From Setoptus koraiensis (lineage: Eukaryota; Animalia; Arthropoda): a DNA stretch of 64,000 nt. The stretch covers positions 9,052,001 to 9,116,000 of the forward strand of contig CM106586.1 of NCBI GenBank assembly GCA_048013815.1. Reading direction: 5' to 3'. Shown one piece after another: positions 1-64,000 of this stretch. The first letter of the stretch is position 1. The number at the start of each line of letters is the position of its first letter. The notes beneath the pieces are model-generated. The model searched no databases. It was not told where the DNA came from and saw nothing but the letters and a program-made list of their open reading frames with translations. The translations under genes and the position numbers were made by a program.

Positions 1-522
1 CCGCAAAATCCCTGCCCGTTGGGCGGCTGCCCACTGCCCCTGTGCCGCACACGGGCAGTCGCTGCCCATGCAGCTGCCCCTGCCCCCAGCACTAATGTGA
101 TGTACTGTGTGCGTTTTGCGGGTTCCCTACGTTTCATCGACAGATTTACTTCACCGACACTATCGTTCACCGAGAGTATGCTTCACCGACACCATTCAAT
201 TCACTTACAGCTTGTCTCACCTACAACTCACTCTCTCTAACACCCATCAACTACTAGTCTCCTCGACAAATCTCTTGTCAGTGATGTTAAGTGATAGCCG
301 AGGATGCACAGTTTCTCAGCTATCACACTCACAATTAATATCCTTGTAATCATGCGTTAAATTAGTCTAGTCTGCGACGAAAGGGGTTACATAGTGGTAT
401 AGCTGAGATCTCTTGTATTCGCAGCTACCACACTTACATGAATTTATCGATTGCGAGCGTTAACAGGTTGTCATAAACTCCTTTGAATCCTTCAACGATA
501 CTTGTCCACAAAAAAAAAAAAA

Positions 523-654
523 TAAGCGCTCGAAATACTGATTTGATCAGTATTACTTGATTTCAACAAATTGACCAACTCTTTCTAGGCGGGACGCAAA
601 TAATCAACTCACAAAATTAAGCGCTCTTGACACTGATAAGATCAGTATCACTTG
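523..654. repeat. Two 37-bp imperfect direct repeats (523-559, 618-654), each with an internal hairpin, next to a transposase relic
   Basis: taagcgctcgaaatactgatttgatcagtattacttg vs taagcgctcttgacactgataagatcagtatcacttg: 30/37 identical by eye. Copy 1 has a perfect 9-bp stem (aatactgat/atcagtatt). Confidence 0.8.
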
Positions 655-660
655 TTTTAA

Positions 661-954
661 TTAAGGTCGTACTTCCAACCCTTCGCAACGGCTGCTTGAG
701 GCACAACTTGACAAGGTAGTCTGCGTACTAGAATTTTCGTCCATCTTCTCTTGCACTTCCTGCACAACTTCAGGAGTTCTCACAGCTCTCCCCCTACGAT
801 TAGAAACTTCCTCCAATTCAACTGATCCAGTTCGTTCGAATCTTTCTATCAAATCTGTTATCGTTTTGTGGTGAGGTTTTTTCAAATTTTTGTACTCTGT
901 TGACCATTTTCGTTGAGTTCCTATTATGCAACTCGAGCTTTGATAGGTTCGAAC
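661..954 (-). mobile_element. Degenerate Tc1/mariner-type (DUF4817-like N-terminal HTH) transposase fragment
   Basis: The minus-strand frame reads VRTYQSSSCIIGTQRKWSTEYKNLKKPHHKTITDLIERFERTGSVELEEVSNRRGRAVRTPEVVQEVQEKMDEN. The P..TI..L..RFE.TGSV...GR..VRT.E.V..V pattern resembles the paired-like DNA-binding region of these transposases. There is an in-frame stop upstream and no DDE/DDD catalytic domain follows. Confidence 0.55.
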
Positions 955-1543
955 TCAAACTGCCAGTGCTGTTATCAACTACCGTGGTTGCCATACATGG
1001 CTGTTCATGGAGCTCACTGAAGCTAGAGCACGAGTAGTCGATTTGCATTGAGTTATCACTATTTACATAGGGATAGTAGTATTGGCAGCGTTGTGGATAG
1101 GACATGTTTGAATATAAATCTTTAATTCTGAAAAGTTCAATGACTCTAATATTCCTTTGATAGCAAACAAACGTAGATCCTTCAAGTCTGACAACAAAAT
1201 CTGCTAACATGTTGGGTGATCTTCACGAGCGCACATAATCATATGATTTCTTATTTTATTTTATAGTGCGCAAGAAAAACAAGGGCATGCCATTTTGTGC
1301 GCGGATAATGTTTCATTTGGTCTCTATTCACCCCAGTAACCGTTCATATTGTGATCAAGAACGCGTTACAAGTTGATTGTCTCACAACATCTGTTCAACT
1401 CGCGATGTCCAGAAAATATTTTGTCCACGTGCTACACAAATTCATTATCTGAATAATGTTATGAGATTGGACTCGTCTCTATTTATTTCATTCCATATCC
1501 ATTATTTATTATTTGAGTAAGGGCATTTCAACAAGGTGAAAAA

Positions 1544-3565
1544 ATGAATAATCAGCGCGAACTCAAGTCCAAGAACTTGAGGGAGGCCCGACAGCAACTG
1601 GAAGAACTAGATGCCTTATTAAAAGCCAAAACAAATGAATTGCGAGATCTGAGAAAGCAACGCAAAGACTTAGAAAATCGCATTGAATCCATTAAGACAT
1701 CCTTAGGAAACTTGGACGACCAAGGTGAAGACTTGGCCAATCTACAATTTGATAGTGACGCATATCCGTGGTCGCACGAGGTCAATAGTAAACTGAGAAG
1801 AGTGTTCAATATTCAAAAATTTCGACATCTTCAGCGGACCGTGATTAATTGTACTCTTAGTGATAAAGATTGCATTTATGTGGCAGCCACGGGTAGTGGC
1901 AAGAGTCTTGTCTTTCAATTGCCTGCCTTAATATCTGAAGGTATCACAATTGTTGTCTCACCCCTACTGTCCCTCATGGAGGATCAAGTTACTCAATTAG
2001 CGGAGATAGGAATTCCAGCTATGGTATTGAACTCGTCCACTGACAAGGACGATGCCAGGATGGCAATGCAGTCGATGATAGACCCCAATGCACCATTAAA
2101 AATGATTTACGTAACTCCGGAGAAATTGGCAAAATCAAAACGAATTATGGCACAAATAGAAAAGATGTACAAAGCGAGAAGGTTCAGTCGACTGGTAATT
2201 GACGAAGTGCACTGCTGCAGTCAATGGGGACATGATTTTCGACGTGACTATCAATATCTATCTGTTTTCAAGAGACAGTTTCCTGAAACACCAATACTCG
2301 GTCTCACTGCCACAGCTACCTCAGAAGTTATAATGGATATACAAAAAATTCTCAACATAGAAGGTTGCTACGTTTTCAAAGGAAGCTTCTATCGTCCAAA
2401 TTTAAAATACGAAATCCGTCCAACGACCAAAAAAGACAATGTGGAGGATATAATCAATCTTATTAATACTAGATTTTCCGGCCAAACTGGTATTGTTTAT
2501 TGTTTATCAATCAAGGACACCGAAGACGTGGCTAGCAAAATGAGTTCTATGGGCACTCATTGTTACCCGTATCACGCACAATTATCCATGGATCAAAGAA
2601 ACAAAATTCAGCAGCAATGGTATAAGAACAAATGCAGAGTAATTGCGGCAACTGTCGCGTTTGGACTTGGTATAAATAAATTAGATGTACGATTCGTCAT
2701 TCATTATTCCATATCCAAATCTATCGAGAATTATTACCAAGAAACTGGGCGAGCTGGCCGTGATGGAAAACCAGCTTACTGCATTTGTTACTATAAATTC
2801 GCAGATGTTTTTCGAGCTACTTCATTAACGTTCACAGAAAAACATGGCCAAAAGCATGTGTATCAGATGTTGGCCTTCTGTCTGAATAGGAAAGATTGTA
2901 GGAAACAATTGATCGCGGACTACTTTGAGGATTATCTCAAAAAAGATCAAAACGATACCCGGTGCTGTGATAACTGTTCTGATAATCTTCCGATAAGCGC
3001 ACTTGATGTGAGTGATTGTCTCCAGGACATACTGCAAATTTGTGCTAAAGCTCTACAACTGAAAGAAAAGTTAACACCTACAAAGTTGTTGGATGCTTGG
3101 ACTCAGAAAGGAGGCCCAAAAAATTTCAGAGTAGAAGGACTGCGCAAGCCTAGTCTCACTAGAGCCGAGTGCGAAGCAGTTGTAGGGCTGCTCCTGGTCG
3201 ACGGTTACCTGAGAGAGGATTTCCACATTACTCCATACGCAACGATATCTTATCTTCTTCAAGGTCCAAGGGCTTATCCTGGTGGTCAGTCTACTATACT
3301 GTATGATCTGGCCTTGGAATCTCAATTAAAAGCAAAGCAGGACATTGTTATACCAGAAAATAGCCAAACACGCTACAGTCGCTCGCCAATTCATATTGTT
3401 GAATCCGATATAAAGCCGAAAGGTACATATAGTCGCTCACCAATCAATATTGTCGAACCGGAAGCTAAACCGCCAAATAGGTACAGTCGCTCACCAATTG
3501 ATTTAGTTTCCACACCAACAAAGAAACTTAAATCAGAGGATATTGAGTGTTTTATTATAGATTGA
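1544..3565 (+). CDS. RECQL: ATP-dependent DNA helicase Q1 (RecQ1), intronless, 673 aa
   Basis: N-terminal coiled coil, YPWS motif, Walker A ATGSGKS, DEVH box (DEVHCCSQWGHDF), QETGRAGRDG motif VI, and Zn-binding CR...CCDNC followed by a winged-helix region. This is the RECQL1 architecture. Confidence 0.96.
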   Translation: MNNQRELKSKNLREARQQLEELDALLKAKTNELRDLRKQRKDLENRIESIKTSLGNLDDQGEDLANLQFDSDAYPWSHEVNSKLRRVFNIQKFRHLQRTVINCTLSDKDCIYVAATGSGKSLVFQLPALISEGITIVVSPLLSLMEDQVTQLAEIGIPAMVLNSSTDKDDARMAMQSMIDPNAPLKMIYVTPEKLAKSKRIMAQIEKMYKARRFSRLVIDEVHCCSQWGHDFRRDYQYLSVFKRQFPETPILGLTATATSEVIMDIQKILNIEGCYVFKGSFYRPNLKYEIRPTTKKDNVEDIINLINTRFSGQTGIVYCLSIKDTEDVASKMSSMGTHCYPYHAQLSMDQRNKIQQQWYKNKCRVIAATVAFGLGINKLDVRFVIHYSISKSIENYYQETGRAGRDGKPAYCICYYKFADVFRATSLTFTEKHGQKHVYQMLAFCLNRKDCRKQLIADYFEDYLKKDQNDTRCCDNCSDNLPISALDVSDCLQDILQICAKALQLKEKLTPTKLLDAWTQKGGPKNFRVEGLRKPSLTRAECEAVVGLLLVDGYLREDFHITPYATISYLLQGPRAYPGGQSTILYDLALESQLKAKQDIVIPENSQTRYSRSPIHIVESDIKPKGTYSRSPINIVEPEAKPPNRYSRSPIDLVSTPTKKLKSEDIECFIID

Positions 3566-5011
3566 CTGACTTAATAAATATACATAATAAATTTTATGAT
3601 CTCACCTACAGAAGTTTGCTCTATACACCATTATAAGTGCCAATGATCTAGTGGATTGTTTACATTGGGTTCTGCCTCAATGGGCTGATTAGTTTTTCAA
3701 TTCTGACTTCAGATTAGAACATTCGCAAGACCTGCCGTTGATAATGCAAGATTCTAATGGCAATCTTGAATGATGTTACGTTACTTGTCTGCGATTAATC
3801 CTACTTGTATGAATCCCTGAAAGTGCAAATATTATATTAATATTATATATATGTTTTTTATTTCATAGGTGCTTATATGCGTAGGTATTGAATTGTTATG
3901 TAAGGTCAGTAAAAGAAGTAATGAATTAGCGTGTTATCAATTAGTAGAGCCAGGGTATTTTGTCGGCAATATCTGTTCGCCAATGCTTAAGCGAAGTTTT
4001 AATTGCCACATATGGCTCCACACGGTTAACTGTGGCTATTTGCCAATTCATTTCCGGTCTCTTGATAGCTGTCATCGCTACGATTGTAGGTGTATATTTT
4101 CTCGGATTCATTGGTAGCATCAGTCAATGACGCTGTTCTTAAATCATTTATGATCCATCGATAACAGATATAACTGATATGACTGATGGACTTCAAAGTT
4201 GATTGACGGTATTGATGACATTAGTTGAATGTTCGCTGCATCGGCTTTGATGAAATAGTTCGACACTGCTCTTTATCATCGCACCCCTTCCTGACTATAG
4301 CGATTTCGAGGATGATAACATCAACCAACTATTTGAGGCATCTTCAAAAGTTGAATAGTTAATTTAGATGCATGATTGGATTTAGCATCCCCGCGGAATA
4401 TCGATAGAAGAGCAGCGGATACTGATGGGAGATTGATCTCTTCCCATCAATATTTGCTCCGCTTTTTTTTCAAATTCTCGCGCTATGTGTGCTAGTGCAA
4501 CCTTTCGGCCCTAGTAGCAGCCTTTCATTGCATTGTGTGATCTCTTTTCTAAGCGCATCCGGTGTCCTTTCTTAAATCCGCCAGGGCGGCGCACTTGAAT
4601 TTTCACCGATAAAATCAGAAGCAACGACCATAGCAGGCAATGTTTGAGTGCATGTGAGTGGGCGCTGTAATCACAAGAATTAAACATTTAATGCCAGACT
4701 CGCTATTCGAGCCTGCATTTCAGCGCTTTTTGTGCGCCTCTGGCGGATGAAACCAAAAACCATCATAAGGCTATGAAAAAAAAACACACACACACGGTAC
4801 ACGCACTCTCATAGAGGTTGCTGGCACAAGACAGCGATCAGATCACGCACGAACACGATTTCAGCTTCGTACATACTAAAGTGCTCGCACATAAAGTATA
4901 TATATTACAAGTTAGAAGTGATATTACATCTAGTATTTGTATTTAGATATCTATATGGTCTAATCAACGCAAACAATTATCGTTCCTAACGATCAATTAT
5001 CTCTAATCAAA

Positions 5012-5350
5012 ATGAGCTATCAAGTTTACAGGAACACAACTCTCGGACAAACATTACAAGAGACACTGGACGACTTTATCCAATCTAGTCAAATAAGTCC
5101 ACATTTAGCCTACAGGGTTTTAACACAATTCGACAAATCTATAAACCAAGCGCTCAAAAATAAAGTCAAAACAATGCTCACATTTAGAGCAGCCCATCTC
5201 AGGACATATAGATTTTGTGACAATGTTTGGACCCTAGTGCTAGAGGATGTTGAATTTAGAAATGTCCAAGAATTGGTGAAGGTAGATAAAGTAAAAGTAG
5301 TAGCTTGTGAAGGCAAAGCTAACAGACCACACTCACTTGATTTGGATTGA
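5012..5350 (+). CDS. GTF2A2: Transcription initiation factor IIA gamma (small) subunit, intronless, 112 aa
   Basis: [24 protein letters not shown]...[10 protein letters not shown]...YRFCDNVWT...VKVVACEG matches the conserved TFIIA-gamma sequence end to end. Confidence 0.97.
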
Positions 5351-5716
5351 AGACACTATGAGCATTCATGTCAGTCTATGTTTATAAACACACTTATCGA
5401 GGTATAAAGCTTTTCTGTAAATGATCATAACGTGTATATTTACTACAAATTAAATCAGTCAATTTATAACAACGAGCTCGATACTTTCTCACTCAAGTTT
5501 TTATCGAAGTACCACTGCACGCTTTTCTCAGCTGATGTGCCATATGCATGGTGCGTGGTGCTAGCACTGACCACCTCTGTATCGCATTGGTCCATTACAG
5601 CACGCGAAACTATTTCAAATGTACATTTTTATAATTAATCATTATCAATCGATATAAGATCTTTACATAATGACATCATTGAATCTGCCACTAACATCCA
5701 CAGATTACCACTTCAC

Positions 5717-7146
5717 ATGGGCGCCTCACGAGTAAGATTGCGTCAGTTGCGATCGCCCGTGTCCATCCTTGCTGTTATTTTTGTGTTGTGTTTTGTAATA
5801 AATACCTTATTGTTCTTTTGCTGCTATCAATACAATGACCAGGAAGAGGACCAGGAGGGTAGGTCGTTAATTGGTACTAACAGCAGCAAGGATTTGACCG
5901 GAAATGAGAGGCACATAGGTACAATTACTGAGGAAAATATAGAGAAACATTACACGCTCGCTAGCCAACACAATCCAGCCGTCTCCGTCAGTAAAATATC
6001 ATTCGACGAGTTAACAAATGATGTGTATTTCAATATCCGCGGGAACGATGTGTTAGTATTTCTTCACATACAGAAAACAGGTATGTTACTCCTATGATGA
6101 ATAGTCTTGTATTTATTTGTATGCAATATCTAAACGAGACAATCACTATCTTTGTCAGGTGGTACAACGTTCGGGAAACATCTAGTCCAGGATCTCGACA
6201 TAGAGAGACCGTGTGTTTGCAACGAAGACAAAAAGAAATGCAAATGCATCAGGCCCAACGCAAGATCTGACGAAGAACTTTGGCTCTTCTCAAGGTATTC
6301 CACCGGATGGAAATGTGGTCTTCATGCAGATTGGACAGAGTTGAATGATTGCTTGGACAAAGAATTGAGAGAGATTCAATATTACGATGGTAAATACTCA
6401 AATGACGCTATACATGAGCCCACTACACATGATCGACGCTATCTCTATGTCTCATTCCTAAGAGAACCAATAAGACGTTTTATTTCAGAATATAAGCACG
6501 TACAACGAGGTGCCACATGGAAGAGTTCTCGACATCTTTGTTCAGGTCGACCGCCTACCTACGAAGAACTACCGCCGTGCTATCATGGTTCAGATTGGAG
6601 AAGTATGTTTTATCATTATCAAATTACAACTTTAAACTATCCTTTTCGAACCAACTCCTTATTGACACTGTTTTCTTTTCTCTCATATATAACATCCAAG
6701 ATGTAACGATTGAGGAGTTTCTATCATGTAAATCCAACTTAGCCCTCAACCGTCAAACGAGGATGTTGGCCAATTTGACTTTGATTGATTGCTACAATAC
6801 GAAATCCATAGATAACAGACTGCGCGACGAGATTATGTTGGAGAGTGCAAAAAAAAATTTGAAAAATATGGCCTTCTTTGGGTTATGCGACTACCAAGAA
6901 GCATCTCAGTTACTATTCGAGAAAACATTCAATATGAGATTCAAGAGGCCTTTTGTTCAATCTAACGAAACCAGAACTAGTCAAGTTATTGGTCAGTTTT
7001 CAGAGGAAGTGTTGATAACTATCGAGCAACTCAATTATTTAGATATACAACTATATGACTATGCGTTGAAACTATTCTTCAAAAGGTACGAATCTCTCAA
7101 ACTGTCTCGACATTCGGATCCTATCACGAACACAAATGAAAATTAA
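5717..7146 (+). CDS. HS6ST: Heparan-sulfate 6-O-sulfotransferase; exons 5717-6080, 6159-6602, 6701-7146 (417 aa)
   Basis: N-terminal TM anchor; PAPS-binding FLHIQKT|GGTTFG joined across intron 1; RYSTGWKCGLHADWTEL, FLREPIRRFISEYKHVQRGATW, NRQTRMLA, NYLDIQLYDYA. The GT-AG introns restore a single frame. Confidence 0.95.
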
Positions 7147-7338
7147 TTAATATACAGATAGATGAGAATCGAGGGAATTGGATAGATACTATTTTCGCTC
7201 AAAATAAAAATACAATTTTACTCTTGAGTCTACAGACTGACAGACATCTTTATTTCGATGGCACACAACTTATCATGGATAGTGACCAATGACTCGAGCT
7301 CTACTATTCTCCTTGCGAATTGATTTGCCCATTGATCC

Positions 7339-8405
7339 TCAATCCTCCATCTCAATAGTTTCGACAGTTTCGGACTGATCTTGGCTATTTGTAATTTCTT
7401 GACCTTGTTGGTCTTTGCCTTTCTTCCATGACCATTCAGGGGTCTGGTCGCTGTTGTCATTGGGCTCTTCAACTTTAAGCTGGTTTCTCTTGACAGCCTT
7501 GAGGTTAACTGTGAAGCCGACTTCCTTGCGGGCATTCAGCAGCATTCTTTCAATTTTAACACCAAACTTGGGCACCTTCTTGAGTGTTGGCTTGATACTG
7601 ATTCAGGATGGAATATACACAATAGTTAATTCAGAAATAGTATCAGATGAATAATGAACCAGGCAACAGTACGTTTGTCGACGTGGGGGTCTCTTTTGAA
7701 TATACTTACAACTTTCCTCGCATATCATTAACCCTCATTGAGAGTTCGTGAATATCAAAATCAATGCGGCTGACCTGATATTCTAAGTCATATTTCTCGC
7801 TTTCAAGTGTTGCGATACGGCTGTGATACTCTTTGCATAATTCTTGAAGATCGCCTGTATAAAAGAATTGATGAATTTGTCAATCAATTTATGCTAGGCT
7901 CTATGAACATTTTTGGTTCGAAATTGACTCAATGAACTTACTTTCGTCCAAATCATCAAGACTTTTCTTGGGTCCAGTTCTTTCAGCTATTACTTTTCTC
8001 CTCTCAGCGGCTTTGGCTTCTTGTTGACGTTTCAATTCTTCGGCGGCCTTCTTTCTAAGCAGTACCTGGAAAAGGCCAGAGGTTCAAAGTCAAGGATTTC
8101 TAAGATTAGTTTAATTTGAGACAGCTACGATCAAGCTGGTATTTGGTTAAATTTGTCACACTTACCCTTAGCTTCTTCTTTCTTTCAGGGGTCATGAATC
8201 CCTTCTTCTTTTGAGCTTTAGAGGATGCCTCAAGGCGAGCTCTCACCTCAGCCTTTTTCCTCTCTCGCTCTTCGAATTTGTCTCTATCCTCCTAAATTGA
8301 TAAGATTCAAAGTTTGAATTCATTCCGGTCAAACTTGCAGTCATTACAAGTATATTTGAGAAGTTTCAGTGACTCCGTTCTACTCACATCAGTTGATCCT
8401 CCCAT
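7339..8405 (-). CDS. TnI: Troponin I; exons 8388-8405, 8166-8291, 7942-8065, 7710-7854, 7339-7597 (223 aa)
   Basis: The spliced translation contains KKAEVRARLE, KKKGFMTPERKKKLR|VLLRKKAAEELKRQQE, LCKEYHSRI...EKYDLEY, VNDMRGKF|IKPTLKKV and a PEWS tail, all arthropod TnI hallmarks. All junctions are GT-AG and in phase. Confidence 0.93.
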
Positions 8406-9110
8406 TATTGATTGCTGATCAAATACAGTTATAGTTTAGTTAAGGCTCGCGGAAAGCTTTTATCGATAAAACCACAAGATCGCTTATCTTTCGCTTACAA
8501 TTAAGTTTAATTTTTAGCCACCGTCTACTTGTAAAACTTAGTTGACAATAAGAGCAAGGGAAATTCAAAACAGAATTGAAATAGCTGAGTAACCATCATG
8601 GAATGTTGAGCCATCGAAACAGAGTAATTCACACATATTATGGTAGATGCTATTTGTTCTAATTCTAACGAATTTTCATTCACTTTTGCGTTTGCTACAA
8701 AGGAATGTGTCAGAACAATGGTCTACTACATGACGTTGATTGGCACAAGTACGCAAGAAATTAAACAGTAGTATGTTGAATTGAGTGAAACTTATGCAAG
8801 TTATCAAATGAGTTTAATTGTTTCGCAAGAGTTCTGCACTGAATTCGTCATGCCGTCACATACAAACTAAAAAATGACACCTACACTGCTGGAAAAGATC
8901 CAGGGCTATCTTCTTGATTCTGAAAAAAAATCAACAAGGAAGCTCAACCCAGACCCGAGATATTGTAGATTAGGAGATTACTGTTTCATGGATCTCTTCC
9001 AGCAATGTATGAAATAAAAAAACAATCATGGAATAAACTGCACAATGTTCAAGAGAAAGCTCTTACTTCAATGAGAGATTGTATTTAGTTCATATATTAT
9101 TAGTATCACG

Positions 9111-11379
9111 TTATTTGGACAGATTTATTAGAGATTCTGGAGTGGTATAATAGAAATGACAGGCATCTCGAACGCATCGCTCCAAATTGATCTCAGGCAA
9201 ATCACTGAATACAACAATGCAATCATTGAAACTATATTGAAGTAATTCCCTTCTCAATTGAGTCAAGATAGCCAAACCCACACACAGTGGAAACTTTTCG
9301 TTACCTAGAAGAAGGCTGTCCCAAACATGAAGAATTTTGTGTAATGGTAAAACATGTGTGAACATAGTTAAGAACCAAGGTATTGCGTAAAGATTGGGCT
9401 GGAAACCTAATCTATCGAGATGGTCAGCTAAAGTTGGGTCGTGATATGTTAACAGTTCGGAAAACATAGCCAAATATTGCTGCACGACTATTTGATTGTC
9501 TTTTTGGAAAAAGCCCCTTAGATATTTATGCACGAAGGAATCGAAACACGCAAATGCCATAGCTTCATCCGCGAAATTCACTAATAAAAAGGGGGCTGCG
9601 ATTGAGTCCACTCCTTGCCAATATACGTATTCTTTCTTGTTATAGTTGAGCCAAGCTTTCAGTATGCGGGCTAATTTCATGTGTCCTTGTGGCGAAGCCA
9701 TCAATTCATTGTATTGGTGACATCGAGGAATATCGACGCTTATTTGTCTATCAGTTGCAGTTGGTGTCGTTTTGTCTATCTGATCGTACACTTCGAGACT
9801 AGATTGTTTTACATCCAACAAAACTGCCCAAGTTTTGGCTCGACAAAATGGTGGTATATCTATTATAGCCTCTTTAGTGAGTTGAGGCTTTAGATACGGG
9901 CATCCTGCCAGCAATTTCTTGAATAATACAATTCTTTGACATTGATAAATAGAATCAGCCTCCCTAATAATGAGCGGTAGACTGTAGGGACTTTTATCAA
10001 TGCTGCTCGCAGCTACACTAGTACAGTCAGGTATCTGTGTTCTATTCTTTGATTGTATTTGCGGAAGACTATCGATGTCTAACCTACAACTATCTTCGTC
10101 GTTGGTCCTATTAATTCCATCCGCTGCGATACTGGAAGCATCATTTGCACTTGTGATGACAAGCGGATAGAGAATACTTTGATCTATTTTAGACAGGTCC
10201 TGCTTGAATTGTTCCAAAATAACAGGCCTAACTTCTGTATTAATCATCATGTGAGTCTTTTGTTTTGTGGCTGCCGAATTGTTTTGAGATTGATCAGCCG
10301 CTATAAAATATGGTAAACGTAGAATTGGAGGTAGTTCGTCTTGTTTGCATTCTGACTCAAAGTTTCTCCCGGATGATAATCTCCAAAGATGATAGATCTC
10401 AGATACATTGAGATTGATGGTCGGGATCACCCAGTTACTATTGGGCCCATCAATGATGCTAGTGAGATTATACTTTTCAAATAACCTGTCAGAAGTTTCG
10501 AGACACGATGGTGGTTCTGGTTTGATTTTGCCGATAATTTTATACAACCCGACGGTGTCTGCTCTCTTTTTCGGATCTGGGTGCAGAGATGCTGTAAAAA
10601 AGTTTAAAACTATTTTATCGTCCTCTTTTCCTTCACAAAAGACACTTGTATCAAATTGTAACAGTTTGAAAATTTGTTCGGTATCCTTACAAAAAGCTAA
10701 CCTAGCAGGATTATTTGGTAGTTTGATATGTGGAGCCCAGTGAGTCAACAACAACAACGAACATGACCAGATATCACTCTGGCGAGAAGGCAATATGAAA
10801 GGCGTTTTAACTTGTTCTGGTGCTAAAAATCTAATATCGTTAGGTAGTAAGCAATTAGAATCGAGTGCTTGTCCATACTGGGTTAGGATATTGATTGCCC
10901 AGTGAGCAATTCTGAGTTTACAATTGTCCCAAATGAAAGTATTCTGGTCTATAAGGCCATGTACACATCCAACTGAATAATGTAAATGATGCAAGCCATC
11001 GGTCATCTGCTTGGCGACTTGCTTGAAATCAAATTGGTTAGGGAACTTGCTTGAGGTGTGCTCGAAGACAATTGTCACTCGTTCTGATGATGTGAATAAT
11101 AGAATGGAAATTACAGATTATAATGTATCCAACTTTGTGGCTATTATCGAGAGATATGTCAGCTGGATGAATAGCAAAATACTAACCATTTTTATTGCGG
11201 AAACAATCGACATATTGAACAAGATTAGGATGTAGAGTTTGTTCCACATGAGCCTTGTAGTTTCCTATGATTTTGATAGAATTTGGAGTTATAGGTAGTC
11301 CATTGGAGCCACACAGATTATCTACGACGGATTCTGATTGCAAAGATAAACTAGCTAGTTGAATGCGGTCCAGATTCAT
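9111..11379 (-). CDS. TBCK: TBC domain-containing protein kinase-like protein; exons 11187-11379, 9111-11083 (721 aa)
   Basis: CGSNGLPITPNSIKI...HPNLVQYVD N-terminus, a pseudokinase region, then a TBC domain (DRQISVDIPRCHQY, YWQGVDSIAAPF, YAIPWFLTMF). No rhodanese domain is seen after the TBC domain. Confidence 0.94.
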
Positions 11380-11823
11380 TACGATAGTTCCACATTCGCT
11401 TGTAACTTAATGTGGTTGTTTATTATTCAGTTTGTTTGATTGAATGAAAGCACAAAGATGCCTCGGACATTGTTTTCTCAGATCAATGCAGGCCAGCGCC
11501 AGACGAATGATGGAAGTATGGATAATAATTAATATATATGTAAATATATATGCTGATGCAGGGAAGTGATTAAGGTGGTCTAATTGCAATGCCGTTTACT
11601 ATCTCTTATAATACTAGGTAGCCAAATCCATTGATTGTGACAGCGTGTTTATCACAGTTCCTTTTTATTGTATAGAGCTTAGCTACTATCTGCTATTAAC
11701 GACGATTGATTATGGCCAATAGTAATAAGCAGCAATGAGATAATACCAGATAATAGATTAAGATAATAGTGTGCTAGATATAGCTGGTTGTATCATAAAG
11801 ATTATTGGTGATATATTGTGGTC

Positions 11824-12147
11824 CAAAATGATGTCGGCAAATTCAACATTGTTGTTTATCGTCACTAGGTTCGGATGGAGACGCCTCTTTTTGCCAGCTA
11901 GACAAGCCAATATATGAATATGTGATTTTTCTATTGGAGAAATGTGCGCTCGCCTATCGCCACATATTCACATATGAATTCCACGGTAAAACTCGCCGCG
12001 CCCAAGCGGCCCGAACTACCGCACACAGGTATTTGCGGAAACGCCTCATTCGCGGTTTTGCGTGCGCTGTTGGAGAGTGTGTTGTTACTTCTAATTTCGA
12101 ATACAAGTACCGGTAGGGCTAGGAATTTTGGTCAACTATTTCGAAAC
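11824..12147. repeat. ~324-bp segment, inverted copy of 23120-23443
   Basis: From caaaatgatgtc to tatttcgaaac it matches the reverse complement of 23120-23443, with a few substitutions clustered at the left end. Confidence 0.92.
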
Positions 12148-12157
12148 TATTTCAACT

Positions 12158-13589
12158 TATGGAAAAAATTAAAGTATCCATTGCCAATGAGCTCAGATAC
12201 TTAGAGAAGGAAAAACTCAAACTAAATCAAGACAAAGCCAATTTGCAAGTAGACAATTCCAGGCTGGCATCAAAAACAATCGCTCTACAAAACAATCTCA
12301 AACAATTAGAACTGGATACCTCCAGTACTCTATTAACCAAATATGATAACAACAAATGTGATATCCTACCTGTAATTTATTTGCCCTTGAAACCCACCTG
12401 ATCCAAGGAGAGCCTTTCTTCTCGTGTATATCATGGACGAAAAGAATGCGGAAACTCTCAACATGGAATGACGGTCGCAATCATCTCATTATAGACCTCA
12501 CAAATAGCCAAGAAACGACAAAAAGTGATACTTGTGCCATGTTGGCGAAATCAACATTTCACATTAATTCTTTCAGACCAAGCCTTGACATGGTTATACC
12601 ATCGACATGGGATGACCCTATCAAATACGAAAGCATCAAGGGCGCTCTGCCCCGCCAGTGTCCTGCCAGAAGAACATACCTAGCTGCTTATTTTGGATTG
12701 ATTGCGAGGAAAGAATTTATCATCGATTCATCTCCAATGAATGGTCTCAGTTCCATCATACCGAAGAAAAGGATACACTATGCTTTTGCTGAAAAATCTC
12801 AATTAGACGAATTTGAAGAGATTCTCAAATTAATGCGAATGGATTCGACATCTGATTCTTTTCTATTCAAGTTCGAATGCGGACCTCAAACCAATGAGCA
12901 ATGCTTCATAGAAAAAGGCATGATGATGGGAAGATCTACTTTTCTCATTATACTGCCACCAACTCCAGATAACTTGATTGCGACCAATTACCAGAGTCAT
13001 CTGCTCTATTTGTCATTATCCAGAAGTACAATACCTATTATCATTGGTTCTGAATACATGAAATTACCATTTGATGAGGTAATTGATTGGTGCAGAGCCG
13101 CCATTTGCTCACCGACAGCTAGATTACCGGAGTTACATTTCATACTCAAGACGATACCAGATTCGGATTTTATCAGATTGAAACAACAAGGGAGACGTAT
13201 TTTCGAGAAGTACATGGCAACTTCCGAACAATTATCGGAAACTATCCTAAATATTATTGGTGTTTCCCGATTAAAGTTTCCACCATTCCCTGTGGAAGAA
13301 ATAGTGACTCGAACATATACCATAAGTCAATCGAAAGACTTGACACTGTTATTAAATACCTCTATATTTTCAGAGCAGTATAGGGATCAGTCTCAAGAAA
13401 TACTTGGACCATTTGAGATGCCACAATCTTCATTGAAATTTTACCGCAATTTTTCACTCACTTTATCTCAAAGCTATGATTTGTGGAACGATCGACGTTT
13501 TTCTGTTGATCGTTTGTTTCCAAGTACGCCCTTCGACCCCATTTTACCTGATTTTATCTGATGCCAGATTCATAAAATCGGACTATGGA
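12158..13589 (+). pseudogene. EXTL3: Partial, diverged duplicate of EXTL3 (coiled coil plus GT47 region only)
   Basis: Aligns to about 20133-21849 with a ~270-bp deletion near 12398, a 20-bp deletion near 12458, a 7-bp insertion near 13550 that causes a stop at 13559-13561, and scattered substitutions. It lacks the TM anchor and the GT64 domain. Confidence 0.9.
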
Positions 13590-14485
13590 ATCGGTCTAAG
13601 TGAAAGTTGCCTCTTGAAGGGCGTAGCAGACTTTAAATTACTTAGTGGTCTAAATGATGTTTGCCTTTGCAACATCAAGGGTGTTGCGTGGGGCCGATCA
13701 ATGGCATACGGATTGTTGACTGGCTTCATGGGAGGGGGTTCACTGGGTTTACATGTTTGTGGATCTTGCAATCTATCTGTAATGGACGTCTGTCTAAATG
13801 AGCCAATTCTGGCGAAATTGTAAGGCGGAATACTAGTGTTGTTGCTGTTACTTTTTAATTGGCTACCGCTACCACTGGCTCCGTTGTGTGTAGTGGGAGT
13901 AAATGAGTGACCATTAGTCATACTTCTACCAGCAGCTGACATCTGGGCTGCCTTTGCGGCTGCAGCAGCGGCTAAATCCGCTGCCTCCTTGTCCCTTTTT
14001 TGCTTCCTCTCTAAACAAACAGCAAAAGCGCATCCAACTGCATGACTTAACCTTTCACCTGTGTCACCTATAGCGTGAAATCCATGGCACATCCAACGTC
14101 TAGTGGTACCGTCACGGCAGATATATGCAAATCCGCGTTCGTGATTCCTATCTGGCGCACAAAATGATACTTTCTCTATTGTTTGGTCTACTATTAATCC
14201 TTTTGTTTCACCATCTACGACTCTTAATCCATCGCCTGTAACGAACAGTGTTCCGCGTATTGATTTTCTTTTAGTATTTCTCAATACTTTGAGCGCTTCT
14301 TCACATATTGGCATGCCTCTCGATTCGAACACCTCTACGCAGCCTAGATATTTAATGGGGAATATACAATTCCCTTGCCTGACTCCAATTTCGTCACTAT
14401 GCCACTGATGGACGCCTCGAGATTCTGAGACTTTGTCTTTCTTCCTACGGAAGCTTTCACGAAAGCTCTTCCTCAACCTATTCAT
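13583..14485 (-). CDS. NUMB: Numb (PTB domain plus Numb-family region), C-terminally short
   Basis: [96 protein letters not shown]. Upstream exons are possible. Confidence 0.94.
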
Positions 14486-16106
14486 ATCGCTTGATTGGCA
14501 CACTTTTTAGTTTGTTCCACCAAACTGGAAAAACTGTAACTAGTAACAACGCATTAATGCATTAAAATACGATGATGATGTCCAACTTGAATGGATAATA
14601 AACAGATTTATATGCATATATCTCTTGTATTGTGTGCCTTATGAGTACAAATGTGTGGCTGGTCGAATTGTTGTGGATTGAATAAAGAAGTAGGTGCACG
14701 TATATGTGAAGAATTTATATTTCATATATACACGAATACAAGTCATGTAGATATGTCAATATATATGTATATATATATATATATGTACCTGAGTAAGTAT
14801 GCAGAGTTAGCATATACCAATACTACATAAGTATGCTGTTATTATTATTGTTGTTACTGTTGATTTTGTGAAATTGAGTATATGAGTAGAAGGGCCAATT
14901 AATAGTAGCTGTTGTTAGAATGGTGTCTGCAATTTTTGCTTGGCATGGTATTGTCGTTAAAATGGATGGTTATTTGTTGCGTTAAGACGGCTGTTGGCTG
15001 AGATGTCTCACAAGTGAAACAAGACATTATCTGATTGATAAATATTGTGATATGTGTAAATATATTATTAATCCTCCATGTATATAAATTAATGGCTGAT
15101 GGTTAACATTTGCAAGCCGCGATAATGGCGGTGTTTATAGTAGTCGTTAAATGTGTGTAAGAAGATGTCAAATTATCATCATCATGACGGATAGCTGCTT
15201 GGCAGGAATGAGATGATAATGATCATTATAATTATCATCAACTTGGTGATAATATATCAAATATCGAGAAGAAGGGAAACGAATACCATCAACCAACAAC
15301 AATATCTTGTGCCCACCCCCACACATCACACTGCCTGCCTTTCGTGCACTCCGTGGTGGTTACACACTGTTCTCAATGCCGAAAGCACAAGGAGACGCAA
15401 TTAGACTTCACATTAGTCCCATTGATTAGTGCTAGGGCTTGTAGCATGTCCGCGCGGCCGTAACCGCACACTGTGGGGCGTGGGCAAGGTCCCGACACCC
15501 ATACAGCTGCAAATAGAGTCGGCCGTTGTTGTTTTTGTTATTGTTGTTGTTGCGCACTGAGCAACTATATGTAAACCTTGTGCATTACCTGTGCACATTT
15601 TGTTTTACCGTCGTGACAACTTAAAAATTTATATCAAGAATCGACCACTGCTACGCGTGGTATAGATCAAATTAAAATATTCCTTGAGCACCAACAACTT
15701 GTGCACCTGATTCTGGTTGCCATAGTCTAGCAGGCTACCGCAACACCACAAATAGGTGCTCAATCACTGAAGAGACCCGTGACTGAAATCGTGAGTATTC
15801 CATTCGACAAGACCCCATGCACTTGCACAAACAATTCTCTGTGCAGATTATCACGTGATATTCTGTTCCGAAGTCCGAATTCACCCAGTACATACAATGT
15901 ATGCAATCGTAATTCATCTACAGATGTGTAATGATATTTCGGGAATTGTATTGTAAATGTACTACAATTTATTGTTGCTGTAAACGGATGATAGCAATTA
16001 TTATGCTCGTCATTGGTAATGTACAATTTTAATTACTTAGTTTAATCATCAACTTATTTTGACAGCCTATGGGTAGTCTCGGTTGAAGCCGATAGAAACA
16101 TCAGAA

Positions 16107-16484
16107 ATGTGTGCGAACTGTTCACCATTACCATCGTCTGGCATCCAAAAACTACAAGCATGGCTTGGAAGTGAGATGAAAATAGTCATAGCCGATGGTA
16201 GAACATTAATCGGGAAGTTCGCCTGTACAGACCGTGACGCAAATGTGATATTGAAACAATGCTTGGAATACTCAAAATCAGGTGTGTAGACATATTATCA
16301 ACGGTAAAGATCATCATTACCAAATGACTAACTCACAAATTCATCGAAACTAATCACCATTATTTGCCAACTCTCCGAAAATAAACTAGATGATGATTGT
16401 GAATCTCCAGAGGAACCAAGACAACTAGGACTAGTAATGATTCCTGGCAACTATATCAAGTCAGTTGCTATTCTGAAACAATGA
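16107..16484 (+). CDS. NAA38: NatC auxiliary subunit (LSM-domain protein, LSMD1); exons 16107-16281, 16390-16484 (89 aa)
   Basis: Sm1 motif MKIVIADGRTLIGKFACTDRDANVIL is spliced to Sm2 motif EEPRQLGLVMIPGNYI. AATAAA follows the stop directly. Confidence 0.82.
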
Positions 16485-17590
16485 AATAAACATTTTACTT
16501 ATAAGACTATCGCCGTTCTTTGCAGGCGATGGGTCCAAGTTGTTGCTTTCGTATGTTGCCTTGACATGATCCAATAGAATATTGATGCCATAATAATGAA
16601 CTAATGCTGCCGATGTTACGAATACATGAAATATTTGATGACTATGAAGAAAAAAATCACATTTTCCTGGAAAATATCGTTCGGGTATTCTGCTAGCATA
16701 CAATGCAGCCCCAAAGATATAAAGGCCGCCCATCAGTAGTAGGCTAGCAAACGAGGTCTTGAGGCTTATATTTGCCCATATCTGTTGCTCATGTATGTAG
16801 AGCCAATGCAGTCCTGGGATCAACCCTGAACATCCGAATAGTACAAATATCAAGGCTCTGAACGGCCTGTAAGCCGCAGTTCCAAATTTATCATCCAATG
16901 AAAACCAAATAGATAGTGTGGCCAATGAAACAACTCCAGCCAAATAAGAGTGCGCATAAAGTGGCTCGTAGTAGGAGAAACCGTAATGAAGCCAAGGTAC
17001 GAATGAGAATGTGATTAACAAGGCTATTCCACAGTAGTCCAATCTAAACACAAATAAACAATGATTATATAATCGTTAATGTTAGCTTCAGTTTTCTATA
17101 GCAACTCCAAGAAAATAGTGTGAGTATTATTTAAACTTACTTTTGAAACCTTTTAGCCACTTTCTCAGAATGACATGAAAAGGTATGAAATGCTGTAGAG
17201 AACATGTGACATAAGAAAGCTCCTGTCAAGAATGAACCCAAAACAAATTTATCAGTGAATGTCAACCCGTTTGAACCTAGTGTTTTCAAGAAGAAAAACA
17301 CAAATAGGAAACAGGGTATTAGGTGGGTCCTGAATATAGATGCACGGATGATAGGAGATAAAAATGTGAAAAATTGTCAGTTTTGGATTGGTATTATAAT
17401 CGAGCATGTAGAACATAATGTCTCATCAGCAGACCTACCAGATATTGAGTGTTTCGTTGTGCATGAAAAAGACGGATTTCAAACAAATTGCATAGGATTT
17501 CGTAGGCGCCCTGTGGCCATTATGTAGAAAATGGTTATCTCTAAGCCAGTCTGGCTGCTGGGTAAAGTGATTTAATTTTAGGTTCAACAT
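16461..17590 (-). CDS. AdipoR: Adiponectin receptor / PAQR-family membrane protein; exons 17439-17590, 17141-17329, 16461-17043 (307 aa)
   Basis: PDWLRDNHFLHNGHR, HNETLNIW|THL, STAFHTFSCHSEKV, K|LDYCGIALL, YASRIPERYFPGKCDFFLHSHQIFHVFV with the conserved Zn-binding His residues. An additional 5' exon cannot be excluded. Confidence 0.9.
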
Positions 17591-19280
17591 TTTCTTGCTA
17601 ATACAAGTGATGTGCATGTGATTGTGTGATTGATTGCATGAAAAGGGTCAATTGGCGTGTACTGTATCAATTGGTCCTCTGTTTGTGCCGGAAGAAAGTC
17701 TGGTTTCAAAATATCTGCTGAAAAAGTGGTAGCACCACTCAAAGGCTCCGGCTTATGTAATCTATCTATCGGCTCTTGTATTTTGTGACGTTGATGTTGT
17801 GACGTGACGCGTATGTTCTAATGTGCGCAACTAGTAACTAGATTTTGATACATGTATGGTGCTTGAGTTCCTCAGGGACGATAGTGTACGAACTTGAATT
17901 CTTGTTGCTTGGAGAGCGTCGTTCAAGTTGTTATTCAAAGATTCTGATAGAATTGTAGACACGATGGTTAATGTTGTTTGACGTAAAGGGGTAACTAGGA
18001 ATAAGCACGCACCATTCTCTGAGTATCTGCCCTTTTTATTGTTTTGGTGTGTGTGTGTGTGATATTTAAAGTATGTTGAATAATAATCATTAAAATGTAT
18101 TATAGTTCTTTACTACCAATGGTCTGGTAAGATGATGTAAGGAGTACACGACTACAGTGTGTGTGTGCATGAGTGTGGGTGTGTGTCTGAGTATGTGATA
18201 ATGAGAGATACAGGGAGGGATAGTATTAAAATGACAAGTCAGTCGTATTGTCCACTTTCAATCTTATAATACTGATATGCATGTGTGTATACAATGTTTG
18301 CTTGTCATGCTATACAATGATAATAATACTAATATAGATGTCTTATCATTTGTCGGGGATATTCTTTTGTCGTTGTACAATATTGTTAATAGAGAGGTTG
18401 ATTGCAGTTGATAGATAGATTATTAGCGTCGCCTAGTAACGATCTATTACAATTGTAATACTGCGGTGACTCTAAGACAATAGATTGGTGTAGTGGTAAT
18501 AGTAGTGGTATATGGTTGTGATTATCAGTGGGACAGTTCACAGTTGAGTTCAGTTATATATCAATTGACTATCTTGATTGTGTATTAGGCATGTAGTGAG
18601 ACTATCATGGTGGGCATATGTTCGCTTCGTAAACACTACAAATGCTAATATATAGTAATATTGATAATATATTTTATATCAGTAGTTAGATGTGTCGCAC
18701 TCAAAGAAAGAGCTTCTGCACCATCAAATACACACACACGCACACACACACACACTCATTGTGTAGAAGTATCAACAAACAAACTGTAACTACGACGTAC
18801 TACTCTCTAGGCGTACAACATTTATTATTATAATAGCCAATAGAGGCTTACACAGAGTGGTAATAACAACAACAACAACAACAGTAATAATAATAATGTA
18901 GCAGTAGTTCCTCGGAGACACCACGCAATCAGAATGCAAACTACACTACCGTTGCTGGACCACATCACACAGACAACAACAATCAATGCTACTCTTTCTG
19001 TAGTCTCAAATCTTAACGCGAGGTGTCGCTCAGGGATTTGCCTGCTATCTCTTTTGCGCCATCAATGCATGCAGTGTCACAAAAGTATTTGCCGTGTCGG
19101 GCCTAGATCGTGTTTGCTTGTGTCCTCTGGCAGTAACGGATAATGAGGTTGCACACTGATCGCGAATCACAATGCACGAGTTGGCCAAAACAAGCAGCCT
19201 GGTGGCCAGAGTTTACATTTCTCTCAGTGGATCACTCTTTTACCACTGCAGTCTGCAGTATCGAATTCTGCGCTTGCGAT

Positions 19281-19283
<3 letters not shown>

Positions 19284-19318
<35 letters not shown>
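19284..19318. repeat. (CA)n microsatellite
   Basis: Uninterrupted CA run of about 17 units. Confidence 0.95.
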
Positions 19319-19320
<2 letters not shown>

Positions 19321-19818
19321 GCGCTACGTTGACCGATGACGAGCCTATGGGCGATTTCGGTGTACGCCAGCCACGAGTCACATGATTCTATATTGGTGTT
19401 TTGTTGGTTGCTAACAATGCCACACTGTTTATAGGCGCACAATGGAAATATTGTGAGAAAAACTGCATGATTGGCGTAGCACGCGATCAATATCTAAAAA
19501 CGGCCTTCGAAAACAACTGTTGTCATGGCACCAAAGAGGTCTCTTATTCTATATGAGCACATTATTATCATTCAACATACCATTCAGCTATAATCTCAAC
19601 TGGCCATTTGGGCCCTCTATTATTAGATCTATCATGTTGCGATTGCCGTCATTATAGTAGGCCGATGGAAGGCGCTTACTATTTACTTGCTGCATACAAT
19701 CGATTCCCATTAGCAACAATATTAGCCTCAACAGTTGCATCATTAACTGAGGCCACGGACATGAGCCGGACACTGCTTGCATAAGATATTTATTTTTAGT
19801 TTCATCAGACAATCAAAA

Positions 19819-22800
19819 ATGTCGCCCAAGATCAGAGGCTCGCCACTGTTGGCAACCACGCGCCAGTCTTACCGAGATACCCCAACTCATCTATGTGGCA
19901 ATCTCTTCTATTACCTTGTTTGTAATTTTACCAAAAAAAGAATACTAGCGCTTTTGGTAATCGTAGTATTGATTGTACTAGCCGCTCTAGTGCCATTGTA
20001 CATATTTAGCTCTCTAAATGAGGCCGGTGACAATAGTACTAATCCAATGAACAAGTTGAACCACATTCCCATCCTCCAACGACCAATCCACAACTTATCC
20101 TTGTTACTAGACCTCCAACAAAGAATTCGTGATATGGAAAAAATTAAAGTATCCATTGCCAATGAGCTCAGATACTTGGAGAAGGAAAAACTCAAACTAA
20201 ATCAAGACAAAGCCAATTTGCAAGTAGACAATTCCAGGCTGGCATCAAAAACAATCGCTCTACAAAACAATCTCAAACAATTAGAACTAGATATTTCCAG
20301 TACTCTATTAACCAAATATGATAACAACAAATGTGATATCCTACCTGCACTTTATTTGCCCATGCAACCCACCTTCAATCAAATTAATTCCAAAGCCGTA
20401 CAATCTATAGAAGATGACAGCCACTCAATTCAATCTGATCATAAACTTTCTAAAAATCTTCGGGCCTGCTTCAACTTTACTAGGTGTCCTTTGGTCAATG
20501 GATTCAAAGTTTATTTTTACAACTCTTCTCAGTTCCTGGGTACTAGTTATAGTGCTACCATCGATGGAAAAGTTGGCCGCAATTCTTCAGATATGCCTAT
20601 GACAGTGCTTGACAACTTCACTCATTTGAGAAGACTTAGAACTTATGATCAAAGAGAAGCCTGTCTTTTCGTGTATATCATGGACGAAAAGAATGCGGAA
20701 ACTCTTGGTGATTTATACCAATCCCCAACATGGAATGACGGTCGCAATCATCTCATTATAGATCTCACAAATAGCCAAGAAACGACAAAAAGTGATACTT
20801 GTGTCATGTTGGCGAAATCAACATTTCACATTAATTCTTTCAGACCAAGCCTTGACATGGTTATACCATCGACATGGGATAACCCTATCAAATACGAAAG
20901 CATCAAGGGCGCTCTGCCCCGCCAGTGTCCTGCCAGAAGAACATACCTAGCTGCTTATTTTGGATTGATTGCGAGGAAAGAATTTATCATCGATTCATCT
21001 CCAATGAATGGTCTCAGTTCCATCATACCGAAGAAAAGGATACACTATGCTTTTGCTGAAAAATCTCGATTAGACGAATTTGAAGAGATTCTCAAATTAA
21101 TGCGAATGGATTCGACATCTGATTCTTTTCTATTCAAGTTCGAATGCGGACCTCAAACCAATGAGCAATGCTTCATAGAAAAAGGCATGATGATGGGAAG
21201 ATCTACTTTTCTCATTATCCTGCCACCAACTCAAGATAACTTGATTGCGACCAATTACCAGAGTCATCTGCTCTATTTGTCATTATCCAGAAGTACAATA
21301 CCTATTATCATAGGTTCTGAATACATGAAATTACCATTTGATGAGGTAATTGATTGGTGCAGAGCCGCCATTTGCTTACCGACAGCTAGATTACCGGAGT
21401 TACATTTCATACTCAAGACGATACCGGATTCTGATCTTGTCAGATTGAAGCAACAAGGGAGACATATTTTCGAGAAGTACATGGCAACTTCCGAGCAATT
21501 ATTGGAAACTGTCCTCAATATTATTGGTATTTCCCGATTAAAGTTTCCACCACTTCCAGTGCAAGAAATAGTGACTCGAACATATACCATAAGTCAATCG
21601 AAAGACTTGACACTATTATTAAATACCTCTATATTTTCAGAGCAGTATAGGGATCAGTCTCGAGAAATACTTGGACCATTTGAGATGCCACAATCTTCAT
21701 TGAAATTTTACCGCAATTTTTCACTCACTTTATCTCAAAGCTATGATTTGTGGAACGATCGACGTTTTTCTGTTGATCGTTTGTTTCCAAGTACGCCCTT
21801 CGACCCCATTTTACCATCTGATGCCAAATTCATGAAATCAGACTATGGATTTCGACCCATAGCAAATGGAGCTGGAGGCTCTGGATCTGAATTCTCGCGT
21901 TCGCTTGGAGGTGACTGGCCTGGCGAGCAATTTACAATAGTTTTGTTAACTTATGAAAGAGAACCTATCATGCTGAAAACACTATTGCGTTTCGAGAGAC
22001 TACCTTATCTGAATAAAGTACTTGTTGTTTGGAACAGTGAAAGACACCATCCGTCGCCAAATCTCACTTGGCCAGAGATTGGTGTACCAATAAAGGTAGT
22101 GAAGACCGATCGTAACAGCCTGAATAATCGTTTTCTACCATACGACGAAATTGAAACAGACGCCATTTTATCCATAGATGATGACTCCCCTCTAAAGCAA
22201 GATGAGATCATTTTTGGATTTAGGTAATACTCAGTCTATCAAACGTATTTCAAGATAAATTAGGCAATTGTTACAAAAAATATACTAATCATGCACGTCT
22301 ACTCGATCTGATAATATTCTATCCAGGGTTTGGCGCGAATCACGGGATCGCATAGTTGGTTTCCCGGGTCGGTACCACGCTTGGGACGCTCACTCAAGTA
22401 CATGGCAATACAATTCTAATCATTCTTGTGAGCTATCCATGGTTTTGACGGGTGGTGCATTTTATCATAAGGTAAGTGTTTTGACAATCATTTGACTTCA
22501 AATCACATGCACATCCAATCGTGTCATTCACTTACTTACAATAAGATTTTTCGTTTTAAAGTACTATTCCTATCTTTATACTTATAGTATGCCGTCAGCG
22601 ATAAGAGCTTTGGTGGATAAATATACCAATTGTGAAGACATTGCAATGAACTTTCTGGTTTCCCACATAACTAGAAAGCCACCCATAAAGGTAACAAGTC
22701 GTTGGACCTTCCATTGCCCTGGTTGTCCAGTATCTCTGTCTGAGGATGATTCTCATTTCAGAGAAAGGCATGATTGTATAAATACATTTACATCTATTTA

Positions 22801-22900
22801 TGGATATATGCCTTTGATGAGTACTCAACATAGAGCTGACTCTATCTTGTTCAAGACTCGTATCCCGCACGATAAGCAAAAGTGTTTCAAAAATGTTTGA
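19819..22900 (+). CDS. EXTL3: Exostosin-like 3 (brother of tout-velu) glycosyltransferase; exons 19819-22223, 22327-22471, 22562-22900 (962 aa)
   Basis: TM anchor, coiled coil, GT47 region, then GT64 domain ([37 protein letters not shown]|[45 protein letters not shown]). The introns are in phase. Confidence 0.97.
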
Positions 22901-23119
22901 TCCTATCCCTCGATAACCAATCAGCGCCTCATGACTTACGATTTGCAAAATAAATTCCCCAAAGTAGATGGTTGGCAACATGTTTTCACAACAATGTTGC
23001 TGTCACGTGTTTTGGTGACTGCACTTATTCGTAATAGTTTCATAGTTTTTCATCAATACAATTGAAGCCTCTTCCAAGCAGAGGATACCAATAAAGTTTA
23101 TTTGTGGAAATTTTCGTTC

Positions 23120-23443
23120 GTTTCGAAATAGTTGACCAAAATTCCTAGCCCTACCGGTACTTGTATTCGAAATTAGAAGTAACAACACACTCTCCAACAG
23201 CGCACGCAAAACCGCGAATGAGGCGTTTCCGCAAATACCTGTGTGCGGTAGTTCGGGCCGCTTGGGCGCGGCGAGTTTTACCGTGGAATTCATATGTGAA
23301 TATGTGGCGATAGGCGAGCGCACATTTCTCCAATAGAAAAATCACATATTCATATATTGGCTTGTCTAGCTGGCAAAAAGAGGCGTCTTCGTCTGAACCT
23401 AGTGACGACAAACAACAATGTTGAATTTGCTGACATCATTTTG
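23120..23443. repeat. Partner of the inverted ~324-bp repeat at 11824-12147
   Basis: Direct sequence match (reverse complement). It lies between the EXTL3 stop and the protease stop. Confidence 0.92.
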
Positions 23444-23468
23444 TCATCAGTATATGACGAAGTATCAC

Positions 23469-25840
23469 TTATATCTCTCTGCTGCCGTAAGAGTTCAAAA
23501 CTCGCGATTGGCCCTCGCGTATCTTGTTCATCAGCATGACGAAGGATCCTGTTTGAGGTATCGTTGATTTGGTAGATTTAGTGAAAATATTTTCCCTTTT
23601 TACATCATATCCTGTCGTAGGATTGCCCAAGTGTCGTTCTGCCAATGAAAACTGACCCTCTTTGACCATGGTGCTATTTAACCAGCTTAAATAGCTTGTA
23701 ACGCGGGTATATATTCCTGGGCGCTTTGGCTGTGCGCACAAATGTCCAGAAGATACAATACCGACGAGAATCCACTCTTCGGAATCGGATTTAATCATTA
23801 AGGGGCCGCCGCTGTCGCCCTTGCATGCGTCATGTCTGCCTTGTTCGTAACCGGCGCACAAAGTAGACGGAGTAATAATGAATGGGTGACCGTACCATTT
23901 TTGACACAAATCATTCATCAAAATGGGTACCTGGGCTTGTTTCAACTGACCGTGATAGTCACTATCCCAGCCCACGACATGAGCCATTAGGCCGGCGAGC
24001 TGGTGAGCATCGTGTGCCACGATCGATCTATCATTGGTGGCGTTGTGTTGTTGTTGATGTGATTTGGGTGGAGTCGATTTGGTGTACGTGTGAATATCTG
24101 ACTGTTTTGTTGCAAGTTTGGTGTTTGTGGTTGTGGTTGTGGTCGTGGCAGAGAAGGAAGCGTTGCAACCATACGGGCAGCTCTCAGGCCGTTGATGCTG
24201 TCGCTGATTAGTGGGGCCCGACTCATAATTATTATCATTCAATTGTGTCCCACCGCCCTCCATTATAGGACCATTATTATGTGCGCTGATTGCGGGGGCG
24301 GACGAGATGAAAACCGGCGCATCGGCTGTATAGTCTAGCGAAAATTCAGCTAAATTTTGCCCTATAGAATTGTCCAGAGTGTGTAGTTGTAGCTTGTCAG
24401 TTGCGTCATCATCGTTGTGTGCCTGTTTAAGGTGATTGGTGGTGGTGTATGATGGTTGATGATGTTTGAATAGTGTCCGCCCATTGTTGGAATTTGTTGA
24501 ATGCGCTAAACATATAGGCTCTATCATTGGATTGTTTGTGGGCAATGGCGCATTCAATTTGATTAAGGCCAGATCACCTCTAGAACGATAATTATTCATT
24601 CTGGCCGCCTCGTTGGCTATCTCAATCTTTTTCAGAAAGTCAATAGAGTCATTGTCGTTGTTTTCACGCAATCTAGACTGAATATCGTCGCGACTCGTCG
24701 CCGATGCCGCTATTGCTGTTGAGTTATCTAGATTATATTGTCCCAATGCGATGTTTTCGTCCTCGTAATCGGGTGCAATGAAGGCGTTTGTTAGATAGCG
24801 TTCCACGCGATATTCCGAGGATTGCTCAAGTTTTTCGTGCTGACCAAACACGGCCAACCAATTGCGCAAATTGGGCTCCGGCGACAAACAATGTGCGGCG
24901 CTCAATAGCCATTGTCTATTTATTATCACGGCTCCACACATGTGACCCACGGGCTCCTTGGATACTAGACGCAGCGACACGGTCCACGGCCACGAGCCTG
25001 CCAATGAAGCCCTTCCGCCGGATATTTTTTCCTCTAGGTTGCCCTCCAAAGGCTCAATGGAAGGCCTGCCACATGGTCGGAGAAACTGCTGGTCTCGCTC
25101 GTCCATAAACGGACATTGTTCCTCGTCGGTACCTGTATTCGAATTAGGCGACGATTCAACAGACAACTGTTAGCTTTCTTGTGGTAATCAATAAGGAATA
25201 GGACTGGATATAGTAAATTAGAAAATAGGGTCGACGAGCCATCATTAGTTGTACGGTCGTTGTGATCCTAACACTGACCGTCATTGCAATTAAGCTCGCC
25301 GTCGCAGGTTTGCGCCAGATTGTAGCAGGCCGTCCTCGATCGGCATCTTCGCGTGCCTATAGGACACGACTTAACAATTGGATTAGTATGTTGATAGATG
25401 AACTGGAAACCAGAGCCACTCACTGGCCCCTGCGATCCATTAAATTCAATTGTGACCCGATTGCTTGAGGATAAAAATGGACGCTGTTCACCTAGGAATC
25501 TTCGTAGTAATCCACTCGTTGTGTCACTTGGTTTATTTCGCATGAATGTGCGCAACAAGCTCATTTTGTTTGCTGATTTATCATTTGTGTCACGAGATTC
25601 ATCAAAAAACTCCAACTTATCCTGTCCGTTGGCATCCAAGTCCAAATTCAGAAAGTAAAACCTAAACACTTTGCCTACAGGAGCCTCCAATAGCCAACTA
25701 CAGTTGAGGCCAGCAGGATAAGGGGCAAGCGAGTCAAAGTCACCAACTGATATCATCCCGGCCGAGCCAGTTATTGTTCTCAACTCTTCTCTCAGACTAT
25801 GATCATTTGTATCTTCGCTAAGCGGTGAACTGCAATGCAA
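23469..25840 (-). CDS. CUB-LDLa-trypsin-family serine protease; exons ~25817-25279 and 25132-23469; 5' end not resolved
   Basis: CUB ([14 protein letters not shown]...GSGFQFIY); LDLa split by a phase-1 intron ([10 protein letters not shown]|TDEEQC); activation site EEK-ISGG; catalytic triad AAHC / GDLALIKL / GDSGGP; Asp in [10 protein letters not shown] suggests trypsin-like specificity. Confidence 0.9.
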
Positions 25841-27332
25841 ACGCCAATCTACAAATAAATCTCTGTCACTGACGTGTGAATATTCTGGTGAAAGTGGAGT
25901 TGTTGGGCTTTCAGTTAATCGACTTTCTGGTGTTGATGATGGTGATAATGATGAGTTAGGCTTTTATCCATTACTCACCCTTGTCTAAATGACTTTTAAT
26001 TCTTCGATTTATTGCTCCGACTTGACTAAAGCTGCAAACTATACATAACAGACATTCGATTGATATGTAAAAAGCGAACATAACTAATAATAAGGTCACT
26101 GTCACTAAATATCATATAACGGTTGCAGTGATACGACTAACTTGAGGATACAACGGTCAGTATAGTGAAACAATTGTATAGTTGTAGCAAGTTTGTACGA
26201 CCGCTTTTGGAAGTGGCTCGTTTTATTATTCGATCACAATTGGCAGACAAGTCAATCAACAAATGATGTCTAAATGTAATGTGAACGCCAGACTCTCAAA
26301 GATCCTTGTGAGGTTTAATTCTTAAAATGTCATCTTAACTCTAGATGTCTGACACAGTCTGATGCTTGCCTGCGAGATGATTTTTAGTCTTGCCCAACAA
26401 GTTAATTCTGTTTTCACGTATTTGAAGCACACAGCGGATTCGTAACAACATAGGCAAAGTAGTAACTACCGTTCAGTAAATAGTCTGGACAACAATGAAT
26501 AACACCAATAATCTTGTTTGTTCAAAAGTCGATCTCTGTCATGAGATACTTTAGCAGCAACGTTTATCTGAATGTCGCTTTCAATTGTACGTTTGTTTGC
26601 CAATAGGATGTGGCGAATACACTTGATGAATGGTTGTCTATAAGTTTATCATTCAACTGTTATGACAATAGTGTTATCTAGATAGATGATGGCAAGCCTC
26701 CGAACTTCTTTCTATCTATCTATTGTGCTTTCTTTCATCATCAATACAGATACAAATGAATGGCTCGATAAGAATATGTCTAGCAATCATATTAATAATT
26801 AATCTCCAATGTCAACAAAGCACCACTCTCTTTGATCTGTTTGATCCCCTATACTAATGTTAATGCTAATGCAACTCCATGTATGTAAACTCATAGTGAT
26901 ATTGTAATAGTAATTGATTCATTAAACCTGGAATAATAATGAATTCACTCGAAACAAATATCAACAAGTTTCACCAACTCAGTAGGCATAATTCTAGTCA
27001 TAAGTAAAACGAAATAAATCTTCCAACCTGGGCCCAGATTCATCTCTATACCCATATTTGTTCTACTTGCCTCAACAAAGCCAGGTATTCATATAATTGG
27101 CGAGACTTAAAGCGTGTTTCAGCCTATGTATTCAAATACATAACATAAATACAGACACAGGTTTCATGTTAAACCTAACAAGTAGATAGTGACAAAATGG
27201 TCATGAAACGACTGCCAATCAATGAGATGTGTCTAATTATCTGATTAAAGCAAAGTTGATAACCAAACTTCAGCTACCGTCTGGCTTCTGACATGTGTTG
27301 TTTTTATGTGATAGTTTTCTTTTTGTCTGATT

Positions 27333-27687
27333 GCACTGTATATAAATATATGAAATCAATTGGTTGTTTAGGGTGATATCATGATTTATTTTGCCAACAA
27401 TGATCTCTGTCGCCGACAATACTCTCTTTCTCTCTCGCTCTCTTGAATGCGTCATGACTACCTTGTCCATATTCTGACTTGATAAACCCTGCAAACTATA
27501 TAAATCAGGCATTTGATTGAAATGTAAAAAGGGGCCATTTATCAAAGCAGCCATCGAGATCTACCATAAGATAGCAGTGTATACAAATGTATGAAATTGT
27601 ATGGTTGTTTAAGGTGATATCATGATCTATTTTGCCAACAACGATTTCTGTTGTCGACTATACTCTTTCTCTCTCCCTCTCTCTTGA
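27333..27687. repeat. Two ~114-bp diverged direct repeats (27333-27446, 27574-27687; offset 241 bp)
   Basis: Both read gca(c/g)tgtata..tatgaaat..tggttgttta(g/a)ggtgatatcatgat(t/c)tattttgccaacaa...ctcttga. Confidence 0.85.
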
Positions 27688-28003
27688 TCGTCGCTTTCGG
27701 TTGCTGATTGTATCAAACGGAATCGACTGAATCAATCAGAGTACAATAGGTCCTTGAGTGATGATCTAAAACTATTGGGTTTTATACGCGGTGAGCAAAA
27801 ATTTGTATATGGTATTATACGATGTTTTGTGATTGTAATTTAAGGTGATTTGTCTTATTTCTGCTATAAAATCGCGAAGACACACCAGTATCAACTGTCA
27901 TATTCATCGATCTTCCAAATCTTAATCAATATTTCAAGCGAATGCTAACGTCACGCATGAAGTCATTTTCAAGCCAGTAATTAATCTATTAATTAACATA
28001 ATA

Positions 28004-30688
28004 ATGACTGCTTATTCATCAACTGCAATTAATGACAACGATTGTCACTACTATTTAGACCAACATCATCAGTACCAAACGGAATTTTATCACGATTCTA
28101 GCTGGCTCATCTATAATGACTTTCACAATGAGCAAACAATTATGAACAATGATCACTTGTTGCATCACAATCATGATGCTAATCAAAACAATGTTACCTC
28201 TCTGATGAATTCATTGAACTCTCCGTCTAATATCATAATACAAGATTTAAATAATGTATCCACAAGAGAATCATCTCTCATTTCATCGTCGAATAGTAAA
28301 AGCAATCCGTATTGCAATCCGTATAGTATCAATAATTCTATTTGTCTGCAAGAGGACGAATTTTATCCCCACACTTGTCGCTGGTCCGATTGCTTCTTGA
28401 GCTTCACAGATATGCCTGAGCTGGTAAGTATCACGATGATATGATACGTCATCCAATGAGTTATGCGATCTTCAAAGAGTTGACAGAGTAATGTTGCTTG
28501 TGTTATGATGTTTGATCTGACATACAGGTAAAGCATATTGAAGACGCACATGTAAACTCGATACCAGAGGAGAAACATAGGTACTCATGTCAATGGACCA
28601 ATTGTCGTCGCACTAATCAACCGTTCAATGCCAGATACAAGCTTCTCATTCACATGAGAGTGCACTCTGGCGAGAAGCCCTATCCATGTGAGGTAACTAT
28701 CACATCATTGATTGTCATCTCCATGTATTAATTTCCATTTGAAATTAGTCTACTTAGGCTTGAATTGAGCAAATAATAACAATTTTTTAACATACATATT
28801 TACTTTTGTGTTTTGCAATCACAATAGCACGAGTCATGCAAAAAAAGTTTCTCACGATTAGAAAATCTCAAGATCCACATAAGAAGTCACACAGGAGAAA
28901 AGCCGTATTGTTGCCGATACGAGGGCTGCAAGAAGGCCTTCACGAACTCATCCGATCGAATAAAGCATCACAAAACTCATCTAGATGCCGTAAGTATTTA
29001 CCGTAGAAGGGGGCAATTATTATCAATTTCTACTCTACTATGATCAGATCTATCCGTCTGTATGTTAGCCTATATGATCAGCTTCAACCTATATGTTTTA
29101 AGGTATAGAGATAACGATTTTTTATCATCACCTAGTCAAAGTATACAATGGCAATGCTTTGGCTCTCTGATCAAACAATCATAAGAATCTAGCACTTTGC
29201 AAGGGGGCAAATATGACTAATAGTATGTGACTACTTGTTGAGCAATATTGTCTAACAACAATGCTTCACGAGCTCGACGACTATATATGATGCACGACAA
29301 AATTTAGTATAGACATGTGATTTAGGTTGATAATGGCCATCTCATGATGATCAATTTCAACTTTGGTTTTTTTCGTCACCTGCTTTGTAGTGGGGGACCA
29401 TTCCATGATAAGATAGATCCGGGCCATGCGTCGATATCATGAGACATTGTTTTATATGACGAACAATAACAATTGTTACATCAACGACGCGATTCACACT
29501 GATAGCTCTGAAAGTCACTCTTGGTCGTCAGTTCATTTAATTATTTGCATCTGTGTAAGGTATAAGGTTTTTTTTTCATGCCAGGTTTATTGGCTTTGTT
29601 ACGAATGTGTGAACAAGTTTGACACGCTGTATCAATCTCTATGAAATCAGTATAATACTAGTATTATAGCAATTTAATCCATTCATCTACAAATCTTTCG
29701 TACTTAATTTCGAAATTATTATACATTTTAATTACAGTACTACAGCTAGTAATTATAGGTAAGCCATCAAATAATGTATTTTAGATGGATCTTGTAGGTT
29801 TTATCTGTGCAAAGGTATAAATGTAGATAGAAAAGAAGAAATGATTCCAGTAGATAAGATAGCAGATTAGATAAATCTTTTATATTATATTCTACACATT
29901 CCAGCGGTATTACTTGATCTATGAATCAATAAAATAGAGTTCGTCTTCGGGGTTCTATAAATTAACCAAACAATTTATTATATCCCTTTCATCTCATACC
30001 GGTGAGCAGAAACCTTACTCATGTAGTTATGACGATTGTGATAAACGTTATACAGATCCCAGCTCTCTGAGGAAGCATCTAAAGTTGCATAAAAAACTGG
30101 ATTCGAACAATAACAAGGTATGTTCGCTTGTAAGTAATTGATATTTTTACAAAAAAAATACTTTTCACAGACAATGTACCAATAAATTCCTTCAAATCTC
30201 TCGTGTCTCGTCAAACGCAGATTGATGTTATCAAAAACAATTCCTCACTAGATGATAAATTGTCACAATCTTGGTCGGCGGGATACACACAGCCATGTCA
30301 AGTCAATTATGATGGTAACTGGTCTGTATCAACAAATGATTACACTCAAAGTAAATTTGCAAACTCATTTACTGCAGGATGTTCATCGAGTTATATGACA
30401 CCAATTGAAGTGCATGATGATATTATCAAAAACAGTTCCTCACTAGATGATAAATTGTCGCAATCTTGGTCGGCGGGATACACCAAACCGTGTCAAATCA
30501 ATTGCGATGGTAACTGGTCAACATCTACAAATGATTACACTCAAAATAAATTGGCTAGCTCATTTACTGCAGGATGTTCGTCGAGTTATGTGACACCAAT
30601 AGATTTGCACGAATCAAACTTATTGAATGGTGTTGAAAGTCTACCAAGTTTCGCATGCTTGGTGTCAAAATCACTTGATTCACTGTGA
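28004..30688 (+). CDS. GLIS: GLIS1/3-type (lame duck/gleeful-like) five-C2H2 zinc-finger transcription factor; exons 28004-28423, 28528-28692, 28828-28989, 30010-30117, 30221-30688 (~440 aa)
   Basis: CRWSDC..L|[57 protein letters not shown] and [10 protein letters not shown] are diagnostic of Gli/GLIS fingers. The acceptor of the last exon (30220) is inferred from phase. Confidence 0.9.
30223..30612 (+). repeat. In-frame 195-bp (65-aa) tandem duplication in the GLIS last exon
   Basis: Units start at 30223 and 30418: [26 protein letters not shown]... vs [26 protein letters not shown]... Confidence 0.92.
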
Positions 30689-30719
30689 AATATTGCACTC
30701 TTTTTACAAACAGATATCA

Positions 30720-31904
30720 CTAGTCGTTGAATAAAGACCAGAGACTTATTGTTTTATCACCTGAAGAACAAAACATTAAATAGTTGGCGTTATTTGAAAG
30801 TGATGAAGTCTCACGCTTAGTTGACAGCGACCATCTATCCTCTACAAATATTATACCATCCACTTGTTTGCTATGATTGTTCAGAATGGCTAGTAGTTTG
30901 AGTTTCTTGCTAGTAGAATATATTCGAACTTGTGAGTTCCATAAGGCGACAGCAAATAATTTAGCATCAGGTCTTAAACTAATCTGTGACACACCGTTGC
31001 TTTGGAGGTCTAGATAGTCAAACCTTGTGATCAATTTTTCCTCACACAGTGCTTCAACTTCAGATTTATCAGGTGTGTCGTAAGGGTTCACTCTCGCAAG
31101 AAGAATCTTATCTAATGGGCTTCCACAAACGAGTAATTGCGAATTAGTGCAATAGTCGAATGATGTGATAAATTCTTTAAATCCTGTGTCGATGTTTCTC
31201 ATGTGACTAATCTTCAGTCCAGCCGCCGTCTCAGACTTGTCATTTGAAGATTCATCAGGATGCATCCCGCTTGTACAAGAGAATACACATACTATTCCAT
31301 CTTCGTAGCCACATAGAATGCATAAGTTTTTGTTCGACGATGCCACTAGTTTGATATCAAAACATGAAGGCGCTGATTTAGCTCCTTCAAACGCAGGCCG
31401 CTTGATAGGAGCTGAGTTGAGTGTTTTGAAACTGGAGTCGATAACTCTAAGTGCGATCTGACATTCTTCAATAATAGATGAATGAGCCAAATAAGATTTT
31501 TCCTCTATTGTGATAGCATCGCCTCGAGAGAACAGCAGTGGAGACGACGGGTATGACTTTATTTCTTCTATGACAATACTAGCAAGTTCATCAGATGAGG
31601 GCCTATTTTCTCTTATACGAACCAATTTAACAAATCCCTCCCGAGACTGAACGACTAGACATGAACCTGCCATTGATATATTTTGAAAGATTTGTCTTAT
31701 ACTCAAAATCTTAGCGGAGGTTAATTCGTTGGTTTGCGCAGCAATTCTAAGTGTTAGGAGATTCCAAACTATTAGAACTCCATTGAGGTCTCCAGAGACT
31801 AGAAATGGTTCAGACAGGTTGTCTATGAAGTGTAACGCTGTTACTGCAGCATCGTGACCACGCAATGTGAAAATGGGTGGCGGAATAGTTTTCTTGTTTG
31901 TCAT
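30720..31904 (-). CDS. GNB1L: WD40 protein, GNB1L/Asa1-like, intronless, 394 aa
   Basis: PPPIFTLRGHDAAVTALHF...LVSGD..G.LIVWNL N-terminus and GVSQISLRPDAKLFAVALWNSQVRIY...SGDKTISLWSLF C-terminus resemble GNB1L. Confidence 0.78.
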   Translation of the reverse strand: MTNKKTIPPPIFTLRGHDAAVTALHFIDNLSEPFLVSGDLNGVLIVWNLLTLRIAAQTNELTSAKILSIRQIFQNISMAGSCLVVQSREGFVKLVRIRENRPSSDELASIVIEEIKSYPSSPLLFSRGDAITIEEKSYLAHSSIIEECQIALRVIDSSFKTLNSAPIKRPAFEGAKSAPSCFDIKLVASSNKNLCILCGYEDGIVCVFSCTSGMHPDESSNDKSETAAGLKISHMRNIDTGFKEFITSFDYCTNSQLLVCGSPLDKILLARVNPYDTPDKSEVEALCEEKLITRFDYLDLQSNGVSQISLRPDAKLFAVALWNSQVRIYSTSKKLKLLAILNNHSKQVDGIIFVEDRWSLSTKRETSSLSNNANYLMFCSSGDKTISLWSLFND

Positions 31905-32573
31905 GTTTAGTAGATAAATAATTTTGTGTATAATATTGTGGATATCCAGAAATATTCGGACCTTGGCAAGAGGTATAATGACAAGCAGGGTCTCATGGAA
32001 AAATTTACTATTGAATCATTATCATAATAGTTGTTAAAAAAATGTGTAATAAATAGGCGATCAACATGAGATCTTTAGCATCAACATGTTGGTTGATGTG
32101 ACACGTGCAAAAGAATTCTTCATATGATGCAAAGCGCCGGTCTATGGTCGATATACCTTGAACGCCTCCCCGTTTTAGAATTCGGGGAGGCCGTTCTCCC
32201 TGTTTCTCCCCACTAGCAATTTGTCTGAAATTAATAATCCGGACTTACCAGTTCCTTAGGATATATGTTGTGATCGAATTTTCGAATTGAATGTTGCTCA
32301 ATATATCTGAAACAATATATCTGAAAAAAAAACATTCTCTTCTGAGATGTAGATAGGGACAATGATTTGAATGATTGAGTCTCCCTCAAAAAAAGCACCT
32401 TCAAATTTAGCGCCGAAAAACAGACACGAGGATAGGTGATGCGAATTAAAAAAGAAATTGCCAATTGTTGAAAAAATTATTATTCAGTATTATTTATTTA
32501 TTTAATCAGGATTTTTATAATAGAACTACACAACTGACAGCATACCTCTGTGCAGTAATTGACAACTATCCAC

Positions 32574-35500
32574 ATGGACTCTACCGCAAGTGATGGTCAG
32601 CAGAGGCCTCGCAAAAGAAAAAGATGGGACGTGATTCCCGAATCAGAACAAGATGCCACAACTGAAGTAGTCGTCAAACCTACACCTGAATTTGTTGCTC
32701 CCAGCAATGGCACCAGCAACAATGCCGTTAAAAATGGCACAAGCGATGAAGAAACTTTCAAAAGACCATCCAGATGGGATGAGACACCCAGAACAGAACG
32801 TGCTAGTGATACTCCGGTGGTGAGCGCGCCGAAAAGACGTTCCAGATGGGATGACCAAGGGGCAGCTCCTATGATTGTCGATGGGTCGGCCACTCCGATA
32901 GGAACTCCAGCGATGGGTATGGCTACACCAACTCCAGGTCACATCATACCAATGACTCCAAGCAATCTGCAAGTCACTGAAGTTGACAAATATAATCGAC
33001 CTTTCACTGACGAGGAACTGGACGAAATACTGCCACCTACAGGATACAGAATCATACCACCTCCTGCTGATTACCAACCCATACGCACCCCTGCTAGAAA
33101 GATGCTTGCTCCAACAGCTACGCCAACACCTCTCTCTGGTGTTCTCATGACACCTGCTCAAGGTTTCTTCATTCAGAATGAAGATTACCAAATGTCGTCA
33201 GCGAAAAAGATTGTGGAACTAGAACCTAAGGGTAATCTTCCCCCTCTGAAGCCGGAAGATTTGCAATTCTTCGGTAATCTACTTCATGACGTCGAAGAGG
33301 ACACACTGAGTGCTGACCAGCAAAGAGATAGAAAAATTATGCGATTGCTTCTTAAGATAAAAAACGGAACTCCACCTATGAGAAAGGTAGCTTTGAGACA
33401 AATTACTGATAAAGCCCGAGAGTTTGGAGCTAAGCCACTATTTGACCAGATACTACCCATTCTGATGTCCCCCACTCTTGAGGAACAAGAGCGTCACTTG
33501 CTCGTCAAAGTTATAGATAGGATTATGTATAAATTAGATGATCTCGTCAGGCCTCATGTTAAGGCAATTCTCATGGTCACTCTACCCTTTCTCATTGATG
33601 AAGACTATTACACCAGAGTAGAGGGTCGTGAGCTGATGTCAAATTTAGCTAAAGCAGCAGGTCTAGCCACCATGATTTCTGCCATGCGTAATGATATAGA
33701 CAACATAGACGAATTTGTAAGAAATACAACAGCGCGAGCGTTCGCTGTTGTGGCTTCCGCATTGGGTATACCAGCTTTATTGCCGTTCTTGAAGGCTGTC
33801 TGTAAAAGTAAAAAATCCTGGCAAGCTAGGCATACCGGTATAAAAATAGTCCAACAAACTGCGTTCCTCATGGGATGTGCTGTTTTACCTTATTCGGCCA
33901 GTTTAGTTCAAACTATAGCTCATGGACTAGAGGACGAACAACAAAAAGTGCGGACAATCACAGCATTGGCTGTGGCTGCATTAGCCGAGTCTTCAGCTCC
34001 GTACGGAATAGAGTCCTTTGACGACGTTATCAAGCCACTTTACAAAGGTATCAAAAACATGAGAGGTAAAGTTCTGGCGGCTTTCTTGAAGGCTATTGGT
34101 TACCTCATACCATTGATGGATGAAGAAGGCGCAAACTATTATACCAGAGAGGTCATGCTTATTCTCATAAGAGAGTTTGCGTCTCCCGATGAAGAGATGA
34201 AGAAGATCGTCATGAAAGTAGTCAAACAATGTTGCAGCACTGACGGTGTTCAACCCCAATATATCAAGGAAGAGGTTTTACCTCATTTTTTCAAGCACTT
34301 TTGGAACCAACGAATGGCTGGAGAGAAAAGAAACTACAAGCAACTAGTTGACACAACTGTGGAGATTGCTAACAAGGTTGGAGCAGGCGAAATAGTGACG
34401 AGGATAGTCAATGATCTGAAAGATAGTAATGAAACTTATAGGAAAATGGTTATGGAGACTATTGATAAAGTGCTAACCAATCTGGGAGCGTCAGAAATAG
34501 ATGAGCGGCTTGAAATACAACTTGTAGATGGTATTATATACGCTTTTCAAGAGCAACATGCTGATGACCAAGTTATGTTGGTGGGATTCGGATCCGTAGT
34601 GAATGCGTTGGGTAAACGAGTCAAGCCATTATTACCTCAGATAACACAAATTATAAAATTTAGGCTATATTCCAAATCAGTCAAGATCCGACAACAGGCG
34701 GCAGATTTGATGGCAAGGATAGCGGACGTCATGAAAAAGTGTGATGAGGAAAAATTAATGAGTGAGATGGGTCTGATTTTGTATGAGTACCTTGGTGAAG
34801 AATATCCCGAAGTACTGGGATCTATTCTGGGAGCTTTAAAGGCCATAGTGAACGTGATAGGAATGCACAAAATGACACCACCAATCAAGGATCTTTTGCC
34901 AAGACTGACACCAATTCTCAAAAACAGACACGAAAAGGTTCAAGAGAATTGCATCGATCTGGTTGGTCGTATTGCCGACAGAGGAGCCGAATCTGTGTCG
35001 CCCCGTGAATGGATGAGAATTTGTTTTGAACTATTGGAATTGTTAAAGGCACATAAGAAGGCAATTAGGCGGGCCACCGTGAACACATTTGGTTATATTG
35101 CAAAAGCCATTGGGCCCCACGATGTCCTGGCGACATTGTTGAACAATTTGCGAGTTCAAGAAAGACAGATGCGTGTGTGTACGACAGTGGCCATTGCAAT
35201 TGTCGCAGAAACTTGCGCCCCATTCACAGTACTACCAGCCCTAATGAATGAATATAGAGTACCTGAGTTAAATGTTCAAAATGGAGTGTTAAAATCATTG
35301 TCATTCTTATTTGAATACATAGGAGAGATGGGTAAAGACTACATATATGCAATTAGTCCTTTATTAGAGGACGCCATGATGGACAGGGATCTTGTTCATC
35401 GGCAAACAGCCTGTTCTGCCGTCCAGCATATGGCCCTTGGTGTGCACGGTTTTGGTTGTGATGACGCCCTAACTCATTTATTGAATTTTATTTGGCCAAA

Positions 35501-35762
35501 TATTTTTGAAAGTTCACCTCATTTAGTTCAATCCTTTATGGGCGCCATAGAAGCATTAAGAGTGGCGATTGGACCAATTAGATTACTTCAATATGTTCTT
35601 CAAGGCTTATTCCATCCAGCTAGAAAAGTAAGAGACGTTTACTGGAAAGTATATAATACTTTATATATAGGCGCCCAGGATGCTTTGGTAGCAGGCTATC
35701 CAGGCATACCAAATGATGAGGTCAACACCTATCACAGGTACGAGCTTGATTATATTTTATAA
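32574..35762 (+). CDS. SF3B1: Splicing factor 3B subunit 1, intronless, 1062 aa from the first ATG
   Basis: RWD(E)TP ULM motifs, the [10 protein letters not shown] p14-binding region, and a HEAT domain nearly identical to metazoan SF3B1, ending RYELDYIL. Confidence 0.98.
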
Positions 35763-35835
35763 TAGTGACATTGTTTATTATTAACTTATTAATATTAGAC
35801 ATATTCTTGTGTGTATATATTATAGAATTGTTATA

Positions 35836-38800
35836 TTATAACACAAATATATTTAAAGGTTTTATAAATATCAATTCGAACCTTTGTTGCGCATATTGTA
35901 TACTTTTTGATTTTATACTTTCGGTGGCGGCAGGGGTGCTGTTGTTACCAATGGCTTTGTTGTTTTCTATAGCTGTAAACATTGTTTGGTCAGTTGCTTG
36001 GCATCTTCTCTTGTTGCTACTGTTGTTGTTGTTGGTTCGTTTTGGTTTCTTTGCTCGCCAATATCTGATCCATGTTGCGCCAGCCACAATGGGAATAGCC
36101 GAAACTGACGAAAATGCCAATGTCCAGCCAGCCACAACTGACCAAAGCGGAAATTTGTAGCCACGATACACTGGCGTCTCGGCCGAGAATATAGACATCG
36201 CAATGACCACCTAGAGAAATGATTACAAATTATGCAAATTAGCGCGTTTACGAGCACAGGTAAAAGTAATTAGCCACTACCGAATGTGCGCAAATGAAGG
36301 ATAGACAAATTGAGTTGTTCCGTTATACTCACGCCCAAAAACAATGGTGATATGTATTTCCAGCATATTATGTAGAATAGATGAGGTTTCTTCCCCAACA
36401 TTGACTCAATATTTGGTATAAAATTTGACAATCCTATGTTTTTGTGACGCCCAGCGTACGTATTCGAAAGTTGTTAATTATTCTGTTATTAATAGTTGAT
36501 TAATTGAGTTTTGTGTCAATCAATTAAATTAAAAGTCAGAAACTTACCGTAACAGTAAACCACACCTATAGCCTCGAATAATGCAGAGAATAGTAAGGAA
36601 ACTCCTGCCGAGTAAACGTCGAACCAATACATGGTGTAAGCTCCGCCCTGAATAAGTGACGATAAAATTTGATTAGTTATCATTGATTCGCCAGTCCCTG
36701 CACCGTTATTTATCTGAATACAAAAAGCCAGTAGTTGATAGCAAATGCAACCCCCTCAACAGCCATATATCAACTATTCAAGTGTATGCGATCAATCAGT
36801 GACTAATGATAATTAAAATTAATTATGGGCAAGCCTTACCTGAGTGCAACTAATTAACGCTGGCAAAAAAGATGATGCAATCACTATAAAAGTTAATTGG
36901 CCTCTTGTTAATCTTCGCGCAATCTTAAATTCGTCCTCCAATCCAGTGATAACTGCCTCTAAACCGCCCATCTAGTTGTTGTGAGCAAATTGTTGAATAG
37001 TAGACGATACAGAACGTGTCAGATCATGACATAACGTGGCAAGTAACGTTATGCGAGAACAATTATTAGCGAGTTGTGAAAAAAAAAACGAAGAAGAAAA
37101 AAGCAAGTGATAAAAAGTAAAAAGCAGTGATTTGTCTTTTTTTCTAGGCAAGCTTACCGCTGAATCGATGCCCAAAGTGAGCAACATAATGAAGAATAGT
37201 ATAGACCAAAATTGAGCGAATGGTAGCGTGGTGAGGGCCTCTGGATAGACCTCAAACACTAGACTGTAGCCCTCTTTTGCCACCTTGTCAATCTCTATGC
37301 CCAGATTGGTGGCCATGTAACCCAAGTAGACAAAAACGACTAGACCCGAATATATGGATGTGGCAGCATTGACGGCAGACGTCACCAAACAATCCCTATA
37401 AAACAGTTGATGTAAACAGTAGTGGTAAAAACGAATATGGTGAATTAACTGTTGTTGCAAAATATGCCAGTGTATAAGATCGCTAACTCACCTGTAACAA
37501 TTATTATTGTGGCCATTGAATGAGGCGTAGGTGAGATGGACGCCGAAGCCCACACCGATGGAATAGAATACCTGTCCGGCGGCGTCCACCCAAACTTGTG
37601 GATCGGCCAATTTCTCTAATCTTGGCGACAAATAGTATGCAATACCCATACCCGCTCCTGGCAGAAATAGGCCTCGCACAAGCAAGACAGTGAGTATCAT
37701 GTAGGGCGCGGTGGCGGTCACCCAGACGACCTGACGACCGAGTCGGAATAACAGATATAATAACAATGATAACAAAATAATATATAGATCATCGGATATC
37801 GTGTACATATACATGAGATTATAAATAATTTCATATATTATAATTGTTACGCAAGTCACAGACACCACTCACCTTGCCTGATGTTTCCAGACCTCTAAAT
37901 AGCGAGAAAAAATGCAACGTATACACCACCAAGGTGCACACCACCAATCCTGGCCTCAGGTAGCCCATGTCCTCGAGACCGGTCGATTTATCCAGCTCAA
38001 GCAGTTCTTTCACAAAGAACTCTGATGCCGGGGATGTGATCTCCCTCTGGGAGAACAGTTCCGCCTTACAAGCCTCTAGACTCATGTTTTTCGGACTGCA
38101 CAAGTCTCTCAATTGTCTAATAGACATACAAGTTGCATTGTTCCATTCGTGATTGCACTCTTCCCACGGCATTTTAGCAGCTGTCAGAAGTGGGGCCAAA
38201 TTAATTTAACCAAAAGTTGACAAGGTTAAAAAGGGACTATCTTACTCTAGTATAGTATCTTTAGACTAGTGGCATGTGGCCGAAAACAATCACGGCAGCT
38301 ATTATATTATCATTATTATTATGTATATTATTATTATGGGGCTACATAATAATAATTATATTGAGCGCGGATTGATATTATTATATAATTATAATATCAA
38401 TTGAGCCGACATTGGCTGATTCAACGATGGGCTAATATTCGAATAATAATCATGGGTAATACTCACTCGATGAAATGCTCCTGTATATAAAATAGACACT
38501 CCAGGCTATGAGGACATTGTAGTAAAAGGACACGTACCACGAAATGAGTATGCTGCAATAACCGACGCCCTTCATCGAGGGACAAATTTTGTTCCAAACG
38601 GTTATGGGCCCCTTCTTGACAAATTGACCTAGTAATAACTCTAAAAAGAATAACGGAATTCCGCCAAAGATTAACATTATAATATAGGGTATTAAAAAAA
38701 CGCCGCCCCCGTTTTTGTAACATAAATAGGGAAAGCGCCATATGTTGGCTAAATCAACAGCAAAGCCAATAATTGATAATAGAAAATCCATTTTTTTGCC

Positions 38801-39931
38801 CCAACGCAATCTAATTTCTGAGCTTGATTTGGACATGGCGCAACTGTTGAGCGCCGAAGAATTCAGAGACGACGAACCATCGGGCGATCTAATGTTGCCT
38901 GTAGTGGTAGTTGTAGTGGTTGTGGTGGTGGTAGTGGTGGCGGTATTAGTGGTTGTGTTTTGGTTGTTTTGGTTGCTACTTTGGTTGCTACTTTGGTTAT
39001 TTTGGTTGCCACTTTGATTGCAGCTAGAGTTTAGAGTATTCTGGATATTTTGGGTGTTTGATGCGGCGCTAGTTGAGGTGTTGAATTTTGGATTAGACAC
39101 CACCACTTGCTTGAACGAGTGCCCATCGGGACATGCCACCACCTTTAGGCTGGTGGCATTTGGCTGATTATAACTGTTGTTTGTTAATCGATTATCCTTG
39201 TTTGTGCTATTAAACAGCAATGAGCATTCGCTGTTATTATCTAGCGTCACATTATTATGCAATTGTTTGCTATTAATCAAGCTAGTTGTGGCGCGTGCCG
39301 GTGCAGAAGAAGAGGCCATTGCATTCCTATTGTCGGACAGATAATTGTCGCTGCTGTTAGTGGCTGTTGCATTGGTCATTGCATAACGTTGTTGTTGCAG
39401 TTGTTGTTGTTGCTGCTGTTGTTGCTGTTGTTGCTGTTGTTGCTGTTGTTGCTGTTGTTGTTGTTGATGTTGTTGTTGTGGAACGTTGCTATCGTGGAGG
39501 ATGTTTGCGTGTACATTCGTGACCAACTCGTTTCGTTTTTGTGTGCTCTGTTTGTATTGGTCACGAGCGTCAGAATCGATCGAGAACTGGGCCTCTTGAT
39601 TGAGGCCAGCGGCCTCTTCGTGGTGATGGAAATGTTTTTGCTTCTTTGAATTGACCATCGACGACAATTTGTGCCTAACTCTCTCTGTGTATGTCAGTGC
39701 ACGTTGCTTGTTTGCTGAATCTAGTGCTTGCGTGGGCGGCTGTTGCTGGTGCAGAGCCGACGACGACGCCAACGATTGCTCCAGATCCAGCTCCAGCTCC
39801 TCCTGAATTTTGGACAAATCGTGGTCCCTTTCCAGCGCGGGTCCTGTCAATTGAGCCCTTGAGGGCCGCTCGAGCGTCTGATGATTGCCTGCTAAACTGG
39901 ACTGCTGCTGCTGTTTGCCGCTGCTATTCAT
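35836..39931 (-). CDS. SLC6 sodium/chloride-dependent monoamine transporter (octopamine/dopamine/noradrenaline-transporter-like); exons 38467-39931, 37873-38180, 37492-37730, 37158-37395, 36840-36971, 36548-36647, 36333-36433, 35836-36210 (985 aa)
   Basis: [34 protein letters not shown] contains the TM1 Asp of monoamine transporters. Also MPWEEC..W, K|[29 protein letters not shown]|[10 protein letters not shown] and WKYISP. All eight exons splice in phase. Confidence 0.93.
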
Positions 39932-40955
39932 TGATGACGATTACACGATCTGATATTCACCTGTCGCTACTAGTTGTCCTATAAAATAAAATAGTAATAA
40001 TGATAATAATAATGATAACAATTCCTGCGACAATCGCAATGTTCGTTCAGCAAGCTACAATTGTTGTACTAATGAGCTAATAATATGTGTTGTTTTGGTT
40101 GTTTTGTTATGGTGCTAATTGGGTGCTGATTCGGTGCCGATTCGGTGCCGGAGATGCGACCATTGAGCGGCGATCGCGATGCCGGGATGTTGGAATAAAT
40201 TGGCGCTAACGCGACTAAATTGGCAAGCAATTATTATTAATATTATTGTTTGTATGATCATCCGACGAGCTAATTGGTCTAGGCAAATCGTCGAGCTTGT
40301 TAGTGTCAGTTGAGTGAGTTGGGCTGATCGCTTTGAAGTTGCATGTATCAATGCGTGTACCATATGCACAGGCAGGCATAGGTAAATTGTTTGTAATTGA
40401 ACATGTTGTTGTTTGTTGTTTGTTAGGTGATCTTACGTGACTGAAAAAGGGTTAGCGTTGAGCAACGACGATATTTGAACATGTCGGACAAAACGATTAG
40501 TTAGTGGCGGTTGCACAAGTCATTTTGCATACTAATCTGTTGATGTTGATGGTGATGTCGTTGTCGTTTGGACTATTATCTAATTTGAATATATTATTAG
40601 GCCGCCGATTGTGCCAAGCGAGGCTCGCCGCTCAACAGCTTCAAGAGCTTGCGTTCAATGAGCCGGCCGACGGTGTCAGGCAAGGTGAGCGGTGGTGCGC
40701 TCGGCAAGCTGTTGATTAGACCGTTGATTAGACACTGTTGATGAAACACACTGACACACTGATAAATTACAATTGCCACCACTGTGTTGTGGCATACAAT
40801 TTCTAGGTCAGCGGCCTGTTATTGTTGCGCTGGCAGCGCTAATTGCGGACTTGATTTGCGGATTTGCCTAAAAATTAATTAATTGTCTAAATTTAGATGT
40901 AGCTGTTGATGCTCAAGTGATGTCAAGTGATACAATTAACGAGATAAATGGCAAA

Positions 40956-40963
40956 CTTTTATA
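40956..40963 (-). promoter_or_regulatory. Candidate TATA box of the SLC6 gene (mirror at 57451-57458, +)
   Basis: TATAAAAG on the minus strand with TCACTT Inr-like words ~30 nt downstream, ~1 kb upstream of the ATG. Function is inferred. Confidence 0.45.
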
Positions 40964-43900
40964 CCATGTTTGTATTATGTGTGTTGGTGTTGCTGCTCGT
41001 TTGCTGGCCAACGACCACTGTTTGTTTGTTGTCGCTGTTGTTGTCGCTGTTGTTGTCGCTGTTGTTGTTGCTGTTGTTGTTGCTGTTGCTCATTCCCATG
41101 GGAACCCCATTGGCAGCAACATCACTGGCACCACCAACAACAAATGATTGAGCAGAAGCAGATTATTGCGGGCAGCAGCGATTAACAGCCAGCCAGACAT
41201 TGAGCGAGCCAGCTCGATAGTTTGTGAGCCAATGCAGCCTGTTAGCCCGACAGTGGGCTCGATAGACGGCTCGACAGTGGGCTCGCTAGACGGCTCGATA
41301 GTCGGCGAGCCAGACAGCCAGCCAGCTAGCTAACCAGCGAGACAGGTACAAGAGAAAAGATTATTATTATTATTATTTTGACGCTTATCGATCGCTGATT
41401 ATCAATGGTTTATTTTGTCGCCAATGTTAATCCATTGAACCATTGCTAGCCAGTGTGTGCTGTTGCTTGTTGCCAATGTGCGATTTGTGATTCCCATTTG
41501 TGATAGCTTCGATCTCCAATTGCGACTTCTATTTAATCTATGTGAACACAATGCCAGCGTAAGCCAGCCTCTCTATAGATGTAAATTAAAACCTAAACAA
41601 GTAAAAGAAGATTCCACAAGCTGACTTGTCTCGCCTGATGCTGTTGCTGCTGCTTGTCGCGTCGACGATTGTCGCTTGCTGCTTCGATTTCGAATTGGCT
41701 TCTTGCTTCGTAAATGGTGGATTTGATTTAATCTTTGCACCGCCGTTGCGCCGCACCAAAGCCAGTGGCAACAGTTTTGTTTGCGGGCGCTATCTGTGCA
41801 GCTAATAACAAATCAATTAAACACAACAACATTCGCAGCTATCTTGTGACAACTATTTAGGCGATTACTGTTACCCTGCCAAGAGATGACGTAATATCGC
41901 TGTTGCTGTTGCCGGCTGTCGCTGGCTTCGGCTGGCTTCGGCTGGCTGCTGGCTGCCGGCTAGGGTGGCAACGGCTTAAATTTATATTTTGCTTATAAAT
42001 AACTTTTGCGCTGCTCGCACACTGGCGATCGCTTCTCGAAATAAACAAACTGGGCGCTCGTTAGCTAGGTGTGTGTGTCACTCAGGTAAACTCTTCATCT
42101 CTTGCTTGTCATGTCGTCGTGATTTAATCGGATTATGTAAGCTGTTGTGCCGGTCGTCGTTGAGGCAGTGGCAGTTGTTGCAGCGGTTGCAGCGGTTGCA
42201 GTTGTTGCAGCGGTTGCAGTTGTTGCAGCGGTTGCAGTTGTTGCAGTTGTTGGGCTCTCTCGCTCTCGGGCAGACAAGGCCCGGCTAAACGATCTCTCTG
42301 CTCGCTCGATTGATATTTTGTCGAGTGTGTGTGTGTATTTCTCAGAGAACCAGATTGCAAATCAAACAGCCAGTTGCGCGTCGCCTCACCCAGTCAATAC
42401 AGCAGCGTGACACAATGCGACACCACTGGCGACAACAACGCCACCGCCAACAACCACAACCACCACAACTGCAACCGCTGCAGCAAGTGTGTAAATACAT
42501 GGTGCCACATTGTGTGTGTGCGTGTGTGTGTGTGTGACCTTACACACAATATGACATTTCTGACACACTCAGAGCGGCGCGTCGGCTCGGGGCCCCCAAA
42601 ACGCCCCAAAGAATTTCGCTCAATAGCAGTGAGCTCGAGTCATTACTGCGGAACCAACCGTTGCGCACTTGTTATGTTGACGTGTGGGGACACTTTTTGT
42701 CCTCTGCTCCACACAGTCAACGGGCCCCACAGTCAGCGGGCCCCACAGTCGGCGGGCCCCAAAGTCAAACGCTAGCTGACAGCAGAGAGCACAGCGAGCG
42801 CATCTCGAGCTGCCATCGTCTCGGGCCACTCGATTGCAAGCAAAATTGCTTTTCCGGCACAATGCCGGCTAACAAGTGATTGTGGGGCCCCGTCAATTAG
42901 CGAGTGCATCAATTGGCGCAACGGCCAACTACTACTTGTTGTAATCGGCAACAACATTTCCGTTTGCTTGCCAGTTTGCGATCAAAATCGGCCCCAAAGC
43001 TGCCGCTGACGAGCCACGACCCTGGCCCAAATCTCGACGCGATCCGCAGCACAACAATGTTGGCACAACAACATTGTTTTGGCGTGCACACTGTTTAATT
43101 AAATATCTATTATGTAATTGCGGGGCAATAATTGCGCCGAGAAGCCCAACCAAACGAAGAAGAGAGGCCCAGAAGAGAAGCCAAGGAGATGTTGCCATGA
43201 TATGATATGGTAGCAATAAGCGTCACTATCGTCGCTCACAATCAACAGACAAGTCAAATGACAGCAGTGCCAGTTATTGCCACCATTGGGGGCGCCTTTG
43301 TGCCCACAATTTGATTAAAGCGGCTCGCAGGTAGATTGGGGGGGGGGCCCGGCTTAGTGTGCACAGCGATGGTGGATTGTGTTCATTAATCATTTATATC
43401 ATCATCATAATCATATTGTCCATTGATTAATCATCATTTAATCTTGTTCTCCCTCGCTACGGTCGCCGGTCGCCGCTTGTTGGGCCCCAAAACAAGTCGG
43501 CCCGACGAATATTGGAGCGGCGGTTTTTAGGTCACACACTAAGCGGCGGACAATTTGTCGCCCGAATGGAATGAGCGCGACAAACTGACCAGCGTCATTT
43601 GGCCCGTTTGTCCATTTGGCCGGCCCGGCGCGATCAAGTGTCGGGCGCGCAGACATTGACCGTCTGGCAACCCGCGCGGCCCCCAATGTCCGGCCGGCGC
43701 GCCACAAAACCTCACAAATTGTGAGTCACAATGCGGCAATATATTTGCGGCTGGTGCGGCTCACAACACAGAATATATATTGAAATGTTGTTTAATATCG
43801 GCGCCATACGAGCAATCTCTTTCTTTGGGGCGCCTCTCGATTTCGCTGATCCTATTTCTTGTCTAGTGGCGTTGTAATCATGGCGACCGGGTAATTGTTG

Positions 43901-44894
43901 GCCATTGTCGGGCCGTGCGCCTCACACTGACGGTGCTAAGGGGCGCATAAATGGCATATATTTGCACTATATAGCGATCTGTATGGCTATGAGCGGCCAG
44001 ACACATTGTTGGAATGTGCTCGGCCGACAAGTTTGGGGCCCAAAGTGTGAGTGAGAGTGGGGCCAAGATGAAAAGGCATTGTGTGTTGGCGGGCCCGATG
44101 AACAACAATGAGCCTGGCGCCGGTGGAGTTATTTGTCGGGCGCGACAGTCACTTTGTTAGCCAAAGCACATAGTCAATTTACAAGATAGTGGCGGCCTCA
44201 CTTACGTAACGAGCAACTACTACTTGTCTTGCCGGCACAATGCACGGCGCTCATATTTGTTTATATTGGACCCGCTGGCCCCAAATAACGGTGCTAACGA
44301 CACGCTTATTGGATGGCGATGCGCCCCAATATTTATATATCATTTATGTATGCCTCATATGTGCTGTTATATATGGTTTTTACACGCTGGCTCACACATA
44401 TATGGTTTGTTATGTAAGAGTAGGCAATATATCAACTATATCATATATATCATGCACTCCATTAATTTCTGCCTGATTCCGGCTGGCCTCTGTGTCCCGT
44501 CTTGTCTTGTCTCGTCTCGGCTTTTCTTGTCTGCCCGACTGGCGCGCCAAAACCGGACCGGACCGGTCCGGTCCGCCACTCACTTCGGGCAGTTGCTGTT
44601 GTTGTCTGGCACCACCGTCACTAGCCACAACAACTACAACAATGGCCCGAGTGCCGCTGTTGCGTCGCGGTGCGTCTAACCGGGCCCCACCAACTAACCG
44701 GATTGGCGCTGGTGCATGGCGCATATCATGGCGCCCCGTTAGCCAGCGAGCCGGTCGACTGATTAAAGGTTGACGCTCGCTTGGGGCCATTATCGCCAGT
44801 GGCAAGCATCAAGTGACAATCTAAGTGATAATTTCGTGACACTTGCTCTCGCCTCACCATGCCACTGCCACACTGAATAATGGTCGCTTGGTGG

Positions 44895-45008
44895 CGCCGA
44901 TATCCAGCGATAACCAACGCCGATATCCAGCGATAACCAACGCCGATATCCAGCGATAACCAACGCCGATATCCAGCGATAACCAACGCCGATATCCAGC
45001 GATAACCA
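44895..45008. repeat. 23-bp tandem repeat, 5 copies (cgccgatatccagcgataaccaa)
   Basis: Head-to-tail units with no spacers. The mirror at 53462-53530 has only 3 copies. Confidence 0.95.
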
Positions 45009-45668
45009 GCGATTCAGTGATGAAATTAAATTGCAGCATGATAATAACTAATGTGTAATAACTAATAATAACAACTGTTACAGACTATTAAGGGGCGCGC
45101 AAATGAGCTCCGGCTGGCCGGCCATCTCAAAACCAGGGGCCAGTTTAAACTGGCGATGCTCCGCTTGGCGGCCAACTCTGGCTTGCGCGCGAGCACTGTC
45201 ACCAACTAACGGAATGTCCCAGGTTGCCAGATGGCGCTGGCAACCTGGGTCTGGCGCTGACAAACTGTCAAAGGGACCCGTCACCATGGAGACGAAATCT
45301 CGTGTTCCGGCGATTTGAGCGACGAAAGGGCAAGAATCGGGCGATAATCGGGCGAGAATAGATCGATTCTCGCGAACCAGTTGGCACCCGTTGCCCGGCA
45401 CCGAGAGACAATCGACGAAACTGACTTGGGTCGTCCGCTGGGCCGCTCGGCGGGCCGGCTTTTTGGTTGCGAGCGGCAAAGTTCAGCTTCGGGCGAAAAG
45501 CGGTACCCTTGCAACCGGCGCGAGAGTGCACTCAAACATATGGACTGGTGTGGCCGGACTTGGAGCTGGTCGCTTTAAAATTCAATGTTTAAATGCGGAA
45601 TTCAGTTGAAAAGTGTCGCTCGATCGTCGCGGGGCTAAAAATAGGCTGAAACCGCCGCCGCTATTTGA

Positions 45669-45729
45669 CCGCTGAAGCCCGCTAGATGTCGGCGCCGGCA
45701 AGAAGCCCACATCTAGCGGGTTTCAGCGG
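45669..45729. repeat. 61-bp GC-rich hairpin (21-bp stem with one mismatch, 19-nt loop)
   Basis: ccgctgaagcccgctagatgt-cggcgccggcaagaagccc-acatctagcgggtttcagcgg. Confidence 0.93.
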
Positions 45730-46879
45730 CGCGCCTAGCGACTTGGCGAGCTTTTTTTCTGTTCCTCGGCGGCTATATGCCGTCTATATGTCCGCCATGT
45801 AGGTGGCCTATCGATGGACAGGCGGCTAAATGGCGATTTAATGAACGTTTCTCGCATACGCATGATTACGCGGATTTTGTGTGTCGTCGCTGTCGACTTT
45901 GGGGCGCCGCGATCCAATGTCGAGGCACTGATTCAAATTCACGCCGTGCCCAACAAAGATCCGCCGGCCTTTCGATTGAGCCCGAGCAAGAGGCCTAAAA
46001 AGCATGCGGGTGGCGCGTGCAAGCCCGTGCAAGCGATTCATCGAGCAATTCAGGCAGCCAGCGGGCAAAAAAGAAACCAACGACAGATAGAGAGCAAAAA
46101 TTTGAAAAGAATTGGCGACCTATGCTATGCAAAGTGACTCTTGTTGCCCAGACAGACGACCCAACGTCTGTTCGGGGCCCCATCTCTTGCTGCGTGTGTG
46201 TGTGTGTGACCTAGGTAGATGCGGCCGGCTTGGGAGTTCACGATGCGACGCCATAGGGGCCCCATCCCGGGGCATCTATTCACAGAGGGCGCACCGTGAA
46301 TAGAAACATTATTATGCGCCAGCTTTTTTCGCCCGAATCTCTTTTTGCAAACTTTTTTTGGCCTGCCTAGCCGGTGTGGCAACAGATAACTAAGGGCACA
46401 CTAATAACAACCCCGACAGCCTAGGTTAATAACCAGCAAAAAGCCGGACAAAAGCGGCCAACAGTTGTGTCAATATAACTTGACTAATTTGATGAGTTCA
46501 CCGCCATAATGACAAACCATGATGGCAATGAATTTCCGTTTGCCCGGCCAACCAAATTGTGTGATTTGGTATGAATGAGACGCCGTAATACGCCACCAAT
46601 GAGCCAATCAGAGAGTGTGCGGACAATTGAATTGATGTGTGGCCACAATCTGATGAAGCCGGCTCGTGCTCGTCAAACTGTCATGACGTATCATGATGTA
46701 TTTTGATGATGTCATGGCAATAGTATCAATAGTCGATGAACATCTCAATACACATGACAGCCCAAATGAAAAGGGGCCCACAATTGACCGGGAAAAGCGG
46801 CCGAGATTTGCCATTGACATGACGCCAAATGACATGACGCCAAAACGAAATGTCATTTGAGCGAACTGGGGTCATGTAG

Positions 46880-46926
46880 ACGTGCCTCGTAATTGGGCAA
46901 AGTAGGGCCTCTGAAAAGTATAAAAG
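46880..46926 (+). promoter_or_regulatory. Candidate core promoter of the neuropeptide-precursor-like gene (ACGTGCCTCGT, AGGGCCTC, TATAAAAG)
   Basis: TATAAAAG at 46919-46926, ~260 bp upstream of the ATG. Tandem tgacatgacgccaaa (TGACG half-sites) at ~46815-46845. Confidence 0.55.
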
Positions 46927-47182
46927 CAATCAATTTCAGCCAAATTTGCCATCATAGCGCGTTTTTGTCAGTCATCGGTAACATCGTCACTTGGTGTCAT
47001 TCGATCGCTGTCGCTAGTCTCACAATTGCCGGCACATTGAGCATCAGTTAGCAGTAAATAACAAAATAATTTCCACTAAACAACAAATTTTTTTGCACAA
47101 AAGCCATTCTCAGACAACAAGTTCACAGCCATCAGCAGAATCGTTTATTTAGCAGAGAATTTAGTCCGACAAAACAACCACA

Positions 47183-47578
47183 ATGAATAGCTATCTACTG
47201 AAAATTTTTGCTTTTCTAATTGTGCTCAGCCAAACAATTATGGTTAGCCGATGCGCTTCGCGCGAGCCCAAGGTAAGATGATCGAGCCAACGACGGCCAC
47301 CAATACAACCAAATTGCTCGATCAAATCACTAATCATTACATAATATACATTACATGTACATACGTACTATTTGACTGGCTCGTGGCACCAGTTTGATGC
47401 GGCCAAGATAACGGGATCTCTGTCAGACGATGACATTGTCAAAGGCACTCTTCAACAAGTTCCCCGTTATCTCATGTATTATCGCCGTGACACTTCCGCT
47501 CCCTACTACAAGCGAGCTGTCACCGGCATCGACACAATAACGGGCTATTCAATCGGCAAGCGAAGCGAGCTGGGGTAA
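47183..47578 (+). CDS. Putative neuropeptide precursor; exons 47183-47272 and 47393-47578 (91 aa), with a possible third exon 47760-47946 if the GTAAGT at 47575 is used
   Basis: MNSYLLKIFAFLIVLSQTIMVSRCASREPK (signal-peptide-like) |gtaaga...cag| FDAAKITGSLSDDDIVKGTLQQVPRYLMYY-RR-DTSAPYY-KR-AVTGIDTITGYSI-GKR-SELG. Dibasic cleavage sites and a Gly-Lys-Arg amidation signal are present. Confidence 0.75.
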
Positions 47579-48877
47579 GTCGAGTTTGTTGAGCTCAATG
47601 GGTGACATTAAAATTGTAAAATCCCATTGCGTCCTAAAACATTATAAACATTATAATATTCTCACTATTGATTGAGGCTCCAACTCGTGTCAACCAACTC
47701 GCATATTTGTACTTACAATTGTATCATTCGTTCTCTGCTCGATCACCGTCGACAAGCAGCTCCAGTCTGTTTAATCAGCGACAATCAACATTCGAAAGCA
47801 ATCCAATTTCATCTGAGATGGTGTCGGATTTCAACCACCAACAGGGCAAATTTTTTCCCCTAAGATCCCTACAAAACTCTAGGCTAACCAACGAAAATTA
47901 CTATCAATCGGATCCCCTGGCACCTCTCACTTTGGTTGTCCTGTAAGCCCGTTGGCCGACATGTAATCGGTTATAGGTACAAGCCATACACACAATCCAT
48001 ATAGCCAATCCATCGATCATTGGCAAGCTTAGCACTTGTTACAATGCTAAATGAACATAATGCTAATGTAATGTAAGAAAAAACAACGGAGAGAAGCAAC
48101 GGATTGGAGGAGAGAAGTATCACACATTTCAGATGCAAAGACAACAATCATACTAAACAAATTCATACACTAATGGTCACCAAATCTCAATTACAATCTT
48201 AATCAAACCAATAGATCGAGCTCACAATAAGACCATGTCACAACAAAAGTGTTTGCGCCACAATCAGATAAATAAAAACACATCTCATCCAACGACAACC
48301 CTTATATCTAGCGTATACCGGTTGTAGAGCAGCAAACACGTGACTCGTGCTCGCTAGAGGGCCTCAAAACCCAGTATAAAATGCAAATCGGCATAAACTA
48401 TTTAAGATAGATAAGACAGATTCGTATCATGTACAAAATGTGTGAGCGACACAACAGTTGCATGCACGACCATGATATTATTATCAAAGCTACACAATCA
48501 TTCATTTTAAATTATCGAGGAGCAACTGAGAGATTTTTCGTTCTGCACTATCACTAAATAGCAAGTATTAACCAAAATTATCCACTATTACCCGACATCC
48601 GGAAACCTACAGGCGACGAGCAAGGGTAATGAGCGAAAAGTCGCCAAATGGTCGCAATTTCGATCATCGTTCATTGTCCGCAACACTCCCCATCGAGACA
48701 ATCAACTTTGGATATTCATTTTTCATGCAATCATCGGATATAATCAATCAAATATGATCAATTCTAGATGGGCTTGTGCAAATGAATTTTCGGAGATAGA
48801 AAATAGTAAATAATAATAATAATAAAATTGCGACGAAATGTATTTGTTTTTGTATTTGGTATCTTGAGCGCCATCTG

Positions 48878-49390
48878 TCGTCTATGTTTTGTATATCCAA
48901 AAGGGTTGTAAAGATGACATTTTTGTTCGGAATGTTGCTTTGGCGAATCGAAGTTTTTTTATGAGTGGCACAGAAGAGCGATGCCGACATGCAATGGTTG
49001 GAAGAGTTGGAGCCAGAGGGGCCCTGGGGAGTGCGGGAGCAGTTGGCGCCTGCATCAGCGCTAAATTTGGATACATTAGCGAGTTCGGGTGTCCCTCCTA
49101 CTCGGTTTTCGTTTTTTTGTCCCCGTGTTGTATTTTTTTGTCGCCCGTTGACCCCTCGTTTGTTTTTTTTATTTTTGTTTTTGTTATTTTTTTTTAGTTT
49201 TTTTTTTTTGTTGTTTTTTTTTTGCAACGCCGTTGTTTTTTTTTATTTTTTGTTTTTTGTTAGTGTTTTGTGTTTTTTGTTTGTTCGTTTGTGTTGTTTT
49301 GTTTTTGTTGTGGTTGTTTGTGTTGCGTTGTTTTTTGTCCGTTTTTCCCCCCAGTTTTAATTTTCCCGTTTGTTGTTTTTTTTTGTTGTT
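48878..49390. other. Apex of the inverted repeat: progressively degraded arm copy (48878-~49100) followed by T/G-rich low-complexity sequence
   Basis: 48878-49030 still aligns loosely to the reverse complement of 49450-49581 (e.g. gccgacatgcaatggttg vs tccgacaagcactggttg), then decays into irregular T runs. Confidence 0.85.
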
Positions 49391-50889
49391 GTTGAGTAAG
49401 AGATATGTAATACTATATGTGAGAAGGATGAGGAGCTTCATGGAAAGAAGCCAATGGGGCCCCTATGGAGACAAATATGACAACCAGTGCTTGTCGGATT
49501 CGCTCTCGGTGCCATCTATAGTCGATTCGCAAAAACAAAATTCGAACAAAATTCACACACCCAGATACAAATCATAGACGTCAGATGGCGCTCAAGATAC
49601 CAAATACAAAAACAAATACATTTCGTCGCAATTTTATTATTATTATTATTTACTATTTTCTATCTCCGAAAATTCATTTGCACAAGCCCATCTAGAATTG
49701 ATCATATTTGATTGATTATATCCGATGATTGCATGAAAAATGAATATCCAAAGTTGATTGTCTCGATGGGGAGGGTTGCGGACAACGAACGATGATCGAA
49801 ATTGCGACCATTTGTCGACTTTTCGCTCATTACCCTTGCTTGTCGCCTGTAGGTTTCCGGATGTCGGGTACTAGTGGATAATTTTGGTTAATACTTGCTA
49901 TTTAGTGATAGTGCAGAACGAAAAATCTCTCAGTTGCTCCTCGATAATTTAAAATGAATGATTGTGTAGCTTTGATAATAATATCATGGTCATGCATTTC
50001 GTGCATACAACTGTTGTGTCGCTCACACATTTTGTACATGATACGAATCTGTCTTATCTATCTTAAATAGTTTATGCCGATTTGCATTTTATACTGGGTT
50101 TTGAGGCCCTCTAGCGAGCACGAGTCACGTGTTTGCTGCTCTACAACCGGTATACGCTAGATATAAGGGTTGTCGTTGGATGAGATGTGTTTTTATTTAT
50201 CTGATTGTGGCGCAAACACTTTTGTTGTGACATGGTCTTATTGTGAGCTCGATCTATTGGTTTGATTAAGATTGTAATTGAGATTTGGTGACCATTAGTG
50301 TATGAATTTGTTTAGTATGATTGTTGTCTTTGCATCTGAAATGTGTGATACTTCTCTCCTCCAATCCGTTGCTTCTCTCCGTTGTTTTTTCTTACATTAC
50401 ATTAGCATTATGTTCATTTAGCATTGTAACAAGTGCTAAGCTTGCCAATGATCGATGGATTGGCTATATGGATTGTGTGTATGGCTTGTACCTATAACCG
50501 ATTACATGTCGGCCAACGGGCTTACAGGACAACCAAAGTGAGAGGTGCCAGGGGATCCGATTGATAGTAATTTTCGTTGGTTAGCCTAGAGTTTTGTAGG
50601 GATCTTAGGGGAAAAAATTTGCCCTGTTGGTGGTTGAAATCCGACACCATCTCAGATGAAATTGGATTGCTTTCGAATGTTGATTGTCGCTGATTAAACA
50701 GACTGGAGCTGCTTGTCGACGGTGATCGAGCAGAGAACGAATGATACAATTGTAAGTACAAATATGCGAGTTGGTTGACACGAGTTGGAGCCTCAATCAA
50801 TAGTGAGAATATTATAATGTTTATAATGTTTTAGGACGCAATGGGATTTTACAATTTTAATGTCACCCATTGAGCTCAACAAACTCGAC

Positions 50890-51285
50890 TTACCCCAGCT
50901 CGCTTCGCTTGCCGATTGAATAGCCCGTTATTGTGTCGATGCCGGTGACAGCTCGCTTGTAGTAGGGAGCGGAAGTGTCACGGCGATAATACATGAGATA
51001 ACGGGGAACTTGTTGAAGAGTGCCTTTGACAATGTCATCGTCTGACAGAGATCCCGTTATCTTGGCCGCATCAAACTAATGCCACGAGCCAGTCAAATAG
51101 TACGTATGTACATGTAATGTATATTATGTAATGATTAGTGATTTGATCGAGCAATTTGGTTGTATTGGTGGCCGTCGTTGGCTCGATCATCTTACCTTGG
51201 GCTCGCGCGAAGCGCATCGGCTAACCATAATTGTTTGGCTGAGCACAATTAGAAAAGCAAAAATTTTCAGTAGATAGCTATTCAT
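50890..51285 (-). CDS. Second copy of the putative neuropeptide precursor; exons 51196-51285, 50890-51075
   Basis: Mirror of 47183-47578. The acceptor context differs (ggcattag vs ggcaccag), but the AG is kept. Confidence 0.72.
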
Positions 51286-52741
51286 TGTGGTTGTTTTATC
51301 GGACTAAATTCTCTGCTAAATAAACGATTCTGCTGATGGCTGTGAACTTGTTGTCTGAGAATGGCTGTTGTGCAAAAAAATTTGTTGTTTAGTGGAAATT
51401 ATTTTGTTATTTACTGCTAACTGATGCTCAATGTGCCGGCAATTGTGAGACTAGCGACAGCGATCGAATGACACCAAGTGACGATGTTACCGATGACTGA
51501 CAAAAACGCGCTATGATGGCAAATTTGGCTGAAATTGATTGCTTTTATACTTTTCAGAGGCCCTACTTTGCCCAATTACGAGGCACGTCTACATGACCCC
51601 AGTTCGCTCAAATGACATTTCGTTTTGGCGTCATGTCATTTGGCGTCATGTCAATGGCAAATCTCGGCCGCTTTTCCCGGTCAATTGTGGGCCCCTTTTC
51701 ATTTGGGCTGTCATGTGTATTGAGATGTTCATCGACTATTGATACTATTGCCATGACATCATCAAAATACATCATGATACGTCATGACAGTTTGACGAGC
51801 ACGAGCCGGCTTCATCAGATTGTGGCCACACATCAATTCAATTGTCCGCACACTCTCTGATTGGCTCATTGGTGGCGTATTACGGCGTCTCATTCATACC
51901 AAATCACACAATTTGGTTGGCCGGGCAAACGGAAATTCATTGCCATCATGGTTTGTCATTATGGCGGTGAACTCATCAAATTAGTCAAGTTATATTGACA
52001 CAACTGTTGGCCGCTTTTGTCCGGCTTTTTGCTGGTTATTAACCTAGGCTGTCGGGGTTGTTATTAGTGTGCCCTTAGTTATCTGTTGCCACACCGGCTA
52101 GGCAGGCCAAAAAAAGTTTGCAAAAAGAGATTCGGGCGAAAAAAGCTGGCGCATAATAATGTTTCTATTCACGGTGCGCCCTCTGTGAATAGATGCCCCG
52201 GGATGGGGCCCCTATGGCGTCGCATCGTGAACTCCCAAGCCGGCCGCATCTACCTAGGTCACACACACACACACGCAGCAAGAGATGGGGCCCCGAACAG
52301 ACGTTGGGTCGTCTGTCTGGGCAACAAGAGTCACTTTGCATAGCATAGGTCGCCAATTCTTTTCAAATTTTTGCTCTCTATCTGTCGTTGGTTTCTTTTT
52401 TGCCCGCTGGCTGCCTGAATTGCTCGATGAATCGCTTGCACGGGCTTGCACGCGCCACCCGCATGCTTTTTAGGCCTCTTGCTCGGGCTCAATCGGGAGG
52501 CCGGCGGATCTTTGTTGGGGGGCACGGCGTGAATTTGAATCAGTGCCTCGACATTGAATTGCGGCGCCCCAAAGTCGACAGCGACGACACACAAAATCCG
52601 CGTAATCATGCGTATGCGAGAAACGTTCATTAAATCGCCATTTAGCCGCCTGTCCATCGATAGGCCACCTACATGGCGGACATATAGACGGCATATAGCC
52701 GCCGAGGAACAGAAAAAAAGCTCGCCAAGTCGCTAGGCGCG

Positions 52742-52802
52742 CCGCTGAAGCCCGCTAGATGTCGGCGCCGGCAAGAAGCCCACATCTAGCGGGTTTCAGC
52801 GG
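52742..52802. repeat. Mirror copy of the 61-bp hairpin, in the same + orientation as 45669-45729
   Basis: The + strand string is identical to 45669-45729, although its flanks are reverse-complemented. Confidence 0.93.
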
Positions 52803-53461
52803 TCAAATAGCGGCGGCGGTTTTAGCCTATTTTTAGCCCCGCGACGATCGAGCGACACTTTTCAACTGAATTCCGCATTTAAACATTGAATTTTAAAGCG
52901 ACCAGCTCCAAGTCCGGCCACACCAGTCCATATGTTTGAGTGCACTCTCGCGCCGGTTGCAAGGGTACCGCTTTTCGCCCGAAGCTGAACTTTGCCGCTC
53001 GCAACCAAAAAGCCGGCCCGCCGAGCGGCCCAGCGGACGACCCAAGTCAGTTTCGTCGATTGTCTCTCGGTGCCGGGCAACGGGTGCCAACTGGTTCGCG
53101 AGAATCGATCTATTCTCGCCCGATTATCGCCCGATTCTTGCCCTTTCGTCGCTCAAATCGCCGGAACACGAGATTTCGTCTCCATGGTGACGGGTCCCTT
53201 TGACAGTTTGTCAGCGCCAGACCCAGGTTGCCAGCGCCATCTGGCAACCTGGGACATTCCGTTAGTTGGTGACAGTGCTCGCGCGCAAGCCAGAGTTGGC
53301 CGCCAAGCGGAGCATCGCCAGTTTAAACTGGCCCCTGGTTTTGAGATGGCCGGCCAGCCGGAGCTCATTTGCGCGCCCCTTAATAGTCTGTAACAGTTGT
53401 TATTATTAGTTATTACACATTAGTTATTATCATGCTGCAATTTAATTTCATCACTGAATCG

Positions 53462-53530
53462 CTGGTTATCGCTGGATATCGGCGTTGGTTATCGCTGGAT
53501 ATCGGCGTTGGTTATCGCTGGATATCGGCG
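53462..53530. repeat. 23-bp tandem repeat, 3 copies (mirror of 44895-45008)
   Basis: Three units of (c/t)tggttatcgctggatatcggcg. Confidence 0.95.
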
Positions 53531-56500
53531 CCACCAAGCGACCATTATTCAGTGTGGCAGTGGCATGGTGAGGCGAGAGCAAGTGTCACGAAATTATCAC
53601 TTAGATTGTCACTTGATGCTTGCCACTGGCGATAATGGCCCCAAGCGAGCGTCAACCTTTAATCAGTCGACCGGCTCGCTGGCTAACGGGGCGCCATGAT
53701 ATGCGCCATGCACCAGCGCCAATCCGGTTAGTTGGTGGGGCCCGGTTAGACGCACCGCGACGCAACAGCGGCACTCGGGCCATTGTTGTAGTTGTTGTGG
53801 CTAGTGACGGTGGTGCCAGACAACAACAGCAACTGCCCGAAGTGAGTGGCGGACCGGACCGGTCCGGTCCGGTTTTGGCGCGCCAGTCGGGCAGACAAGA
53901 AAAGCCGAGACGAGACAAGACAAGACGGGACACAGAGGCCAGCCGGAATCAGGCAGAAATTAATGGAGTGCATGATATATATGATATAGTTGATATATTG
54001 CCTACTCTTACATAACAAACCATATATGTGTGAGCCAGCGTGTAAAAACCATATATAACAGCACATATGAGGCATACATAAATGATATATAAATATTGGG
54101 GCGCATCGCCATCCAATAAGCGTGTCGTTAGCACCGTTATTTGGGGCCAGCGGGTCCAATATAAACAAATATGAGCGCCGTGCATTGTGCCGGCAAGACA
54201 AGTAGTAGTTGCTCGTTACGTAAGTGAGGCCGCCACTATCTTGTAAATTGACTATGTGCTTTGGCTAACAAAGTGACTGTCGCGCCCGACAAATAACTCC
54301 ACCGGCGCCAGGCTCATTGTTGTTCATCGGGCCCGCCAACACACAATGCCTTTTCATCTTGGCCCTTCTCACTCACACTTTGGGCCCCAAACTTGTCGGC
54401 CGAGCACATTCCAACAATGTGTCTGGCCGCTCATAGCCATACAGATCGCTATATAGTGCAAATATATGCCATTTATGCGCCCCTTAGCACCGTCAGTGTG
54501 AGGCGCACGGCCCGACAATGGCCAACAATTACCCGGTCGCCATGATTACAACGCCACTAGACAAGAAATAGGATCAGCGAAATCGAGAGGCGCCCCAAAG
54601 AAAGAGATTGCTCGTATGGCGCCGATATTAAACAACATTTCAATATATATTCTGTGTTGTGAGCCGCACCAGCCGCAAATATATTGCCGCATTGTGACTC
54701 ACAATTTGTGAGGTTTTGTGGCGCGCCGGCCGGACATTGGGGGCCGCGCGGGTTGCCAGACGGTCAATGTCTGCGCGCCCGACACTTGATCGCGCCGGGC
54801 CGGCCAAATGGACAAACGGGCCAAATGACGCTGGTCAGTTTGTCGCGCTCATTCCATTCGGGCGACAAATTGTCCGCCGCTTAGTGTGTGACCTAAAAAC
54901 CGCCGCTCCAATATTCGTCGGGCCGACTTGTTTTGGGGCCCAACAAGCGGCGACCGGCGACCGTAGCGAGGGAGAACAAGATTAAATGATGATTAATCAA
55001 TGGACAATATGATTATGATGATGATATAAATGATTAATGAACACAATCCACCATCGCTGTGCACACTAAGCCGGGCCCCCCCCCCAATCTACCTGCGAGC
55101 CGCTTTAATCAAATTGTGGGCACAAAGGCGCCCCCAATGGTGGCAATAACTGGCACTGCTGTCATTTGACTTGTCTGTTGATTGTGAGCGACGATAGTGA
55201 CGCTTATTGCTACCATATCATATCATGGCAACATCTCCTTGGCTTCTCTTCTGGGCCTCTCTTCTTCGTTTGGTTGGGCTTCTCGGCGCAATTATTGCCC
55301 CGCAATTACATAATAGATATTTAATTAAACAGTGTGCACGCCAAAACAATGTTGTTGTGCCAACATTGTTGTGCTGCGGATCGCGTCGAGATTTGGGCCA
55401 GGGTCGTGGCTCGTCAGCGGCAGCTTTGGGGCCGATTTTGATCGCAAACTGGCAAGCAAACGGAAATGTTGTTGCCGATTACAACAAGTAGTAGTTGGCC
55501 GTTGCGCCAATTGATGCACTCGCTAATTGACGGGGCCCCACAATCACTTGTTAGCCGGCATTGTGCCGGAAAAGCAATTTTGCTTGCAATCGAGTGGCCC
55601 GAGACGATGGCAGCTCGAGATGCGCTCGCTGTGCTCTCTGCTGTCAGCTAGCGTTTGACTTTGGGGCCCGCCGACTGTGGGGCCCGCTGACTGTGGGGCC
55701 CGTTGACTGTGTGGAGCAGAGGACAAAAAGTGTCCCCACACGTCAACATAACAAGTGCGCAACGGTTGGTTCCGCAGTAATGACTCGAGCTCACTGCTAT
55801 TGAGCGAAATTCTTTGGGGCGTTTTGGGGGCCCCGAGCCGACGCGCCGCTCTGAGTGTGTCAGAAATGTCATATTGTGTGTAAGGTCACACACACACACA
55901 CGCACACACACAATGTGGCACCATGTATTTACACACTTGCTGCAGCGGTTGCAGTTGTGGTGGTTGTGGTTGTTGGCGGTGGCGTTGTTGTCGCCAGTGG
56001 TGTCGCATTGTGTCACGCTGCTGTATTGACTGGGTGAGGCGACGCGCAACTGGCTGTTTGATTTGCAATCTGGTTCTCTGAGAAATACACACACACACTC
56101 GACAAAATATCAATCGAGCGAGCAGAGAGATCGTTTAGCCGGGCCTTGTCTGCCCGAGAGCGAGAGAGCCCAACAACTGCAACAACTGCAACCGCTGCAA
56201 CAACTGCAACCGCTGCAACAACTGCAACCACTGCCACTGCCTCAACGACGACCGGCACAACAGCTTACATAATCCGATTAAATCACGACGACATGACAAG
56301 CAAGAGATGAAGAGTTTACCTGAGTGACACACACACCTAGCTAACGAGCGCCCAGTTTGTTTATTTCGAGAAGCGATCGCCAGTGTGCGAGCAGCGCAAA
56401 AGTTATTTATAAGCAAAATATAAATTTAAGCCGTTGCCACCCTAGCCGGCAGCCAGCAGCCAGCCGAAGCCAGCCGAAGCCAGCGACAGCCGGCAACAGC

Positions 56501-58482
56501 AACAGCGATATTACGTCATCTCTTGGCAGGGTAACAGTAATCGCCTAAATAGTTGTCACAAGATAGCTGCGAATGTTGTTGTGTTTAATTGATTTGTTAT
56601 TAGCTGCACAGATAGCGCCCGCAAACAAAACTGTTGCCACTGGCTTTGGTGCGGCGCAACGGCGGTGCAAAGATTAAATCAAATCCACCATTTACGAAGC
56701 AAGAAGCCAATTCGAAATCGAAGCAGCAAGCGACAATCGTCGACGCGACAAGCAGCAGCAACAGCATCAGGCGAGACAAGTCAGCTTGTGGAATCTTCTT
56801 TTACTTGTTTAGGTTTTAATTTACATCTATAGAGAGGCTGGCTTACGCTGGCATTGTGTTCGCATAGATTAAATAGAAGTCGCAATTGGAGATCGAAGCT
56901 ATCACAAATCGCACATTGGCAACAAGCAACAACACACTGGCTAGCAATGGTTCAATGGATTAACATTGGCGACAAAATAAACCATTGATAATCAGCGATC
57001 GATAAGCGTCAAAATAATAATAATAATAATCTTTTCTCTTGTACCTGTCTCGCTGGTTAGCTAGCTGGCTGGCTGGCTGGCTCGCCGACTATCGAGCCGT
57101 CTATCGAGCCGTCTAGCGAGCCCACTGTCGAGCCGTCTATCGAGCCCACTGTCGGGCTAACAGGCTGCATTGGCTCACAAACTATCGAGCTGGCTCGCTC
57201 AATGTCTGGCTGGCTGTTAATCGCTGCTGCCCGCAATAATCTGCTTCTGCTCAATCATTTGTTGTTGGTGGTGCCAGTGATGTTGCTGCCAATGGGGTTC
57301 CCATGGGAATGAGCAACAGCAACAACAACAGCGACAACAACAGCGACAACAACAGCGACAACAACAGCGACAACAACAACGACAACAAACAAACAGTGGT
57401 CGTTGGCCAGCAAACGAGCAGCAACACCAACACACATAATACAAACATGGTATAAAAGTTTGCCATTTATCTCGTTAATTGTATCACTTGACATCACTTG
57501 AGCATCAACAGCTACATCTAAATTTAGACAATTAATTAATTTTTAGGCAAATCCGCAAATCAAGTCCGCAATTAGCGCTGCCAGCGCAACAATAACAGGC
57601 CGCTGACCTAGAAATTGTATGCCACAACACAGTGGTGGCAATTGTAATTTATCAGTGTGTCAGTGTGTTTCATCAACAGTGTCTAATCAACGGTCTAATC
57701 AACAGCTTGCCGAGCGCACCACCGCTCACCTTGCCTGACACCGTCGGCCGGCTCATTGAACGCAAGCTCTTGAAGCTGTTGAGCGGCGAGCCTCGCTTGG
57801 CACAATCGGCGGCCTAATAATATATTCAAATTAGATAATAGTCCAAACGACAACGACATCACCATCAACATCAACAGATTAGTATGCAAAATGACTTGTG
57901 CAACCGCCACTAACTAATCGTTTTGTCCGACATGTTCAAATATCGTCGTTGCTCAACGCTAACCCTTTTTCAGTCACGTAAGATCACCTAACAAACAACA
58001 AACAACAACATGTTCAATTACAAACAATTTACCTATGCCTGCCTGTGCATATGGTACACGCATTGATACATGCAACTTCAAAGCGATCAGCCCAACTCAC
58101 TCAACTGACACTAACAAGCTCGACGATTTGCCTAGACCAATTAGCTCGTCGGATGATCATACAAACAATAATATTAATAATAATTGCTTGCCAATTTAGT
58201 CGCGTTAGCGCCAATTTATTCCAACATCCCGGCATCGCGATCGCCGCTCAATGGTCGCATCTCCGGCACCGAATCGGCACCGAATCAGCACCCAATTAGC
58301 ACCATAACAAAACAACCAAAACAACACATATTATTAGCTCATTAGTACAACAATTGTAGCTTGCTGAACGAACATTGCGATTGTCGCAGGAATTGTTATC
58401 ATTATTATTATCATTATTACTATTTTATTTTATAGGACAACTAGTAGCGACAGGTGAATATCAGATCGTGTAATCGTCATCA

Positions 58483-61400
58483 ATGAATAGCAGCGGCAAA
58501 CAGCAGCAGCAGTCCAGTTTAGCAGGCAATCATCAGACGCTCGAGCGGCCCTCAAGGGCTCAATTGACAGGACCCGCGCTGGAAAGGGACCACGATTTGT
58601 CCAAAATTCAGGAGGAGCTGGAGCTGGATCTGGAGCAATCGTTGGCGTCGTCGTCGGCTCTGCACCAGCAACAGCCGCCCACGCAAGCACTAGATTCAGC
58701 AAACAAGCAACGTGCACTGACATACACAGAGAGAGTTAGGCACAAATTGTCGTCGATGGTCAATTCAAAGAAGCAAAAACATTTCCATCACCACGAAGAG
58801 GCCGCTGGCCTCAATCAAGAGGCCCAGTTCTCGATCGATTCTGACGCTCGTGACCAATACAAACAGAGCACACAAAAACGAAACGAGTTGGTCACGAATG
58901 TACACGCAAACATCCTCCACGATAGCAACGTTCCACAACAACAACATCAACAACAACAACAGCAACAACAGCAACAACAGCAACAACAGCAACAACAGCA
59001 GCAACAACAACAACTGCAACAACAACGTTATGCAATGACCAATGCAACAGCCACTAACAGCAGCGACAATTATCTGTCCGACAATAGGAATGCAATGGCC
59101 TCTTCTTCTGCACCGGCACGCGCCACAACTAGCTTGATTAATAGCAAACAATTGCTATAATAATGTGACGCTAGATAATAACAGCGAATGCTCATTGCTG
59201 TTTAATAGCACAAACAAGGATAATCGATTAACAAACAACAGTTATAATCAGCCAAATGCCACCAGCCTAAAGGTGGTGGCATGTCCCGATGGGCACTCGT
59301 TCAAGCAAGTGGTGGTGTCTAATCCAAAATTCAACACCTCAACTAGCGCCGCATCAAACACCCAAAATATCCAGAATACTCTAAACTCTAGCTGCAATCA
59401 AAGTGGCAACCAAAATAACCAAAGTAGCAACCAAAGTAGCAACCAAAACAACCAAAACACAACCACTAATACCGCCACCACTACCACCACCACAACCACT
59501 ACAACTACCACTACAGGCAACATTAGATCGCCCGATGGTTCGTCGTCTCTGAATTCTTCGGCGCTCAACAGTTGCGCCATGTCCAAATCAAGCTCAGAAA
59601 TTAGATTGCGTTGGGGCAAAAAAATGGATTTTCTATTATCAATTATTGGCTTTGCTGTTGATTTAGCCAACATATGGCGCTTTCCCTATTTATGTTACAA
59701 AAACGGGGGCGGCGTTTTTTTAATACCCTATATTATAATGTTAATCTTTGGCGGAATTCCGTTATTCTTTTTAGAGTTATTACTAGGTCAATTTGTCAAG
59801 AAGGGGCCCATAACCGTTTGGAACAAAATTTGTCCCTCGATGAAGGGCGTCGGTTATTGCAGCATACTCATTTCGTGGTACGTGTCCTTTTACTACAATG
59901 TCCTCATAGCCTGGAGTGTCTATTTTATATACAGGAGCATTTCATCGAGTGAGTATTACCCATGATTATTATTCGAATATTAGCCCATCGTTGAATCAGC
60001 CAATGTCGGCTCAATTGATATTATAATTATATAATAATATCAATCCGCGCTCAATATAATTATTATTATGTAGCCCCATAATAATAATATACATAATAAT
60101 AATGATAATATAATAGCTGCCGTGATTGTTTTCGGCCACATGCCACTAGTCTAAAGATACTATACTAGAGTAAGATAGTCCCTTTTTAACCTTGTCAACT
60201 TTTGGTTAAATTAATTTGGCCCCACTTCTGACAGCTGCTAAAATGCCGTGGGAAGAGTGCAATCACGAATGGAACAATGCAACTTGTATGTCTATTAGAC
60301 AATTGAGAGACTTGTGCAGTCCGAAAAACATGAGTCTAGAGGCTTGTAAGGCGGAACTGTTCTCCCAGAGGGAGATCACATCCCCGGCATCAGAGTTCTT
60401 TGTGAAAGAACTGCTTGAGCTGGATAAATCGACCGGTCTCGAGGACATGGGCTACCTGAGGCCAGGATTGGTGGTGTGCACCTTGGTGGTGTATACGTTG
60501 CATTTTTTCTCGCTATTTAGAGGTCTGGAAACATCAGGCAAGGTGAGTGGTGTCTGTGACTTGCGTAACAATTATAATATATGAAATTATTTATAATCTC
60601 ATGTATATGTACACGATATCCGATGATCTATATATTATTTTGTTATCATTGTTATTATATCTGTTATTCCGACTCGGTCGTCAGGTCGTCTGGGTGACCG
60701 CCACCGCGCCCTACATGATACTCACTGTCTTGCTTGTGCGAGGCCTATTTCTGCCAGGAGCGGGTATGGGTATTGCATACTATTTGTCGCCAAGATTAGA
60801 GAAATTGGCCGATCCACAAGTTTGGGTGGACGCCGCCGGACAGGTATTCTATTCCATCGGTGTGGGCTTCGGCGTCCATCTCACCTACGCCTCATTCAAT
60901 GGCCACAATAATAATTGTTACAGGTGAGTTAGCGATCTTATACACTGGCATATTTTGCAACAACAGTTAATTCACCATATTCGTTTTTACCACTACTGTT
61001 TACATCAACTGTTTTATAGGGATTGTTTGGTGACGTCTGCCGTCAATGCTGCCACATCCATATATTCGGGTCTAGTCGTTTTTGTCTACTTGGGTTACAT
61101 GGCCACCAATCTGGGCATAGAGATTGACAAGGTGGCAAAAGAGGGCTACAGTCTAGTGTTTGAGGTCTATCCAGAGGCCCTCACCACGCTACCATTCGCT
61201 CAATTTTGGTCTATACTATTCTTCATTATGTTGCTCACTTTGGGCATCGATTCAGCGGTAAGCTTGCCTAGAAAAAAAGACAAATCACTGCTTTTTACTT
61301 TTTATCACTTGCTTTTTTCTTCTTCGTTTTTTTTTTTTCACAACTCGCTAATAATTGTTCTCGCATAACGTTACTTGCCACGTTATGTCATGATCTGACA

Positions 61401-62581
61401 CGTTCTGTATCGTCTACTATTCAACAATTTGCTCACAACAACTAGATGGGCGGTTTAGAGGCAGTTATCACTGGATTGGAGGACGAATTTAAGATTGCGC
61501 GAAGATTAACAAGAGGCCAATTAACTTTTATAGTGATTGCATCATCTTTTTTGCCAGCGTTAATTAGTTGCACTCAGGTAAGGCTTGCCCATAATTAATT
61601 TTAATTATCATTAGTCACTGATTGATCGCATACACTTGAATAGTTGATATATGGCTGTTGAGGGGGTTGCATTTGCTATCAACTACTGGCTTTTTGTATT
61701 CAGATAAATAACGGTGCAGGGACTGGCGAATCAATGATAACTAATCAAATTTTATCGTCACTTATTCAGGGCGGAGCTTACACCATGTATTGGTTCGACG
61801 TTTACTCGGCAGGAGTTTCCTTACTATTCTCTGCATTATTCGAGGCTATAGGTGTGGTTTACTGTTACGGTAAGTTTCTGACTTTTAATTTAATTGATTG
61901 ACACAAAACTCAATTAATCAACTATTAATAACAGAATAATTAACAACTTTCGAATACGTACGCTGGGCGTCACAAAAACATAGGATTGTCAAATTTTATA
62001 CCAAATATTGAGTCAATGTTGGGGAAGAAACCTCATCTATTCTACATAATATGCTGGAAATACATATCACCATTGTTTTTGGGCGTGAGTATAACGGAAC
62101 AACTCAATTTGTCTATCCTTCATTTGCGCACATTCGGTAGTGGCTAATTACTTTTACCTGTGCTCGTAAACGCGCTAATTTGCATAATTTGTAATCATTT
62201 CTCTAGGTGGTCATTGCGATGTCTATATTCTCGGCCGAGACGCCAGTGTATCGTGGCTACAAATTTCCGCTTTGGTCAGTTGTGGCTGGCTGGACATTGG
62301 CATTTTCGTCAGTTTCGGCTATTCCCATTGTGGCTGGCGCAACATGGATCAGATATTGGCGAGCAAAGAAACCAAAACGAACCAACAACAACAACAGTAG
62401 CAACAAGAGAAGATGCCAAGCAACTGACCAAACAATGTTTACAGCTATAGAAAACAACAAAGCCATTGGTAACAACAGCACCCCTGCCGCCACCGAAAGT
62501 ATAAAATCAAAAAGTATACAATATGCGCAACAAAGGTTCGAATTGATATTTATAAAACCTTTAAATATATTTGTGTTATAA
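58483..62581 (+). pseudogene. Second copy of the SLC6 monoamine transporter with a +1 frameshift near 59157 (real or a sequencing error); exons 58483-59948, 60235-60542, 60685-60923, 61020-61257, 61446-61577, 61770-61869, 61984-62084, 62207-62581
   Basis: attgctataataatg here vs attgcataataatg in the left copy; the extra T gives a stop at 59158-59160. The rest is essentially identical. Confidence 0.85.
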
Positions 62582-62654
62582 TATAACAATTCTATAATAT
62601 ATACACACAAGAATATGTCTAATATTAATAAGTTAATAATAAACAATGTCACTA

Positions 62655-64000
62655 TTATAAAATATAATCAAGCTCGTACCTGTGATAGGTGTTGACCTCA
62701 TCATTTGGTATGCCTGGATAGCCTGCTACCAAAGCATCCTGGGCGCCTATATATAAAGTATTATATACTTTCCAGTAAACGTCTCTTACTTTTCTAGCTG
62801 GATGGAATAAGCCTTGAAGAACATATTGAAGTAATCTAATTGGTCCAATCGCCACTCTTAATGCTTCTATGGCGCCCATAAAGGATTGAACTAAATGAGG
62901 TGAACTTTCAAAAATATTTGGCCAAATAAAATTCAATAAATGAGTTAGGGCGTCATCACAACCAAAACCGTGCACACCAAGGGCCATATGCTGGACGGCA
63001 GAACAGGCTGTTTGCCGATGAACAAGATCCCTGTCCATCATGGCGTCCTCTAATAAAGGACTAATTGCATATATGTAGTCTTTACCCATCTCTCCTATGT
63101 ATTCAAATAAGAATGACAATGATTTTAACACTCCATTTTGAACATTTAACTCAGGTACTCTATATTCATTCATTAGGGCAGGTAGTACTGTGAATGGGGC
63201 GCAAGTTTCTGCGACAATTGCAATGGCCACTGTCGTACACACACGCATCTGTCTTTCTTGAACTCGCAAATTGTTCAACAATGTCGCCAGGACATCGTGG
63301 GGCCCAATGGCTTTTGCAATATAACCAAATGTGTTCACGGTGGCCCGCCTAATTGCCTTCTTATGTGCCTTTAACAATTCCAATAGTTCAAAACAAATTC
63401 TCATCCATTCACGGGGCGACACAGATTCGGCTCCTCTGTCGGCAATACGACCAACCAGATCGATGCAATTCTCTTGAACCTTTTCGTGTCTGTTTTTGAG
63501 AATTGGTGTCAGTCTTGGCAAAAGATCCTTGATTGGTGGTGTCATTTTGTGCATTCCTATCACGTTCACTATGGCCTTTAAAGCTCCCAGAATAGATCCC
63601 AGTACTTCGGGATATTCTTCACCAAGGTACTCATACAAAATCAGACCCATCTCACTCATTAATTTTTCCTCATCACACTTTTTCATGACGTCCGCTATCC
63701 TTGCCATCAAATCTGCCGCCTGTTGTCGGATCTTGACTGATTTGGAATATAGCCTAAATTTTATAATTTGTGTTATCTGAGGTAATAATGGCTTGACTCG
63801 TTTACCCAACGCATTCACTACGGATCCGAATCCCACCAACATAACTTGGTCATCAGCATGTTGCTCTTGAAAAGCGTATATAATACCATCTACAAGTTGT
63901 ATTTCAAGCCGCTCATCTATTTCTGACGCTCCCAGATTGGTTAGCACTTTATCAATAGTCTCCATAACCATTTTCCTATAAGTTTCATTACTATCTTTCA
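62655..64000 (-). CDS. SF3B1: Second copy of SF3B1 (3' portion; continues past the window edge)
   Basis: The translation is identical to the C-terminal 438 aa of the + copy. Confidence 0.95.

Follow-up and report, generated by a model that had tools for sequence, protein, structure and literature searches.

Does the chromosome 2 segment of Setoptus koraiensis that we analysed, a window of 64,000 nucleotides, hold a genuine gene-bearing palindrome, or does its second half repeat the first because of an error of assembly? The initial annotation had put forward both possibilities, describing a real palindrome with two copies of a monoamine transporter and, as its alternative, an artefact in which a fold-back read joined two haplotypes head to head. 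We compared the window with itself, and the limits of the arms were set by adding the DNA that flanks it.

The deposited sequence does contain a near-perfect inverted repeat. Self-comparison of the window returned 12 collinear blocks of 94–100% identity, and a single inverted alignment of 14.5 kb inside the window has 98.94% identity. With the flanking DNA added, the arms occupy 23867–48894 and 49565–74552 (window-equivalent coordinates) and measure ∼25.0–25.1 kb each, the right arm running 10.5 kb beyond the window end, up to C2:9126552. In their outer 21 kb the arms are 99.54% identical and in their inner 4 kb 98.97%; the palindrome has its axis near 49229. The near-perfect inverted repeat that had been described is thus present with arms larger (∼25.0 kb each) than those first given. 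Its arms had been placed from 34417 onward with a length of at least 14.4 kb; the repeat itself stands, while position 34417 proves to be merely the mirror of the window end and not a limit. The ∼0.7 kb said to separate the clean arms corresponds to a 670-bp apex between 48894 and 49565. The parts of the structure are as follows.

23867–48894, unstranded: left arm, in its natural chromosomal context and continuous with the sequence on its left.
45669–45729, unstranded: 61-bp hairpin, a 100% same-strand match to 52742–52802.
48895–49089, unstranded: degraded left apex flank, ∼79% like the mirror of 49405–49564 (139/175 aligned positions) and transversion-rich.
49090–49382, plus strand: T-rich low-complexity junk (T 65%, A 4%).
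49383–49404, plus strand: PacBio SMRTbell hairpin adapter remnant, identified by alignment (adapter positions 26–45 with one 2-nt insertion).
49405–49564, unstranded: degraded right apex flank.
49565–64000 in the window and on to the equivalent of 74552, unstranded: right arm, probable false copy, ending at a 500-N gap.

The two outer ends of the repeat differ. On the left the arm joins unique flanking sequence, and a 565-aa open frame of a trypsin gene (23469–25166, minus strand) crosses the boundary at 23867 without a break. On the right the arm does not reach unique flanking sequence and instead terminates at the first N of a run of 500 N, inside the trypsin exon that is intact on the left. 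No mirror continuation was detected past this gap. Comparison of the start of the post-gap contig with the end of the left arm gave zero overlap; the only post-gap match is a trypsin paralogue of 75–80% identity located ∼20 kb further on. The next contig opens with ∼1 kb of (CCCCA)n-like junk, and no Pfam hits were obtained in the first post-gap open frames. A run of 500 N is the default spacer of 3D-DNA (PMC9292758). The window itself contains no N, and so there is no N gap at the apex, which indicates that the join at the apex was not made by the scaffolder.

The genes recognised in the left arm and across its outer boundary are listed below.

23469–25840, minus strand: trypsin/CUB serine protease gene (PF00089 at 3e-48, and PF00431).
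30720–31904, minus strand: WD40-repeat gene with an open frame of 394 aa, identified by domain search.
32559–36160, plus strand: SF3B1, apparently complete and wholly inside the arm (PF08920 at 4e-31, HEAT repeats).
36972–39931, minus strand: SLC6 transporter of monoamine type (DAT/NET/SERT-like) with at least 4 exons (PF00209 positions 1–365, in four ORFs).

Open frames are intact in both arms. The 1067-aa SF3B1 exon is 100% identical between them, and the right-arm copy of the WD40 gene shows 2 residue differences plus a 2-residue in-frame indel. The outer boundary at 23867 falls within the Trypsin domain of the protease, leaving the right-arm copy without the part that bears GDSGGP. Regarding the earlier statement that the arms duplicate the 3′ part of SF3B1, the location of SF3B1 inside the arms is correct and the restriction to its 3′ part is not, given that the arms hold the whole apparent gene together with WD40 and most of trypsin/CUB. 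The monoamine-type assignment of the SLC6 gene is upheld. Its best solved relatives (PDB) are NET, DAT and SERT at ∼1e-49, with creatine, taurine and GABA carriers following at 1e-42 to 1e-38, and its TM1 reads AVDLAN, which includes the Asp that we take to be diagnostic of monoamine-type SLC6 proteins. The C-terminal third of this protein was not located in searches run on separate exons rather than on a joined spliced model. No Pfam hits were found in the GC-rich non-coding block or in the neuropeptide-like ORF.

The structured differences between the arms, to which the initial annotation had drawn attention, have the character of natural variants and not of read errors. They are mostly transitions (29:12) and include indels of whole repeat units, with lengths of 6, 12, 12, 13, 18 and 46 bp. 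A cluster of substitutions occurs at 45690–45708, and the 61-bp hairpin has the same orientation in both arms and is hence flipped relative to its mirror, constituting one allele-like arm difference. The right arm probably represents another haplotype that was sampled at this locus.

The apex has a different composition. Its 670 bp are not a spacer, as they enclose ∼290–295 bp of T-rich unmirrored junk. This material is 63–67% T on the plus strand at both sides of the axis and is therefore not palindromic. In the flanks of the apex the ratio of transitions to transversions is 8:18, compared with 29:12 in the arms (Fisher p = 0.002). The degraded apex reported earlier is thus confirmed by a flank match of only ∼79%, by the excess of transversions and by the T-rich junk. 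When the end of an insert is predicted from the arm lengths, it falls on the left side at ∼49060–49095, which is where the junk starts.

Look-alikes of the junk are present at no fewer than 12 further loci in the assembly. Among seven that we sampled, six are within ∼5 kb of a 500-N gap and three abut one, and no inverted repeat of ≥500 bp was found at any of the seven. The sampled loci give no support to the idea that fold-backs are systematic in this assembly, and the junk is a marker of contig ends. We also note that the junk at the apex, at ∼290 bp, is far longer than an adapter.

An adapter tail sits precisely where the junk stops and the mirrored sequence starts. Measured against the reference adapter as printed in PMC8864876, 20 of 45 adapter bases are recognisable at the apex, these being the last 20 nt, with the 5′ half not recognisable. 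In a local alignment over 114 kb the adapter match scored 34 versus 33 for low-complexity matches, making it marginally the best. A gapped adapter motif, written after the apex had been seen, has a single occurrence in the window, where 0 of 100 shuffles produced a match, and a single occurrence in the 48.7-Mb assembly. Matches to the (GTT)n stretch of the adapter are frequent throughout the genome (125 versus 130 for a reversed control). Control DNA of 200 kb contained 172 GTTGTTGTTG sites (GTT runs), and an adapter-like tail followed none of them. The seven sampled junk loci likewise lacked the tail when scanned at a threshold matched to the apex score. No intact or near-intact adapter (27-mer, ≤3 mismatches) was found in the assembly, as would be expected after UniVec screening. 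With 3 mismatches allowed, adapter sub-patterns matched nothing beyond (GTT)n or (CTC)n background, about as often as the reversed control did, a result that has no bearing on further remnants.

Published details of the project (all PMC11920263) bear on how such a structure could arise. DNA from >100,000 pooled wild mites, with a heterozygosity of 1.13%, was sequenced from a 30-kb SMRTbell library in CLR mode, with 194x of Illumina data. The pipeline comprised Flye 2.6, NextPolish, purge_dups, 3D-DNA and a UniVec screen, and it yielded two chromosomes with an N50 of 24.53 Mb, a final size of 47 Mb and 5.1% duplicated BUSCOs. An arm of ∼25.1 kb is no longer than one insert of this library (PMC11920263), and missed adapters have been named among the artefacts of CLR reads (PMC6304105). 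The 30-kb CLR library, the pooled mites, Flye and 3D-DNA together explain why the arms have this length, why a gap of 500 N is present and why the arms differ in an allele-like manner. Inverted duplicates within one contig are not known to be removed by purge_dups, and tools that compare contig with contig would not purge them; a UniVec screen would likewise be expected to miss a 20-nt adapter remnant that contains an indel.

Drawing on the assembly sequence and the published library data, we consider that the inverted repeat is a false duplicate that entered the assembly through a missed-adapter fold-back read, with a probability of roughly 85%. We favour an artefact because the right arm ends at a gap, because the apex junk gives way to a hairpin-adapter tail, and because the pooled mites were sequenced from a 30-kb CLR library. 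On these same grounds the real palindrome proposed earlier is not sustained, and the fold-back alternative, with its view that a degraded apex speaks for an artefact, is. In our proposed sequence of events, a SMRTbell insert of ∼25 kb would have spanned window positions 23867 to ∼49090. On reaching the right end of this insert, the polymerase would have passed through the hairpin adapter and then returned along the complementary strand. The junk and the adapter tail are observed in the assembly, and noise in this T-rich stretch may have hidden the adapter such that the read was left unsplit. Flye would then have extended the contig with the palindromic read where true extension failed, and the contig would have doubled back along the 25 kb already covered and stopped at the end of the read; the arm does end where the contig ends. 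During polishing, read errors would have been cleared wherever real reads map, while real population variants by which the two draft arms differed could have been kept, as reads with each allele would map best to the arm already carrying that allele. The apex would have stayed noisy owing to real reads not mapping there, a proposal that is in keeping with the two substitution spectra observed. Finally, 3D-DNA would have appended the next contig with its spacer, and the 500 N are present.

An artefact could also have arisen with no missed-adapter read. A retained haplotig of the same 25 kb might have been joined head to head through mis-resolution of the graph at contig-end junk, the adapter-like tail being a coincidence. 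The allele-like arm differences in a pooled sample with 1.13% heterozygosity would suit such a join, as would the occurrence of similar junk at many contig ends that have no adapter, and the adapter match is after all partial. We nevertheless regard this origin as unlikely, as the motif occurs nowhere else in 48.7 Mb and is placed exactly at the border of junk and mirror, the arm length fits one SMRTbell insert, and an apex that lacks an N gap was not built by the scaffolder.

That the chromosome truly carries a palindrome of at least 25 kb, which would have arisen through fold-back or inverted duplication and may have been kept homogeneous by gene conversion, seems to us very improbable. It would double SF3B1, the monoamine-type SLC6 gene and their neighbours, and it would entail a poorly assembled spacer, a contig break that fell in the right arm by chance and again a coincidental adapter-like tail. 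Two inverted arms of high identity are indeed present, their open frames are intact, and their natural-looking variants, including the flipped hairpin, are what diverging paralogous arms would show. However, the centre of a genuine palindrome should be real genomic DNA, and what we found there is unmirrored junk of the contig-end class followed by a hairpin-adapter tail. Furthermore, the right arm has no outer junction to unique DNA and breaks off at a gap within an exon, each arm is as long as one library insert, and the 194x Illumina data should have polished a real spacer.

The missed-adapter duplicate that we favour resembles error class D of HiFiAdapterFilt (PMC8864876), in which an inverted duplicate inside a contig has a SMRTbell adapter at its turning point as a result of a read left unsplit at the hairpin. 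That class was described for HiFi data with an intact adapter (PMC8864876), whereas here the data are CLR and the adapter is degraded to 20 nt plus an indel, comes after noise of ∼290 nt and would go unnoticed in a vector screen. It also resembles foldback reads (PMC12870357) and missed CLR adapters (PMC6304105), where a symmetric palindromic read has halves that map to one place on opposite strands and is said to tangle assembly graphs (PMC12870357, PMC6304105). Those reports concern reads, whereas our case is known solely from the end product in a chromosome-scale assembly. Like retained haplotigs and other false duplications in heterozygous or pooled assemblies, the locus offers a 99.5% second copy with differences of allelic type and an adjoining gap, but here the second copy stands in inverted orientation, fused to the first in a single contig. 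With genuine palindromes, such as those of sex-chromosome ampliconic regions or the fold-back inversions of breakage-fusion-bridge cycles, it shares long arms of >99% identity, intact genes and a short centre. In those cases the centre is genuine DNA and the flanks on both sides are unique, unlike the present locus with its junk and adapter tail at the centre and one arm that runs into a contig end.

Taken together, the sequence from window 49090 to the equivalent of 74552, ∼25 kb of chromosome 2, is probably false, and the main import of the finding is for quality control. Similar errors in CLR assemblies may be recognised by an inverted duplicate running into a scaffold gap, with unmirrored low-complexity junk at its axis and a degraded adapter tail missed by vector screens, and the kilobase-scale junk at many contig ends calls for the same caution toward findings that adjoin 500-N gaps in this genome. 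Were the palindrome true after all, which we very much doubt, an eriophyoid mite, whose genome is among the smallest of any animal, would carry an inverted duplication of at least 50 kb with two copies of SF3B1, an essential splicing factor, and of a transporter of the dopamine/noradrenaline type. The probably false arm would give a spurious second SF3B1, monoamine-type SLC6 and WD40 gene and a truncated protease. Such copies would raise gene counts and the figures for duplicated BUSCOs, and studies of gene-family expansion or acaricide targets could be misled by them. The biological content of the locus is probably one copy of a 25-kb segment with the trypsin/CUB protease, WD40, SF3B1, SLC6, the GC-rich non-coding block and the neuropeptide-like ORF. 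Thus this mite most likely has a single copy each of SF3B1, the DAT/NET-like SLC6 gene, the WD40 gene, the trypsin/CUB gene that lies partly in the arms, and the neuropeptide-like ORF.

The large inverted repeat reported in the initial annotation is present, as a repeat search of the window returned 12 collinear inverted blocks of 94-100% identity (34417-48894 vs 49565-64000) that BLAST merged into a single 14.5-kb alignment at 98.94%. The left limit of 34417 given there is merely the mirror of the window end. The window corresponds to C2:9052001-9116000 (C1 and C2 being the two chromosome-scale sequences). Window 33000-36000 has a full-length match on the minus strand of C2:9114417-9117417, and in a self-comparison of 114 kb including flanks the arms span window 23867-48894 and window-equivalent 49565-74552, in a numbering that continues past 64000 into flanking C2 DNA. 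Each arm is thus ∼25.0 kb long (25,028 nt on the left and 24,988 nt on the right), and the two share 99.54% identity in the outer 21 kb and 98.97% in the inner 4 kb. Gene calls, which rest on unspliced exons searched separately, are as follows.

Gene content of the left arm
from 23469, minus strand, trypsin/CUB protease
30720-31904, minus strand, WD40 gene
32559-36160, plus strand, SF3B1, apparently complete within the arm
36972-39931, minus strand, SLC6 transporter
42-46 kb, GC-rich block with no family matches in Pfam
within the arm, neuropeptide-like ORF

Outside this repeat the window holds an older duplication, direct between 12158-13589 and 20133-21849 (95-97%) and inverted between 11824-12147 and 23120-23443 (98.5%), which overlaps an exostosin (GT47/GT64) gene at 19777-22227. 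At 338-563 there is a ∼220-bp short interspersed repeat with dozens of copies on both chromosomes (81-94% identity) that looks like a MITE or SINE.

The right arm stops exactly where a 500-N run starts (window-equivalent 74553-75052, C2:9126553-9127052), a length that 3D-DNA uses as its spacer by default (PMC9292758). The mirror point on the left, 23867, is spanned without interruption by an open frame of 565 aa that encodes a Trypsin domain (PF00089, 3e-48), with GDSGGP encoded just past the boundary. What truncates the right copy within its protease domain is therefore the end of a contig and not a join to other DNA. Beyond the gap we found no mirror continuation, the sole similarity being a 75-80% paralogue ∼20 kb further on. 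This trypsin/CUB paralogue (window-equivalent 94365-95853, C2:9146365-9147853) has 75-87% DNA identity over exons and is oriented opposite to the left-arm copy. The first ∼1 kb of the post-gap contig (window-equivalent 75053-76050, 79% C) is junk of a degenerate (CCCCA)n type, and long ORFs within it are artefacts of composition.

The apex between the clean arms (48895-49564) is not a normal spacer. Its flanks, 48895-49089 and 49405-49564, share a mirror identity of only ∼79% and differ by 8 transitions to 18 transversions, vs 29:12 in the arms (Fisher p = 0.002). Between them, 49090-49382 is low-complexity DNA (T 65%, A 4%) whose plus strand is T-rich to the left of the geometric centre as well as to the right (63% and 67%). 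In a true palindrome, a T-rich side would be mirrored by an A-rich one. The junk terminates at 49383-49404 with TTGTTGTTGTTGAG-TA-AGAGAT, which aligns to the SMRTbell adapter sequence given in PMC8864876 (positions 26-45) with one 2-nt insertion, so that the recognisable portion of the adapter is 20 of its 45 bases. Judged only by local score, this match has a narrow lead over low-complexity matches elsewhere (34 vs 33; best score 30 in 200 kb of control DNA). As (GTT)n alone is common in the genome (125 matches vs 130 for the reversed control), specificity resides in the tail. The gapped motif GTTGTTGTTGAG N0-3 AGAGAT, composed after the apex had been inspected, occurs once in the window (0 of 100 shuffles match) and once in the entire 48.7-Mb assembly, at the apex. 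None of 172 GTTGTTGTTG sites in the 200-kb control, ∼25 kb of which is junk of the apex type, is followed by an adapter-like tail. The tail lies 160 nt from the clean right arm, and together with the arm lengths this predicts a left insert end at ∼49060-49095, where the junk starts.

Look-alikes of the apex junk occur at 12 or more further loci, some of them kilobases long. Among seven fetched with flanks, six have a 500-N gap within ∼5 kb and in three the junk abuts it (C1:2187925, C1:22540283 and, ∼20 bp off, C2:23920681). This class of junk is thus a contig-end marker in the assembly, and the apex is built of contig-end material. Large inverted repeats were present at 0 of the 7 loci, which therefore give no support for frequent fold-backs in the assembly. 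The following blocks, T- or A-rich, low in complexity and 0.2 to ∼11 kb long, resemble the apex junk at ∼75% and probably represent noise at contig ends or low-complexity DNA that resists resolution, not ordinary sequence; the majority of those sampled adjoin 500-N gaps.

Junk blocks resembling the apex
C1:110621-121821
C1:2185221-2187921
C1:7116849-7127320
C1:13222229-13226750
C1:15748558-15757053
C1:18400585-18409788
C1:21102837-21110060
C1:23617090-23622799
C2:11489481-11494441, T-rich part directly abutting A-rich part with no gap between
C2:17437901-17447447
C2:23710861-23720161

The last block is followed immediately by direct repeats 3.3-3.5 kb long (C2:23720124-23732674; 97.5-99.9%, period ∼5 kb), which lie ∼6 kb from a 500-N gap and could be either a real tandem array or a further duplication made in assembly.

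The initial annotation regarded the differences between the arms as structured, and they are natural variants: 41 substitutions outside the apex, mainly transitions; indels that are short homopolymer steps or comprise whole repeat units (6, 12, 12, 13, 18 and 46 bp); and a 61-bp hairpin (45669-45729) with the same orientation in both arms, its flipped loop being a population hairpin-inversion polymorphism if the duplicate is an artefact. The arms diverge by 0.11% across the outer part, which is dense in genes, and by 0.44% across the inner 4 kb, which is non-coding. Coding frames are almost unchanged between the arms: the 1067-aa SF3B1 exon is identical, and the WD40 gene shows 2 residue differences plus an indel of 2 residues. 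These differences fit two haplotypes of a polymorphic sample.

The published assembly (two chromosomes, N50 24.53 Mb; C2 here is 24,533,333 bp) derives from a pool of >100,000 wild individuals sequenced from a 30-kb SMRTbell library in CLR mode at 496x, assembled with Flye 2.6 plus one polishing round and two NextPolish rounds with Illumina reads, followed by purge_dups, 3D-DNA with Juicebox and a UniVec screen (PMC11920263). K-mer heterozygosity is 1.13%, duplicated BUSCOs are 5.1%, and the final size is 47 Mb (PMC11920263) vs 48.76 Mb summed over the two sequences here. Missed adapters are among the listed CLR read artefacts (PMC6304105), and foldback reads can tangle assembly graphs (PMC12870357). 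From the directly observed structure, gap, junk, adapter tail and substitution spectra we infer, as the best reading, that the duplicate is an artefact of a single CLR read through an undetected hairpin adapter. Such a read would have returned over its 25-kb insert on the opposite strand, and Flye would have extended the contig end with it, stopping where the read stopped. Polishing would then have corrected the two arms wherever genuine reads align, preserving population variants and leaving the apex noisy; the degraded adapter would have escaped the vector screen, and 3D-DNA would have placed 500 N before the contig that follows. This mechanism would explain the arm length and the clean outer cut, the junk with its adapter tail, and the allele-like differences along with the two distinct substitution spectra. 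A genuine palindrome in the mite genome we consider very improbable.

If the duplicate is such an artefact, the genes listed for the arm are each a single real copy. In the SLC6 gene, an open frame upstream of the first SNF exon (38453-39931, minus strand) has 496 aa in the left arm vs 275 aa in the right, where a 1-bp indel at 39258 shortens it, and most of this frame is therefore probably not coding. The first SNF exon itself has NET, DAT and SERT as its nearest solved structures (∼1e-49), and TM1 carries the Asp that we take to be diagnostic of monoamine carriers.

Follow-up and report, generated by a model that had tools for sequence, protein, structure and literature searches.

The window analysed here, a stretch of 64 000 nucleotides from Setoptus koraiensis, raises the question of whether a short spliced reading frame at 47183–47946 is a gene for a neuropeptide precursor. 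Prohormones of this kind have a characteristic architecture, with a signal peptide, a spacer, KR, the peptide, G-KR and a C-terminal spacer. At the locus this architecture is present: the first exon resembles a signal peptide, the introns are canonical, and a single peptide with Gly at its C-terminus lies between dibasic sites. Our main reading, to which we give a probability of about 0.45, is that the locus may be a real, lineage-restricted gene encoding a small secreted prepropeptide from which an amidated neuropeptide or peptide hormone, AVTGIDTITGYSI-amide, would be released.

Structure of the candidate gene

The window was read and translated around the candidate. The ATG of exon 1 is at 47183 and the closest in-frame stop upstream is at 47162, 21 nt before it. 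The encoded N-terminus has a Lys in the n-region, a hydrophobic core of 13–14 residues (best 11-residue Kyte–Doolittle mean 2.9) and then the small residues Ser/Cys/Ala/Ser. Judged by this heuristic (n-region Lys, Kyte–Doolittle core, small residues), exon 1 encodes a predicted N-terminal signal peptide. An earlier note, made from the letters of the window, had claimed a signal-peptide exon followed by a phase-0 intron; both are there, with the correction that exon 1 ends at 47272 and not at 47273 (Table 1).

Exon 2 begins with a spacer of 30 residues, and its translation confirmed the order proposed for the remainder, RR-DTSAPYY-KR-AVTGIDTITGYSI-G-KR. The RR is encoded at 47483–47488, the first KR at 47510–47515, AVTGIDTITGYSI at 47516–47554, the Gly at 47555–47557, the second KR at 47558–47563 and the TAA stop at 47576–47578. 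The bracketed unit from KR to G-KR spans 47510–47563, with RR 27 nt upstream of it; three dibasic sites fall inside 27 residues, the last immediately preceded by Gly. For the amidated 13-mer, [M+H]+ was calculated as 1309.700, and for DTSAPYY as 816.341. Neither Cys nor other features of folded secreted proteins were found in exons 2 and 3.

The suggestion that a GTAAGT at 47575 could add a third exon held up, as a splice from this donor to CAG|C at 47760 stays in frame and joins 47760–47946 in phase. The predicted product would have 91 amino acids with two exons or 152 with exon 3, and the same predicted peptide is contained in both. Two polyA-type signals follow, ATTAAA at 47607 and AATAAA at 48271, which could mark the end of an unspliced two-exon mRNA and of the three-exon version, respectively. 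The open reading frame list had been said to miss the spliced gene, and it does break the model up into three distinct frames of 32, 68 and 92 amino acids.

Table 1. Features of the candidate locus and of the palindrome in which it lies (window positions)
Feature	Position	Strand	Remarks
Palindrome left arm	23867–48894		right arm 49565–74552, past the window end; arms ~25 kb, 99.7% identity
Candidate 5' UTR, ATG-free	46877–47182	+	Inr-like TCAGTC, TCATTC, TCAGTT
TATAAAA box, candidate core promoter	46919–46925	+	~260 nt 5' of the start codon
Candidate gene exon 1, coding part	47183–47272	+	Met; 30 signal-peptide-like codons in all; A at -3
Intron 1	47273–47392	+	120 nt, phase 0, GTAAGA...CAG; donor AAG|GTAAGA, GT at 47273
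Exon 2	47393–47578 (to 47574 if intron 2 is spliced)	+	spacer, RR, DTSAPYY, KR, AVTGIDTITGYSI, G, KR, SELG, TAA
Predicted mature peptide AVTGIDTITGYSI and amide-donor Gly	47516–47557	+	from translation; putative processing
Optional intron 2	47575–47759	+	185 nt, phase 2, GTAAGT...CAG; donor overlaps the exon 2 TAA
Optional exon 3	47760–47946	+	62 codons, 0 dibasic sites, stop TAA at 47944–47946
Mirror copy of the whole gene model	50522–51285	-	other palindrome arm; exons identical

Leader and promoter

The claim of a TATA box was borne out by the TATAAAA at 46919–46925, the only strong TATA box and the sole TATAAA in the 1.3 kb from 46000 to 47300. With 16 occurrences of TATAAAA per strand in the window, the chance of finding one in any 250-nt span is ~6%. 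The ATG at 47183 is the first after an ATG-free stretch of 309 nt, and just 7 of the 1246 gaps between ATGs on this strand reach 300 nt or more. The probability of a leader free of ATG was 0.007 in mononucleotide shuffles and rose to 0.04 with a first-order Markov model.

Coding potential and chance expectation

The frequency of such a constellation was estimated with a rule-based scan that required, together, an N-terminus resembling a signal peptide, a donor of the form GTRAG, an acceptor YAG at 60–400 nt and a dibasic site with a G-dibasic 5–30 residues on. Both the scan criteria and the supporting features were selected after the locus had been seen. In the real window, only the candidate locus and its mirror copy matched. 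Reversed sequence gave 0 matches, both for the window and for 124 kb taken from other parts of the genome. Block-shuffled windows gave 31 matches in 504 (~0.06 per window) and 124 kb of other real DNA of the genome gave one. Extrapolated from the shuffles to the genome (48.8 Mb in two scaffolds, taken as ~49 Mb), the bare pattern is expected by chance ~45 times. Because of this number, and since the rules were set post hoc, the pattern alone proves nothing. The match in other real DNA lies at about 79272–79491 (-) in window numbering (L011 ~5272–5491) and is GC-rich and Cys/Gly/Arg-rich; this model looks like a chance product and an example of the false positives of the scan.

Codon usage was scored with a table trained on 5563 codons from domain-bearing open reading frames of the window. 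The proposed frame ranked first of six in each of the three exons. Exon 3 scored 0.152, close to the mean of 0.162 for true coding chunks; among stop-free non-coding segments, 7% score at least 0.152. The scores of exon 2 (0.054) and exon 1 (-0.055) were not distinctive and fell inside the non-coding null. The GC content of exon 2 was 51%, against 40% and 38% in the two flanking introns. The lengths of the candidate introns (120 and 185 nt) fall in the range of ~115–230 nt of the homology-mapped introns of the neighbouring SLC6 gene, which have GTGAGT, GTAAGC or GTAAGG donors, are AT-rich and have weak pyrimidine tracts, and the candidate introns look alike. By our estimate the odds that a real gene of some kind stands at this locus are roughly two in three. 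It is probably a small secreted-peptide gene, with a neuropeptide role predicted from its sequence.

Searches for relatives

Homology searches were run exon by exon. Pfam gave no match in any exon, and a word-index protein search returned no protein with words in common with exon 2 or with exon 3. A HMMER search with exon 2 against 1.84 billion representatives yielded no true homologue, the 2 matches being bacterial (E = 3e-6 and 2e-4). Both are long bacterial surface proteins in which tandem 'FDESK.TGP...KGT' units sum partial matches, and they were dismissed as spurious. Among JGI metagenomes, contigs of the closest related mite included, there was no confirmed exact 8-mer match; the degenerate pattern G-[ILV]-D-[ST]-[ILV]-[ST]-G-[YF]-x-[ILV]-G-basic-R had three matches there, all of them interrupted by stops and rejected. 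The ESM Atlas offered only sub-threshold bacterial clusters, and its 'recognition' value, above the level of most real proteins, proves nothing. Rfam returned nothing relevant over the region, and no paper containing the peptide string was found in the literature.

Four loci of related mites (L003–L006: JGI 3300030504, SRR31346743, SRR29524966 and SRR33927357) were compared over 10 kb on each side of the orthologous transporter gene. No similar sequence and no comparable small secreted open reading frame was found in these flanks, where the gene order differs. The neuropeptide-precursor reading of the earlier note stands as far as the prohormone architecture goes; conservation of the KR-flanked peptide was not found in the collections or at the four related mite loci, a 13-mer being near the detection limit of large libraries. 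In the candidate's own genome there was no paralogue beyond the two palindrome copies, so the candidate is not a repeat. It is plausibly an orphan, whose predicted peptide would be assignable to no family recognisable by sequence search.

Genomic neighbourhood

An SLC6 monoamine-type transporter gene lies at 36200–39931 (-), with a mirror copy from 58537 (+), and encodes a low-complexity N-terminus of ~370 residues that includes a run of ~26 Gln. Homology mapping to intronless relatives revealed at least four gaps of ~115–230 nt between its exons; the SLC6 orthologues in the four related mites consist of one or two long open reading frames each. The closest transporter orthologues, with 84–94% identity in the conserved domain, came from Logan and JGI assemblies in which the genes are arrayed very compactly and have few introns, and the next-best named matches included oribatid, astigmatid and other mites, ticks, spiders and horseshoe crab. 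These observations agree with a gall-mite-like genome. In three of the four related loci the genes follow in the very compact order WDR3-like, SLC6, COX6A and XPD-type helicase, with other genes upstream of SLC6 in L004. In the candidate's genome a WDR3-like open reading frame and SF3B1 are found downstream of SLC6, indicating that the region is rearranged relative to the related mites.

The interval between transporter and candidate, 42000–46900 (mirror 52000–56500), has ~52% GC against a background of ~40% and contains CAG/CAA-type repeats. Neither a Pfam match nor a convincing coding frame was found in 42000–46900; this interval might be regulatory DNA or a CpG-rich region of large size.

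Palindrome and copy number

The candidate lies in the left arm of a large palindrome, the arms of which are separated by a spacer of 670 nt rich in T runs (48895–49564). Inside the gene region the arms differ only at 47101 and 47170 in the leader and at 47389–47390 in intron 1, four positions in all. The last of these differences is a CC>TT change in the other arm just ahead of the AG of intron 1, where the YAG acceptor is kept. Over 2.5 kb the arms show 7 differences, with 0 in the 460 coding bases; as ~1.3 would be expected there, the absence of coding differences is uninformative. A perfect hairpin-forming element of 61 nt occurs at 45669–45729 and 52742–52802, as a direct and not an inverted repeat between the arms, so that its orientation runs against that of the palindrome.

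A scaffold gap of 500 N (L011:553–1052, where 74552 corresponds to L011:552) begins exactly where the right arm stops, and beyond the gap come ~900 nt of degenerate (CCCCA)n. Long-read fold-back artefacts usually look like this, with a contig folding back right up to its own end. The palindrome may be such an assembly fold-back, and the second gene copy an artefact; against this, the arms differ by substitutions, indels and the flipped 61-bp hairpin. Because the second copy is possibly an assembly artefact, the presence of two copies is not to be relied on. The gene model in the left arm is unaffected by this question.

Predicted processing of the precursor

Under our main reading, transcription would start downstream of the TATAAAA at 46919, and the signal peptide would direct the product into the secretory pathway and be removed near residue 24–26. 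A PC2/furin-type convertase would cleave after RR, KR and KR, the basic residues would be trimmed by a carboxypeptidase, and PHM/PAL would convert the exposed Gly to give AVTGIDTITGYSI-amide, with DTSAPYY and the N- and C-terminal spacer peptides as by-products. The amidated peptide would then act through a receptor as a neuropeptide or peptide hormone. We infer every one of these steps from the sequence. Domain searches of the genome identified 5 loci with the convertase P-domain (PF01483) and 4 with the Cu2 monooxygenase domain (PF01082), a domain that also covers dopamine/tyramine beta-hydroxylases; PHM is likely to be among the latter, though it was not singled out. The presence of these loci makes the processing machinery plausible.

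With single-copy amidated arthropod neuropeptide precursors, the candidate shares a signal-like exon 1, one dibasic-bracketed peptide with Gly and a small precursor of 91–152 amino acids, as well as processing-enzyme domains encoded in the same genome. It differs from them in that the candidate peptide fits no described family and no conservation was found.

Resemblance to orcokinin and orcomyotropin

The earlier note had pointed to a loose likeness to orcokinin and orcomyotropin, of which a by-eye motif fit remained, the canonical core being absent, the peptide not multi-copy and sequence homology not detected. A single gene encodes both orcokinins and orcomyotropins, and orcomyotropins are connected with orcokinin B through peptides such as SLDGIGGGNLVG (PMC4237046). 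Both the orcomyotropin FDAFTTGFGHS and the orcokinin NFDEIDRSGFGFN are documented (PMC4696782), and in crustaceans and insects the orcokinin gene yields SLDGIGGGNLVG-type peptides and orcomyotropin (PMC4237046, PMC4696782; family background in PMC5656890).

The hydrophobic-D-small-I/L-x-G core is fitted by eye by I-D-T-I-T-G and by F-D-A...T-G of the candidate, with too few residues for statistics. Judged by eye, the candidate would share with orcokinin B/orcomyotropin the hydrophobic-Asp-small-Ile-x-Gly core and a C-terminal part that is hydrophobic; F-D-A opening the first spacer peptide and a predicted signal peptide on its own exon are further points of likeness. Unlike these peptides, the candidate lacks the orcokinin-A core NFDEIDR, has one copy instead of many and a predicted amide end, and shows no statistical similarity at the level of the precursor. 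The coding motifs NFDEID and FDEIDR were not found in the genome. A looser FDEID-type pattern gave 59 scattered matches; one close pair among them, on contig 2, was checked and rejected as an SMC-type ATPase. By eye, the I-D-T-I-x-G core would be closest to peptides of the orcokinin-B/orcomyotropin type, a motif fit on which we do not file the candidate as a member of that family.

Alternative explanations

The features at the locus might be a chance constellation in non-coding DNA, in the ~7-kb GC-rich region upstream of the SLC6 transporter, with no product made. The bare pattern is common enough for this, in shuffled windows, over the genome and in other real DNA alike; once the features are combined, however, the genome-wide chance expectation falls well below one. 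An ATG-free leader with TATAAAA immediately before the ATG at 47183 argues for a gene, although the leader reaches only p = 0.04 under the dinucleotide model. The codon scores of exons 1 and 2 lie within the non-coding range, whereas each of the three exons scores highest in its proposed frame and the score of exon 3 resembles that of coding sequence. A GTAAGT overlapping a stop may be a trivial coincidence, but behind this consensus donor a third open reading frame follows in the correct phase, and the candidate introns are similar to the real ones of SLC6. That neither homologue nor paralogue was found in searches of protein libraries, metagenomes and the own genome again fits chance, which on this balance we consider somewhat unlikely. 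A real gene could also encode a small secreted protein of an ordinary kind, such as one from the salivary or other glands of a plant-feeding mite, in which the dibasic pairs are incidental and unprocessed. Plant-feeding mites commonly have small secreted proteins that are orphans, evolve fast and are specific to a lineage, and total non-conservation characterises such genes more than it does neuropeptides. Three closely spaced dibasic sites with a Gly before the last form a specific signature of an amidated peptide, however, and the lack of Cys and other folded-protein features in exons 2 and 3 also speaks against this explanation; the single putative peptide copy and an exon 3 of 62 codons without cleavage sites agree with it. 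We regard an ordinary secreted protein as unlikely.

The candidate might also be the mite's strongly derived orcokinin gene, of the pedal-peptide/orcokinin family, with FDAAKITG... as an orcomyotropin-like product and GIDTITGYSIG as an orcokinin-B-like one. F-D-A stands directly at the start of exon 2, but this segment is preceded by a single Lys and not by a dibasic site. The KR-flanked peptide contains hydrophobic-D-T-I-x-G and has a Gly at its end too, a likeness seen by eye over 4–6 residues and picked after the fact. The usual orcokinin gene was not found in the genome by its NFDEID/FDEIDR coding motif, although a missing exact DNA motif is not equivalent to a missing normal orcokinin gene. 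Tandem peptide copies are absent, with one dibasic-flanked copy and a weak internal echo (ITGS.. versus ITGY..), and no homology to any library precursor was detectable by Pfam, word index or HMMER. An origin from orcokinin in this sense appears to us the most doubtful of the explanations considered.

Significance for mite neuropeptides

No published neuropeptidome of gall-mite-like Acariformes was found in the literature searched. AVTGIDTITGYSI-amide may be a genuine signalling peptide, either of a new arthropod neuropeptide family or from an orcokinin-type gene derived beyond recognition, restricted to a gall-mite lineage, arranged head-to-head with a monoamine-transporter gene and perhaps a recent palindrome duplicate; this fuller proposal is tentative and, taken as a whole, rather unlikely. 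In a genome of 49 Mb, chance alone produces dozens of sequences that look convincingly like a prohormone, and therefore such calls need RNA or peptide evidence. If real, the candidate would bring one more amidated peptide, assignable to no family, to the gall-mite-like Acariformes, whose neuropeptide set is very reduced. It would also provide receptor deorphanisation with a concrete ligand and, in a group of crop pests, a target specific to the lineage.
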